NCBI GenBank assembly: GCA_965655095.1
Contig: OZ296648.1
Location: 178,994,001-179,058,000, forward strand
DNA from: Haplodiscus bocki
Lineage: Eukaryota
DNA length: 64,000 nt
Direction: 5' to 3'
The notes below the pieces were generated by a model that saw only the letters and a list, made by a program, of their open reading frames with translations, had not been told where the DNA came from and did not search any database. Shown here one piece after another: positions 1 to 64,000 of this stretch. Within the stretch, counting starts at the first letter, position 1; every line of letters begins with the position of its first letter. A program made the position numbers and the translations under genes.

Positions 1-830
1 GCAGGACTCGAACTGCGAACTCAAGTCTTTACAAGCTCAACTTCTGTGCATTCCCTACTAAACATGAAATGGTCAATGACTCTGGCGGGGCAGGCAAAAA
101 CTCAAAGCCCCACCTTTAAAAACAAAAGTACAAAAATGAAAGATCCTCTGAAAACATGGGTCTCACCTAGTAACCGTTTGAAGATTTCAGACCAAAAAAA
201 TCCAACATTTCACTCTTGGAATTGCAGAACAAAACAAAGGAACCACAAGAAAAAGCGACAACTGAACATGAACTTAGTAACCAGGAAGAAATAAACTGAA
301 GAAAAATTGAAAAAAGCAATCAGATTACAAATATTGGAATTTCTCAGGACTAGAACTAAGAAGTCAAGTCCTGACATGTTCAACATTTGCGTAATCTCTG
401 CTGGTCATGACATTGTCACTGGCAGAGCTACCACATGCAGGCGCAAATCCAAAGCCTCATCACTACAAAAAAGTACAAAAAAAGTAATGCACTTCCAAAA
501 ACATGGGTTCCAGTGAAAAACCGTTTGAAAATTTCAGAAGAAAAAAATAACAGAAACATCATTTTCGACCTGTATGAAACAATCTAAAAGAACACAAGGG
601 CCCTAAAGGCAACAGTTCAACATGGACTTTGCAACCAGAAAAAAATAAATCTAAGAAATTTTGAAAGATGTATTCAGGTTAAAACTGTCAAAACTTCTAC
701 AAGACTCCAACTAGTCAAGTCTTAATATGTTCAGCTTTTTTGTAATCTTGCTTGGCCAAGGCATGTTAAACTACCAGTATCAACACATTCAGGCCCAGAC
801 TTCAAACCCCCGCGTTTTTACCACACTTTC
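1..830. repeat. ~345-355-bp diverged tandem repeat (about 2.4 units) inside the left element
   Basis: The anchor GACT(C/A)(G/C)AACT...TCAAGTC recurs at 4, 347 and 702. AAAACATGGG recurs at ~151 and ~498. Confidence 0.75.
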
Positions 831-937
831 GAGAAAATATGCCCTGAAAGCATTGCAATCCTTTGTCAAAAAATATTGAATGACCATGATTCTCTCATTT
901 TTCTTGAAATGAGAGTTTTAGATGTTTTTTTACACAA

Positions 938-1086
938 TTTTTTTCGGGTATAACGGCGTTAACGGCGTTCAGCCGGAACGCTAAAGGCGTTAACAGCGGT
1001 CCTTTTTGGTATAAAGACGTTAACGGCGTTTTGCTAGAAAGTTAGCGACGTTAGTCGTGTTTACACCCGCCATTATACCGGAAAAA
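938..1086. repeat. GC-rich (AACGGCGTT)n block bracketed by TTTTTC(C/G)GGTATA...TATACCGGAAAAA inverted ends
   Basis: Read directly from the sequence. Homologous blocks lie at 1729-1872 and 3934-4318. Confidence 0.75.
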
Positions 1087-1728
1087 TAGCGGCGTTTCCC
1101 AGAAAAAGGTCGCCCCGGGAGGCTCGCTTCAAACTAAATATTGCTTTTTTTTCAATTCGTTTGCATTTAAGGGTAACAATTTTGATTTTTTTCATCAGGC
1201 ACTTTAAACGTCTTGGGAAGATTTCATTTTTACGGCATGGGAAGAAATTGCAATATGGAGTGAAAAAATGTGAAACCAGCTTGTGGAACACTGTTGATTT
1301 GGCGAGAAAAACCAAACGTTTTAAAATGATTTTAGTCACCTATAAGTTGATTCACCTCAATCTTTTCGCAATGAGTCTGTTTTGAAAACAGTTTACCTTT
1401 GCGACAAGCTTATAGCCTTATCAATTTCAACGAGTTGCATGCAAAATTATTTCGGCTTTTCTCTGTCAAGATACGTAATGCATCACCAGGGTTTTTCGTG
1501 GCAAGCTAACGCTGATCCAGATGTTTCTTCTCATTTTTGCCAGCCAAAGGTGAAGGGGAGTTTCCTAGAAAGATAGTAGAGTTTGCGGCGTAAAAGTTGG
1601 CGTTCTCGGAAAAAACTTCAGAATTCGACCCGGGAACTACTGTAGAAGAAGAGACATTGGAGTTTGGTTTTCTTGGAGTCATTTTGTTGAGTCACGCTCG
1701 GGTCGAACCTTTTTGGGAAAACGCAGCA

Positions 1729-1872
1729 TTTTTCCGGTATAGTGGCGTAAACGCCGCTAACGCCGTTAACTTACTAGCAAAACGCCATTAACGCCTTCAA
1801 ACCGACAAGAAATTCCATTAACGCTTTTAGCGTTCCCGTTGAACGCCGTTAACGCTGTTATACCAAAAAAAA
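1729..1872. repeat. GC-rich AACGCCGTTAACGC block with TTTTTCCGGTATA...TATACCAAAAA ends
   Basis: Read directly from the sequence. It is the inverted homologue of 938-1086. Confidence 0.75.
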
Positions 1873-1989
1873 CGTGTGTCTACAAATAATCTGAATTTCT
1901 CACTCCATGAAGAATGAAACTTTTGTCAATCAATTTTTTTGACAAAGGGTTACGAGGCTTTTAGAGCATATTTCCTCGAAGGTGTGGGA

Positions 1990-3800
1990 GAACTGCAGGA
2001 GACTGGAATCCGGGCCTGAACGTGGTGGCATTGTTAATATCATTGAACATGCCACGGCCAAACAAATGTACAAAAGTTGATCATTTTACGACTAGACTTG
2101 TTGGAGTCTTGGAGAAGTTTTGACAGTTTTAACCTAAAGGCCTGGCTCAAAATAATTTTATTTTATTTCTTCCTGGTTACAAGGTCCATCTTCAGTTCTT
2201 CAGTTGCGGCCTTTGGGCTTTTGCGGTTCCTTTGTTTTGTTCTCTAATGACAAACGTGACAGTTTTGAGTTTTTGGTCCGAAATATTCAATCGGTTATTA
2301 GGTGAAGCCCATGTTTTTGGAAGGACCTTCATTTTTTGAACTTTTCGTTGTAATGGTGGAGCTCTGAATTTGCTCCGACACGTGGTACACCTGTCAGTGT
2401 CATTGACCATGTCACGACCAGCTGAGACTACGTAAAAATTGAGCATGTCAAGACTTGACTTTCTAATTCTGGTTTTGCAAAGTTCCAACGGTTTTGATCT
2501 GATTTCCTTTCTCTTTTTTTTTTCAAGTTTTGTTTGGTTTAATTCTTACTGTTTACAAGGGCCATGTTCAACTAATGTTTTAAGGGTCCTTGTGTTCCAC
2601 TGAGTCTTTTTGAAAGGTCGAGAAAAATGTTTCTGTTCTTTTTATCGTCCTAAATCGTCAAACTGTTTTCCACTTAAAACCCATGTTTTCGAAAAGTCCT
2701 TCAACTTTTAAACATTTGTTTGTAATAACGGGGCTTTGAATTTGTGCTTCCACGTGGTAGCCCTGCCACCGTCAGTAATTATGTCATGACCAGCCAAGAT
2801 TACATAAAAGTTGAACATGTCAGGACTTGACCTCTTACTTTTAGTTTTGCAAAGTTCCAACAGTTCCGATAGGAATGCTTTTTTTTCAAGTTTTGTTTAA
2901 TTTAATTCTTACTTGTTACAAAGGACATGTTAATTTGTTGCTTTCAGCAGCCATGCATTCAACTGTTTTTCTCTGCAAGGTCGCGATTTTTTTTTCTGAT
3001 AATTTTTTGGTCTGAAGCTTCAACGGTTTCCCGGTTAAATCCATGTTTTCAAAAGGTCTTCTTTTTTGCACTTTTACTGTTATGATGATACCTTAGTTTG
3101 TGCCTGCGCACTAACCATGTCACAACCAGCTGAAATTGTTTGAAAGCAGGACCTGCAGAGATTTGACCTACTAGGTTGAGTTTTCAAAAGGTGCTACAGC
3201 CTCGTTTCTTACATTTTTTTCCGTCCGCTTCCAGTTTTTATCATTTGGAAACGAAGTCAGTTCTGCTGATGGTTTGTGGGCCCCAAGGTTCAACAAATTT
3301 GTTTGCTATTGCCAAATTGGTAGGTTTTGCGAGTTAGTCTGTGAGCATTTGTTTTTTCTTTGTCAGCAAGAATCCTGCTTTTCATTATTTTTCATTGGCA
3401 TTGAAAACATTTTCGCAACTAAACGTATAACCTCTGCCAGTTTTAGTGATATCAAAAGCATGAATACTATTGCAGACACTCCGTGGTTCTTCCCCAAATG
3501 TCTTTTGGGATTCATTTGTCCAGATTACAGATTGTTTTGTCTAGGCTAGAAGTGTATTTATTTCTTTTCGTCTGAAATCTTCAAACGGTTTTTCCGTGGC
3601 ACTCCTTTTCGGAAGGTCCTTCATTTTTTGTACTTCTGTTTGTAATCATGGGGCTTTGAGTTCGTGTCTGCAAGTATTAGCTCTGCCAGCGTCAGTGACC
3701 CTGGCGCGACCAGTAAAACTTCATAAAAGTTGAACATTAACGGACTGGATTTGCGAGTTCGAACTTTTCGACAGTTATAAGTCCAGCAATTTTTTCCGCT
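1990..3800. repeat. ~340-370-bp diverged tandem repeat (4-5 units, interrupted at ~3250-3560)
   Basis: A GTTGAACATGTCAGGACTTGAC-like anchor occurs at ~2077, ~2440, ~2810, ~3147 and ~3728. CCATGTTTT occurs at ~2309, ~2681 and ~3041. Confidence 0.75.
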
Positions 3801-4007
3801 TTACTTTTTACGATTTTGGTGCTATAGTTCTTAGTCTTTCCTTTTTAGACGCTGTTGTTCGCTGTGGCTGATTTCATTTGGGAAGATGAAGCTTCCAGAT
3901 GTTGCGAGTTTAATGACGGAGAAAACGGTCCCCTTTTTTTCCGATATACCAGCGTTGAATTTCGGCTGGTGTTTTACTGGTATAGCAGCGGAAACTACCG
4001 CCGCTAC

Positions 4008-4265
4008 TTTTCCGGTTAAACACCGCTAACGCCGCTGTTTTTCCGGTAAAACGCCGTTAACGCGCTATTTTTCGGTTCAACGCCGTTAACGCCGCTATTT
4101 TTCCGGTTAAACGCCCTTAAGGCCGCTATTTTTCCAGTTCAACGCCGTTAACACTGCTAGTTTTCCAGTTCAACGCCGTTAACGCCGCTATTTTTTCGGT
4201 CAAACGCCTTTAACGTCGCTATTTTCCGGTTCAACGCCGTTAACGCCGCTATTTTTCCGGTTAAT
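4008..4265 (+). repeat. 31-bp minisatellite, consensus TTTTTCCGGTTCAACGCCGTTAACGCCGCTA, about 8 copies
   Basis: Direct tandem copies of 29-31 bp with no spacers. Confidence 0.92.
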
Positions 4266-4364
4266 AACGTCTTCTGTGGCTAATTTTGACCGCCATTAAC
4301 GCCCTTATACCGGAAAAATGTTGGCCATTATTTCGACCCGGGCGGTGTAATATTTTGGACTTAC

Positions 4365-4567
4365 AGAATGAAAGTGACTGTTAAGGAAGTTCCGACCAGA
4401 AGGACAATGAAGCAACAATTGTCAGGGTTGTTTTGGATGTTTTTGCCTCCACACTCGTCAAAGAAGCAACGAAAACAACATACGCAGCAACACACTATGG
4501 GATACACTACCAGGAAAATGACACCCAGGATTCCAATCAGAAAGAACACAGTCATTGTTGCTCCAAA
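4365..4567 (-). CDS. prom: Coding exon (203 bp) of a prominin-like membrane protein: TM1, Cys-rich cytoplasmic loop and start of TM2
   Basis: The acceptor is ttttcatcttgttttgatctttttcatAG|TTT and the donor is CT|GTAAGT (4364-4359). It translates to FGATMTVFFLIGILGVIFLVVYPIVCCCVCCFRCFFDECGGKNIQNNPDNCCFIVLLVGTSLTVTFI(L). This matches the prominin pattern LGxxFxxxxPxV...C.RC...CGG...Q followed by a second hydrophobic helix. The family was assigned from recalled motif, not a database search. Confidence 0.72.
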
Positions 4568-4829
4568 CTATGAAAAAGATCAAAACAAGATGAAAATGTG
4601 GGTTTGTAGAGTATTTAAACACCAAATGTAATTCGTTTGATTGTTTTTCGAATCTTCTCATTCATTGGATAATAATGGATATAAAACAAACGGAAGTGGA
4701 CCAAAAAAATTGGATGTATGCCTCGCAGTTGCAGCATACTTTTTATACATTTATCGATCATGTCTTTTGAATTTATGTTGAAGAATTTTGAATGTTTACT
4801 TAAAAATCTCAATTTAAAAAATAACTCAC

Positions 4830-4869
4830 CTTGGCGAATTCTTTTCCCAACAAGCCAAAATCACGTTCG
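4830..4869 (-). CDS. Predicted 40-bp coding exon of the same gene (ERDFGLLGKEFAK)
   Basis: The acceptor is cttttgcatttcAG and the donor is AAG|GTGAGT (4829-4824). The exon is open and ends in phase 0, as the downstream exon requires. Confidence 0.6.
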
Positions 4870-4941
4870 CTGAAATGCAAAAGTCGGTGATGACATGAAC
4901 ACCAAATGAATCTGATAACTTCATGTGGGAAAAGCTCTTAC

Positions 4942-4970
4942 CGACAATTGCAGCCACTTTTATCTGACAT
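4942..4970 (-). CDS. Predicted first (or further internal) coding exon, MSDKSGCNC(R)
   Basis: ATG at 4970-4968 has A at -3, and the donor is CG|GTAAGA (4941). It ends in phase 2, matching the 40-bp exon across a 72-bp intron. A possible acceptor AG ~10 nt upstream of the ATG means it could be internal. Confidence 0.45.
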
Positions 4971-5224
4971 TATTGTAAAACTATTAGTTCATTATATTAA
5001 ACTATTATTTTCCGTTGTAATTTATATTGCGAGAAAGGAAAATCTTTCTCTATGTAAGTTGATTTTTTTATCCGGAAATTTTCAATTGGGATCGAACATC
5101 AATCATCACGTTTTTTTAAAAGCCAAAATGTTTTTCTCGATACTTAGAAGGCAATTTTGACAACCTTGCCGAATAATAATTGCTCAAAGTCCAAGAAAAA
5201 CTACGAATACATAGTTTTTTTTGT

Positions 5225-5240
5225 TATATATAATTTATAT

Positions 5241-5271
<31 letters not shown>

Positions 5272-5276
5272 TATAT
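5225..5276. repeat. (TA)n / (TATATC)n microsatellite
   Basis: TATATATAATTTATATATATCTATATCTATATCTATATATATATATATATAT, at the boundary between unique DNA and satellite. Confidence 0.95.
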
Positions 5277-5299
5277 CCTTTTTTCTCGCTCACTGTTTC

Positions 5300-7970
5300 T
5301 CTGGATGAGTAGAATGAGGTTCTGAAAACCCTGCTGAAAACTTTTTGCGCGAACAAATTGGTGGTTTATTTCCTAATGTCGGGGCCCAAGTTGCCTGAAT
5401 TTTGCACTGGCGTAACGATGTGCTCTTTTCTTTGACACATTTAAATTTAATTGCTGATCGACATTCTTTTGATATTCTTTCCTGCAAAAAAACCACAAAA
5501 TTAATCTGTTTTGTTTTGTCAACTTGAATCACACTTTTTGTCATAGTATAAGTCAGGTTTCATCTACATTTAGGGCTCCAAACTGCCTGAATTTTGCTTG
5601 AGCTGTACGAAGAGTCTCTTCTTTTGTATCACACAATAAGATTTTTTACAGTCTAGAGCTTTTTTGGCAGTTTGTTTTCTGATAAAATTTTGAAAACTGA
5701 GCCACTTTCGGCCAGTTTAACGGTAGTTGTCACAATCTAGGTTGTGTAATTTTGCATTTAGGCAATCAAAACAAAACTGAATTTTTCACAAACTGAACAA
5801 ATAGCCTCTCATCTATGACACACTAAGCTATAGCGGTTGTCTGGATGTTTTTCGATAGCTTCGTTTGCAATGAAAACTCGAAAACCATGCTTGTTTTGAC
5901 CAATTTGTTGAGACGTGCCTTAATATAGGCGGTTTATATCTGCATGAAGAGCTTCAAAATGTCTGTACTTTAAACGGGCTAGACAAAAGATTCTGTTCTT
6001 TCATAGAGTGAAGCTAGTTCAGTCTGACACTTCTTTGATAGCTTTGTTACCAATAGAATCTCAAAAACTGAGCAATTTTTTGGCCAAATGGACCGATGTT
6101 GCAATAGATTGGTAGTTTTTTTTCCATTTGTGGGGCCTCCAGTTGCCTAAGGTTTGATCGCGTTGAACGCTGAAAAACTGGTTTTGTTTTGTTTTATTAC
6201 AAAAAAAATTCTGCCTGCAGTCCAACAGCATTTCGATAGTCATGTTTATGTTTTCGACAGAAGTATAAAAAGAGAACTACGTTTGGTCACTCACACAGAA
6301 TTTGCCAACTTGGAAACCTTTTCCTCCCGAGTGTACGTCTCGCAACTGCCTGATTTTGTACAAGTTCAAGAGATAGACACTGTTTTATCACCCACTACTT
6401 TTTCGTTGCTGTCTCACACTTTTTAAAAGCTTTGTTTGTGATAGAAACTTGAAAACAAAACTAACTTTCAACAAACGGGGGAAATAGCTTTTTCTAGCAC
6501 CTTTTCTTTTGCATGTAGGTTTTTGATTTGTCTACATTTTGCACAAGTTTAACGATGAGTACTTCAATTCGTACACTACACATTGATTGTAGTCTGGCGT
6601 TTTCTGGCAATTTTTCCGCGAAAAGCTAGCTAGTTTTGTCAATTGGGCACGCAATTTGTCACTACATAAGTATTTATTTTCATTCAGGACTTAAACTTGC
6701 CTGAAGATTGCACAAGCTGAATGAAGAGAATCAGTTCTGTCGCAAACTTTTTTTTAGTTCAGTTCGACATATCATCCACGTTTCTGTTGGCGATACAATC
6801 TCGAAAATCGAGCCCTTTTTCCGGCCAATTTGACAACAGTTGTCATAATAAAAGTCATTTATGTCTGAATGCCGGGCTCTAAACTGCCCGATTTTTGTGA
6901 AGTTTGAAAGACCAGACTAGCTTTCATCACAAAATATTTTCTGATTGCAGTCCGACAGTTTATCGAGAGTCTTGTTTGCGACAGAATCTTGGAAGTTGAG
7001 CCACCAATGGCCAATTTGATCAAATTTGCAACACTAAGGTTCCTTTTCTGCCAGACGTAGGTCTCCGAAAAACCCAACTTTTGCCCAAGTTTAACAAACA
7101 GAAAAAGTGTGTATCACAATTTAGGTTTTAGGTCTGGTTTGATTGTTTTAGACAGTTTTGTTTGCGACAGATTCTTGAAAACGGAGCCATTTTTCTGACC
7201 GATTCGTCAAGATTGCCATCAGAGTAGTTAGGTTTTTCTACCATTTGTGGGAACGCAAGTTGTCTTTGTCTGACTTCTGCACAGTTTTATCGAAGGGCGA
7301 TTTTCACTCGCTCATTCAACTTTACTTTTTGTCTGACACTTTCTCCATAGGTTTGTTTCCGATGGAAACTTTAAAACCGAGAATTTTTTGGCCAATTTGA
7401 CCTAAGTTGCCATATAACAGTTTCTTTTTTCCCGCATATAAGGTTCCAGTCTGCCTGAATTTTGATTGAACTTCAATTTCAAAGCCTTTCAATCACACAC
7501 TCAACTTTATTGTTGTTATAACACTTTGGCAGTAGCTCTCCTTCCGATAAAAACCTGAAAAGGAAGAAAATTTTGACAAGTTTGACTGAAGTTGTCAATT
7601 TACAGGTCGTTCATTTCCTCAGAAAGCGCTCCAATTTGCCTTTTTTGCTAAAACTCAACAAAAAACAAAAAATTAATCAATTAAACACTATTTTTAGGTG
7701 CATTCAAACAATTTTCCGACTGTTTGGTCTGCAATAGAATCCTGAAAGACGAAGCACTTCCTTGCAAATTGATCGAAGTTTCCCAATTAAAGGTCGTTTT
7801 GTTCCCCGAGTAGTCAGTTACACTGCTTGAACTTTGCTTAAGCTGAACAATCAGACTGTTTTTAGGATCAGAGTAAAAATCGGTTGACTGTGACAGATTT
7901 CCTTTAATTGCCATAGGACGTCAGGAACCGGACCATTTCCGGTCATTTCCACAAAAATTACTTTTTTTAA
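5300..7970 (+). repeat. Diverged ~180-190-bp satellite monomers (left old layer, about 14 monomers)
   Basis: A TTGCGATAGAATCTTGAAAA-like anchor occurs at ~5680, 5866, 6048, 6254, 6437, 6616, 6789, 6977, 7163, 7357, 7542, 7729 and 7905. A GGGCTCCAAACTGCCTGAATTTTGC-like box occurs at ~5381 and ~5573. Confidence 0.85.
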
Positions 7971-10900
7971 GTACTCCTCTCACCAGTGTAGCACTCGCAA
8001 CTGCCTGACATTTGCACAAGGCTAAGGAACAGGCACTGTTCTATCAAGAACTTTTTTGTTGCTGTCCGACAATTTACAAAAACTTTGTTTGCGATGAGCT
8101 TGAAAACCAAGCTAAACCTGGCCCTGCTGACAAAAACTGGCATTTCATTGCTCCTTCCTCTTTGAACGTGGCGCTCTGATTTCTGCTTGAAGCTTGCAAA
8201 AGCAAAATGTTGAGCATTTAGTTTCCACACACTGAAGATTGATCGTGGTCCACGGTCTTTCTGGCAGTTTTTGTCTGCGAAAAAAATTAAACGGCTAGCT
8301 AATGTTGTCATTTTGATACATAAATTGTCATTTTTAATTTTTTCCATGCAGGCCGTAAACTTCTTTGAATTTTGCAAAAGTTGAACGTTGAGACTCAACT
8401 CTATCGCGAACTACTTTTTGGTTCAGTCCGACAACTCTTTAAAAAAGTTTTTGGCGATAGATTTATGAGAACTGAACCAAAAATGACCAACTTGATCAAA
8501 ATAGGCTTTTGAATTGTTGGTTTTTGCACATGTAGGGTGCCAGAATACCTGAAATTTGCACTAACACAACAAAACGACTTTGTTCTGAGCTATGATAAGT
8601 TTTTTTGCACGACAGTTTTTCTAAGAATTGTTTGCGACAAAATCTTGGAATTCGAGCCAGTTATGGTCAATTCGACCGAAGTTGCAACAGTTTATTTTTT
8701 TCGTTGCTGCAATAAAGGCTCCAAAAGGCCTAAGTTTACGCGGCTAAGCAGGCATAATGGGTCTGATTACAATTTCTTTTGGGGAAACTCCGACAGTTTT
8801 CTTTGCGACAATATCCTAAAAACTGAGCCCTTTTTTGGCCGAGTTGACCAAAGTTGCATCGAAATGGGTTCACTTTTTCCGCATATAGGGTTCCACACTG
8901 TTTGAATTTTTTATAGGCCTAATCTTCATAGCTTCTCTTTTGCACACTTAACTTCATTCTTGGTCCATCACCTTTGCGATAGCTCTTTTTCCGATAGAAC
9001 GCTGAAAAGCAAACAAATTGTGCCGGCTTTGATTGAAATTGTTAATTTAAAGTCGCTTACATCTTTATGCAGATCTCCAACTTGCTTGTTTGTTGCAGAG
9101 GATGAACGACAAAAAAAGAGACTATGTTCTATCGAACACTACCTTTAGGTGTATTCTAACAGTTTCCCGAGGGTTTGTTCTGCAATAAAGTCTGAAAATT
9201 GAAGCAGTTTTGGCCAAACTGTGCGAAGTTGCCTCATTAAAGGTCATTTTTGTCCACAAGTAGTCATTCAAACTGCTTGATTTCCACACAGGCTCAACGA
9301 TTAAACTATTTTTAAGATCAGAGCGAAACTTGGTTCCTTCTGACAGATTTCTCTTTTTTTTGCGATACGCTTCAGAAACCGGACTACTTTCGGTCACTTC
9401 CACAAAGAATGCCTTTTTGTAGATACTCCTCTCCCAAGTATAGCAGTCGCAACTGCCTGACATTTGCACAAGGCTAAAGAACAAGCACTGTTCTATCAAG
9501 AACTTTTTTGTTGCTGTCCCACAATGTACAAAAACTTTGTTTGCGATGAGCTTGAAAACCAAGCCAAACCTGGCCCTGCTGACAAAAACTGGCATTTCAT
9601 TGCTCCTTCCTTTTTGCACGTGGCGCTCTGATTTTTGCTTGAAGCTTGCAAAAGCAAAGTGTTGAGCTTTTGCTCTCCACACACTGAAGATTGATCGTGG
9701 TCCGGGGTCTTTCTGAAGTTTTTGTTTGCGAAAAAATTTAAACGGCTGGCTAATGTTGTCAATTTGATACATAAATTGTCATTTTGTATTTTTTCCATGC
9801 AGGCCGTAAACTTCTTTGAATTTTGCAAAAGTTGAACGTTGAGACTCAACTCTATCGCAAACTACTTTTTGGTTCAGGCCGACAACACTTCGATAAAATT
9901 TTTGGCGATAGATTTATGAGAACTGAACCAAAAATGACCAACTTGATCAAAATAGGCCTTTGAATTGATAGTTTTTGCACACGTAAGGTGCCATACTACC
10001 TGAAATTTGCACTAATCTAGCAAAACGACTTTGTTCTGAGCTAAGATAGGTTTATTTTTGGCACGACATTTTTTCTAACAATTGTTTGCGACAGAATCTT
10101 GGAATTCGAGCCAGTTATGGTCAATTCGACCGAAGTTGCAGCAGTTTGTTTTTTTTCGTTGCTGCAATAACTGCTCCAAAAGGCCTAAGTTTACGCGGCT
10201 AAGCAGTCACATCGAGTCTGATTACAATTTCTGTTTGCGGAACACCGACAGTTTTCTTTGCGATAATGTCCTAAAAACTGAGCCCTTTTTTGGCCGAGTT
10301 GACCAAAGTTGCCTCGAAATGGGTTCAATATTTCCGCATATAGGGTTCCACACTGTTTGATTTTTATATAGGCCTAATCTTCATAGCCTCTCTATTGCAC
10401 ACTTAACTTCATTCTTGGTCCAAAACCTTTGCGATAGCTCTTTTTCCGATAGAACCCTGAAAAGCAAACAATTTTTGACCGCTTTGACTGAAATTGTTAA
10501 TTTAAAGGTCGTTTACATCATTATGCAGATCTCCCACTTGCTTGTTTCTTGCAGAGGCTATACGACAAAAAAAAAGAGACTATGTTCTATCGAACACTAC
10601 CTTTAGGTGTATTCTAACAGTTTCCCGAGGGTTTGTTCTGCAATAAAGTCTGAAAGTTGAAGCAGTTTTGGCCAAACTGTGCGAAGTTGCCTCATTAAAG
10701 GTCGTTTTTGTCCACAAGTAGTCATTCAAACTGCTTGATTTCCACACAGGCTCAACGATCAAACTATTTTTAAGATCAGAGCGAAACTTGGTTCCTTCTG
10801 ACAGATTTCTCTTTTTTTTGCGATACGCTTCAGAAACCGGACTACTTTCGGTCACTTCCACAAAGAATGCCTTTTTGTAGATACTCCTCTCCCAAGTATA

Positions 10901-13900
10901 GCAGTCGCAACTGCCTGACATTTGCACAAGGCTAAAGAACAAGCACTGTTCTATCAAGAACTTTTTTGTTGCTGTCCCACAATATACAAAAACTTTGTTT
11001 GCGATGAGCTTGAAAACCAAGCCAAACCTGGCCCTGCTGACAAAAACTGGCATTTCATTGCTCCTTCCTTTTTGCACGTGGCGCTCTGATTTTTGCTTGA
11101 AGCTTGCAAAAGCAAAGTGTTGAGCTTTTGTTCTCCACACACTGAAGATTGATCGTGGTCCGGGGTCTTTCTGAAGTTTTTGTTTGCGAAAAAATTTAAA
11201 CGGCTGGCTAATGTTGTCAATTTGATACATAAATTGTCATTTTGTATTTTTTCCATGCAGGCCGTAAACTTCTTTGAATTTTGCAAAAGTTGAACGTTGA
11301 GACTCAACTCTATCGCAAACTACTTTTTGGTTCAGGCCGACAACACTTCGATAAACTTTTTGGCGATAGATTTATGAGAACTGAACCAAAAATGACCATC
11401 TTGATCAAAATAGGCCTTTGAATTGATTGCTTTTGCACACGTAAGGTGCCATACTACCTGAAATTTGCACTAATCTAACAAAACGACTTTGTTCTGAGCT
11501 AAGATAGGTTTATTTTTGGCACGACATTTTTTCTAACAATTGTTTGCGACAGAATCTTGGAATTCGAGCCAGTTATGGTCAATTCGACCGAAGTTGCAGC
11601 AGTTTGTTTTTTTTCGTTGCTGCAATAACTGCTCCAAAAGGCCTAAGTTTACGCGGCTAAGCAGTCACAACGAGTCTGATTACAATTTCTGTTTGGGGAA
11701 CACCGACAGTTTTCTTTGCGATAATGTCCTAAAAACTGAGCCCTTTTTTGGCCGAGTTGACCAAAGTTGCCTCGAAATGGGTTCAATATTTCCGCATATA
11801 GGGTTCCACACTGTTTGATTTTTATATAGGCCTAAACTTCATAACCTCTCTACTGCACACTTAACTTCATTCTTGGTCCAACACCTTTGCGATAGCTCTT
11901 TTTCCGATAGAACCCTGAAAAGCAAACAATTTTTGACCGCTTTGACTGAAATTGTTAATTTAAAGGTCGTTTACATCATTATGCAGATCTCCCACTTGCT
12001 TGTTTCTTGCAGAGGCTATACGACAAAAAAACAGACTATGTTCTATCGAACACTACCTTTAGGTGTATTCTAACAGTTTCCCGAGGGTTTGTTCTGCAAT
12101 AAAGTCTGAAAGTTGAAGCAGTTTTGGCCAAACTGTGCGAAGTTGCCTCATTAAAGGTCGTTTTTGTCCACAAGTAGTCATTCAAACTGCTTGATTTCCA
12201 CACAGGCTCAACGATTAAACTATTTTTAAGATCAGAGTGAAACTTGGTTCCTTCTGACAGATTTCTCTTTTTTTTGCGATACGCTTCAGAAACCGGACTA
12301 GTTTCGGTCACTTCCACAAAGAATGCCTTTTTGTAGATACTCCTCTCCCAAGTATAGCCCTCGCAACTGCCTGACATTTGCACAAGGCTAAAGAACAGGC
12401 ACTGTTCTATCAAGAACTTTTTTGTTGCTGTCCCACAATATACAAAAACTTTGTTTGCGATGAGCTTGAAAACCAAGCCAAACCTGGCCCTGCTGACAAA
12501 AACTGGCATTTCATTGCTCCTTCCTTTTTGCACGTGGCGCTCTGATTTTTACTTGAAGCTTGCAAAAGCAAAATGTTGAGCATTTGCTTTCCACACACTG
12601 AAGATTGATCGTGGCCCAGGGTCTTTCTGGCAGTTTTTGTTTGCGAAAAACTTTAAACGGCTAGCTAATGTTGTCAATTTGATACATAAATTGTCATTTT
12701 GTATTTTTTCCATGCAGGCCGTAAACTTCTTTGAACTTTGCAAAAGTTGAACGTTGAGACTCAGTTCTATCGCAAACTACATTTTGTTTCAGTCCGACAA
12801 CTCTTCGATAAAGTTTTTGGCGATAGATTTATGAGAACTGATCCAAAAATGACCAACTTGATCAAAATAGGCTTTTGAATTGTTGGTTTTTGCACATGTA
12901 GGGTGCCAGAATACCTGAAAATTGCACTAACTTAACAAAACGACTTTGTTTTGAGCTACGATAGGTTTATTTTTCGCACGACAGTTTTTCTAAGAATTGT
13001 TTGCGACAGAATCTTGGAATTCGAGCCAGTTATGGTAAATTCGATCGGAGTTGCAACAGTTTATTTTTTTCGTTGCTGCAATAACGGCTCCAAAAGGCCT
13101 AAGTTTACGCGGCTAAACAGGCAAATTGAGTCTGATTATAATTTCTGTTGGGGGATCACCGACAGTTTTCTTTGCGATATTATCCTAAAAACTCAGACCT
13201 TTTTTGGCCGAGTTGACCAAAGTTGCCTCGAAATGGGTTCAATTTTTCCGCATATAGGTTTCCACACTGTTTGAATTTTATAAAGGCCTAATCTTCATAG
13301 CCTCTCTATTGCACACTTAACTTCATTCTTGGTCCAAAACCTTTGCGATAGCTCTTTTTCCGATAGAACCCTGAAATGCAAACAAATTGTGACCGCTTTG
13401 ACTGAAATTGTTAATTTAAAGGTCGTTTACATCATTATGCAGATCTCCAACTTGCTTGTTTCTTGCAGAAGCTCTACGACAAAAAAAAGAGACTATGTTC
13501 TATCGGACACTACCTTTAGGTGTATTCTAACAGTTTCCCGAGCGTTTGTTCTGCAATAAAGTCTGAAAATTGAAGCAGTTTTGGCCAAACTGTGCAAAGT
13601 TGCCTCATTAAAGGTCGTTTTTGTCCACAAGTAGTCATTCAAACTGCTTGATTTCCACACAGGCTCAACGATTAAACTATTTTTAAGATCAGAGCGAAAC
13701 TTGGTTCCTTCTGACAGATTTCTCTTTTTTTCTGCGATACGCTTCAGAAACCGGACTACTTTCGGTCACTTCCACAAAGAATGCCTTTTTGTAGATACTC
13801 CTCTCCCAAGTATAGCACTCGCAACTGCCTGACATTTGCGCAAGGCTAAAAACAGGCACTGTTCTATCAAGAACTTTTTTGTTGCTGTCCCACAATATAC

Positions 13901-16900
13901 AAAATCTTTGTTTGCGATGAGCTTGAAAACCAAACTAAACCTGGCCCTGCTGACAAAAACTGGCATTTCATTGCTCCTTCCTTTTTGCACGTGGCGCTCT
14001 GATTTTTGCTTGAAGCTTGCAAAAGCAAAATGTTGAGCATTTGTATTCCACACACTGAAGATTGATCGTGGTCCGGGGTCTTTCTGGCAGTTTTTGTTTG
14101 CGAAAAAATTTAAACGGCTAGCTAATGTTGTAAATTTGATACATAAATTTTCATTTTGTATTTTTTCCATGCAGGCCGTAAAGTTCTTTGAAAATTGCAA
14201 AAGTTGAACGTTCAGACTCAGCTCTATCGTAAAATACTTTTTGGTTCAGTCCGACAACTCTTCGATAAAAATTTTGGCGATAGATTTATGAGAACTGAAT
14301 CAAAAATGACCAACTTGATCAAAATTGGCTTTTGAAATGTTGGTTTTTGCACATGTAGGGTGCCAGAATACCTGAAACTTGCACTAACTTAACAAAACGA
14401 CTTTATTCTGAGCTACGATAGGTTTAATTTTCGCACGACAGTTTTTCTGAGAATTGTTTGCGACAGAATCTTGGAATTCGAGCCACTTATGGTCAATTCG
14501 ACCGAAGTTGCAACAGTTTATTTTTTTCGTTGCTGCAATAACGGCTCCAAAAAGCCTAAGTTTACGCGGATAAGCAGGCATATTGAGTCTGATTACAATT
14601 TCTGTTGGGGGAACACCGACAGTTTTCTTTGCGATAATATCCTAAAAACTCAGTCCTTTTTTGGCCGAGTTGACCAAAGTTGCCTCGAAATGGGTCCAAT
14701 TTTTCCGCATATAGGGTTCCACACTGTTTGAATTTTATATAAGCCTAATCTTCGTAGCCTCTCTATTGCACACTTAACTTCAATCTTGGTCCAACACCTT
14801 TGCGATAGCTCTTTTTCCGATAGAACCCTGAAAAGCAAACAAATTGTGACCGCTTTGACTGAAATTGTTAATTTGAAACTTGTTTACATCATTATGCAGA
14901 TCTCCAACTTCCTTGTTTCTTGCAGAGGCTCTACGACACAAAAAGAGACTATGTTCTATCGATCACTAACCTTTAAGTGTATTCTAACAGTTTCCCGAGC
15001 GTTTGTTCTGCAATAAAATCTGAAAATTGAAGCAGTTTTGGCCAAAATGTGCGAAGTTGCCTCATTAAAGCTCGTTTTTGTGCAAAAGTAGTCATTGAAA
15101 CTGCTTGATTTTCACACAGGCTCATCGATTAAACTATTTTTAAGATCAGAGCGAAACTTGGTTCCTTCTGACAGATTTCTCTTTTTTTTGCGATACACTT
15201 CAGAAACCGGACTACTTTCGATCACTTCCACAAAAATTGCCCTTTTGCAGATACTCCGCTCCCAAGTATAGCACTCGCAACTGCCTGACATTTGCACAAG
15301 GCTAAAGAACAGGCACTGTTCTATCAAGAACTTTTTTGTTGCTGTCCCACAATATACAAAAACTTTGTTTGCGATGAGCTTGAAAACCAAGCCAAACCTG
15401 GCCCTGCTGATAAAAACTGGCATTTCATTGCTCCTTCCTTTTTGCACGTGGCGCTCTGATTTTTACTTGAAGCTTGCAAAAGCAAACTATTGAGCATTTG
15501 TTTTCCACACACTGAAGATTGATCGTGGCCAAGGGTCTTTCTGGCAGTTTTTGTTTGCGAAAAACTTTAAACGGCTAGCTAATGTTGTCAATTTGATACA
15601 TAAATTGTCATTTTGCATTTTTTCCATGCAGGCCGTAAACTTCTTTGAAATTTGCAAAAGTTGAACGTTGAGACTCAGTTCTATCGCAAACTACATTTTG
15701 TTTCAGTCCGACAACTCTTCGATAAAGTTTTTGGCGATAGATTTATGAGAACTGATCCAAAAATGACCAACTTGATCAAAACAGGCTTTTGAATTGTTGG
15801 TTTTTGCACATGTAGGGTGCCAGAATACCTGAAAATTGCACTAACTTAACAAAACGACTTTGTTCTGAGCTACGATAGGTTTATTTTTTGCACGACAGTT
15901 TTTCTAAGAATTGTTTGCGACAGAATCTTGGAATTCGAGCCAGTTATGGTCAATTCGACCGAAGTTGCAACAGTTTATTTTTTTCGTTGCTGCAATAACG
16001 GCTCCAAAAGGCCTAAGTTTACGCGGCTAAGCAGGCATATTGGGTCTGATTACAATTTCTTTTGGGGGGAACTCCGACAGTTTTCCTTGCGATAATATCT
16101 TAAAAACTGAGCACTTTTTTGGCCGAGTTGACCAAAGTTGCCTCGAAATGGGTTCACTTTTTCCGCATATAGGGTTCCACACTGTTTGAATTTTATATAG
16201 GCCTAATCTTCATAGCCTCTCTATTGCACACTTAACTTCATTCTTGGTCCAAAACCTTTGCGGTAGCTCTTTTTCCGATAGAACCCTGAAAAGCAAACTA
16301 TTTTTGACCGCTTTGACTGAAATTGTTAATTTAAAGGTCGTTTACATCATTATGCAGATCTCCAACTTGCTTGTTTCTTGCAGAGGCTATACGACAAAAA
16401 AAAGAGACTATGTTCTATCGAACACTACCTTTAGGTGTATTCTAACAGTTTCCCGAGGGTTTGTTCTGCAATAAAGTCTGAAAGTTGAAGCAGTTTTGGC
16501 CAAACTGTGCGAAGTTGCCTCATTAAAGGTCGTTTTTGTCCACAAGTAGTCATTCAAACTGCTTGATTTCCACACAGGCTCAACGATTAAACTATTTTTA
16601 AGATCAGAGCGAAACTTGGTTCCTTCTGACAGATTTCTCTTTTTTTTTGCGATAGGCTTCAGAAACCGGACTACTTTCGGTCACTTCCACAAAAATTGCC
16701 TTTTTGTAGATACTCCTCTCCCAAGTATAGCACTCGCAACTGCCTGACATTTGCACAAGGCTAAAGAACAGGCACTGTTCTATCAAGAACGTTTTTGTTG
16801 CTGTCCCACAATAAACAAAAACTTTGTTTACGACGAGCTTGAAAACCAAGCCAAACCTGGCCCTGCTGACAAAAACCGGCATTTCATTGCTCCTTCCTTT

Positions 16901-19900
16901 TTGCACGTGGCGCTCTGATTTTTGCTTGAAGCTTGCAAAAGCAAAATGTTGAGCATTTGCTTTCCACACACTGAAGATTGATCGTGGTCCGGGGTCTTTC
17001 TGGCAGTTTTTGTTTGCGAAAAAATTTAAACGGCTAGCTAATGTTGTCAATTTGATACATAAATTGTCATTTTGTATTTTTTCCATGCAGGCCGTAAACT
17101 TCTTTGAAAATTGCAAAAGTTGAACGTTGAGACTCAGTTCTATCGCAAACTACATTTTGTTTCAGTCCGACAAATCTTCGATAAAGTTTTTGGCGATAGA
17201 TTTATGAGAACTGATCCAAAAAGGACCAACTTGATCAAAACAGGCTTTTGAATTGTTGGTTTTTGCACATGTAGGGTGCCAGAATACCTGAAAATTGCAC
17301 TAACTTAACAAAACGACTTTGTTCTGAGCTACGATAGGTTTATTTTTTGCACGACAGTTTTTCTAAGAATTGTTTGCGACAGAATCTTGGAATTCGAGCC
17401 AGTTATGGTCAATTCGACCGAAGTTGCAACAGTTTATTTTTTTCGTTGCTGCAATAACGGCTCCAAAAGGCCTAAGTTTACGCGGCTAAGCAGGCATATT
17501 GGGTCTGATTACAATTTCTTTTGGGGGGAACTCCGACAGTTTTCCTTGCGATAATATCTTAAAAACTGGGCACTTTTTTGGCCGAGTTGACCAAAGTTGC
17601 CTCGAAATGGGTTCACTTTTTCCGCATATAGGGTTCCACACTGTTTGAATTTTATATAGGCCTAATCTTCATAGCCTCTCTATTGCACACTTAACTTCAT
17701 TCTTGGTCCAAAACCTTTGCGGTAGCTCTTTTTCCGATAGAACCCTGAAAAGCAAACTATTTTTGACCGCTTTGACTGAAATTGTTAATTTAAAGGTCGT
17801 TTACATCATTATGCAGATCTCCAACTTGCTTGTTTCTTGCAGAGGCTATACGACAAAAAAAAGAGACTATGTTCTATCGAACACTACCTTTAGGTGTATT
17901 CTAACAGTTTCCCGAGGGTTTGTTCTGCAATAAAGTCTGAAAGTTGAAGCAGTTTTGGCCAAACTGTGCGAAGTTGCCTCATTAAAGGTCGTTTTTGTCC
18001 ACAAGTAGTCATTCAAACTGCTTGATTTCCACACAGGCTCAACGATTAAACTATTTTTAAGATCAGAGCGAAACTTGGTTCCTTCTGACAGATTTCTCTT
18101 TTTTTTGCGATAGGCTTCAGAAACCGGACTACTTTCGGTCACTTCCACAAAAATTGCCTTTTTGTAGATACTCCTCTCCCAAGTATAGCACTCGCAACTG
18201 CCTGACATTTGCACAAGGCTAAAGAACAGGCACTGTTCTATCAAGAACGTTTTTGTTGCTGTCCCACAATAAACAAAAACTTTGTTTACGACGAGCTTGA
18301 AAACCAAGCCAAACCTGGCCCTGCTGACAAAAACCGGCATTTCATTGCTCCTTCCTTTTTGCACGTGGCGCTCTGATTTTTGCTTGAAGCTTGCAAAAGC
18401 AAAATGTTGAGCATTTGCTTTCCACACACTGAAGATTGATCGTGGTCCGGGGTCTTTCTGGCAGTTTTTGTTTGCGAAAAAATTTAAACGGCTAGCTAAT
18501 GTTGTCAATTTGATACATAAATTGTCATTTTGTATTTTTTCCATGCAGGCCGTAAACTTCTTTGAAAATTGCAAAAGTTGAACGTTGAGACTCAGTTCTA
18601 TCGCAAACTACATTTTGTTTCAGTCCGACAAATCTTCGATAAAGTTTTTGGCGATAGATTTATGAGAACTGATCCAAAAAGGACCAACTTGATCAAAACA
18701 GGCTTTTGAATTGTTGGTTTTTGCACATGTAGGGTGCCAGAATACCTGAAAATTGCACTAACTTAACAAAACGACTTTGTTCTGAGCTACGATAGGTTTA
18801 TTTTTTGCACGACAGTTTTTCTAAGAATTGTTTGCGACAGAATCTTGGAATTCGAGCCAGTTATGGTCAATTCGACCGAAGTTGCAACAGCTTATTTTTT
18901 TCGTTGCTGCAATAACGGCTCCAAAAGGCCTAAGTTTACGCGGCTAAGCAGGCATATTGGGTCTGATTACAATTTCTTTTGGGGGGAACTCCGACAGTTT
19001 TCCTTGCGATAATATCTTAAAAACTGAGCACTTTTTTGGCCGAGTTGACCAAAGTTGCCTCGAAATGGGTTCACTTTTTCCGCATATAGGGTTCCACACT
19101 GTTTGAATTTTATATAGGCCTAATCTTCATAGCCTCTCTATTGCACACTTAACTTCATTCTTGGTCCAAAACCTTTGCGGTAGCTCTTTTTCCGATAGAA
19201 CCCTGAAAAGCAAACTATTTTTGACCGCTTTGACTGAAATTGTTAATTTAAAGGTCGTTTACATCATTATGCAGATCTCCAACTTGCTTGTTTCTTGCAG
19301 AGGCTATACTACAAAAAAAAAGAGACTATGTTCTATCGAACACTACCTTTAGGTGTATTCTAACAGTTTCCCGAGGGTTTGTTCTGCAATAAAGTCTGAA
19401 AGTTGAAGCAGTTTTGGCCAAACTGTGCGAAGTTGCCTCATTAAAGGTCGTTTTTGTCCACAAGTAGTCATTCAAACTGCTTGATTTCCACACAGGCTCA
19501 ACGATTAAACTATTTTTAAGATCAGAGCGAAACTTGGTTCCTTCTGACAGATTTCTCTTTTTTTTTGCGATAGGCTTCAGAAACCGGACTACTTTCGGTC
19601 ACTTCCACAAAAATTGCCTTTTTGTAGATACTCCTCTCCCAAGTATAGCACTCGCAACTGCCTGACATTTGCACAAGGCTAAAGAACAGGCACTGTTCTA
19701 TCAAGAACGTTTTTGTTGCTGTCCCACAATAAACAAAAACTTTGTTTACGACGAGCTTGAAAACCAAGCCAAACCTGGCCCTGCTGACAAAAACCGGCAT
19801 TTCATTGCTCCTTCCTTTTTGCACGTGGCGCTCTGATTTTTGCTTGAAGCTTGCAAAAGCAAAATGTTGAGCATTTGCTTTCCACACACTGAAGATTGAT

Positions 19901-22900
19901 CGTGGTCCGGGGTCTTTCTGGCAGTTTTTGTTTGCGAAAAAATTTAAACGGCTAGCTAATGTTGTCAATTTGATACATAAATTGTCATTTTGTATTTTTT
20001 CCATGCAGGCCGTAAACTTCTTTGAAAATTGCAAAAGTTGAACGTTGAGACTCAGTTCTATCGCAAACTACATTTTGTTTCAGTCCGACAAATCTTCGAT
20101 AAAGTTTTTGGCGATAGATTTATGAGAACTGATCCAAAAAGGACCAACTTGATCAAAACAGGCTTTTGAATTGTTGGTTTTTGCACATGTAGGGTGCCAG
20201 AATACCTGAAAATTGCACTAACTTAACAAAACGACTTTGTTCTGAGCTACGATAGGTTTATTTTTTGCACGACAGTTTTTCTAAGAATTGTTTGCGACAG
20301 AATCTTGGAATTCGAGCCACTTATGGTCAATTCGACCGAAGTTGCAACAGTTTAACTTTTTCGTTGCTGCAATAACGGCTCCAAAAAGCCTAAGTTTACG
20401 CGGATAAGCAGGCATATTGAGTCTGATTACAATTTCTGTTGGGGGAACACCGACAGTTTTCTTTGCGATAATATCCTAAAAACTCAGCCCTTTTTTGGCC
20501 GAGTTGACCAAAGTTGCCTCGAAATGGGTCCAATTTTTCCGCATATAGGTTCCACGCTGTTTGAATTTTATATAAGCCTAATCTTCATAGCCTCTCTTTT
20601 GCACACTTAACTTCAATCTTGGTCCAACACCTTTGCGATAGCTCTTTTTCCGATAGAACCCTGAAAAGCAAACAATTTGTGACCGCTTTGACTGAAATTG
20701 TTAATTTGAAACTCGTTTACATCATTATGCAGATCTCCAACTTCCTTGTTTCTTGCAGAGGCTCTACGACACGAAAAGAGACTATGTTCTATCGATCACT
20801 AACCTTTAAGTATATTCTAACAGTTTCCCGAGCTTTTGTTCTGCAATAAAGTCTGAAAATTGAAGCAGTTTTGGCCAAAATGTGCGAAGTTGCCTCATTA
20901 AAGCTCGTTTATGTGCAGTAGTCATTGAAACTGCTTGATTTTTACACAGGCTCATCGATTAAACTATTTTTCAGATCAGAGCGAAACTTGGTTCCTTCTG
21001 ACAGATTTCTTTTTTTTATGCGATACACTTCAGAAACCGGACTACTTTCGGTCACTTCCACAAAAATTGCCTTTTTGCAGATACTCCTTTCCCAAGTATA
21101 GCACTCGCAACTGCCTGACAGTTGCACAAGGCTAAAGAACAGGCACTGTTCTATCAAGAAATCTTTTGTTGCTGTCCGACAATATACAAAAACTTTGTTT
21201 GCAATGACCTTGAAAACCAAGCTAAACCTGGCCCTGCTGACAAAAACTGGCATTTCATTGCTCCTTCCTTTTTGCACGTGGCGCTCTGATTTTTGCTTGA
21301 AGCTTGCAAAAGCAAAATGTTGAGCATTTGCTTCCCACACACTGAAGATTGATCGTGGTCCGGGGTCTTTCTGGCAGTTTTTGTTTGCGAAAAAATTTAA
21401 ACGGCTAGCTAATGTTGTCAATTTGATATATAAATTGTCATTTTGTATTTTTACCATGCAGGCCGTAAACTTCTTTGAAAATTGCAAAAGTTGAACGTTG
21501 AGACTCAGCTCTATCGTAAACTACTTTTTGGTTCAGTCCGACAAGTCTTCGATAAAGTTTTTGGCGATAGATTTATGAGAACTGAACCAAAAATGACCAA
21601 CTTGATCAAAATAGGCTTTTGAATTGTTGGTTTTTGCACATGTAGGGTGCCAGAATACCTGAAACTTGCACTAACTTAACAAAACGACTTTATTCTGAGC
21701 TACGATAGGTTTAATTTTCGCACGACAGTTTTTCTAAGAATTGTTTGCGACAGAATCTTGGAATTCGAGCCACTTATGGTCAATTCGACCGAAGTTGCAA
21801 CAGTTTATTTTTTTCGTTGCTGCAATAACGGCTCCAAAAAGCCTAAGTTTACGCGGCTAAGCAGGCATATTGAGTCTGATTACAATTTCTGTTGGGGGAA
21901 CACCGACAGTTTTCTTTGCGATAATATCCTAAAAACTGAGCCCTTTTTTGGCCGAGTTGACCAAAGTTGCCTCGAAATGGGTCCAATTTTTCCGCATATA
22001 GGGTTCCACACTGTTTGAATTTTATATAAGCCTACTCCTCATAGCCTCTCTATTGCACACTTCACTTCAATCTTGGTCCAACACCTTTGCGATAGCTCTT
22101 CTTCCGATAGAACCCTGAAAAGCAAACAAATTGTGACCGCTTTGACTGAAATTGTTAATTTAAAGGTCGTTCACATCATTATGCAGATCTCCAACTTGCT
22201 TGTTTCTTGCAGAGGCTGTACGACAAAAAAAAAGAGACTATGTTCTATCGAACACTACCTTTAGGTGTATTCTAACAGTTTCCCGAGGGTTAGTTCTGCA
22301 ATAAAGTCTGAAAGTTGAAGCAGTTTTGACCAAACTGTGCGAAGTTGCCTCATTAAAGGTCGTTTTTGTCCACAAGTAGTCATTCAAACTGCTTGATTTC
22401 CACACAGGCTCAACGATTAAACTATTTTTAAGATCGGAGCGAAACTTGGTTCCTTCTGACAGATTTCTCTTTTTTTTGCGATACGCCTCAGAAACCGGAC
22501 TACTCTCGGTCACTTCCACAAAGAATGCCTTTTTGTAGATACTCCTCTCCCAAGTATAGCACTCGCAACTGCCTGACATTTGCACAAGGCTAAAGAACAG
22601 GCACTGTTCTATCAAGAACTTTTTTGTTGCTGTCCCATAATATACAAAAACTTTGTTTGCGATGAGCTTGAAAACCAAGCCAAACCTGGCCCTGCTGACA
22701 AAAACTGGCATTTTATTGCTCCTTCCCTTTTGCACGTGGCGCTCTGATTTTTGCTTGAAGCTTGCAAAAGCAAAATGTTGAGCATTTGCTTTCCACACAC
22801 TGAAGATTGATCGTGGTCCGGGGTCTTTCTGGCAGTTTTTGTTTGCGAAAAAATTTAAACGGCTAGCTAATGTTGTCAATTTGATACATAAATTGTCATT

Positions 22901-25900
22901 TTGTATTTTTTCCATGCAGGCCGTAAACTTCTTTGAAAATTGCAAAAGTTGAACGTTGAGACTCAGTTCTATTGCAAACTACATTTTGTTTCAGTCCGAC
23001 AACTCTTCGATAAAGTTTTTGGCGATAGATTTATGGGAACTGATCCAAAAATGACCAACTTGATCAAAAAAGGCTTTTGAATTGTTGGTTTTTGCACATG
23101 TAGGGTGCCAGAATACCTGAAAATTGCACTAACTTAACAAAACGACTTTGTTCTGAGCTGCGATAGGTTTATTTTTTGCACGACAGTTTTTCTAAGAATT
23201 GTTTGCGACAGAATCTTGGAATTCGAGCCAGTTATGGTAAATTCGATCGAAGTTGCAACAGTTTATTTTTTTCGTTGCTGCAATAACCGCTCCAAAAGGC
23301 CTAAGTTTACGCGGCTAGGCAGGCAAATTGAGTCTGATTACATTTTCTGTTGGAGGAACACCGACAGTTTTCTTTGCGAAATTATCCTAAAAACTGAGCC
23401 TTTTTTTGGCCGAGTTGACCAAAGTTGCCTCGAAATGGGTTCAATTTTTCCGCATATAGGTTTCCACACTGTTTGAATTTTATATAGGCCTAATCTTCAT
23501 AGCCTCTCTATTGCACACTTAACTTCATTCGTGGTCCAAAACCTTTGCGATAGCTCTTTTTCCGATAGAATCCTGAAAAACAAACAAATTGTGACCGCTT
23601 TGACTGAAATTGTTAATTTAAAGGTCGTTTACATCATTCTGCAGATCTCCAACTTGCTTGTTTCTTGCTGAGGCTGTACGACAAAAAAAGAGACTATGTT
23701 CTATCGAACACTACCTTTAGGTGTATTCTAACAGTTTCCCGAGGGTTTGTTCTGCAATAAAGTCTGAAAGTTGAAGCAGTTTTGGCCAAACTGTGCGAAG
23801 TTGCCGCATTAAAGGTCGTTTTTGTCCGCAAGTAGTCATTCAAACTGCTTGATTTCCACACAGGCTCAACGATTAAACTATTTTTAAGATCAGAGCGAAA
23901 CTTGGTTCCTTCTGACAGATTTCTCTTTTTCTTGCGATAGGCTTCAGAAACCGGACTACTTTCGGTCACTTCCACAAAGAATGCCTTTTTGTAGATACTC
24001 CTCTCCCAAGTATAGCACTCGCAACTGCCTGACATTTGCACAAGGCTAAAGAACAGGCACTGTTCTATCAAGAACTTTTTTGTTGCTGTCCCATAATATA
24101 CAAAAACTTTGTTTGCGATGAGCTTGAAAACCAAGCCAAACCTGGCCCTGCTGACAAAAACTGGCATTTCATTGCTCCTTCCCTTTTGCACGTGGCGCTC
24201 TGATTTTTGCTTGAAGCTTGGAAAAGCAAAATGTTGAGCATTTGCTTTCCACACATTGAAAATTGATCGTGGTCCGGGGTCTTTCTGGCAGTTTTTGTTT
24301 GCGAAAAAATTTAAACGGCTAGCTAATGTTGTCAATTTGATACATAAATTGTCATTTTGTATTTTTTCCATGCAGGCCGTAAAGTTCTTTGAATTTTGCA
24401 AAAGTTGAACGTTGAGACTCACCTCTATCGCAAACTACTTTTTGGTTCCGTCCGACAACTCTTCGATAAAGTTTTTGGCGATAGATTTAAGAGAATTGAA
24501 GCAAAAATGACCAACTTGATCAAAAGAGGCGTTTGAATTGTTGGTTTTTGCACATGTAGGGTGCCAGAATACCTGAAACTTGCACTAACTTAACAAAACG
24601 ACTTTATTCTGAGCTACGATAGGTTTAATTTTCGCACGACAGTTTTTCTAAGAATTGTTTGCGACAGAATCTTGGAATTCGAGCCAGTTATGGTAAATTC
24701 GATCGGAGTTGCAACAGTTTATTTTTTTCGTTGCTGCAATAACGGCTCCAAAAGGCCTAAGTTTACGCGGCTAAACAGGCAAATTGAGTCTGATTACAAT
24801 TTCTGTTGGGGGAACACCGACAGTTTTCTTTGCGATATTATCCTAAAAACTGAGCCATTTTTGGCCAAGTTGACCAAAGTTGCCTTGAAATGGGTCCAAT
24901 TTTTCCGCATAGAGGGTTCCACACTGTTTGAATTTTTTATAGGCATAATCTTCATAGCCTCTCTATTGCACACTTAACTTCAATCTTGGTCCAACACCTT
25001 TGCGATAGCTCTTTTTCCGATAGAACCCTGAAAAGCAAACAAATTGTGACCACTTTGACTGAAATTGTTAATTTAAAGGTCGTTTACATCATTATGCAGA
25101 TCTCCAACTTGCTTGTTTCTTGCAGAGGCTGTACGACAAAAAAAAAGAGACAATGTTCTATCGAACACTACCTTTAGGTGTATTCTAACAGTTTCCCGAG
25201 GGTTTGTTCTGCAATAAAGTCTGAAAATTGAAGCAGTTTTGGCCAAAAGGTGCGAAGTTGCCTCTTTAAAGGTCGTTTTTGTGCAGAAGTAGTCATTGAA
25301 ACTGCTTGATTTTCACACAGGCTCAACCATTAAACTATTTTTAAGATCAGAGCGAAACTTGGTTCCTTCTGACAGATTTTTCTTTTTTTTGCGATACGCT
25401 TCAGAAACCGGACTACTTTCGGTCACTTCCACAAAGAATGCCTTTTTGTAGATACTCCTCTCCCAAGTATAGCACTCGCAACTGCCTGACATTTGCACAA
25501 GGCTAAAGAACAGGCACTGTTCTATCAAGAACTTTTTTGTTGCTGTCCCATAATATACAAAAACTTTGTTTGCGATGAGCTTGAAAACCAAGCCAAACCT
25601 GGCCCTGCTGACAAAAACTGGCATTTCATTGCTCCTTCCCTTTTGCACGTGGCGCTCTCATTTTTGCTTGAAGCTTGCAAAAGCAAAATGTTGAGCATTT
25701 GCTTTCCACACATTGAAAATTGATCGTGGTCCGGGGTCTTTCTGGCAGTTTTTGTTTGCGAAAAAATTTAAACGGCTAGCTAATGTTGTCAATTTGATAT
25801 ATAAATTGTCATTTTGTATTTTTACCATGCAGGCCGTAAACTTCTTTGAAAATTGCAAAAGTTGAACGTTGAGACTCAGCTCTATCGTAAACTACTTTTT

Positions 25901-28900
25901 GGTTCAGTCCGACAAGTCTTCGATAAAGTTTTTGGCGATAGATTTATGAGAACTGATCCAAAAATGACCAACTTGATCAAAATAGGCTTTTGAATTGTTG
26001 GTTTTTGCACATGTAGGGTGCCAGAATACCTGAAAATTGCACTAACTTAACAAAACGACTTTGTTCTGAGCTGCGATAGGTTTATTTTTTGCACGACAGT
26101 TTTTCTAAGAATTGTTTGCGACAGAATCTTGGAATTCGAGCCAGTTATGGTAAATTCGATCGAAGTTGCAACAGTTTATTTTTTTCGTTGCTGCAATAAC
26201 CGCTCCAAAAGGCCTAAGTTTACGCGGCTAAGCAGGCAAATTGAGTCTGATTACATTTTCTGTTGGAGGAACACCGACAGTTTTCTTTGCGAAATTATCC
26301 TAAAAACTGAGCCTTTTTTTGGCCGAGTTGACCAAAGTTGCCTCGAAATGGGTTCAATTTTTCCGCATATAGGTTTCCACACTGTTTGAATTTTATATAG
26401 GCCTAATCTTCATAGCCTCTCTATTGCACACTTAACTTCATTCGTGGTCCAAAACCTTTGCGATAGCTCTTTTTCCGATAGAATCCTGAAAAACAAACAA
26501 ATTGTGACCGCTTTGACTGAAATTGTTAATTTAAAGGTCGTTTACATCATTCTGCAGATCTCCAACTTGCTTGTTTCTTGCTGAGGCTGTACGACAAAAA
26601 AAGAGACTATGTTCTATCGAACACTACCTTTAGGTGTATTCTAACAGTTTCCCGAGGGTTTGTTCTGCAATAAAGTCTGAAAGTTGAAGCAGTTTTGGCC
26701 AAACTGTGCGAAGTTGCCGCATTAAAGGTCGTTTTTGTCCGCAAGTAGTCATTCAAACTGCTTGATTTCCACACAGGCTCAACGATTAAACTATTTTTAA
26801 GATCAGAGCGAAACTTGGTTCCTTCTGACAGATTTCTCTTTTTCTTGCGATAGGCTTCAGAAACCGGACTACTTTCGGTCACTTCCACAAAGAATGCCTT
26901 TTTGTAGATACTCCTCTCCCAAGTATAGCACTCGCAACTGCCTGACATTTGCACAAGGCTAAAGAACAGGCACTGTTCTATCAAGAACTTTTTTGTTGCT
27001 GTCCCATAATATACAAAAACTTTGTTTGCGATGAGCTTGAAAACCAAGCCAAACCTGGACCTGCTGACAAAAACTGGCATTTCATTGCTCCTTCCCTTTT
27101 GCACGTGGCGCTCTGATTTTTGCTTGAAGCTTGCAAAAGCAAAATGTTGAGCATTTGCTTTCCACACATTGAAAATTGATCGTGGTCCGGGGTCTTTCTG
27201 GCAGTTTTTGTTTGCGAAAAAATTTAAACGGCTAGCTAATGTTGTCAATTTGATACATAAATTGTCATTTTGTATTTTTTCCATGCAGGCCGTAAAGTTC
27301 TTTGAATTTTGCAAAAGTTGAACGTTGAGACTCACCTCTATCGCAAACTACTTTTTGGTTCCGTCCGACAACTCTTCGATAAAGTTTTTGGCGATAGATT
27401 TAAGAGAATTGAAGCAAAAATGACCAACTTGATCAAAAGAGGCGTTTGAATTGTTGGTTTTTGCACATGTAGGGTGCCAGAATACCTGAAACTTGCACTA
27501 ACTTAACAAAACGACTTTATTCTGAGCTACGATAGGTTTAATTTTCGCACGACAGTTTTTCTAAGAATTGTTTGCGACAGAATCTTGGAATTCGAGCCAG
27601 TTATGGTAAATTCGATCGAAGTTGCAACAGTTTATTTTTTTCGTTGCTGCAATAACCGCTCCAAAAGGCCTAAGTTTACGCGGCTAAGCAGGCAAATTGA
27701 GTCTGATTACATTTTCTGTTGGAGGAACACCGACAGTTTTCTTTGCGAAATTATCCTAAAAACTGAGCCTTTTTTTGGCCGAGTTGACCAAAGTTGCCTC
27801 GAAATGGGTTCAATTTTTCCGCATATACGTTTCCACACTGTTTGAATTTTATATAAGCCTAATCTTCATAGCCTCTCTATTGCACACTTAACTTCAATCT
27901 TGGTCCAACACCTTTGCGATAGCTCTTTTTCCGATAGAACCCTGAAAAGCAAACAAATTGTGACCACTTTGACTGAAATTGTTAATTTAAAGGTCGTTTA
28001 CATCATTATGCAGATCTCCAACTTGCTTGTTTCTTGCAGAGGCTGTACGACAAAAAAAAGAGACAATGTTCTATCGAACACTACCTTTAGGTGTATTCTA
28101 ACAGTTTCCCGAGGGTTTGTTCTGCAATAAAGTCTGAAAATTGAAGCAGTTTTGGCCAAAAGGTGCGAAGTTGCCTCTTTAAAGGTCGTTTTTGTGCAGA
28201 AGTAGTCATTGAAACTGCTTGATTTTCACACAGGCTCAACCATTAAACTATTTTTAAGATCAGAGCGAAACTTGGTTCCTTCTGACAGATTTTTCTTTTT
28301 TTTGCGATACGCTTCAGAAACCGGACTACTTTCGGTCACTTCCACAAAGAATGCCTTTTTGTAGATACTCCTCTCCCAAGTATAGCACTCGCAACTGTCT
28401 GACATTTGCACAAGGCTAAAGAACAAGCACTGTTCTATCAAGAACTATTTTGTTGCTGTCCCACAATATACAAAAACTTTGTTTGCAATGACCTTGAAAA
28501 CCAAGCTAAACCTGGCCCTGCTGACAAAAACTGGCATTTCATTGCTCCTTCCCTTTTTCACGTGGCGCTCTGATTTTTGCTTGAAGCTTGCAAAAGCAAA
28601 ATGTTGAGCATTTGCTTTCCACACATTGAAAATTGATCGTGGTCCGGGGTCTTTCTGGCAGTTTTTGTTTGCGAAAAAATTTAAACGGCTAGCTAATGTT
28701 GTCAATTTGATACATAAATTGTCATTTTGTATTTTTTCCATGCAGGCCGTAAACTTCTTTGAATTTTGCAAAAGTTGAACGTTGAGACTCAACTCTATCG
28801 CAAACTACTTTTTGGTTCAGGCCGACAACACTTCGATAAAGTTTTTGGCGATAGATTTATGAGAACTGAACCAAAAATGACCAACTTGATCAAAATAGGC

Positions 28901-31900
28901 TTTTGAATTGATGGTTTTTGCACATGTAAGGTGCCATACTACCTGAAATTTGCACTAATCTAACAAAACGACCTTGTTCTGAGCTACGATAGGTTTATTT
29001 TTGGCATGACATTTTTTCTAACAATTTTTTGCGACAGAATCTTGGAATTCGAGCCAGTTATGGTCAATTCGACCGAAGTTGCAACAGTTTGTTTTTTTCG
29101 TTGCTGCAATAACGGCTCCAAAAGGCCTAAGTTTACGCGGCTAAGAAGGCATATCGAGTCTGATTACAATTTCTGTTGGGGGATCACCGACAGTTTTCTT
29201 TGCGATAATTTCCTAAAAACTGAGCCCTTTTTTGGCCAAGTTAACCAAAGTTGCCTCGAAATGGGTTCAATATTTCCGCATATAGGGTTCCACACTGTTT
29301 GAATTTTATATAGGCCTAATCTTCATAGCCTCTCTATTGCACACTTAACTTCATTCTTGGTCCAAAACCTTTGCGATAGCTCTTTTTCCGATAGAACCCT
29401 GAAAAGCAAACAAATTGTGACCGCTTTGACTGAAATTGTTAATTTAAAGGTCGTTTACATCATTATGCAGATCTCCAACTTGCTTGTTTCTTGCAGAGGC
29501 TGTACGACAAAAAAAAAGAGACTATGTTCTATCGATCACTAACCTTTAAGTATATTCTAACCGTTTCCCGAGCGTTTGTTCTGCAATAAAGTCTGAAAAT
29601 TGAAGCAGTTTTGGCCAAAATGTGCGAAGTTGCCTCATTAAAGCTCGTTTTTGTGCAGTAGTCATTGAAACTGCTTGATTTTCACACAGGCTCATCGATT
29701 AAACTATTTTTCAGATCAGAGCGAAACTTGGTTCCTTCTGACAGATTTCTTTTTTTTATGCGATACACTTCAGAAACCGGACTACTTTCGGTCACTTCCA
29801 CAAAAATTGCCTTTTTGCAGATACTCCTCTCCCAAGTATAGCACTCGCAACTGCCTGACAGTTGCACAAGGCTAAAGAACAATCACTGTTCTATCAAGAA
29901 ATCTTTTGTTGCTGTCCGACAATATACAAAAACTTTGTTTGCAATGACCTTGAAAACCAAGCTAAACCTGGCCCTGCTGACAAAAACTGGCATTTCATTG
30001 CTCCTTCCCTTTTGCACGTGGCGCTCTTGTTTTTGCTTAAAGCTTGCAACAGCAAAATGTTGAGCATTTGCTTTCCACACACTGAAGATTGATCGTAGTC
30101 CGGGGTCTTTCTGGCAGTTTTTGTTTGCGAAAAAATTTAAACGGCTAGCTAATGTTGTCAATTTGATATATAAATTGTCATTTTGTATTTTTACCATGCA
30201 GGCCGTAAACTTCTTTGAAAATTGCAAAAGTTGAACGTTGAGACTCAGCTCTATCGTAAACTACTTTTTGGTTCAGTCCGACAACTCTTCGATAAAGTTT
30301 TTGGCGATAGATTTATGAGAACTGAACCAAAAATGACCAACTGGATCAAAATAGGCTTTTGAATTGTTGGTTTTTGCACATGTAGGGTGCCAGAATACCT
30401 GAAACTTGCACTAACTTAACAAAACGACTTTAATCTGAGCTACGATAGGTTTAATTTTCGCACGACAGTTTTTCTAAGAATTGTTTGCGACAGAATCTTG
30501 GAATTCGAGCCACTTATGGTCAATTCGACCGAAGTTGCAACAGTTTATTTTTTTCGTTGCTGCAATAACGGCTCCAAAAAGCCTAAGTTTACGCGGCTAA
30601 GCAGGCATATTGAGTCTGATTACAATTTCTGTTGTGGGAACACCGACAGTTTTCTTTGCGATAATATCCTAAAAACTGAGCCCTTTTTTGGCCGAGTTGA
30701 CCAAAGTTGCCTCGAAATGGGTCCAATTTTTCCGCATATAGGGTTCCACACTGTTTGAATTTTATATAAGCCTAATCTTCATAGCCTCTCTATTGCACAC
30801 TTAACTTCAATCTTGGTCCAACACCTTTGCGATAGCTCTTTTTCCGATAGAACCCTGAAAAGCAAACAAATTGTGACCGCTTTGACTGAAACTGTTAATT
30901 TAAAGGTCGTTTACATCATTATGCAGATCTCCAACTTCCTTGTTTCTTGCAGAGGCTGTACGACAAAAAAAAGAGACTATGTTCTATCGAACACTACCTT
31001 TAGGTGTATTCTAACAGTTTCCCGAGGGGTAGTTCTGCAATAAAGTCTGAAAGTTGAATCAGTTTTGACCAAACTGTGCGAAGTTGCCTCATTAAAGGTC
31101 GTTTTTGTCCACAAGTAGTCATTCAAACTGCTTGATTTCCACACAGGCTCAACGATTAAACTATTTTTAAGATCGGAGCGAAACTTGGTTCCTTCTGACA
31201 GATTTCTCTTTTTTTGCGATACGCCTCAGAAACCGGACTACTATCGGTCACTTCCACAAAGAATGCCTTTTTGTAGATACTCCTCTCCCAAGTATAGCAC
31301 TCGCAACTGCCTGACATTTGCACAAGGCTAAAGAACAGGCACTGTTCTATCAAGAACTTTTTTGTTGCTGTCCCATAATATACAAAAACTTTGTTTGCGA
31401 TGAGCTTGAAAACCAAGCCAAACCTGGCCCTGCTGACAAAAACTGGCATTTCATTGCTCCTTCCCTTTTGCACGTGGCGCTCGGATTTTTGCTTGAAGCT
31501 TGCAAAAGCAAAATGTTGAGCATTTGCTTTCCACACATTGAAAATTGATCGTGGTCCGGGGTTTTCTGGCAGTTTTTGTTTGCGAAAAAATTTAAACGGC
31601 TAGCTAAGGTTGTCAATTTGATACATAAATTGTCATTTTGTATTTTTACTATGCAGGCCGTAAACTTCTTTGAAAATTGCAAAAGTTGAACGTTGAGACT
31701 CAGCTCTATCGTAAACTACATTTTGTTTCAGTCCGACAACTCTTCGATAAAGTTTTTGGCGATAGATTTATGAGAACTGATCCAAAAATGACCAACTTGA
31801 TCAAAATAGGCTTTTGAATTGTTGGTTTTTGCACATGTAGGGTGCCAGAATACCTGAAAATTGCACTAACTTAACAAAACGACTTTGTTCTGAGCTGCGA

Positions 31901-34900
31901 TAGGTTTATTTTTTGCACGACAGTTTTTCTAAGAATTGTTTGCGACAGAATCTTGGAATTCGAGCCAGTTATGGTAAATTCGATCGAAGTTGCAACAGTT
32001 TATTTTTTTCGTTGCTGCAATAACCGCTCCAAAAGGCCTAAGTTTACGCGGCTAAGCAGGCAAATTGAGTCTGATTACATTTTCTGTTGGAGGAACACCG
32101 ACAGTTTTCTTTGCGAAATTATCCTAAAAACTGAGCCTTTTTTTGGCCGAGTTGACCAAAGTTGCCTCGAAATGGGTTCAATTTTTCCGCATATACGTTT
32201 CCACACTGTTTGAATTTTATATAGACCTAATCTTCATAGCCTCTCTATTGCACACTTAACTTCATTCTTGGTCCAAAACCTTTGCGATAGCTCTTTTTCC
32301 GATAGAATCCTGAAAAACAAACAAATTGTGACCGCTTTGACTGAAATTGTTAATTTAAAGGTCGTTTACATCATTCTGCAGATCTCCAACTTGCTTGTTT
32401 CTTGCTGAGGCTGTACGACAAAAAAAGAGACTATGTTCTATCGAACAATACCTTTAGGTGTATTCTAACAGTTTCCCGAGGGTCTGTTCTGCAATAAAGT
32501 CTGAAAGTTGAAGCAGTTTTGGCCAAACTGTGCGAAGTTGCCGCATTAAAGGTCGTTTTTGTCCGCAAGTAGTCATTCAAACTGCTTGATTTCCACACAG
32601 GCTCAACGATTAAACTATTTTTAAGATCAGAGCGAAACTTGGTTCCTTCTGACAGATTTCTCTTTTTTTTGCGATACGCTTCAGAAACCGGACTACTTTC
32701 GGTCACTTCCACAAAGAATGCCTTTTTGTAGATACTCCTCTCCCAAGTATAGCACACGCAACTGCCTGACATTTGCACAAGGCTAAAGAACAGGCACTGT
32801 TCTATCAAGAACTTTTTTGTAGCTGTCCCACAATACACAAAAACTTTGTTTGCGATGAGCTTGAAAACCAAGCTAAACCTGGCCCTGCTGACAAAAACTG
32901 GCATTTCATTGCTCCTCCCTTTTTGCACGTGGCGCTCTGATTTTTGCTTGAAGCTTGCAAAAGCAAAATGTTGAGCATTTGCTTTCCACACACTGAAGAT
33001 TGATCGTGGTCCGGGGTCTTTCTGGCATTTTTGTTTGCGAAAAAATTTAAACGGCTAGCTAATGTTGTCAATTTGATACATAAACTGTCATTTTGTATTT
33101 TTTCCTTGCAGGCCGTAAAAATTCTTTGAAATTTGCAAAAGTTGAACGTTGAGACTCACCTCTATCGCAAACTACTTTTTGGTTCCGTCCGACAACTCTT
33201 CGATAAAGTTTTTGGCGATAGATTTAAGAGAATTGAAGCAAAAATGACCAACTTGATCAAAAGAGGCGTTTGAATTGTTGGTTTTTGCACATGTAGGGTG
33301 CCAGAATACCTGAAACTTGCACTAACTTAACAAAACGACTTTATTCTGAGCTACGATAGGTTTAATTTTCGCACGACAGTTTTTCTAAGAATTGTTTGCG
33401 ACAGAATCTTGGAATTCGAGCCAGTTATGGTAAATTCGATCGGAGTTGCAACAGTTTATTTTTTTCGTTGCTGCAATAACGGCTCCAAAAGGCCTAAGTT
33501 TACGCGGCTAAACAGGCAAATTGAGTCTGATTACAATTTCTGTTGGGGGAACACCGACAGTTTTCTTTGCGATATTATCCTAAAACTGAGCCCTCTTTTG
33601 GCCGAGTTGACCAAAGTTGCCTCGAAATGGGTTCAATATTTCCGCATATAGGGTTCCACACTGTTTGAATTTTTTATATAGGCCTAATCTTCATAGCCTC
33701 TCTATTGCACACTTAACTTCATTCCTGGTCCAAAACCTTTGCGATAGCTCTTTTTCCCATAGAACCCTGAAAAGCAACCAAATTGTGACCGCTTTGACTG
33801 AAATTGTTAATTTAAAGGTCGTTCACATCATTATGCAGATCTCCAACTTGCTTGTTTCTTGCAGAGGCTGTACGACAAAAAAAAGAGACAATTTTCTATC
33901 GAACAATACCTTTAGGTGTATTCTAACAGTTTCCCGAGGGTTTGTTCTGCGATAAAGTCTGAAAATTGAAGCAGTTTTGGCCAAAATGTGCGAAGTTGCC
34001 TCTTTAAAGGTCGTTTTTGTGCAGAAGTAGTCATTGAAACTGCTTGATTTTCACACAGGCTCAACGATTAAACTATTTTTAAGATCAGAGCGAAACTTGG
34101 TTCCTTCTGACAGATTTTTCTTTTTTTTGCGATACGCTTCAGAAACCGGACTACTTTCGGTCACTTCCACAAAGAATGTCTTTTTGTAGATACTCCTCTC
34201 CCAAGTATAGCACTCGCAACTGTCTGACATTTGCACAAGGCTAAAGAACAGGCACTGTTCTATCAAGAAATTTTTTGTTGCTGTCCGACAATATACAAAA
34301 ACTTTGTTTGCAATGAGCTTGAAAACCAAACTAAACCTGGCCCTGCTGACAAAAACTGGCATTTCATTGCTCCTTCCCTTTTTCACGTGGCGCTCTGATT
34401 TTTGCTTGAAGCTTGCAAAAGCAAAATGTTGAGCATTTGCTTTCCACACATTGAAAATTGATCGTGGTCCGGGGTCTTTCTGGCAGTTTTGTTTGCGAAA
34501 AAAATTAAACGGCTAGCTAATGTTGTCAATTTGATACATAAATTGTCATTTTGTATTTTTTCCATGCAGGCCGTAAACTTCTTTGAATTTTGCAAAAGTT
34601 GAACGTTGAGACTCAACTCTTTCGCAAACTACTTTTTGGTTCAGGCCGACAAAACTTCGATAAAGTTTTTGGCGATAGATTTATGAGAACTGATCCAAAA
34701 ATGACCAACTTGATCAAAATAGGCTTTTGAATTGTTGGTTTTTGCACATGTAGGGTGCCAGAATACCTGAAAATTGCACTAATCTAACAAAACGACTTTT
34801 TTCTGAGCTACGATAGGTTTATTTTTGGCACGACATTTTTTCTAACAATTGTTTTGCGACAGAATCTTGGAATTCGAGCCAGTTATGGTAAATTCGATCG

Positions 34901-37900
34901 AAGTTGCAACAGTTTGTTTTTTTCGTTGCTGCAATAACGGCTCCAAAAGGCCTAAGTTTACGCGGCTAAGCAGGCATATCGAGTCTGATTACAATTTCTG
35001 TTGGGGGATCACCGACAGTCTTCTTTGCGAAAATATCCTAAAAACTGAGGCCTTTTTTGGCCAAGTTAACCAAAGTTGCCTCAAAATGGGTTCAATATTT
35101 CCGCATATAGGGTTCCACACTGTTTGAATTTTATATAGGCCTAATCTTCATAGCCTCTCTATTGCACACTTAACTTCATTCTTGGTCCAAAACCTTTGCG
35201 ATAGCTCTTTTTCCGATAGAACCCTGAAAAGCAAACAAATTGTGACCGCTTTGACTGAAATTGTTAATTTAAAGGTCGTTTACATCATTATGCAGATCTC
35301 CAACTTGCTTGTTTCTTGCAGAGGCTGTACGACAAAAAAAAGAGACTATGTTCTATCGAACACTACCTTTAGGTGTATTCTAACAGTCCCCCGAGGGTTT
35401 GTTCTGCAATAAGGTCTGAAAGTTGAAGCAGTTTTGGCCAAACTGTGCGGAGTTCCCTCATTAAAAGTCGTTTTTGTCCACAAGTAGCCATTCAAACTGC
35501 TTGATTTCCACACAGGCTCAACGAATAAACTATTTTTAAGATCAGAGCGAAACTTGGTTCCTTCTGACAGATTTCCCTTTTTTTGCGATAGGCTTCAGAA
35601 ACCGGACTACTTTCGGTCACTTCCACAAAGAATGCCTCTTTGTAGATACTCCTCTCCCAAGTATAGCACTCGCAACTGCCTGACATTTGCACAAGGCTAA
35701 AAACAGGCACTGTTCTATCAAGAACTTTTTTGTTGCTGTCCCACAATATACAAAAACTTTGTTTGCGATGAGCTTGAAAACCAAACTAAACCTGGCCCTG
35801 CTGACAAAAACTGGCATTTCATTGCTCCTTCCTTTTTGCACGTGGCGTTCTGATTTTTGCTCGAAGCTTGCAAAAGCAAAATGTTGAGCTTTTGCTTTCC
35901 ACACACTGAAGATTGATCGTGATCCGGGGTCTTTCTGGCAGTTTTGTTTGCGAAAAAATTTAAACGGCTAGCTAATGTTGTCAATTTGATACATAAATTG
36001 TCATTTTGTATTTTTTCCATGCAGGCCGTAAACTTCTTTGAATTTTGCAAAAGTTGAACGTTGAGACTCAACTCTATCGCAAACTACTTTTTGGTTCAGG
36101 CCGACAACACTTCGATAAAGTTTTTGGCGATAGATTTATGAGAACTGAACCAAAAAGGACCAACTTGAGCAAAATAGGCTTTTGAATTGATGGTTTTTGC
36201 ACATGTAAGGTGCCATACTACCTGAAATTTGCACTAATCTAACAAAACGACTTCGTTTTGAGCTACGATATGTTTATTTTTGGCACGACACTTTTTCTAA
36301 CAATTGTTTGCGACAGAATCTTGGAAATCGAGCCAGTTATGGTCAATTCGACCGAAGTTGCAACAGTTTGTTTTTTTCGTTGCCGCAATAACGGCTCCAA
36401 AAGGCCTAAGTTTACGCGGCTAAGCAGGCATATCGAGTCTGATTACAATTTCTGTTGGGGGATCACCGACAGCTTTCTTTGCGATAATATCCTAAAAACT
36501 GAGCCCTTTTTTGGCCAAGTTAACCAAAGTTGCCTCGAAATGGGTTCAATATTTCCGCATATAGGGTTCCACACTGTTTGAATTCTATATAAGCTAATCT
36601 TCATAGCCTCTCTATTGCACACTTAACTTCATTCTTGGTCCAAAACCTTTGCGATAGCTCTTTTTCCGATAGAACCCTGAAAAGCAAACAAATTGTGACC
36701 GCTTTGACTGAAACTGTTAATTTAAAGGTCGTTTACATCATTATGCAGATCTCCAACTTGCTTGTTTCTTGCAGAGGCTGTACGACAAAAAAAGAGACTA
36801 TGTTCTATCGAACACTACCTTTAGGTGTATTCTAACAGTCTCCCGAGGGTTTTTTCTGCAATAAGGTCTGAAAGTTGAAGCAGTTTTGGCCAAACTGTGC
36901 GAAGTTGCCTCATTAAAAGTCGTTTTTGTCCACAAGTAGTCATTCAAACTGCTTGATTTTCACACAGGCTCAACGATTAAACTTTTTTTAAGATCAGAGC
37001 GAAACTTGGTTCCTTCTGACAGATTTCTCTTTTTTTGCGATACGCTTCAGAAACCGGACTACTTTCGGTCACTTCCACAAAGAATGCCTTTTTGTAGATA
37101 CTCCTCTCCCAAGTATAGCACTCGCAACTGCCTGACATTTGCACAAGGCTAAAAACAGGCACTGTTCTATCAAGAACTATTTTGTTGCTGTCCCACAATA
37201 TACAAAAACTTTGTTTGCGATGAGCTTGAAAACCAAACTAAACCTGGCCCTGCTGACAAAAACTGGCATTTCATTGCTCCTTCCTTTTTGCACGTGGCGC
37301 TCTGATTTTTGCTTGAAGCTTGCAAAAGCAAAATGTTGAGCATTTTCTTTCCACACACTGAAGATTGATCGTGGTCCGGGGTCTTTCTGGCAGTTTTGTT
37401 TGCGAAAAAATATAAACGGCTAGCTAATGTTGTCAATTTGATACATAAATTGTCATTTTGTATTTTTTCCATGCAGGCCGTAAACTTCTTTGAATTTTGC
37501 AAAAGTTGAACGTTGAGACTCAACTCTATCGCAACCTACTTTTTGGTTCCGGCCGACAACACTTCGATAAAGTTTTTGGCGATAGATTTATGAGAACTGA
37601 ACCAAAAATGACCAACTTGAGCAAAATAGGCTTTTGAATTGATGGTTTTTGCACATGTAAGGTGCCATACTACCTGAAATTTGCACTAATCTAACAAAAC
37701 GACTTTGTTCTGAGCTACGATAGGTTTATTTTTGGCACGACAATTTTTCTAACAATTGTTTGCGACAGAATCTTGGAATTCGAGCCAGTTATGGTCAATT
37801 CGACCGAAGTTGCAACAGTTTGTTTTTTTCGTTGCTGCAATAACGGCTCCAAAAGGCCTAAGTTTACGCGGCTAAGCAGGCATATCGAGTCTGATTACAA

Positions 37901-40900
37901 TTTCTGTTGGGGGAACACCGACAGTTTTCTTTGCGATAATATCCTAAAAACTGAGCACTTTTTTGGCCGAGTTGACCAAAGTTGCCTCGAAATGGGTTCA
38001 ATATTTCCGCATATAGGGTTCCACACTGTTTGAATTTTTTATATAGGCCTAATCTTCATAGCCTCTCTATTGCACACTTAACTTCATTCCTGGTCCAAAA
38101 CCTTTGCGATAGCTCTTTTTCCGATAGAACCCTGAAAAGCAAACGAATTGTGACCGCTTTGACAGAAATTGTTAATTTAAAGGTCGTTTACATCATTATG
38201 CAGATTTCCAACTTGCTTGTTTCTTGCAGAGGCTGTACGACAAAAAAAGAGACTATTTTCTATCGAACACTACCTTTAGGTGTATTCTAACACTTTCCCG
38301 AGGGTTTGTTCTGCAATAAAGTCTGAGAGTTGAAGCAGTTTCGGCCAAACTGTGCGAAGTTGCCTCATTAAAAGTCGTTTTTGTCCACAAGTAGTCATTC
38401 AAACTGCTTGATTTCCACACAGGCTCAACGATTAAACTATTTTTAAGATCAGAGCGAAACTTGGTTCCTTCTGACAGATTTCTCTTTTTTTGCGATACGC
38501 TTCAGAAACCGGACTACTTTCGGTCACTTCCACAAAGAATGCCTTTTTGTAGATACTCCTCTCCCAAGTATAGCACTCGCAACTGCCTGACATTTGCACA
38601 AGGCTAAAAACAGGCACTGTTCTATCAAGAACTTTTTTGTTGCTGTCCCACAATATACAAAAACTTTGTTTGCGATGAGCTTGAAAACCAAACTAAACCT
38701 GGCCCTGCTGACAAAAACTGGCATTTCATTGCTCCTTCCTTTTTACACGTGGCGCTCTGATTTTTGCTTGAAGCTTGCAAAAGCAAAATGATGAGCAATT
38801 GCTTTCCACACACTGAAGATTGATCGTGGTCCGGGGTCTTTCTGGCAGTTTTGTTTGCGAAAAAATTTAAACGGCTAGCTAATGTTGTCAATTTGATACA
38901 TAAATTGTAATTTTGTATTTTTTCCATGCAGGCCGTAAACTTCTTTGAATTTTGCAAAAGTTGAACGTTGAGACTCAACTCTATCGCAAACTACTTTTTG
39001 GTTCCGGCCGACAACACTTCGATAAAGTTTTTGGCGATAGATTTATGAGAACTGAACCAAAAATGACCAACTTGAGCAAAATAGGCTTTTGAATTGATGG
39101 TTTTTGCACATGTAAGGTGCCATACTACCTGAAATTTGCACTAATCTAACAAAACGACTTTGTTCTGAGCTACGATAGGTTTATTTTTGGCACGACATTT
39201 TTTCTAACAATTGTTTGCGACAGAATCTTGGAATTCGAGCCAGTTATGGTCAATTCGACCGAAGTTGCAACAGTTTGTTTTTTTCGTTGCTGCAATATCG
39301 GCTCCAAAAGGCCTAAGTTTACGCGGCTAAGCAGGCATATCGAGTCTGATTACAATTTCTGTTGGGGGAACACCGACAGTTTTCTTTGCGATAATATCCT
39401 AAAAACTGAGCCCTCTTTTGGCCGAGTTGACCAAAGTTGCCTCGAAATGGGTTCAATATTTCCGCATATAGGGTTCCACACTGTTTGAATTTTTTATATA
39501 GGCCTAATCTTCATAGCCTCTCTATTGCACACTTAACTTCATTCCTGGTCCAAAACCTTTGCGATAGCTCTTTTTCCCATAGAACCCTGAAAAGCAAACA
39601 AATTGTGACCGCTTTGACTGAAATTGTTAATTTAAAGGTCGTTTACATCATTATGCAGATCTCCAACTTGCTTGTTTCTTGCAGAGGCTGTACGACAAAA
39701 AAAGAGACTATGTTCTATCGAACACTACCTTTAGGTGTATTCTAACAGTTTCCCGAGGGTTAGTTCTGCAATAAAGTCTGAAAGTTGAAGCAGTTTTGGC
39801 CAAACTGTGCGAAGTTGCCTCATTAAAGTTCGTTTTTGTCCTCAAGTAGTCATTCAAACTGCTTGATTTCCACACAGGCTCAACGATTAAACTATTTTTA
39901 AGATCTGAGCGAAACTTGGTTCCTTATGACAGATTTCTCTTTTTCTTGCGATAGGCTTCAGAAACCGGACTACCTTCGGTCACTTCCACAAAGAATGCCT
40001 TTTTGTAGTTACTCCTCTCCCAAGTATAGGACTCGCAACTGCCTGACATTTGCACAAGGCTAAAGAACAGGCACTGTTCTATCAAGAACTTTTTTGTTGC
40101 TGTCCGACAATATACAAAAACTTTGTTTGCAATGAGCTTGAAAACCAAACTAAACCTGGCCCTGTTGACAAAAACTGGCATTTCATTGCTCCTTCCCTTT
40201 TGCACGTGGCGCTCTGATTTTTGCTTGAAGCTTGCAAAAGCAAAATGTTGAGCATTTGCTTTCCACACATTGAAAATTGATCGTGGTCCGGGGTCTTTCT
40301 GGCAGTTTTTGTTTGCGAAAAAATTTAAACGGCTAGCTAATGTTGTCAATTTGATACATAAATTGTCATTTTGTATTTTTTCCATGCAGGCCGTAAACTT
40401 CTTTGAATTTTGCAAAAATTGAACGTTGAGACTCAACTCTATCGCAAACTACTTTTTGGTTCAGGCCGACAACACTTCGATACAGTTTTTGGCGATAGAT
40501 TTATGAGAACTGATCCAAAAATGACCAACTTGATCAAAATAGGCTTTTGAATTGTTGGTTTTTGCACATGTAAGGTGCCAAACTACCTGAAATTTGCACT
40601 AATCTAACAAAACGACTTTGTTCTGAGCTACGATAGGTTTATTTTTGGCACGACATTTTTTCTAACAATTGTTTGCGACAGAATCTTGGAATTCGAGCCA
40701 GTTATGGTCAATTCGACCGAAGTTGCAACAGTTTGTTTTTTTTCGTTGCTGCAATAACGGCTCCAAAAGGCCTAAGTTTACGCGGCTAAGCAGGCATATC
40801 GAGTCTGATTACAATTTCTGTTGGGGGAACACCGACAGTTTTCTTTGCGATAATATCCTAAAAACTGAGCCCTCTTTTGGCCGAGTTGACCAAAGTTGCC

Positions 40901-43900
40901 TCGAAATGGGTTCAATATTTCCGCATATAGGGTTCCACACTGTTTGAATTTTTTATATAGGCCTAATCTTCATAGCCTCTCTATTGCACACTTAACTTCA
41001 TTCCTGGTCCAAAACCTTTGCGATAGCTCTTTTTCCCATAGAACCCTGAAAAGCAAACAAATTGTGACCGCTTTGACTGAAATTGTTAATTTGAAACTCG
41101 TTTACATCATTATGCAGATCTCCAACTTCCTTGTTTCTTGCAGAGGCTGTACGACAAAAAAAAGAGACTATGTTCTATCGAACACTACCTTTAGGTGTAT
41201 TCTAACAGTTTCCCGAGGGTTAGTTCTGCAATAAAGTCTGAAAGTTGAAGCAGTTTTGACCAAACTGTGCGAAGTTGCCTCATAAAAGGTCGTTTTTGTC
41301 CACAAGTAGTCATTCAAACTGCTTGATTTCCACACAGGCTCAACGATTAAACTATTTTTAAGATCAGAGCGAAACTTGGTTCCTTCTGACAGATTTCTCT
41401 TTTTTTTCCGATACGCCTCAGAAACCGGACTACTCTCGGTCACTTCCACAAAGAATTCCTTTTTTGTAGATACTCCTGCCCAAGTATAGCACTCGCAACT
41501 GCCTGACATTTGCACAAGGCTAAAGAACAGGCACTGTTCTATCAAGAACTTTTTTGTTGCTGTCCCATAATATACAGAAACTTTGTTTGCGATGAGCTTG
41601 AAATCCAAGCCAAACCTGGCCCTGCTGACAAAAACTGGCATTTCATTGCTCCTTCCCTTTTGCACGTGGCGCTCTGATTTTTGCTTGAAGCTTGCAAAAG
41701 CAAAATGTTGAGCATTTGCTTTCCACACATTGAAAATTGATCGTGGTCCGGGGTCTTTCTGGCAGTTTTTGTTTGCGAAAAAATTTAAACGGCTAGCTAA
41801 TGTTGTCAATTTGATACATAAATTGTCATTTTGTATTTTTTCCATGCAGGCCGTAAACTTCTTTGATTTTTGCAAAAGTTGAACAATGAGACTCAGTTCT
41901 ATCGCAAACTACATTTTGTTTCAGTCCGACAACTCTTCGATAAAGTTTTTGGCGATAGATTTATGAGAACTGATCCAAAAATGACCAACTTGATCAAAAT
42001 AGGCTTTTGAATTGTTGGTTTTTGCACATGTGGGGTGCCAGGATACATGAAAATTGCACTAATTTAACAAAACGACTTTTTTCTGAGCTACGATAGGTTT
42101 ATTTTTGGCACGACATTTTTTCTAACAATTGTTTTGCGACAGAATCTTGGAATTCGAGCCAGTTATGGTAAATTCGATCGAAGTTGCAACAGTTTGTTTT
42201 TTTCGTTGCTGCAATAACGGCTCCAAAAGGCCTAAGTTTACGCGGCTAAGCAGGCAAATTGAGTCTGATTACAATTTTTGTTGGGGGTACACCGACAGTT
42301 TTCTTTGCGACAATATCCTAAAAACTGAGCCCTTTTTTGGCCGAGTTGACCAAAGTTGCATCGAAATGGGTTCAATTTTTCCGCATATAGGTTTCCACAC
42401 TGTTTGAATTTTTTATAGGCATAATCTTCATAGCCTCTCTATTGCACACTTAACTTCAATCTTGGTCCAACACCTTTGCGATAGCTCTTTTTCCGATAGA
42501 ACCCTGAAAAGCAAACAAATTGTGACCGCTTTGACTGAAACTGTTAATTTAAAGGTCGTTTACATCATTATGCAGATCTCCAACTTGCTTGTTTCTTGCA
42601 GAGGCTGTACGACAAAAAAAAAAGAGACTATGTTCTATCGAACACTACCTTTAGGTGTATTCTAACAGTTTCCCGAGGGTTTGTTCTGCAATAAAGTCTG
42701 AGAGTTGAAGCAGTTTCGGCCAAACTGTGCGATGTTGCCTCATTAAAGGTCGTTTTTGTCCACAAGTAGTCATTCAAACTGCTTGACTTCCCACAGGCTC
42801 AACGATTAAACTATTTTTAAGATCAGAGCGAAACTTGGTTCCTTCTGACAGATTTCTCTTTTTTTTGCGATACGCTTCAGAAACCGGACTACTTTCGGTC
42901 ACTTCCACAAAGAATGCCTTTTTGTAGATACTCCTCTCCCAAGTATAGCACTTGCAACTGCCTGACATTTGCACAAGGCTAAAGAACAGGCACTGTTCTA
43001 TCAGGAACTTTTTTGTTGCTGTCCCACAATATACAAAAAACTTTGTTTGCGATGAGCTTGAAAACCAAGCTAAACCTGGCCCTGCTGACAAAAACTGGCA
43101 ATTCATTGCTCCTTCCCTTTTTCACGTGGCGCTCTGATTTTTGCTTGAAGCTTGCAAAAGCAAAATGTTGAGCATTTGCTTTCCACACATTGAAAATTGA
43201 TCGTGGTCCGGGGTCTTTCTGGCAGTTTTTGTTTGCGAAAAAATTTAAACGGCTAGCTAATGTTGTCAATTTGATACATAAATTGTCATTTTGTATTTTT
43301 TCCATGCAGGCCGTAAACTTCTTTGATTTTTGCAAAAGTTGAACAATGAGACTCAGTTCTATCGCAAACTACATTTTGTTTCAGTCCGACAACTCTTCGA
43401 TAAAGTTTTTGGCGATAGATTTATGAGAATTGATCCAAAAATGACCAACTTGATCAAAATAGGCTTTTGAATTGTTGGTTTTTGCACATGTGGGGTGCCA
43501 GAATACCTGAAAATTGCACTAATCTAACAAAACGACTTTTTTCTGAGCTACGATAGGTTTATTTTTGGCACGACATTTTTTCTAACAATTGTTTTGCGAC
43601 AGAATCTTGGAATTCGAGCCAGTTATGGTAAATTCGATCGAAGTTGCAACAGTTTGTTTTTTTCGTTGCTGCAATAACGGCTCCAAAAGGCCTAAGTTTA
43701 CGCGGCTAAGCAGGCAAATTGAGTCTGATTACAATTTTTGTTGGGGGTACACCGACAGTTTTCTTTGCGACAATATCCTAAAAACTGAGCCCTTTTTTGG
43801 CCGATTTGACCAAAGTTGCATCGAAATGGGTTCAATTTTTCCGCATATAGGTTTCCACACTGTTTGAATTTTTTATAGGCATAATCTTCATAGCCTCTCT

Positions 43901-44400
43901 ATTGCACACTTAACTTCATTCTTGGTCCAAAACCTTTGCGATAGCTCTTTTTCCGATAGAACCCTGAAAAGCAAACAAATTGTGACCGCTTTGACTGAAA
44001 TTGTTAATTTAAAGGTCGTTTACATCATTATGCAGATTTCCTACTGGCTTGTTTCTTGCAGAGGCTGTACGACAAAAAAAAGAGACTATGTTCTATCGAA
44101 CACTACCTTTAGGTGTATTCTAACACTTTACCGAGGGTTTGTTCTGCAATAAAGTCTGAGAGTTGAAGCAGTTTTGGCCAAACTGTGCGATGTTGCCTCA
44201 TTAAAGGTCGTTTTTGTCCACAAGTAGTCATTCAAACTGCTTAATTTTCACACAGGCTCAACGATTATACTTTTTTTAAGATCAGAGCGAAACTTGATTC
44301 CTTCTGACAGATTTCTCTTTTTTTGCGATACACTTCAGAAACCGGACTACTTTCGGTCGCTTCCACAAACATTGCCTTTTTGTAGTACTCCTCTCCCAAG
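7970..44400 (+). repeat. Homogeneous higher-order satellite array: 25 tandem units of ~1457 bp, each an 8-mer of ~172-189-bp monomers
   Basis: The unit anchor TTCC(G/C)ATAGAA..CTGAAA recurs 25 times from ~8990 to ~43952 at 1453-1460-bp steps. Within one unit the monomer anchors lie at ~8990, 9180, 9360, 9541, 9726, 9903, 10086 and 10258. Most units carry GAATTC, AAGCTT and AGATCT sites at fixed positions. Confidence 0.97.
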
Positions 44401-47400
44401 TATAGCACTCACAACGGACTGAAATTTGCATAAGGCTAAGGAACAGGCACTGTTCTATCAAGAACTTTTTCATTGCTGTCCGAGAATTCACAAACACTTT
44501 GTTCGCGATGGAAACTTAAAAACCAACCTAAACTTGGCCCTTTTCACATTTTTTGCAGTTTATAGCGATTCTGTTTCTTTCTGTGGGGCCCCTTTTTCCT
44601 AAACTTTGCAGAAGCGTATTCTTGAATATTGATTATGGTGTTGCGGTCTTTCTGGGTGGTTTTTTGGCGAAAAAACTCAAAAATCTGTGTAATTTTGTCA
44701 GTTTGAAGAAGAAAATGTTTCCTTTCGGGTGGTTTTTTGTTTAGGGATTGATTTTCCTTAAAGATTGCAGAGGTTAAAAAGAGAGAATTTTTTGTATCGC
44801 ATACTAGTTTTTGATTCAGTCCAACAATTCTTCGAGTTTTCTAGCAATTTAGACCTGAAGACAGACAAAATTAACCAACTTGATCCAAATCGTCTTTTTG
44901 CTTGTAGAGTTTTGCACAAGTAGGGCTACAGAATACTTGATTTTTAAAAGTGCTCAGAACAAAAACGTCTGTTCTAAATTGGTATGGTATTTTTTATTTG
45001 CGGCACGACAGGTTTTTCATGAAAGTTTCAGACATATTGAAAATCGAGCTTCTTCTGGCCAAATTGACCAAATTTGCCATAACATAGGCCCTTTTGTTCC
45101 GCATTCGAGTTCTAGACGGCCTGAAATTTGTTTAAGTTTAGATTTCGAAGCATTTTAATCTAAGTTTCAAGTTTAATGTTGGTCCCATACTCTTGCGAAA
45201 GCTTTGTTTCCAATAGAAACCTGAAAGGCTGAAAAGCAAGTAGTTTTGGCCAGTTTGAGTACGTTTGATTTTTAACATGTTGCTTAAATCAGCATCCAGA
45301 GCCCCAAGTTGCCTATGTTTTGCAGCGGCGGAACGAATGTAAAAAAAGTCTGTTCTATCATACACTAGTTTTAGGTGCAGTCGAACAGTTTCCCACATGT
45401 AGTGATTCGTACTGCCTTAAATTTGCACTGGCTGAATGAGAAGGTTCTCTTTTAAAATCACAGAAAATTTGGGTTCAGTCCGCCAGAGTACCTTTCTTTG
45501 CGACAAGGGTTTAAAACCCGGACCCATTTTGGCCACTTCCACAAAAAAATCGTTTTCTGAAAATATTTCTCTTTCGAATGTAGCACTCGCAACTGCCTGA
45601 TTTTTGCACAAGTTCAGGAACTAGGCACTAATTTATCACGCAGTTCTTTATGGCTCTCCGAGTGTCTTCAAAACTTCCTTTGCTGAGAAAGTTATTACCA
45701 AGCTAAACATGGCCCTTTTGATAAACTTGGATTTTTGTAGCGCCTTGTTTTCTTGTGGGGCTCTGACTTTCGTCTATCGTTTGCAGAAGCGTACCGTTAA
45801 TTTTTATACACAAACTAAATATTGATTGTAGTGCGGCGTGTTTTTGGTAGCTTTGCTGCAGAAAAACTGAAAAATTTTGATAAATTTGACACTTTGACAT
45901 GAATACTGTTACTTTATTTGTTTTTTTTTCAATCAGGACTTAAACTTGCCTGAATAAAGCAGAGGTTGAACGGAGAGACTTTTTCTATCACACATTACTT
46001 CTTGGTTCAGTCCGACAATTCTTCGAGATTTCTGTTTGCGATAGATTCTTGAAAAATGACCCACAAAGAGGCAAATTGATCGAAGTTTTTCTGCTTGTAG
46101 TTTTTTTGCACATATAGGGTTCCAGAAAACCATAATATTGAACACAGTTAAAAAAGAGTATCTGTTTTGTGCTATGCTAACTTTCAATAGTGGTACTTCG
46201 GTTTTTCTATTGAATACTCGTGACAGGATATTGGAAGTCGAGCCAGTTATGGTCAGTTCGACCGAAGTTGAAACAATTTAAGTGTTTTTCGCCGGATTTA
46301 AGACTCCAAATTGCCCATCTTTGTTCAAACTAAACAAGCATTATGGATTTCTCCTTAGTTTTTTTTCGGTAGAACTCCGACAGTTGTTCGACAGTTTCGT
46401 TTACGATGAAATTTCATAAGTTGAGCCCTTTTTTGACCAAATTTACCACATATGCCACAACATAGGTTCTTTTCTCCCACATATAGGTTTCCAGACTGCT
46501 GGAATTTTGATTAGGTTGAAACTTAAAAGCCTTTCAATTACACACTTAACTTCATTTTCGGTCCAACACTTTTGCAATAGCTCTCTGTCCGATAGAAACC
46601 TGAAAAGCGAGCTCTTTTTGGCCAGGTCGACTAAACTTGTCATTTTACAGGTCCCTTTCTCTCGCTTGTAGAGCTCTAAATTCCGTAAGTTCTGATGAGG
46701 CTGAGCGACTACTGAAGAGAGTTTGTTCTCTCATATACTTAATTTGAGCGCACTCGAAAATTAATCGGTCAGTTTTTTCTGCGAGAGAATTCTGAACGCC
46801 GAAACCTTGCTGGCCAAATTGATCAACGTTGCCTCATTTTGGGGTCGTTTATGTCCACAAGTACTCATTCAAACTGCCTGAATTTCTGAATTTCGCACAA
46901 GATGAACGAGCAAACTGTTTTTAGATCACAGCGAAGTTCGGTTCAACTTGACAGTCTTCTTTCATTTTTGTGGAAAGACTTCAAAAACTGGACCACCTCT
47001 GGTCAATTCTTCAAAAAACCGTTTCTTGACGATACTTCTCTCCCAAGCGTACCACTCGCTACTGCCTGACTTTTGCACAAGTTTAAGGATTAGGCAATGT
47101 TCTATCAAGCAGTTTTGTATCGCTCCTCGAGTCTCTTCAAAAACTTTGTCTGCAATAAAAATGCTTACCAAGCTAAATGCGGCCCCCTTGACAAAGTTGG
47201 GTTTCTGTAGCTCTGTTCTATTTGCACGTAAAACTTTGATTTGTGCGTAAACTTTAGTCCAGCGTTTCTTTGGAAAGTTTTGTTAAAAAAACTGTGAAAC
47301 CTAGCTAACTTTGTCAACCTGAGGCAAAACTTGTCTTTTTTCAAGTGTTTTTTTCGTTAAAGGATAAAACTTGTCTCAATATTGCAGATTCTGAACAAAA

Positions 47401-48986
47401 AGACTCGGTTGTATCACACCTTTTTTTGAAGTCAGTCCGATATTTCTTCCTTATTTTTGTTCGCGATAGGTTTCTAAAACCAAGTAACAATCGCCCAACA
47501 CCGATTTGTAATTTTGTGCACGCGTATGGCTTCAAAGTGCCCGAACAAAAAATGCCCGCGGTTAACAAAGAGTTTTTGTTTTTTGCTATGTTAACTTTCA
47601 GTTTTGTTACTTCCGTTTTTTTATTGAAAATTTGCAACACAATTTTGAAAAACCAGGTTCTTTTCTCAAATTTGAGATTTAGTTGCGAAAACATAATTCT
47701 TTTTTTGCCATAGGGTTCCAAACTGCATGCATTTTGATCGGGCCTATACTTCAAAGCTTCTCAATCGCACACTCAAGTTTAGTTTCGGTCCAAAATTTTT
47801 GCTAAGGCTCTGTTTCCGATGTAATCCTGAAAAGCAAGCTAGTTTCGACCAGTTTGACAAAATATGTCGTTTCACAGTTCGTTTATGTCCGCATGTAGAG
47901 CTCCAAGTTGCGCAAGTTTTGCAACGGCTGAACGAGGGAAAAAAGAATCTGTCCTATCAAACAGTAACTTTGGGAGCAGTCAAACAGTTTTCTGAGAGGT
48001 TTGTCTGCAAAAGTATCGGGGAAGTTGAAGCACTTTTGGCCAAATTGATCAAAATTACATCAATATAGTTCTTTTTTGTCCACATCTATTCATTCAGTTT
48101 GCCCTTACATAGGTCTTTCTCTTCCACGAAGAGGGTTCTAAACTGCAGGAATTTTGAAAAGGTTGAAACAACGAAGTCTTTCAGGGACGGACTCATTTTC
48201 AATCTCAGTCCAACACGTTTGCGATAGCTCTGTTTCCGATAGAAAATTGAAACGCCAATCATTTTCTACCAGTTTGACTAAAAATCTCATTTTACTGGTC
48301 ATTTTTATCCGCATGTGGAGCTCCGAGTTGTCGAAGCTTTGCAGAAGCTAAACGAAGAAAAAACTTGCTCTCATGTATCCTGCACTAAATATAGATGTAG
48401 TTGAACATTTTAACGACAGTTCTGTCCACCAGAGAGTCCTAACAGCTGAAACACTTCTGGCCAAAATGATCAAAGTTGCCTCAATATATTTCTTTTATGT
48501 CTGCATGTAACTATCGAAATTGGCTGCGTTTCGCACAAGTTGGCCATATAGACTCTTTTCTAGATCACAACAAAAGTGGGTTTACTCCAACAGTTTTTTG
48601 TTTTGCCGTAGAATTTCAAAAACCAGACCACATTTGTTCACTTTGAGAAAAATTGCGTTTTTATGTACTTTTCACCGACGTATAGCACTCGGAACTGCCT
48701 CACTTTTGCATAAGCCTAAAGAACGGACATCATTCGATCACAAAATTTTGCTTTACTATCCGACTGTTCTTTAAACCTTGTTTACCAAAGACACTTGAAA
48801 ACCAAGCTAAACTTGGCCTTTTCGAAAGGGATGAGTTTCCAAAACGCCTTTTTTTCTGCATGTGGGGCTCTGCTTCTTTCCTTAAAGTGTCCACAAGCGT
48901 GACGCTAAGCCTTCATTTTTCAGAAACTAAACAATGTTCGAGGTCCGGCGTGCCTTTGGTAGTTTTTTATCAAAAAACTTCGCTGT

Positions 48987-50385
48987 TTCACAATCCTTTC
49001 CTGTTTGTATATACTTTTTCCCGAATATTGCTCTCGTAACTTCCTGACTTTCGCAAGATCTCAACGAGTATACATTCATCTATCACACACTTTTTCTATA
49101 TTTTCCAACTGTTTCCAAATTTTGTTTGCCATAGACGCTTGAAAACCCAGCTATACTGACATTTTCCACAGGATTGGTTTTTTTAACGCCTTTTTTCAGC
49201 ATTTGGGGCTCTGCTTTTGCCCAAAGTTTCCTTAGGCGTAAAATAGAGCACGCTTTTCCCCAAATTAAAAGGTGATCCAGGTGCGGCGCGTTTTTGGTAA
49301 TTTAAACGGGAAACCTTCAATATTTCTGCTGGTTTTGTCAATTTGACACATTATTTGCCTCTTTTTGTGCTATTTCTAGACGCAGGGCGTGAAGTTGCCT
49401 GAAGACTGAAGAGGTTGAAAGGAGAAACGCAATTCCATCACACGATTGTTTGGTTGAGTTCGACTACCCTTTGCTATGTTTAGTTCCGAGAGATTCTTGA
49501 AAACTGAGCCGCAATTGGCCAACTTGATCAAAATTGCAATTTTGCTGGTAGTTGTTTGAACAGAGAGGGCTCTAGAGCAATTAATTTTCGCAGAAGTTTA
49601 ATAAAGTGTTTCCATTCCGTGCTGTCTTTACTTTTAATTGTGGTACGACGGTTTTTCTAATGCATGCTTCTGACAGAGTCTTGAAAACCGAGTCTCTTGT
49701 TGCCAACTTGAGCAAAGTTGCCATAACGTAAGTCCTTTTGTTCTGCATGTAGGGTTCCAAACTGCCTGAATGTTGATTAGGCACATACTTCAAAACCTTG
49801 CAACGAGGAACTCAGTTTTCCGATAGAAACTTGAAAGGCAAGCTAATTTCGGCCAGTTTGACAAAGTTGGTCGTTTTACTGGTAATTAATATCCGCCTGA
49901 AGAGCTCCGAGTTGCCTAAATTTTGCAGAAGCTGAACGAAAAAAAAGTGGCTCTGTTAAATCCTACACTATTTTTGGACGCAGTCAAACAAATTTTTGAC
50001 TGTTTTGCCTGCAAAAGAGTCCTGAAACTTGAAGAACTTCTGTCCAAATTGATCAACGTTTCCTTAATATAATTCGTTTATGTCTACAAATAGCTATCAA
50101 AAATGCTTGCGTTTCGCAGAAGCTGAAAATAGAGACTCTTCTCTAGATTACTACAAAGATTGGTCCGGTTTAACAGATTTCTTCTTTTTGCGGTGAAATT
50201 TCAATAACCGGAGCACTTTGGTCACTTTCACATTTTTTTGCAGTTATTACACACTTTTGTCGCAAGTGTTCTATTCGCAACTGCCTGATTTTTACACAAA
50301 CTTAAAGAAAACACCATTTTAAAACACAAAGTTGCTTTTTTCCCCTACTGTTTTTCAAACTTTGTTTAACATAGACACTTGAAAA
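48987..50385 (+). repeat. Segment duplicated at ~52864-54262 (offset ~3.88 kb)
   Basis: TTCACAATCCTTTCCTGTTTGTAT...CCCGAATATTGCTCTCGTAACTTCCTGACTTTCGCAAGATCTCAACGAGTATACATTCATCTATCACACAC is nearly identical at both sites, and similarity continues for ~1.4 kb. Confidence 0.85.
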
Positions 50386-52217
50386 CCCAGCCAAGCTTGG
50401 ACTTTCGACAAGGTTGGTTTTGTAAAACGCCTTTCTTAATACATGTGGGGCTCTGCTTTTTTCCCTAAAACGTTCACACACGTAACGTTGAACGTTTCGT
50501 GCACAATCTAAACGTTGATCGATGTGCGGTGTGTCTTTTGTTGTTTCTCTGTGAAAAAAATTAAATCAGCTCTTTTTGTCAATTCAACACAAACTTTGCC
50601 CTAAAAAACGTTCTTTTATCAAGCAGCGCTTCAACTTTCTTTACAATTGCACAGGTTGAAGGAATAAACTCAATTCTATCGAACACTATTTTGTGGCTCA
50701 GTTGGACAATTCTTCGACATGTTCGTTCGCTATCGGTTCTTGAAAACTGAGACAAAATTAGCCAACTTGATCAGAGTTGTCATTTTTCGTGTACTTTTTT
50801 GCACATGAACTGCCGAATTCTGCAAAAATTCAGCAAAGAGTTTTTGTTCTGTGCTATGCTACTTTTATTTGTGGCACCATGGTTTTTCTATTAAAGATTC
50901 GCGACACAAACTTGAAAACTGAGCTTCTTTCGACCTATTTGAGCAAAAGTTGCCATTATATAGGTCATTTCCTTCAACTTAGAGTGTCTTTGTTTGCAAA
51001 TTCTTTGATAGGGTTTGAACAACAAAATGTCTCAAGGACATTTTCAGTTTTGATCTCATTTCAACACTTATGCGATAGCTACGTTTCCGATAGAAAACTG
51101 AAAAACAAATCAATTTCAGCCAGTTTGACTTTACTTGTCATTTTATTGGGCTTTTATAAACGCATGTGGAGCTCCAAGTTGCCTAGGGCTTTCAGACGCC
51201 AAGCGAGGAAAAAAGTGGTTTTGATCTATTCTACATTAAGGTTGGATGCAATTGAACTTTTTCGAACAGTTTTGTCTGCGAGAGACTTCTGAAAGCGGAG
51301 ACACTTCTGGCCGAATCGATCAAGGTTGCCTCACTTTAGTTCGTTTATATCTGCATGTAGCTATCGGAACTGCCTGAATTTTGCTCAAACGAAAAATAGA
51401 GACTCTTTTCTTGATTACACATAAAATCGGTTCAGTTCGACAGATCTCTTATTTGCATGAAAATTTAAAAACCCGACCACTTCGCTCACATGCACAATCT
51501 TCTCCTGTTTGTTTATTTTTTCGCCGGAGTGTTGCACTCTTAACTGCCTGACTGTCACACAGTGTTAAGGAACAGGTCTTGTTCTATCACATACTTTTTT
51601 AACTGCCCGACTTCTTTTCAAAACATTTTTTCGCGAAAGAAACTTGAAAGTCAAGCTAAACTTCACACTTTTGACAGAGTCAGTTTTTGGCGCTTCTTTC
51701 TGCATGCGGGGTTTTGAAAAATTTTGCCTAACAATTCCAGAAGCGTTTTGCTGTGCACCTATCTTCTCAGAAACTAGACACTGATTGTGGTCCGGCGTAG
51801 TTTTGGTAGTTGTTCTGCAATAAGTCCTTTTTTTCGAAAATTTGGTCACTTTGACACGAATATTGTTACTTTATAAGTTGTTTTTTTCATGCAAGGCCTA
51901 AACTTGACAGATGTTTGCGAATGTTGAACGAAGAGACTCACCTTTATCACACACCAACTCTGGTTCATTCCGACAAATATTTGGTGTTTTTGTTTGCGGT
52001 AGCTTCTTGAAAACTGAGCCGCAATAGACAAACTTGATCAAAGTTGCCATTTTGCTGGTACCTGTTTTGCACATGTAAGGCTCTAAACTACCTGAATTTC
52101 GCACAAGCCTAACAAAGTGTTTCACTTTCGTGATCATTTGACTTTTACTTGTGGTACGACGGTTTTTCTAATGCATGCTGGCTACAGAGTCTTAAAAACA
52201 GAGTCTCTTTCTGCCAA

Positions 52218-52522
52218 TTTGAACTACATTGCCATAAAGTAAGTGTTTTTGTGCTGCATAAAAGGTTCCAGACTGCCTGACTGTTGATTAGGCACAAACT
52301 TCAAAACCTTGCAACGACAAACTCAGTTTTCCGATAGGAACCTCAAAGGCAAGCCAATTTCGGCCAGTTTGAACTACATTGCCATAAAGTAAGTGTTTTT
52401 GTGCTGCATAAAAGGTTCCAGACTGCCTGACTGTTGATTAGGCACAAACTTCAAAACCTTGCAACGACAAACTCAGTTTTCCGATAGGAACCTCAAAGGC
52501 AAGCCAATTTCGGCCAGTTTGA
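52218..52522 (+). repeat. Perfect 150-bp tandem duplication
   Basis: GAACTACATTGCCATAAAGT starts at 52221 and again at 52371. The two copies read identically. Confidence 0.95.
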
Positions 52523-55099
52523 CAAAGTTGGTCATCTTACTGGCAATTAATATCCGCATGTAGAGCTCCAAGTTGTCTAAACTTTGCAGAGGCTAAACGA
52601 AGAAAAAACTCGCTGTTATATGCTACACTACGTTCAGATGCATTCGAACAGTTTCCTGACAGTTTTGTCTGCAAAAGAATCCTGAAAGTTGAAGTACTTC
52701 TGGCCAAATTGATCATTTATATCTACATGTAGCAAACGAAGTTGCCTCAGTTTTGCACAAGCTGAACAAAGAGATTTTTCTCTAGATCACACTAAAAATT
52801 CGTTCAGTCAGACAGATTTCTCCTGTGCACAAAAGTTCAAAAAATCGGACCATATCGCTTACTTTCACAATCCTTTCCTGTTTGTATTTACTTTTTCCCG
52901 AATATTGCTCTCGTAACTTCCTGACTTTCGCAAGATCTCAACGAGTATACATTCATCTATCACACACTTTTTCTTTATTCTCCAACTGCTTTCCAAATTT
53001 TGTTTGCCATAGACGCTTGAAAAACCAGCTATACTGACATTTTCCACAGGATTGGTTTTTTTAACGCCTTTTTTTCAGCATTTGGGGCTCTGCTTTTGCC
53101 CAAAGTTTCCTTAGGGGTAAAATAGAGCACGCTTTTCCCCAAATTAAAAGGTGATCCAGCTGCGGCGCGTTTTTGGTAATTTAAACGGGAAAGCTTCAAT
53201 TTTTCTGCTGGTTTTGTCAATTTGACACATTTTTTTCCCTCTTTCTATGTTGTTTTTCGACGCAGGGCATGAAGTTGCCTGAAGATTGAAGAGACTGAAC
53301 GAAGAGACGCAATTCCATCACACACCTGTTTCTTTCAATCCGAGAACGCTTTGCTATATTTCTTCCCCATAGATTCGTGACAACTGAGTCGCAATTGGCC
53401 AACTTGATCAAAGTTGTTGTTTTGCTGGTAGTTTCTCGAAAAATGAGGGCTCTAGACTACCTGAATTTGGCACAAATTTAACAAAGTACTTCAGTTCCCT
53501 GCTCTTCTGACTTTTATTTGTGGTACGACGGTTTCTCTAGTGCATGCTTCCAACAGAGTCTTGCAAACCGAGTCCGTTTTCGCCGGTTCGACCAAAGTTG
53601 CCATAACTTAAGTCATTTTATTCTGCATATAGGGTTCCAGACTGCCTGACTTTTGATTAGGCACAAACTTAAAAACCTTCTGAGGACCAACTCAGTTTTC
53701 GGATAGGTACCTCAGACGCAAGCTAAATTCGGCCAGTTTGACTAAGTTTGTCATTTTACTGGTCGTTTACATCCGAATGTAGAACTCCCAGTTGCCTGAT
53801 TTTTGCAGACGCTGAACAAAAAAAGTAGCTCTGTTAACTCCTAGAGTGGATTTATATGCAGTGAAACAATTTTTTGACAGTTTTATCTGCAATAGAATCC
53901 TGAAAGTTGGAGGAACTTTGGCCTAATTGATCAACGTTTCCTCAAAAGAATTCGTTTTTGTCTACACGTATCTATCGACATTGCCTGCGTTTCGCACAGG
54001 CTGAACAAAGAGACTCTTCTCTAGATTACTACGAAGATTGGTCCAGTTCAACAGAATTCTTCTTTTTGCAGTGAAATTTCAAAAACCGGAGCACTTTGGT
54101 CGCTTTCACAATTTTTTACAGTTAATATACACTTTTGTCGCGAGTGTTGTACTCGCAACTGCCTGACTTTTACACAAACTTAAAGAAAACACCATTTTAA
54201 AACACAATTTTGCTTTATTCCCCCACAGTTTTTCAAACTTTGTTTAACATAGAGACTTGAAATTTGCTCAACACAGAGACTCTTCTCATCATCACACCAA
54301 AAGTTGAGTCAGTTCGACAGATTTCACTTTTGCAGGAAAGTTTAGAAAAACGGACAGCTTCGCTCACTTGAACAATCTTCTCCTGTTTCTAAATACTTTT
54401 CCCCCTAGTATTGCACTCGTAACTGCCTGAATTCTGCACAATCTTTCTGAAAAGGCACTGATCTATCACACACTTGTTTTCACTCTAAGACTGTTTTTCA
54501 ATTTTTGTTTGCCAAAAAAACTTGGAAACCAAACAAAACTTGTCTTCTTTGACAAGGCTCTTATTCTAACGCCTTTCTTTCTGCATGTGGGGCTCTGGTT
54601 CACCCTAAGGCGTAACGCTGAGCACCTTTTTCCACAGATTAAGCATTGAATGAGGTCCGGTGTGTCTTTGATTGTTTTTCTGCAAAAAAAACCTAAAAAT
54701 TCGAAAATTTTCGTCATTTTGACACAAAACAGGACTCTTTATCTGTTGCTTTTCATGCGGGGTTTAAGCTTGCCTGAAGTTTGCACAGGCTATACGAAGA
54801 GATTTAATTCTATCAAACTTTTCTCTTGGTTCAATCCGACAACGCTTCGATATGTTTTTTCCCCGATAGGTTCTTGAAAACTGAGCCGCAATAGGCCAAC
54901 TTGATCATAGTTCCTTTTCGCTGGTTGTTTCTCGAAGAAATAGGGCTCTAGACTACCTGACTTTCCCACAAACCCAACAAACGTTTGTGTTCTGTGATCT
55001 GCTAACTATAAGTTCTCGTACGACGGATTTTCTATTGCATGTTTTTGAGAGAGTCTTGAAAACCAAGTGTCTTCTGGTCAATAACATAGGTCCTTTTCT

Positions 55100-57600
55100 C
55101 CCAGACTGCCTGATCTTTGGTTAGTCCTAAACTTCAAAAGCTTTTTTACTTTACATTCAAGTTCAGTATCAGTCCAACGTTTTTTCGATAGCTCTGTTAC
55201 CGATAAATACCTAGAAGGCTTGCTCATTTTGGCCACTTTGACTAAATTTGTCAATTTACAAGTCGTTTTTTCTCCAAAAAGGGCTCTAAGTTGCTTGAAT
55301 TTTCTAAAAAGTGAACACAAAAAGAAAAGACTCTGTTCTACCATGTACTATGTGTAGTTGCAGTTCGAACAATTTTTCTGAAGTTTCTGTCTGAAAGAGA
55401 ATACTGAAAGCCGAAACAATTCTGGCCAAATTATTCAAATTTACATCTTTCTAGTCCCCATGCAGTCATCCAAACTTCCTGTTTTTCACATATGCTGATG
55501 AAAGAGGCTTTTTTCTAGAACACAGCAAAGTTCGACTCAGTCCCACTGCTTTCACTTCCTCCGCAGAATAATTTTAAAAAATGGACCATTTTGATTACTT
55601 TCTCAAATTTTTCCTGTTTAGATAAACCTTTCTCCCGAGTGTTGCATTTGTGACTGCCTAAATTTTGCAAAAGCTTAAAGATCAGGCATTGTTTCATCAC
55701 ACACTTTCTCATTGTTCTCTTACAGTTTTTTTAAATCTTTGTCGTTTATAGAAAAGTGAATCCTAAGATAAATTGACTCCTTCGACGAGATTTGTTTCTT
55801 ATGACGATTTTAATTCTGCATGTGGGGCTCTGTTTCTTTCCCTGGAACTTTCACAAGCGTGACGCTGGGCACTTTTTTTTCAAATTATCAAATCTTCCAG
55901 GTCCATCGTGTTTTTGTTGACTTTTCTGTGAAAAAACTTCAATTGTTGCTCTTTTTTTCATCTTAACATGAAATTGGCCCCAATATATCTATTTTTATCA
56001 TGCATCGCTTCAATTTCCTTGACAATTTCACAGGCTGAACGAATAGACTCAAGTCTATCAAACACTACTCTTTGATTCAAGTGGACAATTCTTCGACTCT
56101 TTTTTTCGCTGTAGATTCTTGAAAACTGAGCTACAAATGGCCACTTTGACCAATGTAGATATTTTGTTTGTAGTTTTTTGCACAAGTAGGGCTCTGAATT
56201 ACCTGAATTCTGCATATATTCCACAAAAAGTTTCTGTTCTGTGCTTTGCTAACTATTGGTTGCGGTACGACAGTTTTTCTATTGAAGGTTTGCGACACAG
56301 TCTTGGAAATCGGGTCTCTTTTGTCCATATTGATCCAATTTGCTATGACTTAGATCCTTTTTACTTGGATCCTATTTTTCCACGTTGTTGGTTCTAGACT
56401 GCCTGATTTTTGATTAAATTTAAACTTCAAGAGCTTTTCTAATTCACATTCAGCTTTAGTATCGGTCCAACGCTTTTTCGATAGCTCTGTTTCTGATAGA
56501 AACCTAGAAAGCGCGCTCATTTTGGACAGTTTGACTAAATTTGTCAATTTACAAGTCGTTTTTCTCCCAAAAAGGGCTCTAAGTTGCCTGAATTTTCTAG
56601 AAAGTGGACAAAAAAAGAAAAAAATCTGTTCTAGCATGCACTATGTTTAGTTGCAGTTCGAAAACTTTTTCTCAAGTTTCTGTCTAAGAGAGAATCCTGA
56701 AAACCCAAATACTTCTAGCCAAATTATTCAAATTTACATCATTCTGGTCCCCATGTAGTCATTCAAACTACCTGATTTTCACATATGCTGATGAAAGAGG
56801 CTTTTTTCTAGAAAACAGCAAAGTTCGACTCAGTCCCACTGCTTTCACTTCCTCCGCAGAAGAATTTTAAAAATTCGACCATTTTGGTTAATTTCTCAAA
56901 ATTTTCCCGTTTAGATAAACCTTTCTCCGGAGTGTTGCACTTGTAACTGCCTAAATTTCGCCCAATTTTAAGGAATAGGCATTGTTTTATTACACACTTT
57001 CCCACATTTCTCCTACAGTTTTTTCAAAATTTTGTTTGTTATAGAAAATTGAAACCAAAGCTAAAATTGACTCTTTCGACGATATTTGTTTCAAATAACG
57101 ACTTTAATTTTGCATGTGGGGCTCTGTTCTTTTCCCTGGAACTTTCACAAGCGGGACGCTGGGCACTTCTTTTCTCAAATTATCAAATGTTCCATGTCCA
57201 TTGTGTTTTTGTTGATTTTTCTATAAAAAAAATTCAATTGTTGCTCTTTTTTTCATCTTAACACGAAATTGGCCCCAATATATCTATTTTTATCATGCAT
57301 CGCTTCATTTTCCTTGACAATTTCACAGGTTGAACGAATAGACTCAAGTCTATCAAACACTACTTTTTGGTTCAGTGCGACAAATCTTCGACATTTTCGT
57401 TCGCTATAGGTTCTTCACAACTGAGCCACAAATGGCAATTTTGATCCATGTTGATTTTTCGTTTGTAGTTTTTTGCACAAGTAGCGCTCCAGGCTACTTG
57501 AATTCTGCACAAGTTCCAAAAAGCGTTTCTGCTCTGTGCTTTGCTAACTTTTAGTTCTGGTAGGACGGCTTTTCTAGTGCATGTTGGCGACTGAGTCTTG
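55100..57600 (+). repeat. Tandem pair of closely related units at a 7-monomer offset (~1293 bp)
   Basis: CAGCAAAGTTCGACTCAGTCCCACTGCTTTCACTTCCTCCGCAGAA occurs at ~55523 and ~56816. Paired ORFs at 55515 and 56808 have the same offset. Confidence 0.85.
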
Positions 57601-59299
57601 AAAACGGAGTCAAGGTTTTCCCGATTTGCCACAGTTTCTCTTTTGTAGGTCGTTTTCTCCTCCACATAAGGAGCTCCAAGTTACTTGATTTCTGCAAAAG
57701 TTAAGCCAAGAGCCCTTCTTGTCTGACATTTAATTTTGCTTGCTGTCAGACACTTCTTCGACAGGTTTTATTGGATATAATTTGGGAAATTGAGCCTTTT
57801 TGCGGACATTTTGAGCGTAGCTGTCATAACATAGGTCTTTCAAGGCGCATATAGGATTCCAGACTGCCTGAATTTCAATTAAGCACCAAATTCAGAGCTT
57901 TTATACGCCACAATCACTTCAGTCGACGCTCAACACTACTTCGATAGCTCTATTTCCGATAGAAATTTGAAAATTAAGCTAAATTAAGCCATATTGACTA
58001 ACTTTGTCTTTTTACAAGGATGCCTATATCAGCATATAGAGATCCAGTTGCTTAAGTTTTGCAGAGGTTGAACGAAGAAAGAAGAGACTTTGTTTTAACA
58101 TTCACAGATTCAGTCGAACATTTCTACGACGGCTTTGTCCAAAATAGAATCCTGAAAGCCGAACCACTATTAGCCAAATTTGTCAAAGTTGCCTCGTTTT
58201 AGGCCATTTATATCCCCATGTAAACATCCAAACTGATTGAATTTCACACAGGCTGAACGAAGAAAATTATTTTCCTGATCAATCTAAATTGCTGTTCAGT
58301 TCGATTGATTTCTTGCCTTTGCAAAAAAGCTTTGAAAACCGGTTAGTTCCTGGTCACTTTCACTAATTCTTCTTTCCTAAAAACTTTCCTACCGAGTGTG
58401 GCACTCTCAGTTGCCTGACTTCCGCAAAAGGTCAAACAACACTCATAGTTCTTTCACCCACTTTTTGGCTGCTGCTCGACAGTTTTTTTGCAACTTTGTT
58501 CGCGATAGAAACTTGATAACCAAGCTGAACCTGGCCCTCTTGACAAAATTGGGTTCTTATGGTGCCCTTTTTTTGCACGCGGAGCTCTGATTTTTGCCTG
58601 AAGTTTGCACAAGCGTAACAGTGAGATCTTTTCTTTCGGAAAATAAACAATGAGCTTGGTCCGGCGCTTTTTTGGTAGTTTTTTTGCGTTTAAGTTTTTT
58701 TCTCCTCAAGTAAGGCTTATGATAGGGTGTTTGAATTTTGCACACCTCTATTAGAAAGACCATTCGGGGAAAGAAAGGCCAGTTTGACAAAACGTCTCAC
58801 TTTCAGGTTGTTTTCAAATGCATGAAAGGCTGTATTATGCCTGTTTTTCGCAGAGGCTCAATAGAGAGTTTCTTTTCTCCCACACTAAAGTTTGTTTCTT
58901 ATCCGACGTTTTTTTTGGTGTTTTTGATGTAGAATTAACAATAAAATTGAATTTTTCTGACCAATTCTACCAGAAATCTCATAACATTTATCGTCCAATA
59001 CTTTTTCAACAGGTTTGTTTTTGATAAGAGCTTTAAAACCGAGCCTGTTTTTGGCCAATTTAACAAAGTTGTCATAACATGGGTGCTTTTTTCCCACATA
59101 GGGTTCCAAGCTGCCTGGATTTTGATAAGTCTTAAACCAGACACTTCATATGCTGCAATCAAACTTAGTATCGGTCCATAACTTTCTCGATAATTCTGCT
59201 TCAGATAAAAATTTGAAAAGCGAGCTAAATTTTGTCAGTTTTCATGTAACAGGTCGTTTTTGTCCGGATGAAGCTCTCCAAGTTTCTCGAAGTTTACAC

Positions 59300-62200
59300 A
59301 GGCTGAACGGAGGAAATCCCTTCCTTAGCTTGTTCTTTTTGTAGGCGTCCTGACACTTTTTCGAGATTTTTGTTTGTGACAGAGTCTTTTATAGCTAAAT
59401 CGAGCCTTTTTTGGCCAAATGCCCCAAAAATTTCATAACACTGATCGTTTGGTTCATCATCTGGGGCTGAAAAAAAAACAAAACTCTTCACAGGATCGTT
59501 GATAGCGCATTTCATCACACACTAAACTGTAAAATTAATAAAGGGCTTTTCTGCTGTTTTTACTGCAAATTTCGAATTGAATTTGTGACTGGGGTTATAC
59601 CTTTTCTCAAAATTCATTTGTTTCTCTCCATGTAGTGCTCCAACTGGCCCAAACTTTTCACGGACAGAGCAAAAAGTTTAAGTTTTGCGATACTGATTCT
59701 TTAGGTGCAGTACAATAAGTCTTCGCTTGCGTGGTCTGCTTGCTTAATGCTTTAATGGTCTGCTTGCGATACAATTCAGGAAACCGAAAGCTATTTTTTG
59801 CTACTTTGAGGAAAGTTTCCATTTTGTAGGTAGTTTTTGTGAGCATTTATTTTTCTAATCTGCTTGAGTTTCAGATAGGCTCCTTAAAAAGACTCTTTCT
59901 ACCAACACAACTATCTTTCCATTTTGTTCCCATTTCTCTTTGAGGTTTTTTGTGCGAAAAAAATTTGAGAACGCAGATACTTTGGGCCAATTTTGCAAGA
60001 ATGATCAATACATAGGTCGTTCAATATCGCATATAGGGCTCTTGCCGCGCATAGGGCGCAAGTTGAACAAAGAGATTCTTTTCTAGCTCCTACCAAGACT
60101 CGGTTCAGTCCGACAGATTCCTTTTTTTGCAAAAAATTTCAAAAACCGGGCCACTTTTGTTCACCTGCTTAAAATTTGCCTTTCTATGAAAACTTTTTTT
60201 TTCAAGTGTAGCACTCGCAACTGCCTTCTGAAAAAATTGGCTATTAATACTCTCTTTCTTTCTGCATGTGATGCTCTGATTTTTGCCGAATTGTTGCACA
60301 AGCTTAACATTAAGCACCTTTTTTTCAGAAACTTAACATTGATCGTGGTCTTGCTCGTTTGTGGTAGTTTATCAGCGAGAAGACAAATAATATTTCCTAA
60401 CTTTAGTAAGTTTGACAGAAAGATTGTCGCTTCGCATGTTTTGTAATCATGCAGGCTGTACACTTGCGTGACGGTTGCACAAGCTGAACGAAGAGAATCA
60501 ATTCTATCACACATCGGTTTTTTTGGTTAAGTTCGACAATTCTTCGATATATTTATTAGCGATGGATTCTTGCAAACGGAGCCACAAACATCTACCACTT
60601 AAATGTTCTCTTTTGCACGTTTAAGGCTCCAAAGCGCCTCAGCTTCGCACGAGCTCAACAAAGAGTTTTTTTCTGAAATTTTCACACAGCCTGAACAAAC
60701 ACACTGCTCTATCACACAATTTTTTTCAGCTACGGTCCGACATTTTGCAAAGGTTTGCTTGCGATAGAAACTGGACAATAAAGCCAAATTCGTCCAATTT
60801 GATCAAAGTTGCCATACTGCGGGTCCTTTGTTTCCTTACCTATCTCTCCGAATTGACAAAGTCTTCACAAGCTTAATCTTGAGTGCTTCTCTACTTGATT
60901 ACTAACTTTGGTTATGTATTGACATTTTCTGGATGTTTCTTTGGCAAAAGAAAACGAAAACTCGAGCCATTGTTGTCAAAATGAATAAAAAATTTAAAGT
61001 ATTGTAGCATTTTACTTCATCATGGGAGGCTCCAAATTGTCAATTCTTTCAACAAATTCCCGAAAAATTTTTTTTTCGCCGCTCAAGGTGATTTGGTTGC
61101 AGTCATATAGCTATCAATGGTCTCGATTGCGATAGAATCTTGAAAAAAGATCCACTTTCGTCCAAGATGAATAAAGTTGCAGTAATAGAAGTCCTGATTT
61201 TTCTGCTTGCCATGCTCCAGATTGCCAGATGTTTGCACATTGTAACGACCAATTTCTGTTCTATCACATACTGATTGTTGGTTGCAGTCCGACTTTTCAA
61301 ACAAAGTTTTTATATAGGACAGAATATCGAAAACAGAATTAAAGGATTAAAAATGTTCTGGATGTATAAGGGATGTTTGTAAGTGCATGTGGGGCTGCGA
61401 TATGCCTTGATTTTGCACGAATTGTACAAAATCATAATCCTGAACTACACACTAGAATTTGGTTGCGATTCGGTGATTTGTACATAGCTCTTTTTGCAAC
61501 AAAACTAGGCAAACAAAATAAGTTTTGGTCAATTTTAACAAACTTCTTCTTATAAAGGTTGTTTATATCTGCATGTAACGCTGCATCCGACTAGCCTAAG
61601 TTTTACACAGGCCAGGCGAGCGGATTTTGCTCTTTCACAAACTAAAATTCTGTTGAGTCGAACAATTTTTCGAAAGTGTCGTTTCCGATTAAATCTTGCA
61701 AATGGAGACACATTTGGTCACTGTGATAAAAATCATTGAGCTGTAGGTCCCTTTTCCTCCATGTAAGGCTCCACACTGGCCGAACTTTGGGTTTTTTTAT
61801 GGGAGCTTTTTTGTCACTCAGTAAACTTTGGGTGTGATATGACAGTTTCTGATGTTTTTCTTGCAAAAAAAATTTGGAAACCGAGCCAGTTTTGGTCCGA
61901 AATTTTTTCATATCATTGAATGCTCCTTTTCTAATATTGAGTTCCAAGTATCCGAAGTTTACACAGGCGTGACGAAGCGACTCTCTTCTGTTACATACCG
62001 AAATTTGTTTAGTTTTGACACCTTTTGGATAGTTCTTCTGTGCCAAAAGCACTTGAAAGTCGAGCTTGTTCTGGTCAGTTTGAACAAATATCATTTTTAA
62101 TGGTCATCTTTTTCCACATGGAGGGCTCCAACTGGTGTGGTTTTAACACAAGTTTAACGAAGAAACTCTTTTCCTGTCGACACCAAAATTCAGTTCAGTC

Positions 62201-64000
62201 CGACAGATTTTCCCTTTCTTTTGGGAAAAAAATTCAAAAACCAAACCACTTTCAACCAAACCACACAAGCTTAAAAAACAAATGCTGTTCTGTCACGCAA
62301 GGTTTTTTCACTGCTGTCCGACACCATTAAAATTCAGGTAGGTTTGTTGCTTTAGAAACGGGAGTCGCCTTTTTATAGGTTTTTTACCATTGCGTGCTCC
62401 AAGATCCCCAAGAAAGTCACAAGCTCAACAAGGAAACTCTGTTTTTGCATGTACTTGACACATTTTTGGTTGCTGTTCTACACTTTTTCGACTATATTTT
62501 TTGCGATAGAATCTTGAAAACCAGGCAACTTTGTGGTACTTAGACAAAAACTCTCAAAAATAATTTTTTCGCCGCGTTTAGGGCTCCGAATTGACCGATG
62601 CTTTCACAGTGATAATGATGAGGGCTTTTCTATCACTCAAAAACATTTAATTATGATCTAAGTTTCTTTGATGTTCTTTTTTGTGAAAGATACTTCGGAA
62701 TCGAGCAAAAAATTGTCAACTTAGACAGGAATTCGTCCTTAAATTAGGATTTTTTGCCAGACGCTGGGCTCCAAATATTCTATTATCTTCACGGGTTTAA
62801 AAAAAGACTCTGGTTTTTAGCAAGAAAGTTTTCTTGATTTCGGACCCAAAACCGTTCGATAGTTTTTTTCGCGATAGAGACTTGAAAAAAGTGTACCTTT
62901 GGCCAATTTAAACAACGTTTTCACAGTATAGGTCTTCTCTATTTGCCCAAAAAGGTCTGCATTTCACCTGCATTCAGGATAGACTGAACGAAGAAACTAT
63001 GTTGTATTAGACACTAGTTTTTGGTTGCTGTTCAATATTTTTTTTGCTTCATTTGTTCGCGATATCGAACCGCAAACCGATCGATCTCGATTCAAATAAA
63101 CCCTTCCTTTTTTGTTCATCTTGAGAAAAGTTGCCTTGACATAGGTTTTTTTCTGCATCTATGGCTTCAAACTGCCTCAAATTTGCACAGGTTATTCAAT
63201 TCTAGCAGAAACCAAATTTCAGGTCAGACTCACGGTTTTACGGTTGTTTTGTTTGCAATGGAAAATCAAAACCTAGATAGCTTAGGTCAATTCAGAAAAG
63301 CTTGTCTTTTCCCAATTCGTTTGTATATTCATGTAGCGCTCCAAAGATTATTAGTTTTTGCTCGGGTTGATTGTTGAGCGCTTCTATATTATGCAGTACA
63401 TGTTGATTGTGAGTGATCCGAGCTTCTATAGTTTTTTCTCGAAAAGAGTTTTGAGAATCGATCTAATTGTGTCAATTTGGACACGAAATTTATCAACGTA
63501 TGGTTACTTTTGCTCAAGCGGGTCTACAATGGGGCCAATATTTGCTTGAAGTAGAGAGAGTGTGATATCACGCTCTAAATTTTGATTCCGGTTCGACATC
63601 TTGTCGGTAGTTTGATTTCAGCAGAAACTTGAACATCCAGCCAGTTTTGCTCATATCAATCAAAATTATCACAATATAAGTCCTTGGTATCGCATATGAA
63701 GCTGCCAATTGCCCTAATTCTGCATAGGTTCAGTCTTGAACCCGAAGCGATGATCAACTTTAGAGCACTTTGGCCAAAAGTTTCATATTGCAGGTTTATT
63801 TTTCCGCAAAAACAGCTGCAAACTGCAAATTTTTTCCGGAGATTTCGGGAAGAAAAAAGTTTATATCACACGCCGCAATTTAGTTCAATTGGAAACTTTT
63901 TTGACAGTTTTGTTTGCGATAAAATCTTGGCCACCAAAATATTTTTGGCCCCTTCGAGCGATGTTGTATTGATAAAGTCCGTTGTTATCTACCTGTAGGG
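59300..64000 (+). repeat. Highly diverged monomeric satellite (oldest layer), continuing past the right edge
   Basis: Residual TGCGATAGAA(T/A)CT-like anchors occur at ~60760, 61129, 62503, 62871 and 63916, with GGGCTCC(A/G)A boxes. No clear HOR periodicity is visible by eye. Confidence 0.75.

What the first reader, a model, noticed from the sequence alone, without database searches (positions are those of the whole stretch)
5300..64000. Alpha-satellite-style layered architecture in a different ~180-bp satellite: candidate centromeric or pericentromeric HOR domain
Seen: the 1457-bp macro-repeat is an 8-mer of strongly diverged ~182-bp monomers, while whole units are nearly identical. It sits among progressively more decayed copies of the same family in one orientation (old layer | young 8-mer HOR | old 7/8-mer HOR | monomeric). 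Known: nucleosome-sized monomers, HORs and age-graded flanking layers are hallmarks of primate centromeres (layered expansion). Inference: this may be an independently evolved HOR system. The core is small (36 kb), so it could be a nascent, relic or dispersed (holocentric-type) unit rather than a conventional centromere.
Basis: partly seen in the sequence, partly recalled or inferred. Interest (0 to 1): 0.85.

Follow-up and report, generated by a model that had tools for sequence, protein, structure and literature searches.

The report
Coral satellite with eight-monomer repeats
A 63-kb stretch of non-coding tandem DNA in an animal (reportedly coral) genome is built like human centromere repeats, with a young block of 25 near-copies of an eight-piece unit sitting inside much older copies, but nothing yet shows that it acts as a centromere.

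Summary
Window 5371-64000, continuing to about 68.5 kb in the parent contig, is a one-orientation, non-coding satellite of ~182-bp monomers.

- **Core:** 7988-44480 holds 25 copies of a 1457-bp unit. Each unit is an 8-mer of monomers only ~50% alike. Whole units are 95.2% alike (91.5-99.8), so "nearly identical" is overstated.
- **Clades:** all eight position-specific monomer clades are exactly monophyletic (support 0.94-1.0).
- **Flanks:** they keep the same monomer order at ~66% identity; the right flank is mostly a 7-mer lacking monomer 3. Beyond them lie monomers that cannot be typed.
- **Origin:** the young block starts and ends at almost the same phase, in register with the old units. 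That fits in-situ amplification of one old unit by unequal exchange, followed by 1-, 2- and 6-unit duplications.
- **Rivals:** I found no coding, RNA-gene, Helitron-joint or telomeric-palindrome signal.

The centromere role is untested and, on balance, not favoured:
- The young HOR looks confined to this locus.
- A prominin-like exon lies 0.8 kb away.
- The genome holds many unrelated 30-60-kb arrays.
- Corals are monocentric, so the holocentric reading is unlikely.

The scan had already found similar ~172-175-bp 8-mer HOR satellites on other pieces of this genome. This is a new member of a known kind.

The parts
5225..5276 (.). (TA)n microsatellite about 95 bp before the first satellite monomer; marks the left edge of the domain
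   Evidence: TRF; first monomer hit at 5371
5371..6310 (+). Outer-left layer (L0): five ~182-bp monomers of the family with no assignable HOR position
   Evidence: nhmmer hits E 1e-11 to 1e-26. Type scores nearly tie. Same-type identity to young monomers is 55.7% against 53.3% for different types
6326..7988 (+). Left old HOR layer (L1): one decayed unit in the order 7-8-1-2-3-(?)-4-5-6, in register with the young array
   Evidence: Type string. About 0.75 identity to the young consensus in 40-bp bins, collinear. Covered by one independent 2451-bp contig (5568-8018) with 0 differences at single-copy depth
7988..44480 (+). Young HOR array: 25.05 periods of the 1457-bp 8-mer unit (monomers T1-T8). 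It begins at consensus phase ~1100 and ends at phase ~1181
   Evidence: Mean pairwise identity 95.2%. u6-u8 differ by 3-5 substitutions
20000..21452 (+). Reference unit u9. Monomer starts in the consensus are at 181 (T2), 365 (T3), 537 (T4), 722 (T5), 914 (T6), 1094 (T7), 1276 (T8) and 1454 (T1, wrapping)
21453..34560 (+). Nested multi-unit duplications inside the young array: u10-12 resemble u16-18 (6-unit lag) and u11-12 resemble u13-14 (2-unit lag)
   Evidence: Identity matrix. Lag peaks at 2913, 5824 and 8740. Difference counts of 12-36 per unit
44480..58687 (+). Right old HOR layer (R1): about ten decayed units in the order 1-2-(3)-4-5-6-7-8. They are ~66% like the young types and like each other
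47711..57081 (+). Sub-block of R1 made of 7-mer units lacking monomer 3 (period about 1240-1490). The ~200-bp stretches after T7 that the HMM missed are, in most units, degenerate T8 monomers
   Evidence: Type string. Gap analysis. Lags of 1228-1394
58820..64000 (+). Outer-right monomeric layer (R2): family monomers without HOR order. It continues beyond the window to about 68,518 in contig coordinates
   Evidence: same-type 56.6% against different-type 51.7%. Extension (type ties, only 1 self-hit)
4361..4555 (-). Context only: prominin-like exon (TM1 plus cysteine-rich segment) about 0.8 kb from the satellite edge
   Evidence: Pfam PF05478, E = 0.004, 15.7 bits (below the 34.3 cut-off), profile positions 94-151 of 799

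Best explanation
This is a non-coding satellite DNA domain of about 63 kb made of ~182-bp monomers.

Its history, read from the layers, is as follows:
1. A monomeric array formed first. It now survives only as untypable monomers at both edges.
2. An eight-monomer block was then amplified as a unit, giving the old HOR array, now ~66% alike. Within it, a deletion variant lacking monomer 3 spread as a 7-mer.
3. Much later, one single 8-mer unit of that decayed array was amplified in place to 25 copies.
4. Further unequal exchanges of 1, 2 and 6 units followed. The latest is a triplet differing by 3-5 bases.

The engine is out-of-register recombination or replication between neighbouring repeats, that is, unequal sister-chromatid exchange or tandem segmental duplication. 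No sequence-specific machinery is needed.

The structure and order of events are shown. The recombination mechanism is inferred.

Functionally, I think it is most likely one of several locus-specific, selectively near-neutral arrays of an old satellite family in this genome, rather than the kinetochore-bearing centromere core. A short box, ATGTAGGGCTCCAAAT, that stays conserved in the oldest monomers hints that some factor may bind the family.
For: **Periodicities and significance:**

**Perfect 8-type string and monophyletic type clades:**. Old-layer monomers nest in the same type clades, so the HOR predates the old layer.

**Three identity classes** (95 / ~66 / ~56% same-type against ~51% different-type). 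From these numbers the JC distance is about 0.05 for the young layer and about 0.44 for the old layer, roughly a nine-fold age ratio.

**Junctions:** identity jumps from 0.75 to 0.97 at 7988 (phase ~1100) and falls from 0.95 to 0.70 at 44480 (phase ~1181). Both junctions are collinear with the old units.

**Ongoing local exchange:**
- Adjacent units are more alike than distant ones (96.1 vs 94.9%, permutation p < 0.0002).
- Three sub-variants are interleaved along the array, treeness 0.31.
- Multi-unit lags appear.

**Non-coding:**
- Variation shows no codon-phase bias (347/334/342).
- The recurrent 170-235-aa ORF has no Pfam match.
- It has no relatives outside this contig.

**Against a centromere core:**
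- The young HOR has a contig depth about 15-40 times the single-copy level.
- A prominin-like exon lies 0.8 kb away.
- Both domain edges are now known, giving 63 kb in total.

**Conserved box:** 0.79 observed against 0.62 +/- 0.025 in a neutral simulation; the maximum over 1000 simulations was 0.76.
Against: - No chromatin, cytological or expression data could be obtained, so 'not the centromere' is a judgement rather than a result.
- Depth from contigs is explicitly not a copy number.
- Functional centromere domains of a few tens of kb do exist in other animals (my own knowledge).
- Similar HOR arrays on other pieces of the genome would also fit one chromosome-specific HOR per centromere.
- The conserved-box test is inflated by alignment anchoring and by shared ancestry among neighbouring monomers.
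- Unequal exchange cannot be told apart from homologous re-integration of an extrachromosomal concatemer on these data.
Confidence: 0.68

Rival explanations
1. It is the DNA of a functional regional centromere or its immediate pericentromere. The young, more homogeneous HOR carries CENP-A nucleosomes, and new units expand in the middle while older layers are pushed outwards, as in primate alpha satellite. Related chromosome-specific HORs would mark the other centromeres.
For: - Nucleosome-sized monomers, a HOR, and a young core between older layers of the same family in one orientation.
- Earlier notes report similar ~172-175-bp 8-mer and other layered HOR arrays on other pieces of this genome (not checked by me).
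- Chromosome-specific centromeric FISH markers exist in stony corals (PMC12355185 and PMC9005458).
- A box stays conserved in the oldest monomers.
- No centromeric DNA has been defined for any cnidarian in the papers I could search.
Against: - Units are only ~95% alike.
- The array is 36 kb, and the domain is 63 kb with both edges defined.
- A gene-like exon lies 0.8 kb from the edge.
- The layers are strongly asymmetric.
- Earlier notes say many unrelated arrays of similar size exist in the genome.
- The only sequenced coral centromeric marker I could read, MA-13C, is unrelated.
- Nothing links this locus to a primary constriction.
Confidence: 0.2
2. The young block did not grow by unequal exchange. 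Instead a 1457-bp unit was excised as a circle, copied by rolling-circle replication, and the concatemer re-integrated by homologous recombination into its own source unit.
For: - The block starts and ends at nearly the same phase and is in register with its flanks, which a homologous re-integration would also give.
- Most unit pairs are 94-96% alike.
- Earlier notes say the genome is rich in rolling-circle elements.
Against: - The unit tree is not star-like (treeness 0.31). It has three interleaved sub-variants and many shared variants; the minor-allele spectrum has a long tail.
- Identity decays with distance.
- Multi-unit duplications of different ages are present.
- All of this needs repeated local events in any case.
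Confidence: 0.08
3. The array derives from a mobile element or an RNA gene. Candidates are a Helitron-like chain, a transposon-borne internal tandem repeat, or a decayed tRNA or snoRNA gene array, all of which earlier notes report elsewhere in this genome.
For: - Earlier notes describe Helitron-like head-to-tail chains, a ~164-bp tRNA-Ile array and a U14 array in the same genome.
- An abundant dispersed repeat flanks the domain on both sides.
- The ancestral monomer carries a 10-nt dyad.
Against: - ARAGORN finds no tRNA.
- Rfam gives no hit at gathering score, and only chance-level hits at E up to 5 with no recurring monomer phase.
- The Helitron joint motif is absent (1 near-match against 2.2 expected).
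- The monomer HMM finds nothing in either flank.
- There is no protein signal.
- The dyad is not maintained by compensatory change (39 compensated against 388 one-sided changes).
Confidence: 0.03
4. The array, or its copy number and internal order, is an assembly artefact.
For: Long tandem arrays are error-prone in assemblies. The second assembly that matches this one may rest on the same reads.
Against: - The window is 100% identical to an ENA contig over 3493-24170 and 51642-64000.
- Short-read-derived contigs from two samples reproduce the left flank, the old layer and the old/young junction without differences.
- Units carry enough private variants, about 5%, to be ordered uniquely.
Confidence: 0.02

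Closest known systems
Primate alpha satellite (171-bp monomers, chromosome-specific HORs, layered centromeres)
   Same: - Nucleosome-sized monomers.
- Multi-monomer HOR units far more alike than the monomers within them.
- Position-specific monomer clades.
- A young homogeneous block flanked by older HOR and then monomeric layers of one family.
- Growth by unequal exchange.
   Different: - There is no evidence of sequence relationship, and the host is a non-bilaterian animal.
- Monomers within the unit are ~50% alike, against roughly 60-80% in alpha satellite.
- Units are 95% alike, against typically above 97-99% in active human arrays.
- The array is 36 kb rather than megabases.
- The flanks are strongly asymmetric.
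- The old layer keeps the same HOR order, so the HOR itself is ancient.
- No CENP-A or CENP-B data exist.

The alpha-satellite figures come from my own knowledge and from the abstracts listed.
HOR satellites outside primates (for example maize CentC/knob repeats, PMC13011684; mouse minor satellite, PMC12583555)
   Same: These show that HOR organisation arises independently in many lineages through the same recombination dynamics. This array is another such case.
   Different: It comes from a different lineage (reportedly a coral), with a different monomer and a much smaller array. Unlike those cases, its link to a centromere or knob is unknown.
Porites 188-nt intergenic satellite with a palindromic telomeric sequence (PMC10236652)
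   Same: It is a coral satellite of similar monomer length (188 against 172-192 nt), tandemly repeated in intergenic regions. The most conserved box here, GTAGGGCTCCAA, matches TTAGGGCCCTAA at 9 of 12 positions.
   Different: The defining interstitial telomeric stretch is absent. The best match to (TTAGGG)4 or its complement anywhere in 72 kb is 62%, against the paper's 75% criterion, and the 12-nt palindrome is not enriched. The published consensus is only in a figure, so no direct alignment was possible.
Complex or macro-satellites with cryptic internal sub-repeats (kilobase units built from old diverged sub-units)
   Same: In practice the evolving unit is the 1457-bp block. The 182-bp periodicity is detectable only by sensitive alignment; TRF misses it.
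   Different: Here the sub-units are nucleosome-sized, all eight are still recognisable, and a monomeric outer layer of the same family survives beside the array.

Membership tests
Satellite DNA with higher-order repeat organisation | Head-to-tail tandem monomers of one family in one orientation | tested here: met
   313 + 27 nhmmer hits, all on the + strand, covering 0.7-0.98 of the sequence from 5371 to about 68518
Satellite DNA with higher-order repeat organisation | Units far more alike than the monomers inside a unit | tested here: met
   Same-position monomers are 95.0% alike and different positions 50.4%. Units are 95.2% alike
Satellite DNA with higher-order repeat organisation | Position-specific monomer clades and a fixed monomer order | tested here: met
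   Eight exactly monophyletic clades, support 0.94-1.0. The type string is 12345678 x 25
Satellite DNA with higher-order repeat organisation | Non-coding | tested here: met
   No codon-phase bias, no Pfam match, no Rfam or tRNA match
Functional centromeric satellite | Bound by the centromeric histone (CENP-A/cenH3) | not testable with these tools
   No chromatin data. The runs found are DNA contigs from one study only
Functional centromeric satellite | Located at the primary constriction, one domain per chromosome | not testable with these tools
   The window's position in its chromosome is unknown. Other arrays are known only from unchecked notes
Functional centromeric satellite | Gene-poor, repeat-rich surroundings | tested here: inconclusive
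   An abundant dispersed repeat lies on both sides, but a weak prominin-like exon lies 0.8 kb from the edge
Primate alpha satellite | Sequence homology to the 171-bp alpha monomer | not tested
   No alpha-satellite reference was available in the tools. The resemblance is architectural only
Porites 188-nt palindromic-ITS satellite | Contains a palindromic interstitial telomeric sequence detectable with (TTAGGG)4 at 75% identity or more | tested here: not met
   The best match is 15 of 24 (62%) anywhere in 72 kb. The 12-nt palindrome occurs 2 times against 1.1 expected
Porites 188-nt palindromic-ITS satellite | Sequence similarity to the published consensus | not testable with these tools
   The consensus is only in Figure S11, which is not held as text
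   1 near-match against 2.2 expected, and not at a unit joint. I tested only the one motif that a note quoted
RNA-gene-derived tandem arrays (tRNA, snoRNA) | Monomer matches an RNA family model | tested here: not met
   ARAGORN finds 0. Rfam gives 0 at gathering score, and only isolated chance-level hits at E up to 5

The most novel reading that the evidence does not exclude
The ~182-bp family is the centromeric satellite of this cnidarian. On this reading each chromosome carries its own ancient HOR (8-mers and relatives seen on other pieces of the genome), the young 36-kb block is the current kinetochore site, and the box ATGTAGGGCTCCAAAT conserved in the oldest monomers is a binding site for a centromere protein. 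This would be the first sequence-defined centromere in a non-bilaterian animal, and it would show that alpha-satellite-like layered HOR evolution is not tied to large mammalian centromeres.
Probability: 0.15. Interest if true: 0.75.

Novelty: new member of a known kind. Interest (0 to 1): 0.38.

Why it matters
HOR satellites are textbook for primates and are now known in plants, rodents and insects. I found no description of one, or of any centromeric DNA, for a cnidarian in the papers I could search.

This locus is small enough to be fully assembled with both edges. It therefore preserves an unusually complete in-situ record: a monomeric stage, then an old 8-mer, then a 7-mer deletion variant, then re-amplification of one old unit. 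That record can serve as a clean test case for models of satellite birth and turnover.

The locus also gives a concrete probe for asking where coral centromeres are, namely the 1457-bp unit and the conserved box. If it is not centromeric, it is an ordinary intergenic satellite of interest mainly to repeat specialists.

Tried and rejected
- **TRF:** with its 500-bp period limit it missed both periodicities.
- **First tiling script:** it included a 40-bp self-overlap and gave meaningless scores. It was fixed.
- **First identity metric:** its lax gap costs gave 66% identity for shuffled sequences as well, so I discarded it and replaced it.
- **Coding reading:** rejected.
- **RNA-gene origin:** rejected.
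- **Helitron-chain reading:** rejected for the one joint motif available.
- **Maintained hairpin or cruciform:**
  - The consensus dyad TTCTATCGCA...TGCGATAGAA is real: 51-55% complementarity in register against 15-40% when slid.
  - It is not kept by compensation.
  - The exact dyad occurs only twice.
  - Fold z-scores are inconsistent across monomer types. The first fold script timed out.
- **Family-wide exact patterns for collection scans:** none is feasible because the monomers are too diverged.
- **Metagenome scan:** a 24-mer of the young HOR is absent from metagenome contigs.
- **Notes look-ups by sequence and relatives:** blank.
- **Walking along the parent contig:**
  - The called genes to the right of the window contain in-frame stops, and I did not use them.
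  - To the left, two guessed ORFs are not on record.
- **Micromussa centromeric marker MA-13C:** unrelated.
- **Porites telomeric-palindrome satellite:** its defining feature is not met.
- **Organism name:** it stayed coded. 'Coral' rests on earlier unchecked notes.
Full report
**Observation**

The window has no N runs. Its 12-mer lag histogram is dominated by 1455-1460 and multiples of that value: 2913, 4369, 5824, 8740 and 17485. BLAST of one unit finds 25 collinear + strand copies between 8343 and 44541. It also finds collinear copies at 64-79% identity on both sides. Units are 1451-1460 bp long. Pairwise identity runs from 92% to about 100%, with a mean of 95.2%.

TRF, limited to 500-bp periods, sees none of this.

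**The 182-bp sub-period**

Base autocorrelation shows only a weak bump at lags 180-185, so I used alignment instead. I took 180-bp tiles of the unit consensus and aligned each against the rest of the unit. Every tile finds its best match at 0.98-6.99 times 182 bp, always close to an integer. Mean score is 52.8, against 26.9 +/- 1.4 for dinucleotide shuffles (one search had a bug).

A profile built from eight equal slices recovers eight monomers of 172-192 bp. Under strict scoring they match each other at 45-57%, against 41 +/- 3% for shuffles. On profile columns the figure is 50%. The unit is therefore a real but very old 8-mer.

**Extent and orientation**

The monomer profile finds 313 hits in the window. 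All are on the + strand, running from 5371 to 63977, and there are none in 1-5300.

A protein search with a recurrent ORF hit only proteins of one 167,407-bp ENA contig. That contig contains the window at 100% identity. It gave me 8 kb beyond the window. The satellite continues on the + strand to about 68,518 and then stops, and the last 3.6 kb have no hit. The whole domain is therefore about 63.1 kb, with both edges known.

**Position-specific clades and layers**

Assigning each monomer to the best of the eight types gives a perfect 12345678 x 25 string in the core. In a tree of 302 monomers, each of the eight young types is exactly monophyletic, with support of 0.94-1.0. Old-layer monomers fall into the same eight super-clades, so the 8-mer order is older than the old layer.

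| Layer | Coordinates | Content |
|---|---|---|
| L0 | 5371-6310 | untypable monomers |
| L1 | 6326-7988 | one decayed unit, order 7-8-1-2-3-?-4-5-6 |
| Young | 7988-44480 | 25 copies of the 8-mer unit |
| R1 | 44480-58687 | about ten decayed units, order 1-2-(3)-4-5-6-7-8 |
| R2 | 58.8 to ~68.5 kb | type scores tie; no local higher-order period |

In the middle of R1 (47.7-57.1 kb) the units lack monomer 3. The ~200-bp stretches after T7 that the profile missed are mostly degenerate T8 monomers: seven of the eight such gaps match T8 best and one matches T6.

Same-type against different-type identity:

| Comparison | Same type | Different type |
|---|---|---|
| Young vs young | 95.0% | 50.4% |
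| Young vs L1 | 65.8% | 52.1% |
| Young vs R1 | 65.5% | 50.7% |
| R1 vs R1 | 66.8% | 50.7% |
| Young vs R2 | 56.6% | 51.7% |
| Young vs L0 | 55.7% | 53.3% |

The ages therefore fall into three discrete classes. From these figures the Jukes-Cantor distance is about 0.05 among young units and about 0.44 among old ones, roughly a nine-fold difference. That ratio is my own arithmetic.

**How the young block arose**

In 40-bp bins against the young consensus, identity jumps from about 0.75 to 0.97 at 7988, which is consensus phase ~1100. It falls from about 0.95 to 0.70 at 44480, which is phase ~1181. The flanks stay collinear with the consensus across both junctions. The block is thus 25.05 periods long, begins and ends at almost the same phase, and sits in register inside the old array.

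This is what in-place amplification of one old unit predicts. It is not what insertion from elsewhere predicts.

Later history is visible inside the block:
- Adjacent units are more alike than distant ones (96.1 vs 94.9%, permutation p < 0.0002).
- u6, u7 and u8 differ by 3-5 substitutions.
- u10-12 pair with u16-18, and u11-12 pair with u13-14.
- The unit tree has three sub-variants interleaved along the array, with treeness 0.31 and many shared variants.

These features favour repeated unequal exchanges of one to six units over a single rolling-circle burst. The recombination mechanism itself is inferred, not shown.

**Independent support for the assembly**

Contigs built from public runs of two samples reproduce the unique flank and the old left layer. 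One 2451-bp contig covers 5568-8018 with no differences, at about the depth of the flank (20 against ~16).

Bins inside the young array sum to roughly 264-668 in one run. The tool warns that this is not a copy number. Taken loosely, it is what the 25 local copies alone would give, so I see no sign of large arrays of this HOR elsewhere.

**Rivals tested**

- **Coding.** A 170-235-aa ORF recurs on the minus strand, but its ends vary. Variation shows no codon-phase bias (347/334/342). It has no Pfam match and no relatives outside this contig.
- **RNA-gene array.** Earlier notes report tRNA-Ile and U14 arrays in this genome. Here ARAGORN finds nothing. Rfam finds nothing at gathering score, and only isolated chance-level hits at E up to 5.
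- **Helitron-like chain.** Earlier notes report such chains. The quoted joint motif is absent, and the monomer profile finds nothing in either flank.
- **Porites 188-nt satellite with a palindromic telomeric sequence** (PMC10236652). By the paper's own (TTAGGG)4 criterion, nothing in 72 kb qualifies; the best match is 62%. The 12-nt palindrome is not enriched. The published consensus is only in a figure, so deeper kinship remains open.
- **Micromussa centromeric FISH marker MA-13C.** It is unrelated.

**Sequence features of the monomer**

- **Dyad.** The family consensus carries a 10-nt dyad, TTCTATCGCA and TGCGATAGAA, about 44 nt apart. In-register complementarity is 51-55%, against 15-40% when slid. 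Old monomers show 39 compensated against 388 one-sided changes, and fold z-scores differ widely between types. I read the dyad as an ancestral relic.
- **Conserved box.** A de novo alignment of the 41 outermost monomers has its most conserved window at ATGTAGGGCTCCAAAT. The observed value is 0.79, against 0.62 +/- 0.025 at that site and a maximum of 0.76 over 1000 neutral, composition-biased star-decay simulations. Alignment anchoring and shared ancestry inflate this test, so it is a hint of constraint and no more.

**Centromere question**

In favour:
- The architecture resembles centromeric HOR arrays.
- Similar arrays are noted on other pieces of the genome (not checked by me).
- Chromosome-specific centromeric markers exist in stony corals.
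- I found no described cnidarian centromere DNA.

Against:
- Unit identity is only 95%.
- The array is 36 kb and the domain 63 kb.
- The young HOR appears to be locus-specific.
- The layers are asymmetric.
- A weak prominin-like exon lies 0.8 kb from the edge (PF05478, E = 0.004).
- Many unrelated 28-60-kb arrays are reported in this genome.

Coral karyotypes are monocentric, which makes the holocentric-type reading unlikely if the 'coral' label from earlier notes is right. I put the centromere reading at about 0.2.

**Comparison and verdict**

The locus works like other HOR satellites and meets every structural criterion of that kind. It is not shown to be a member of any named family.

It differs from alpha satellite in four ways:
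- The monomers are far more diverged.
- The HOR order is ancient.
- The array is small.
- The flanks are asymmetric.

HORs outside primates are well documented (for example PMC13011684 and PMC12583555), and this scan has already confirmed similar 8-mer satellites elsewhere in this genome. I therefore class it as a new member of a known kind, of moderate interest. Its value lies mainly in being a complete, assembled record of satellite layering and a concrete probe for locating coral centromeres.

Noticed in passing
window 3999-4264 (also 925-1067 and 1744-1886, inverted): The 31-bp minisatellite (consensus CGCCGCTATTTTTCCGGTTAAACGCCGTTAA, 8.7 copies) belongs to an extremely abundant repeat. 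Summed contig depth is 1.4-7.8 million, against about 16-30 for the unique flank. The 3000-4000 stretch is also at 1e4-1e5.
   Followed up: partly
window 1-3750: A complex repeat unrelated to the satellite: ~343-372-bp units in two blocks of opposite orientation (for example 297-424 against 2398-2525, 76-79% complementary), interleaved with the 31-bp minisatellite. It looks like a large palindromic transposon-like structure. A 68% match to 951-1120 also lies just beyond the right edge of the satellite domain.
   Followed up: no
window 4361-4555, minus strand: A 64-aa ORF with a transmembrane stretch followed by a cysteine-rich run gives a weak Prominin match (PF05478, E = 0.004, profile 94-151/799). 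It is a probable isolated exon about 0.8 kb from the satellite.
   Followed up: partly
window 52208-52522: A recent 150-bp tandem duplication (2.1 copies, 98-99% identical) lies inside the old HOR layer, splitting a T4-like monomer.
   Followed up: no
window 48986-50384 vs 52863-54262: Within the otherwise ~66%-alike old layer, one three-unit-lag pair is 86.5% identical, and 54262-56309 against 55490-57604 is 76.7%. The old layer therefore had intermediate-age duplications of its own.
   Followed up: partly
young units, consensus positions 1-1457: Variation among the 24 full units falls steadily along the unit, from 0.94 minor alleles per site in the first ~180 bp to 0.45 in the last. CpG sites are not more variable than other sites (0.59 vs 0.71), and transitions do not exceed transversions (193 vs 221). 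This is unexplained.
   Followed up: no
L002:448-741, 892-1203, 1858-2295, 3815-3997: Genes called on the public contig just right of the satellite contain in-frame stops under table 11, so the caller probably used another code or they are spurious. I did not use them.
   Followed up: no
not in the window: PMC12355185, supplementary file 4: The 111-bp Micromussa marker MA-13C, which FISH-maps to one centromere, contains GACCACACCACAG. This resembles the GACCACC/YAG joint that earlier notes give for Helitron-like chains in this genome. It is a lead that coral centromeric signals might come from such chains.
   Followed up: no

What the first reader, a model, noticed from the sequence alone, without database searches (positions are those of the whole stretch)
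7970..44470. Both edges of the homogeneous array fall at the same HOR phase, giving an integer 25 units
Seen: high identity begins near TACTCCTCT at 7972 and decays just after TACTCCTCT at 44386. The distance is 36,414 bp = 25 x 1456.6. Both edge copies carry GCTAAGGAAC (~8021, ~44435), where internal copies read GCTAAAGAAC or GCTAAAAAC. The old flank also has TAAGGA at this position (~47085, 51567, 56969). Inference: one 8-mer segment of the old array was amplified in place (unequal exchange, re-replication or rolling-circle reinsertion) and pushed the old layer apart.
Basis: partly seen in the sequence, partly recalled or inferred. Interest (0 to 1): 0.7.

Follow-up and report, generated by a model that had tools for sequence, protein, structure and literature searches.

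The report
Young satellite array amplified in place
One 1.46-kb unit of an old, decayed tandem repeat was copied head to tail 25 times where it stood, with both ends in step with the old repeat; this is a clean but ordinary example of how satellite DNA renews itself from within.

Summary
Window 7972-44385 is 25 complete units of 1452-1461 bp, each built of eight ~182-bp monomers. Each unit differs from the consensus by 2.2-4.2%. The flanks carry the same unit in register at only 65-73% identity. GCTAAGGAAC occurs only at 8021 and 44435.

"Same phase" holds only to within about 70-130 bp. The left change point is at unit column 18 (support 1-24) and the right at column 86 (support 80-97). Young-type states run to column 105, so the array is 25 units plus 0.06-0.10 of a unit. 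Phase coincidence alone is weak evidence (p about 0.09-0.2). Four other results carry the inference:
- Both junctions are seamless and colinear.
- The young units are structurally uniform, while the old units are 7-, 8- and 9-mers.
- The founder is closest to its immediate neighbours.
- Two young-unit test words (29- and 38-mers) match nowhere else in the 1.5-Gb assembly.

Nested multi-unit duplications, and a clean hybrid unit inside the array, point to homologous unequal exchange with conversion tracts. A single burst does not fit. One internal event spans 3 units plus 178 bp at other phases.

The whole ~63-kb block lies between the two arms of one copy of a dispersed element, whose short internal repeats it expanded.

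This is a new member of a known kind (layered expansion, intra-array seeding). Earlier notes of this scan describe similar in-place, transposon-derived arrays elsewhere in this genome.

The parts
4998..5199 (+). Left arm of the dispersed element that brackets the whole satellite block
   Evidence: BLAST to non-satellite parts of dispersed copies: L016 2231-2416 at 76.6% over 197 bp (E 3e-31), L013 2423-2573 (E 4e-17), L011 728-884 (E 1e-11). The left termini are aligned.
5356..6323 (+). Outermost left layer: partial, very diverged units (L2 and a further fragment)
   Evidence: nhmmer with the young-unit profile: 5356-6001 matches columns 541-1166 and 6037-6314 matches columns 824-1083. About 62% identity to the consensus.
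6324..7971 (+). Old unit L1, 1648 bp, 9-monomer-like (columns 849-1042 present twice), in register with the young array
   Evidence: nhmmer: 6324-7378 matches columns 8-1042 and 7371-7967 matches columns 849-1452. 73% pairwise identity to the consensus. Its last ~200 columns carry 14 of 22 young-diagnostic states, against 6 of 33 further in (Fisher p 0.0013).
7972..44385 (+). Young array: 25 complete units (U01-U25) of 1452-1461 bp, each made of eight ~182-bp monomers
   Evidence: BLAST and MAFFT give 93.8-100% identity to a reference unit and 2.2-4.2% distance from the consensus. Monomers are 171-207 bp and 43-59% alike. Left change point is at column 18, support 1-24. A 29-mer (up to 2 mismatches) and a 38-mer (up to 3 mismatches) hit only this array in the 1.5-Gb assembly.
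44386..44535 (+). Shoulder: partial 26th copy of young type at the start of old unit R01
   Evidence: Young-diagnostic states at columns 39-105 (8 of 9) and old states from column 147. The two-state change point is at 44471, column 86. It has 11 private changes in 146 columns and shares G55, G97, T103 and T142 with U01. Identity per 50 columns is 0.90, 0.90, 0.82, then 0.55.
44536..60223 (+). Old layer on the right (rest of R01 to R13): the same unit in register at 65-71% identity, with many units lacking about one monomer (columns ~690-850)
   Evidence: nhmmer coordinates, identity matrix, local younger duplications at lags 3879 and 1293. The part laid (44441-47032) is single-copy in depth and without differences in two samples.
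60224..64000 (+). Outer, more decayed layer of the same family. It continues about 4.5 kb past the window and is then followed by the element's right arm
   Evidence: Weak nhmmer hits reach the window end and L003 159-4477. The right arm is at L003 4505-5279 (E 5e-55 to L010 2695-3459).
15765..20319 (+). Most recent internal amplification (U06 column 514 to U09 column 691): 3 units plus 178 bp, nearly identical at a lag of one unit. U09 is a hybrid unit.
   Evidence: U06 against U07 differs only at columns 7-513, plus column 858. U07 against U08 differs at 3 columns. U09 against U08 has 0 differences in columns 1-691 and 56 after that. The k-mer lag profile is 0.82-0.99 over 15501-18500.
21082..34190 (+). 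Nested multi-unit duplications inside the young array (U10-U12 resemble U16-U18; U11-U12 resemble U13-U14)
   Evidence: Pairwise difference matrix: U10/U16 26, U11/U17 21, U12/U18 43, U11/U13 15, U12/U14 21. Clades have 99-100% bootstrap support.

Best explanation
This is a non-coding, single-locus macrosatellite that has renewed itself from within.

An old array of a 1.46-kb unit (eight diverged ~182-bp monomers) stopped being homogenised and decayed to about 65-70% identity between copies. Much later one of its units, the second from the left end, was duplicated in register with its neighbour by homology-guided unequal exchange. That exchange could have been an unequal crossover or out-of-register break-induced replication. 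Further unequal exchanges in registers of 1, 2 and 6 units then built it up to 25 copies.

Because the duplicated length equals the old period, both edges lie at nearly the same phase. The extra 86-150 bp of young-type sequence at the right edge, and the half-young last 200 bp of the left old unit, are read as conversion tracts or exchange junctions tied to early exchanges.

Shown: the anatomy, the colinearity, confinement of the two young-unit test words to this locus, the relative ages, the hybrid unit and the nested duplications. Inferred: the enzymatic route and the origin of the overhang.
For: - Twenty-five uniform units with sharp steps in identity, 0.70-0.80 to 0.94-0.96 on the left and 0.92-0.98 to 0.90/0.90/0.82/0.55 on the right.
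- Seamless junctions in register.
- The founder is nearest to its neighbours L1, R01 and R02.
- Clock-like distances put the crown of the young array at roughly one fifth of the age of the old layer.
- Old units are structurally heterogeneous and young ones uniform.
- The two young-unit test words occur at one locus only in the assembly.
- The tree has deep clades with 99-100% support, interleaved along the array, with U01 as sister to the rest.
- U09 is a clean hybrid, and the newest internal amplification also spans an integer plus about 0.12 unit, at phases 514 and 691.
- The left edge lies in the best-conserved 40-column block among old units, rank 1 of 142. This fits homology-dependent pairing of 70%-identical neighbours.
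- In two samples, short-read contigs give single-copy depth on the old flank and 9-28 times that depth on young-array words.
Against: - The two change points do not coincide exactly; their support intervals do not overlap.
- Phase proximity alone has p of about 0.09-0.2.
- Recombination between units only about 70% identical is inefficient.
- The branch placing U01 outside the other 24 units has only 61% support.
- No read or contig bridges the junction at 44261-44440.
- The copy number of 25 rests on the assembly.
- No second haplotype or sister species was available, so no pre-amplification allele was seen.
Confidence: 0.75

Rival explanations
1. There was no gain of copies. About 25 pre-existing old units were homogenised by gene conversion spreading from one unit, and the edges mark where conversion happened to stop.
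For: Conversion-like tracts exist: the 86-150 bp shoulder in R01, the half-young end of L1, and an internal tract of 3 units plus 178 bp. The phase match is only approximate.
Against: Old units are 7-, 8- and 9-mers with many indels, yet all 25 young units are uniform 8-mers and none has intermediate identity. Independent stop points would fall this close in phase only about 10-20% of the time. Multi-unit duplications show real copy-number change.
Confidence: 0.1
2. The first burst came from an excised circle of the unit, copied by rolling-circle replication and reinserted by homologous recombination at its own locus. Unequal exchange only reshaped it afterwards.
For: Reinsertion by homology gives the same seamless, in-register junctions and an integer count. 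The data cannot separate it from unequal exchange for the founding step.
Against: The tree is not star-like: deep clades have 99-100% support and pairwise differences range from 0.3% to 7.7%. Neither young-unit test word was found elsewhere, so no off-target reinsertion was seen. It needs more steps than exchange, which is directly documented inside the array.
Confidence: 0.1
3. It is an assembly artefact: a short array over-expanded, or reads from different haplotypes strung together.
For: Copy number was not verified by spanning reads. Logan contigs leave a hole at 44261-44440. One contig is not found verbatim in the assembly.
Against: Units differ by 0.3-7.7% in a structured, nested pattern. 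The 31-mers of a young-array contig occur 8-18 times in the assembly, while that contig's read depth is 9-10 times single copy in sample S1 and roughly 16-28 times in S2. The hole is explained by a 31-mer shared between U01 and R01. The old flank matches without differences in two samples.
Confidence: 0.03
4. A ready-made array from another locus was inserted here.
For: None beyond the sharp edges.
Against: Neither young-unit test word was found at any other locus. The junctions are in register with no filler or target duplication. The founder is closest to its immediate neighbours.
Confidence: 0.02

Closest known systems
Layered expansion with intra-array seeding in centromeric satellite arrays (Altemose et al., bioRxiv 10.1101/2021.07.12.452052)
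   Same: A new, more homogeneous repeat layer arises inside an older array of the same family and displaces older, more diverged layers to both sides. Divergence rises with distance from the core.
   Different: The locus is only about 63 kb, occurs once, and lies at 90% of a 198-Mb chromosome, with no sign of centromere function. The layers are very asymmetric (2.6 kb against 24 kb). The founder is a single unit whose junctions can be read to within about 100 bp.
[quoted passage not shown] 2017, PMC5411766)
   Same: The interior is homogenised, edge copies are left behind (U01 is the most diverged, and R01's partial copy has 7.5% private changes), and there is higher-order structure from recent rearrangements.
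   Different: The transition here is a step of 20-25 identity points within 25-150 bp. It is not a gradient over many units.
Satellite-like arrays born from the internal tandem repeats of non-autonomous mobile elements (for example oyster Helentron-carried repeats, PMC7492417; review PMC12628747)
   Same: The ~182-bp monomers occur as 3-4 copies inside a dispersed element of about 1.75 kb on many chromosomes. The satellite block here lies between that element's two arms in the same order and orientation.
   Different: The class of the element was not determined. Hairpin-like palindromes at its ends are only a lead. The expansion here reached about 63 kb and passed through an 8-monomer unit.

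Membership tests
Higher-order-repeat (HOR) satellite array | A multi-monomer unit repeated in tandem, with unit-to-unit identity far above monomer-to-monomer identity | tested here: met
   Eight monomers of 171-207 bp are 43-59% alike. The 1457-bp units are 92-99.7% alike.
Layered expansion / intra-array seeding | A young homogeneous core flanked on both sides by older copies of the same family, with divergence rising outwards | tested here: met
   Core units are 2-4% from the consensus. L1, R01 and R02 are 70-73% identical to it, R03-R13 65-69% and L2 62%. Hits are still weaker out to window-equivalent 68477.
Layered expansion / intra-array seeding | The seed comes from within the same array and not from another locus | tested here: met
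   Colinear, seamless junctions; the founder is nearest to its neighbours; neither young-unit test word matches elsewhere in the genome.
Centromeric satellite | Binding of the centromeric histone, or at least long arrays of the family at one site per chromosome | not testable with these tools
   No chromatin data are available. Elsewhere the family appears only as short copies of 100-600 bp inside a dispersed element. Nothing suggests a centromere.
Unequal-exchange product | Hybrid units and duplications in whole-unit registers | tested here: met
   U09 equals U08 over columns 1-691 and then differs at 56 sites. There are duplications at lags of 1, 2 and 6 units.
Rolling-circle burst | A star-like genealogy of the copies | tested here: not met
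   Deep clades with 99-100% bootstrap support; pairwise differences of 5 to 112 columns. A founding burst later overwritten cannot be excluded.
Transposon-derived satellite | The array is flanked by the two arms of one element copy whose normal copies hold a short run of the same monomers | tested here: met
   Left arm at window 4998-5199 and right arm at L003 4505-5279, in the same order and strand as in L010 (arm 1705-1873, repeats 1975-2592, arm 2691-3460).
Helitron/Helentron non-autonomous element | Characteristic termini and an insertion site between defined bases | tested here: inconclusive
   Palindromic hairpin-like motifs lie near both ends of the shared sequence. No diagnostic termini, target site or protein were identified.

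The most novel reading that the evidence does not exclude
The 86-150 bp of young-type sequence beyond the 25th unit, and the half-young last 200 bp of the left old unit, may be the preserved conversion-tract footprint of the founding unequal exchange. If so, the birth of a satellite layer can be read here at near-nucleotide resolution. The locus would record three generations in place: the element's 3-4 internal monomers, then an 8-monomer array, then the young array. The newest internal event (3 units plus 178 bp) would show the same signature.
Probability: 0.3. Interest if true: 0.45.

Novelty: new member of a known kind. Interest (0 to 1): 0.3.

Why it matters
The locus is small and fully assembled. 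The founder unit, both junctions, the relative ages of the layers and later exchange events can all be read directly. Such detail is usually blurred in megabase centromeric arrays. It could serve as a worked example for models of satellite turnover, covering unequal exchange with conversion tracts, edge copies left behind, and birth from a mobile element. It does not reveal a new mechanism. Earlier notes of this scan report several comparable in-place arrays in the same genome.

Tried and rejected
- Tandem Repeats Finder missed the array because its longest period is 500 bp. K-mer lags and BLAST were used instead.
- Rfam gave no match. Pfam gave no match to the longest open frames.
- The 246-codon stop-free frame on the minus strand of the consensus exceeds all 300 shuffles. 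It shows no codon-position bias among the 25 units (63/59/64 variable sites), so it is not coding.
- Distances taken from the alignment to the young-unit profile suggested that the young lineage evolved at half the rate. Direct pairwise alignments removed most of this, so it was alignment bias.
- Counting ancestral-like states per unit did not single out U01 strongly: 13, against 3-12 in other units.
- I tried to match two Logan contigs letter for letter to the assembly in order to calibrate copy number. This failed. Their 31-mers are present at 8-18 copies, so depth gives only an order of magnitude.
- The whole-genome DNA search skips very common words and did not list the young units at all. 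Absence elsewhere was therefore tested with two pattern searches.
- The class of the bracketing element was not resolved.
- I did not test whether the organism is an animal, or the reported prominin-like exon.
Full report
**Where the locus is.** The window is G000:C1:178,994,001-179,058,000. C1 is a 197.9-Mb contig of a 1.5-Gb eukaryotic assembly. The neighbouring pieces L005 and L007 each hold a 200-N gap, which I left alone.

**Checking the observation.**
- K-mer lags show one dominant period of 1455-1460 bp, confined to about 8,000-43,000.
- BLAST of one unit against the window gives 25 complete copies, 7972-44385. Each is 1452-1461 bp long and 93.8-100% identical to the reference unit.
- Colinear matches of only 73% precede the array (7384-7969 matches unit positions 863-1454). 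Matches of 69% follow it (44386-44940 matches positions 1-581).
- Each unit differs from the 25-unit consensus by 2.2-4.2%. The end units (U01 4.15%, U25 3.67%) are no worse than U05 and U09, both 4.22%.
- Every motif statement is right. TACTCCTCT is at 7972 and 44386. GCTAAGGAAC is only at 8021 and 44435. Twenty internal copies read GCTAAAGAAC and four read GCTAAAAAC. TAAGGA is at 47084, 51566 and 56969, at the homologous column of old units R03, R07 and R12.
- The unit is a true 8-mer. An anchor motif recurs at spacings of 171-207 bp, and the eight monomers are 43-59% alike.

**How sharp the edges are, and how well in phase.**
- Aligned to the consensus, identity jumps on the left from about 0.70-0.80 (L1) to 0.94-0.96 (U01).
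- On the right it goes from 0.92-0.98 (U25) through a shoulder of 0.90, 0.90 and 0.82, in 50-column windows, to 0.55-0.75.
- A two-state likelihood puts the left change at column 18 (support 1-24) and the right change at column 86 (support 80-97).
- I defined diagnostic columns as those where the young state is nearly fixed and is carried by at most 20% of other old units. At these, the start of R01 is young-type at 8 of 9 columns up to column 105 and old-type from column 147.
- The array is therefore 25 units plus about 86-150 bp.
- "Same phase" is true only to 5-10% of a unit. Two independent boundaries would fall this close with p of about 0.09-0.2.

**What carries the inference of in-place amplification.**
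1. Both junctions are seamless and in register, with no filler, loss or target duplication.
2. The flanks are the same unit in the same phase. On the left they run from 5356. On the right they run to the window's end and about 4.5 kb beyond.
3. The old units are structurally mixed. L1 has one extra monomer, and six of the thirteen right-hand units lack about one monomer at columns 690-850. All 25 young units are uniform.
4. By direct pairwise alignment the young consensus is closest to its immediate neighbours: L1 73.0% and R02 71.5%, against 68% for R07 and R12.
5. Distances are clock-like.
   - Old-to-old Jukes-Cantor distances are 0.38-0.43. Consensus-to-neighbour distances are 0.335-0.358.
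   - This gives old lineages of about 0.18-0.20 and a consensus branch shorter by about 0.03-0.05.
   - That shortfall matches young tips of 0.02-0.04.
   - An apparent two-fold slowdown in the profile-based tree was alignment bias.
6. A 29-mer with up to 2 mismatches, and a 38-mer with up to 3, match only this array in the whole assembly, 25 and 22 times.

**Mechanism.**
- The genealogy is not star-like. Clades with 99-100% support are interleaved along the array, and U01 is sister to the other 24 units, with only 61% support.
- The difference matrix shows duplications at lags of 1, 2 and 6 units: U07/U08, U02/U03, U11-U12/U13-U14 and U10-U12/U16-U18.
- U09 is a clean hybrid. It has no difference from U08 over columns 1-691 and 56 differences after that.
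- U06 differs from U07 only in columns 7-513, apart from column 858.
- This newest event, window ~15765-20319, spans 3 units plus 178 bp. It shows the same "integer plus about 0.1 unit" pattern as the whole array, at quite different phases (514 and 691).
- U06 and U09 are identical across the 178 columns. Chance does not explain this, because about 9 differences would be expected there.
- I read both overhangs as gene-conversion tracts, or nearby junctions, associated with homologous unequal exchange. There is no fixed hot phase.
- The left edge does lie in the best-conserved 40-column block among old units (rank 1 of 142). This suits pairing of neighbours that are only about 70% identical.
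- U01 and the R01 shoulder share G55, G97, T103 and T142, states common among old units. The interior has moved on from them.
- R01's shoulder also carries 11 private changes in 146 columns (7.5%; Poisson p 0.016 against 3.5%). It therefore probably split off before the crown of the 25 units.
- L1's last 200 columns are half young-type, 14 of 22 diagnostic columns against 6 of 33 further in (p 0.0013).
- Crossover and break-induced replication cannot be told apart. A founding rolling circle reinserted by homology cannot be excluded. A homology-independent route would have to hit the old period by chance.

**Independent data.** Four short-read runs from two samples hold the locus. They were laid on 41471-47032.
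- The old flank is covered by contigs without differences at single-copy depth in both samples.
- Young-array words are about 9-28 times deeper.
- No joints were reported.
- The stretch 44261-44440 is not bridged. This fits a 31-mer shared between U01 and R01 that breaks the contig graph.
- Depth gives only an order of magnitude for copy number.
- No second haplotype and no relative were available, so the search for short or empty alleles could not be done.

**Beyond the finding: origin of the locus.**
- Elsewhere in the genome the monomer family appears only as runs of about 0.4-0.7 kb (two to four monomers; about 0.6 kb in L009/L010) inside a dispersed element found on many chromosomes. Copies share 0.2-2.2 kb outside the repeats.
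- That element's left arm lies at window 4998-5199, about 150 bp before the first old monomers.
- Its right arm lies at L003 4505-5279 (window-equivalent 68505-69279), just after the last weak satellite hit.
- Order and orientation match the ordinary copy L010.
- The whole ~63-kb block therefore looks like an in-place expansion of one element's internal repeats. The young array lies one unit from the left end of the old array.
- The element has no long open frame in the two copies whose frames I listed (L012 and the arm in L003). Hairpin-like palindromes lie near both ends of the shared sequence. Its class is unresolved.

**Comparison with what is known.**
- The pattern is the published layered-expansion model with intra-array seeding (10.1101/2021.07.12.452052).
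- It also fits classical concerted evolution by unequal exchange with diverged array ends (PMC5411766).
- The origin matches transposon-born satellites (PMC7492417, PMC12628747).
- Nothing coding or structured was found. Rfam and Pfam gave no match, and the 246-codon open frame has no codon-position bias.
- Earlier unchecked notes of this scan describe similar single-locus, layered, transposon-derived arrays elsewhere in this genome. This makes the present case typical of the genome.

**Verdict.** The kind is known. The locus is a tidy worked example of modest interest.

Noticed in passing
window 4998-5199; L003 4505-5279; L009-L016: The ~182-bp monomers are the internal tandem repeats (3-4 copies, about 0.6 kb) of a dispersed element of about 1.75 kb found on many chromosomes. 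The whole ~63-kb satellite block lies between that element's two arms in the normal order and orientation. The element's class is unknown; it has hairpin-like palindromes near both ends.
   Followed up: partly
window, unit columns 1159 to 439 on the minus strand (for example 23694-24422): A stop-free frame of 246 codons in the consensus, longer than in any of 300 shuffles. It has no Pfam match and no codon-position bias among the 25 units, so it is not coding.
   Followed up: yes
window 15765-20319: The newest amplification inside the array: 3 units plus 178 bp that are almost identical at a lag of one unit, with U09 as a clean hybrid unit.
   Followed up: yes
window 48500-54400 and 55000-57900: The old right-hand layer has its own younger local duplications (lag 3879 bp, R05/R08 84% alike; lag 1293 bp, R10/R11/R12 74% alike) and a 150-bp tandem duplication at 52208-52522.
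   Followed up: partly
window 3999-4264: A 31-bp tandem repeat (8.7 copies, 83% matches) in the left flank, unrelated to the satellite.
   Followed up: no
window 41471-44260 in runs X1-X4: Relative depth of young-array contigs looks higher in sample S2 (roughly 12-28 times single copy) than in S1 (about 9-10 times). This hints at copy-number difference between individuals, but contig depths are too crude to say.
   Followed up: partly
L005 and L007 (C1:178984001-178994000 and 179088001-179098000): Each holds a 200-N assembly gap within 10-40 kb of the locus. They were left untouched.
   Followed up: no
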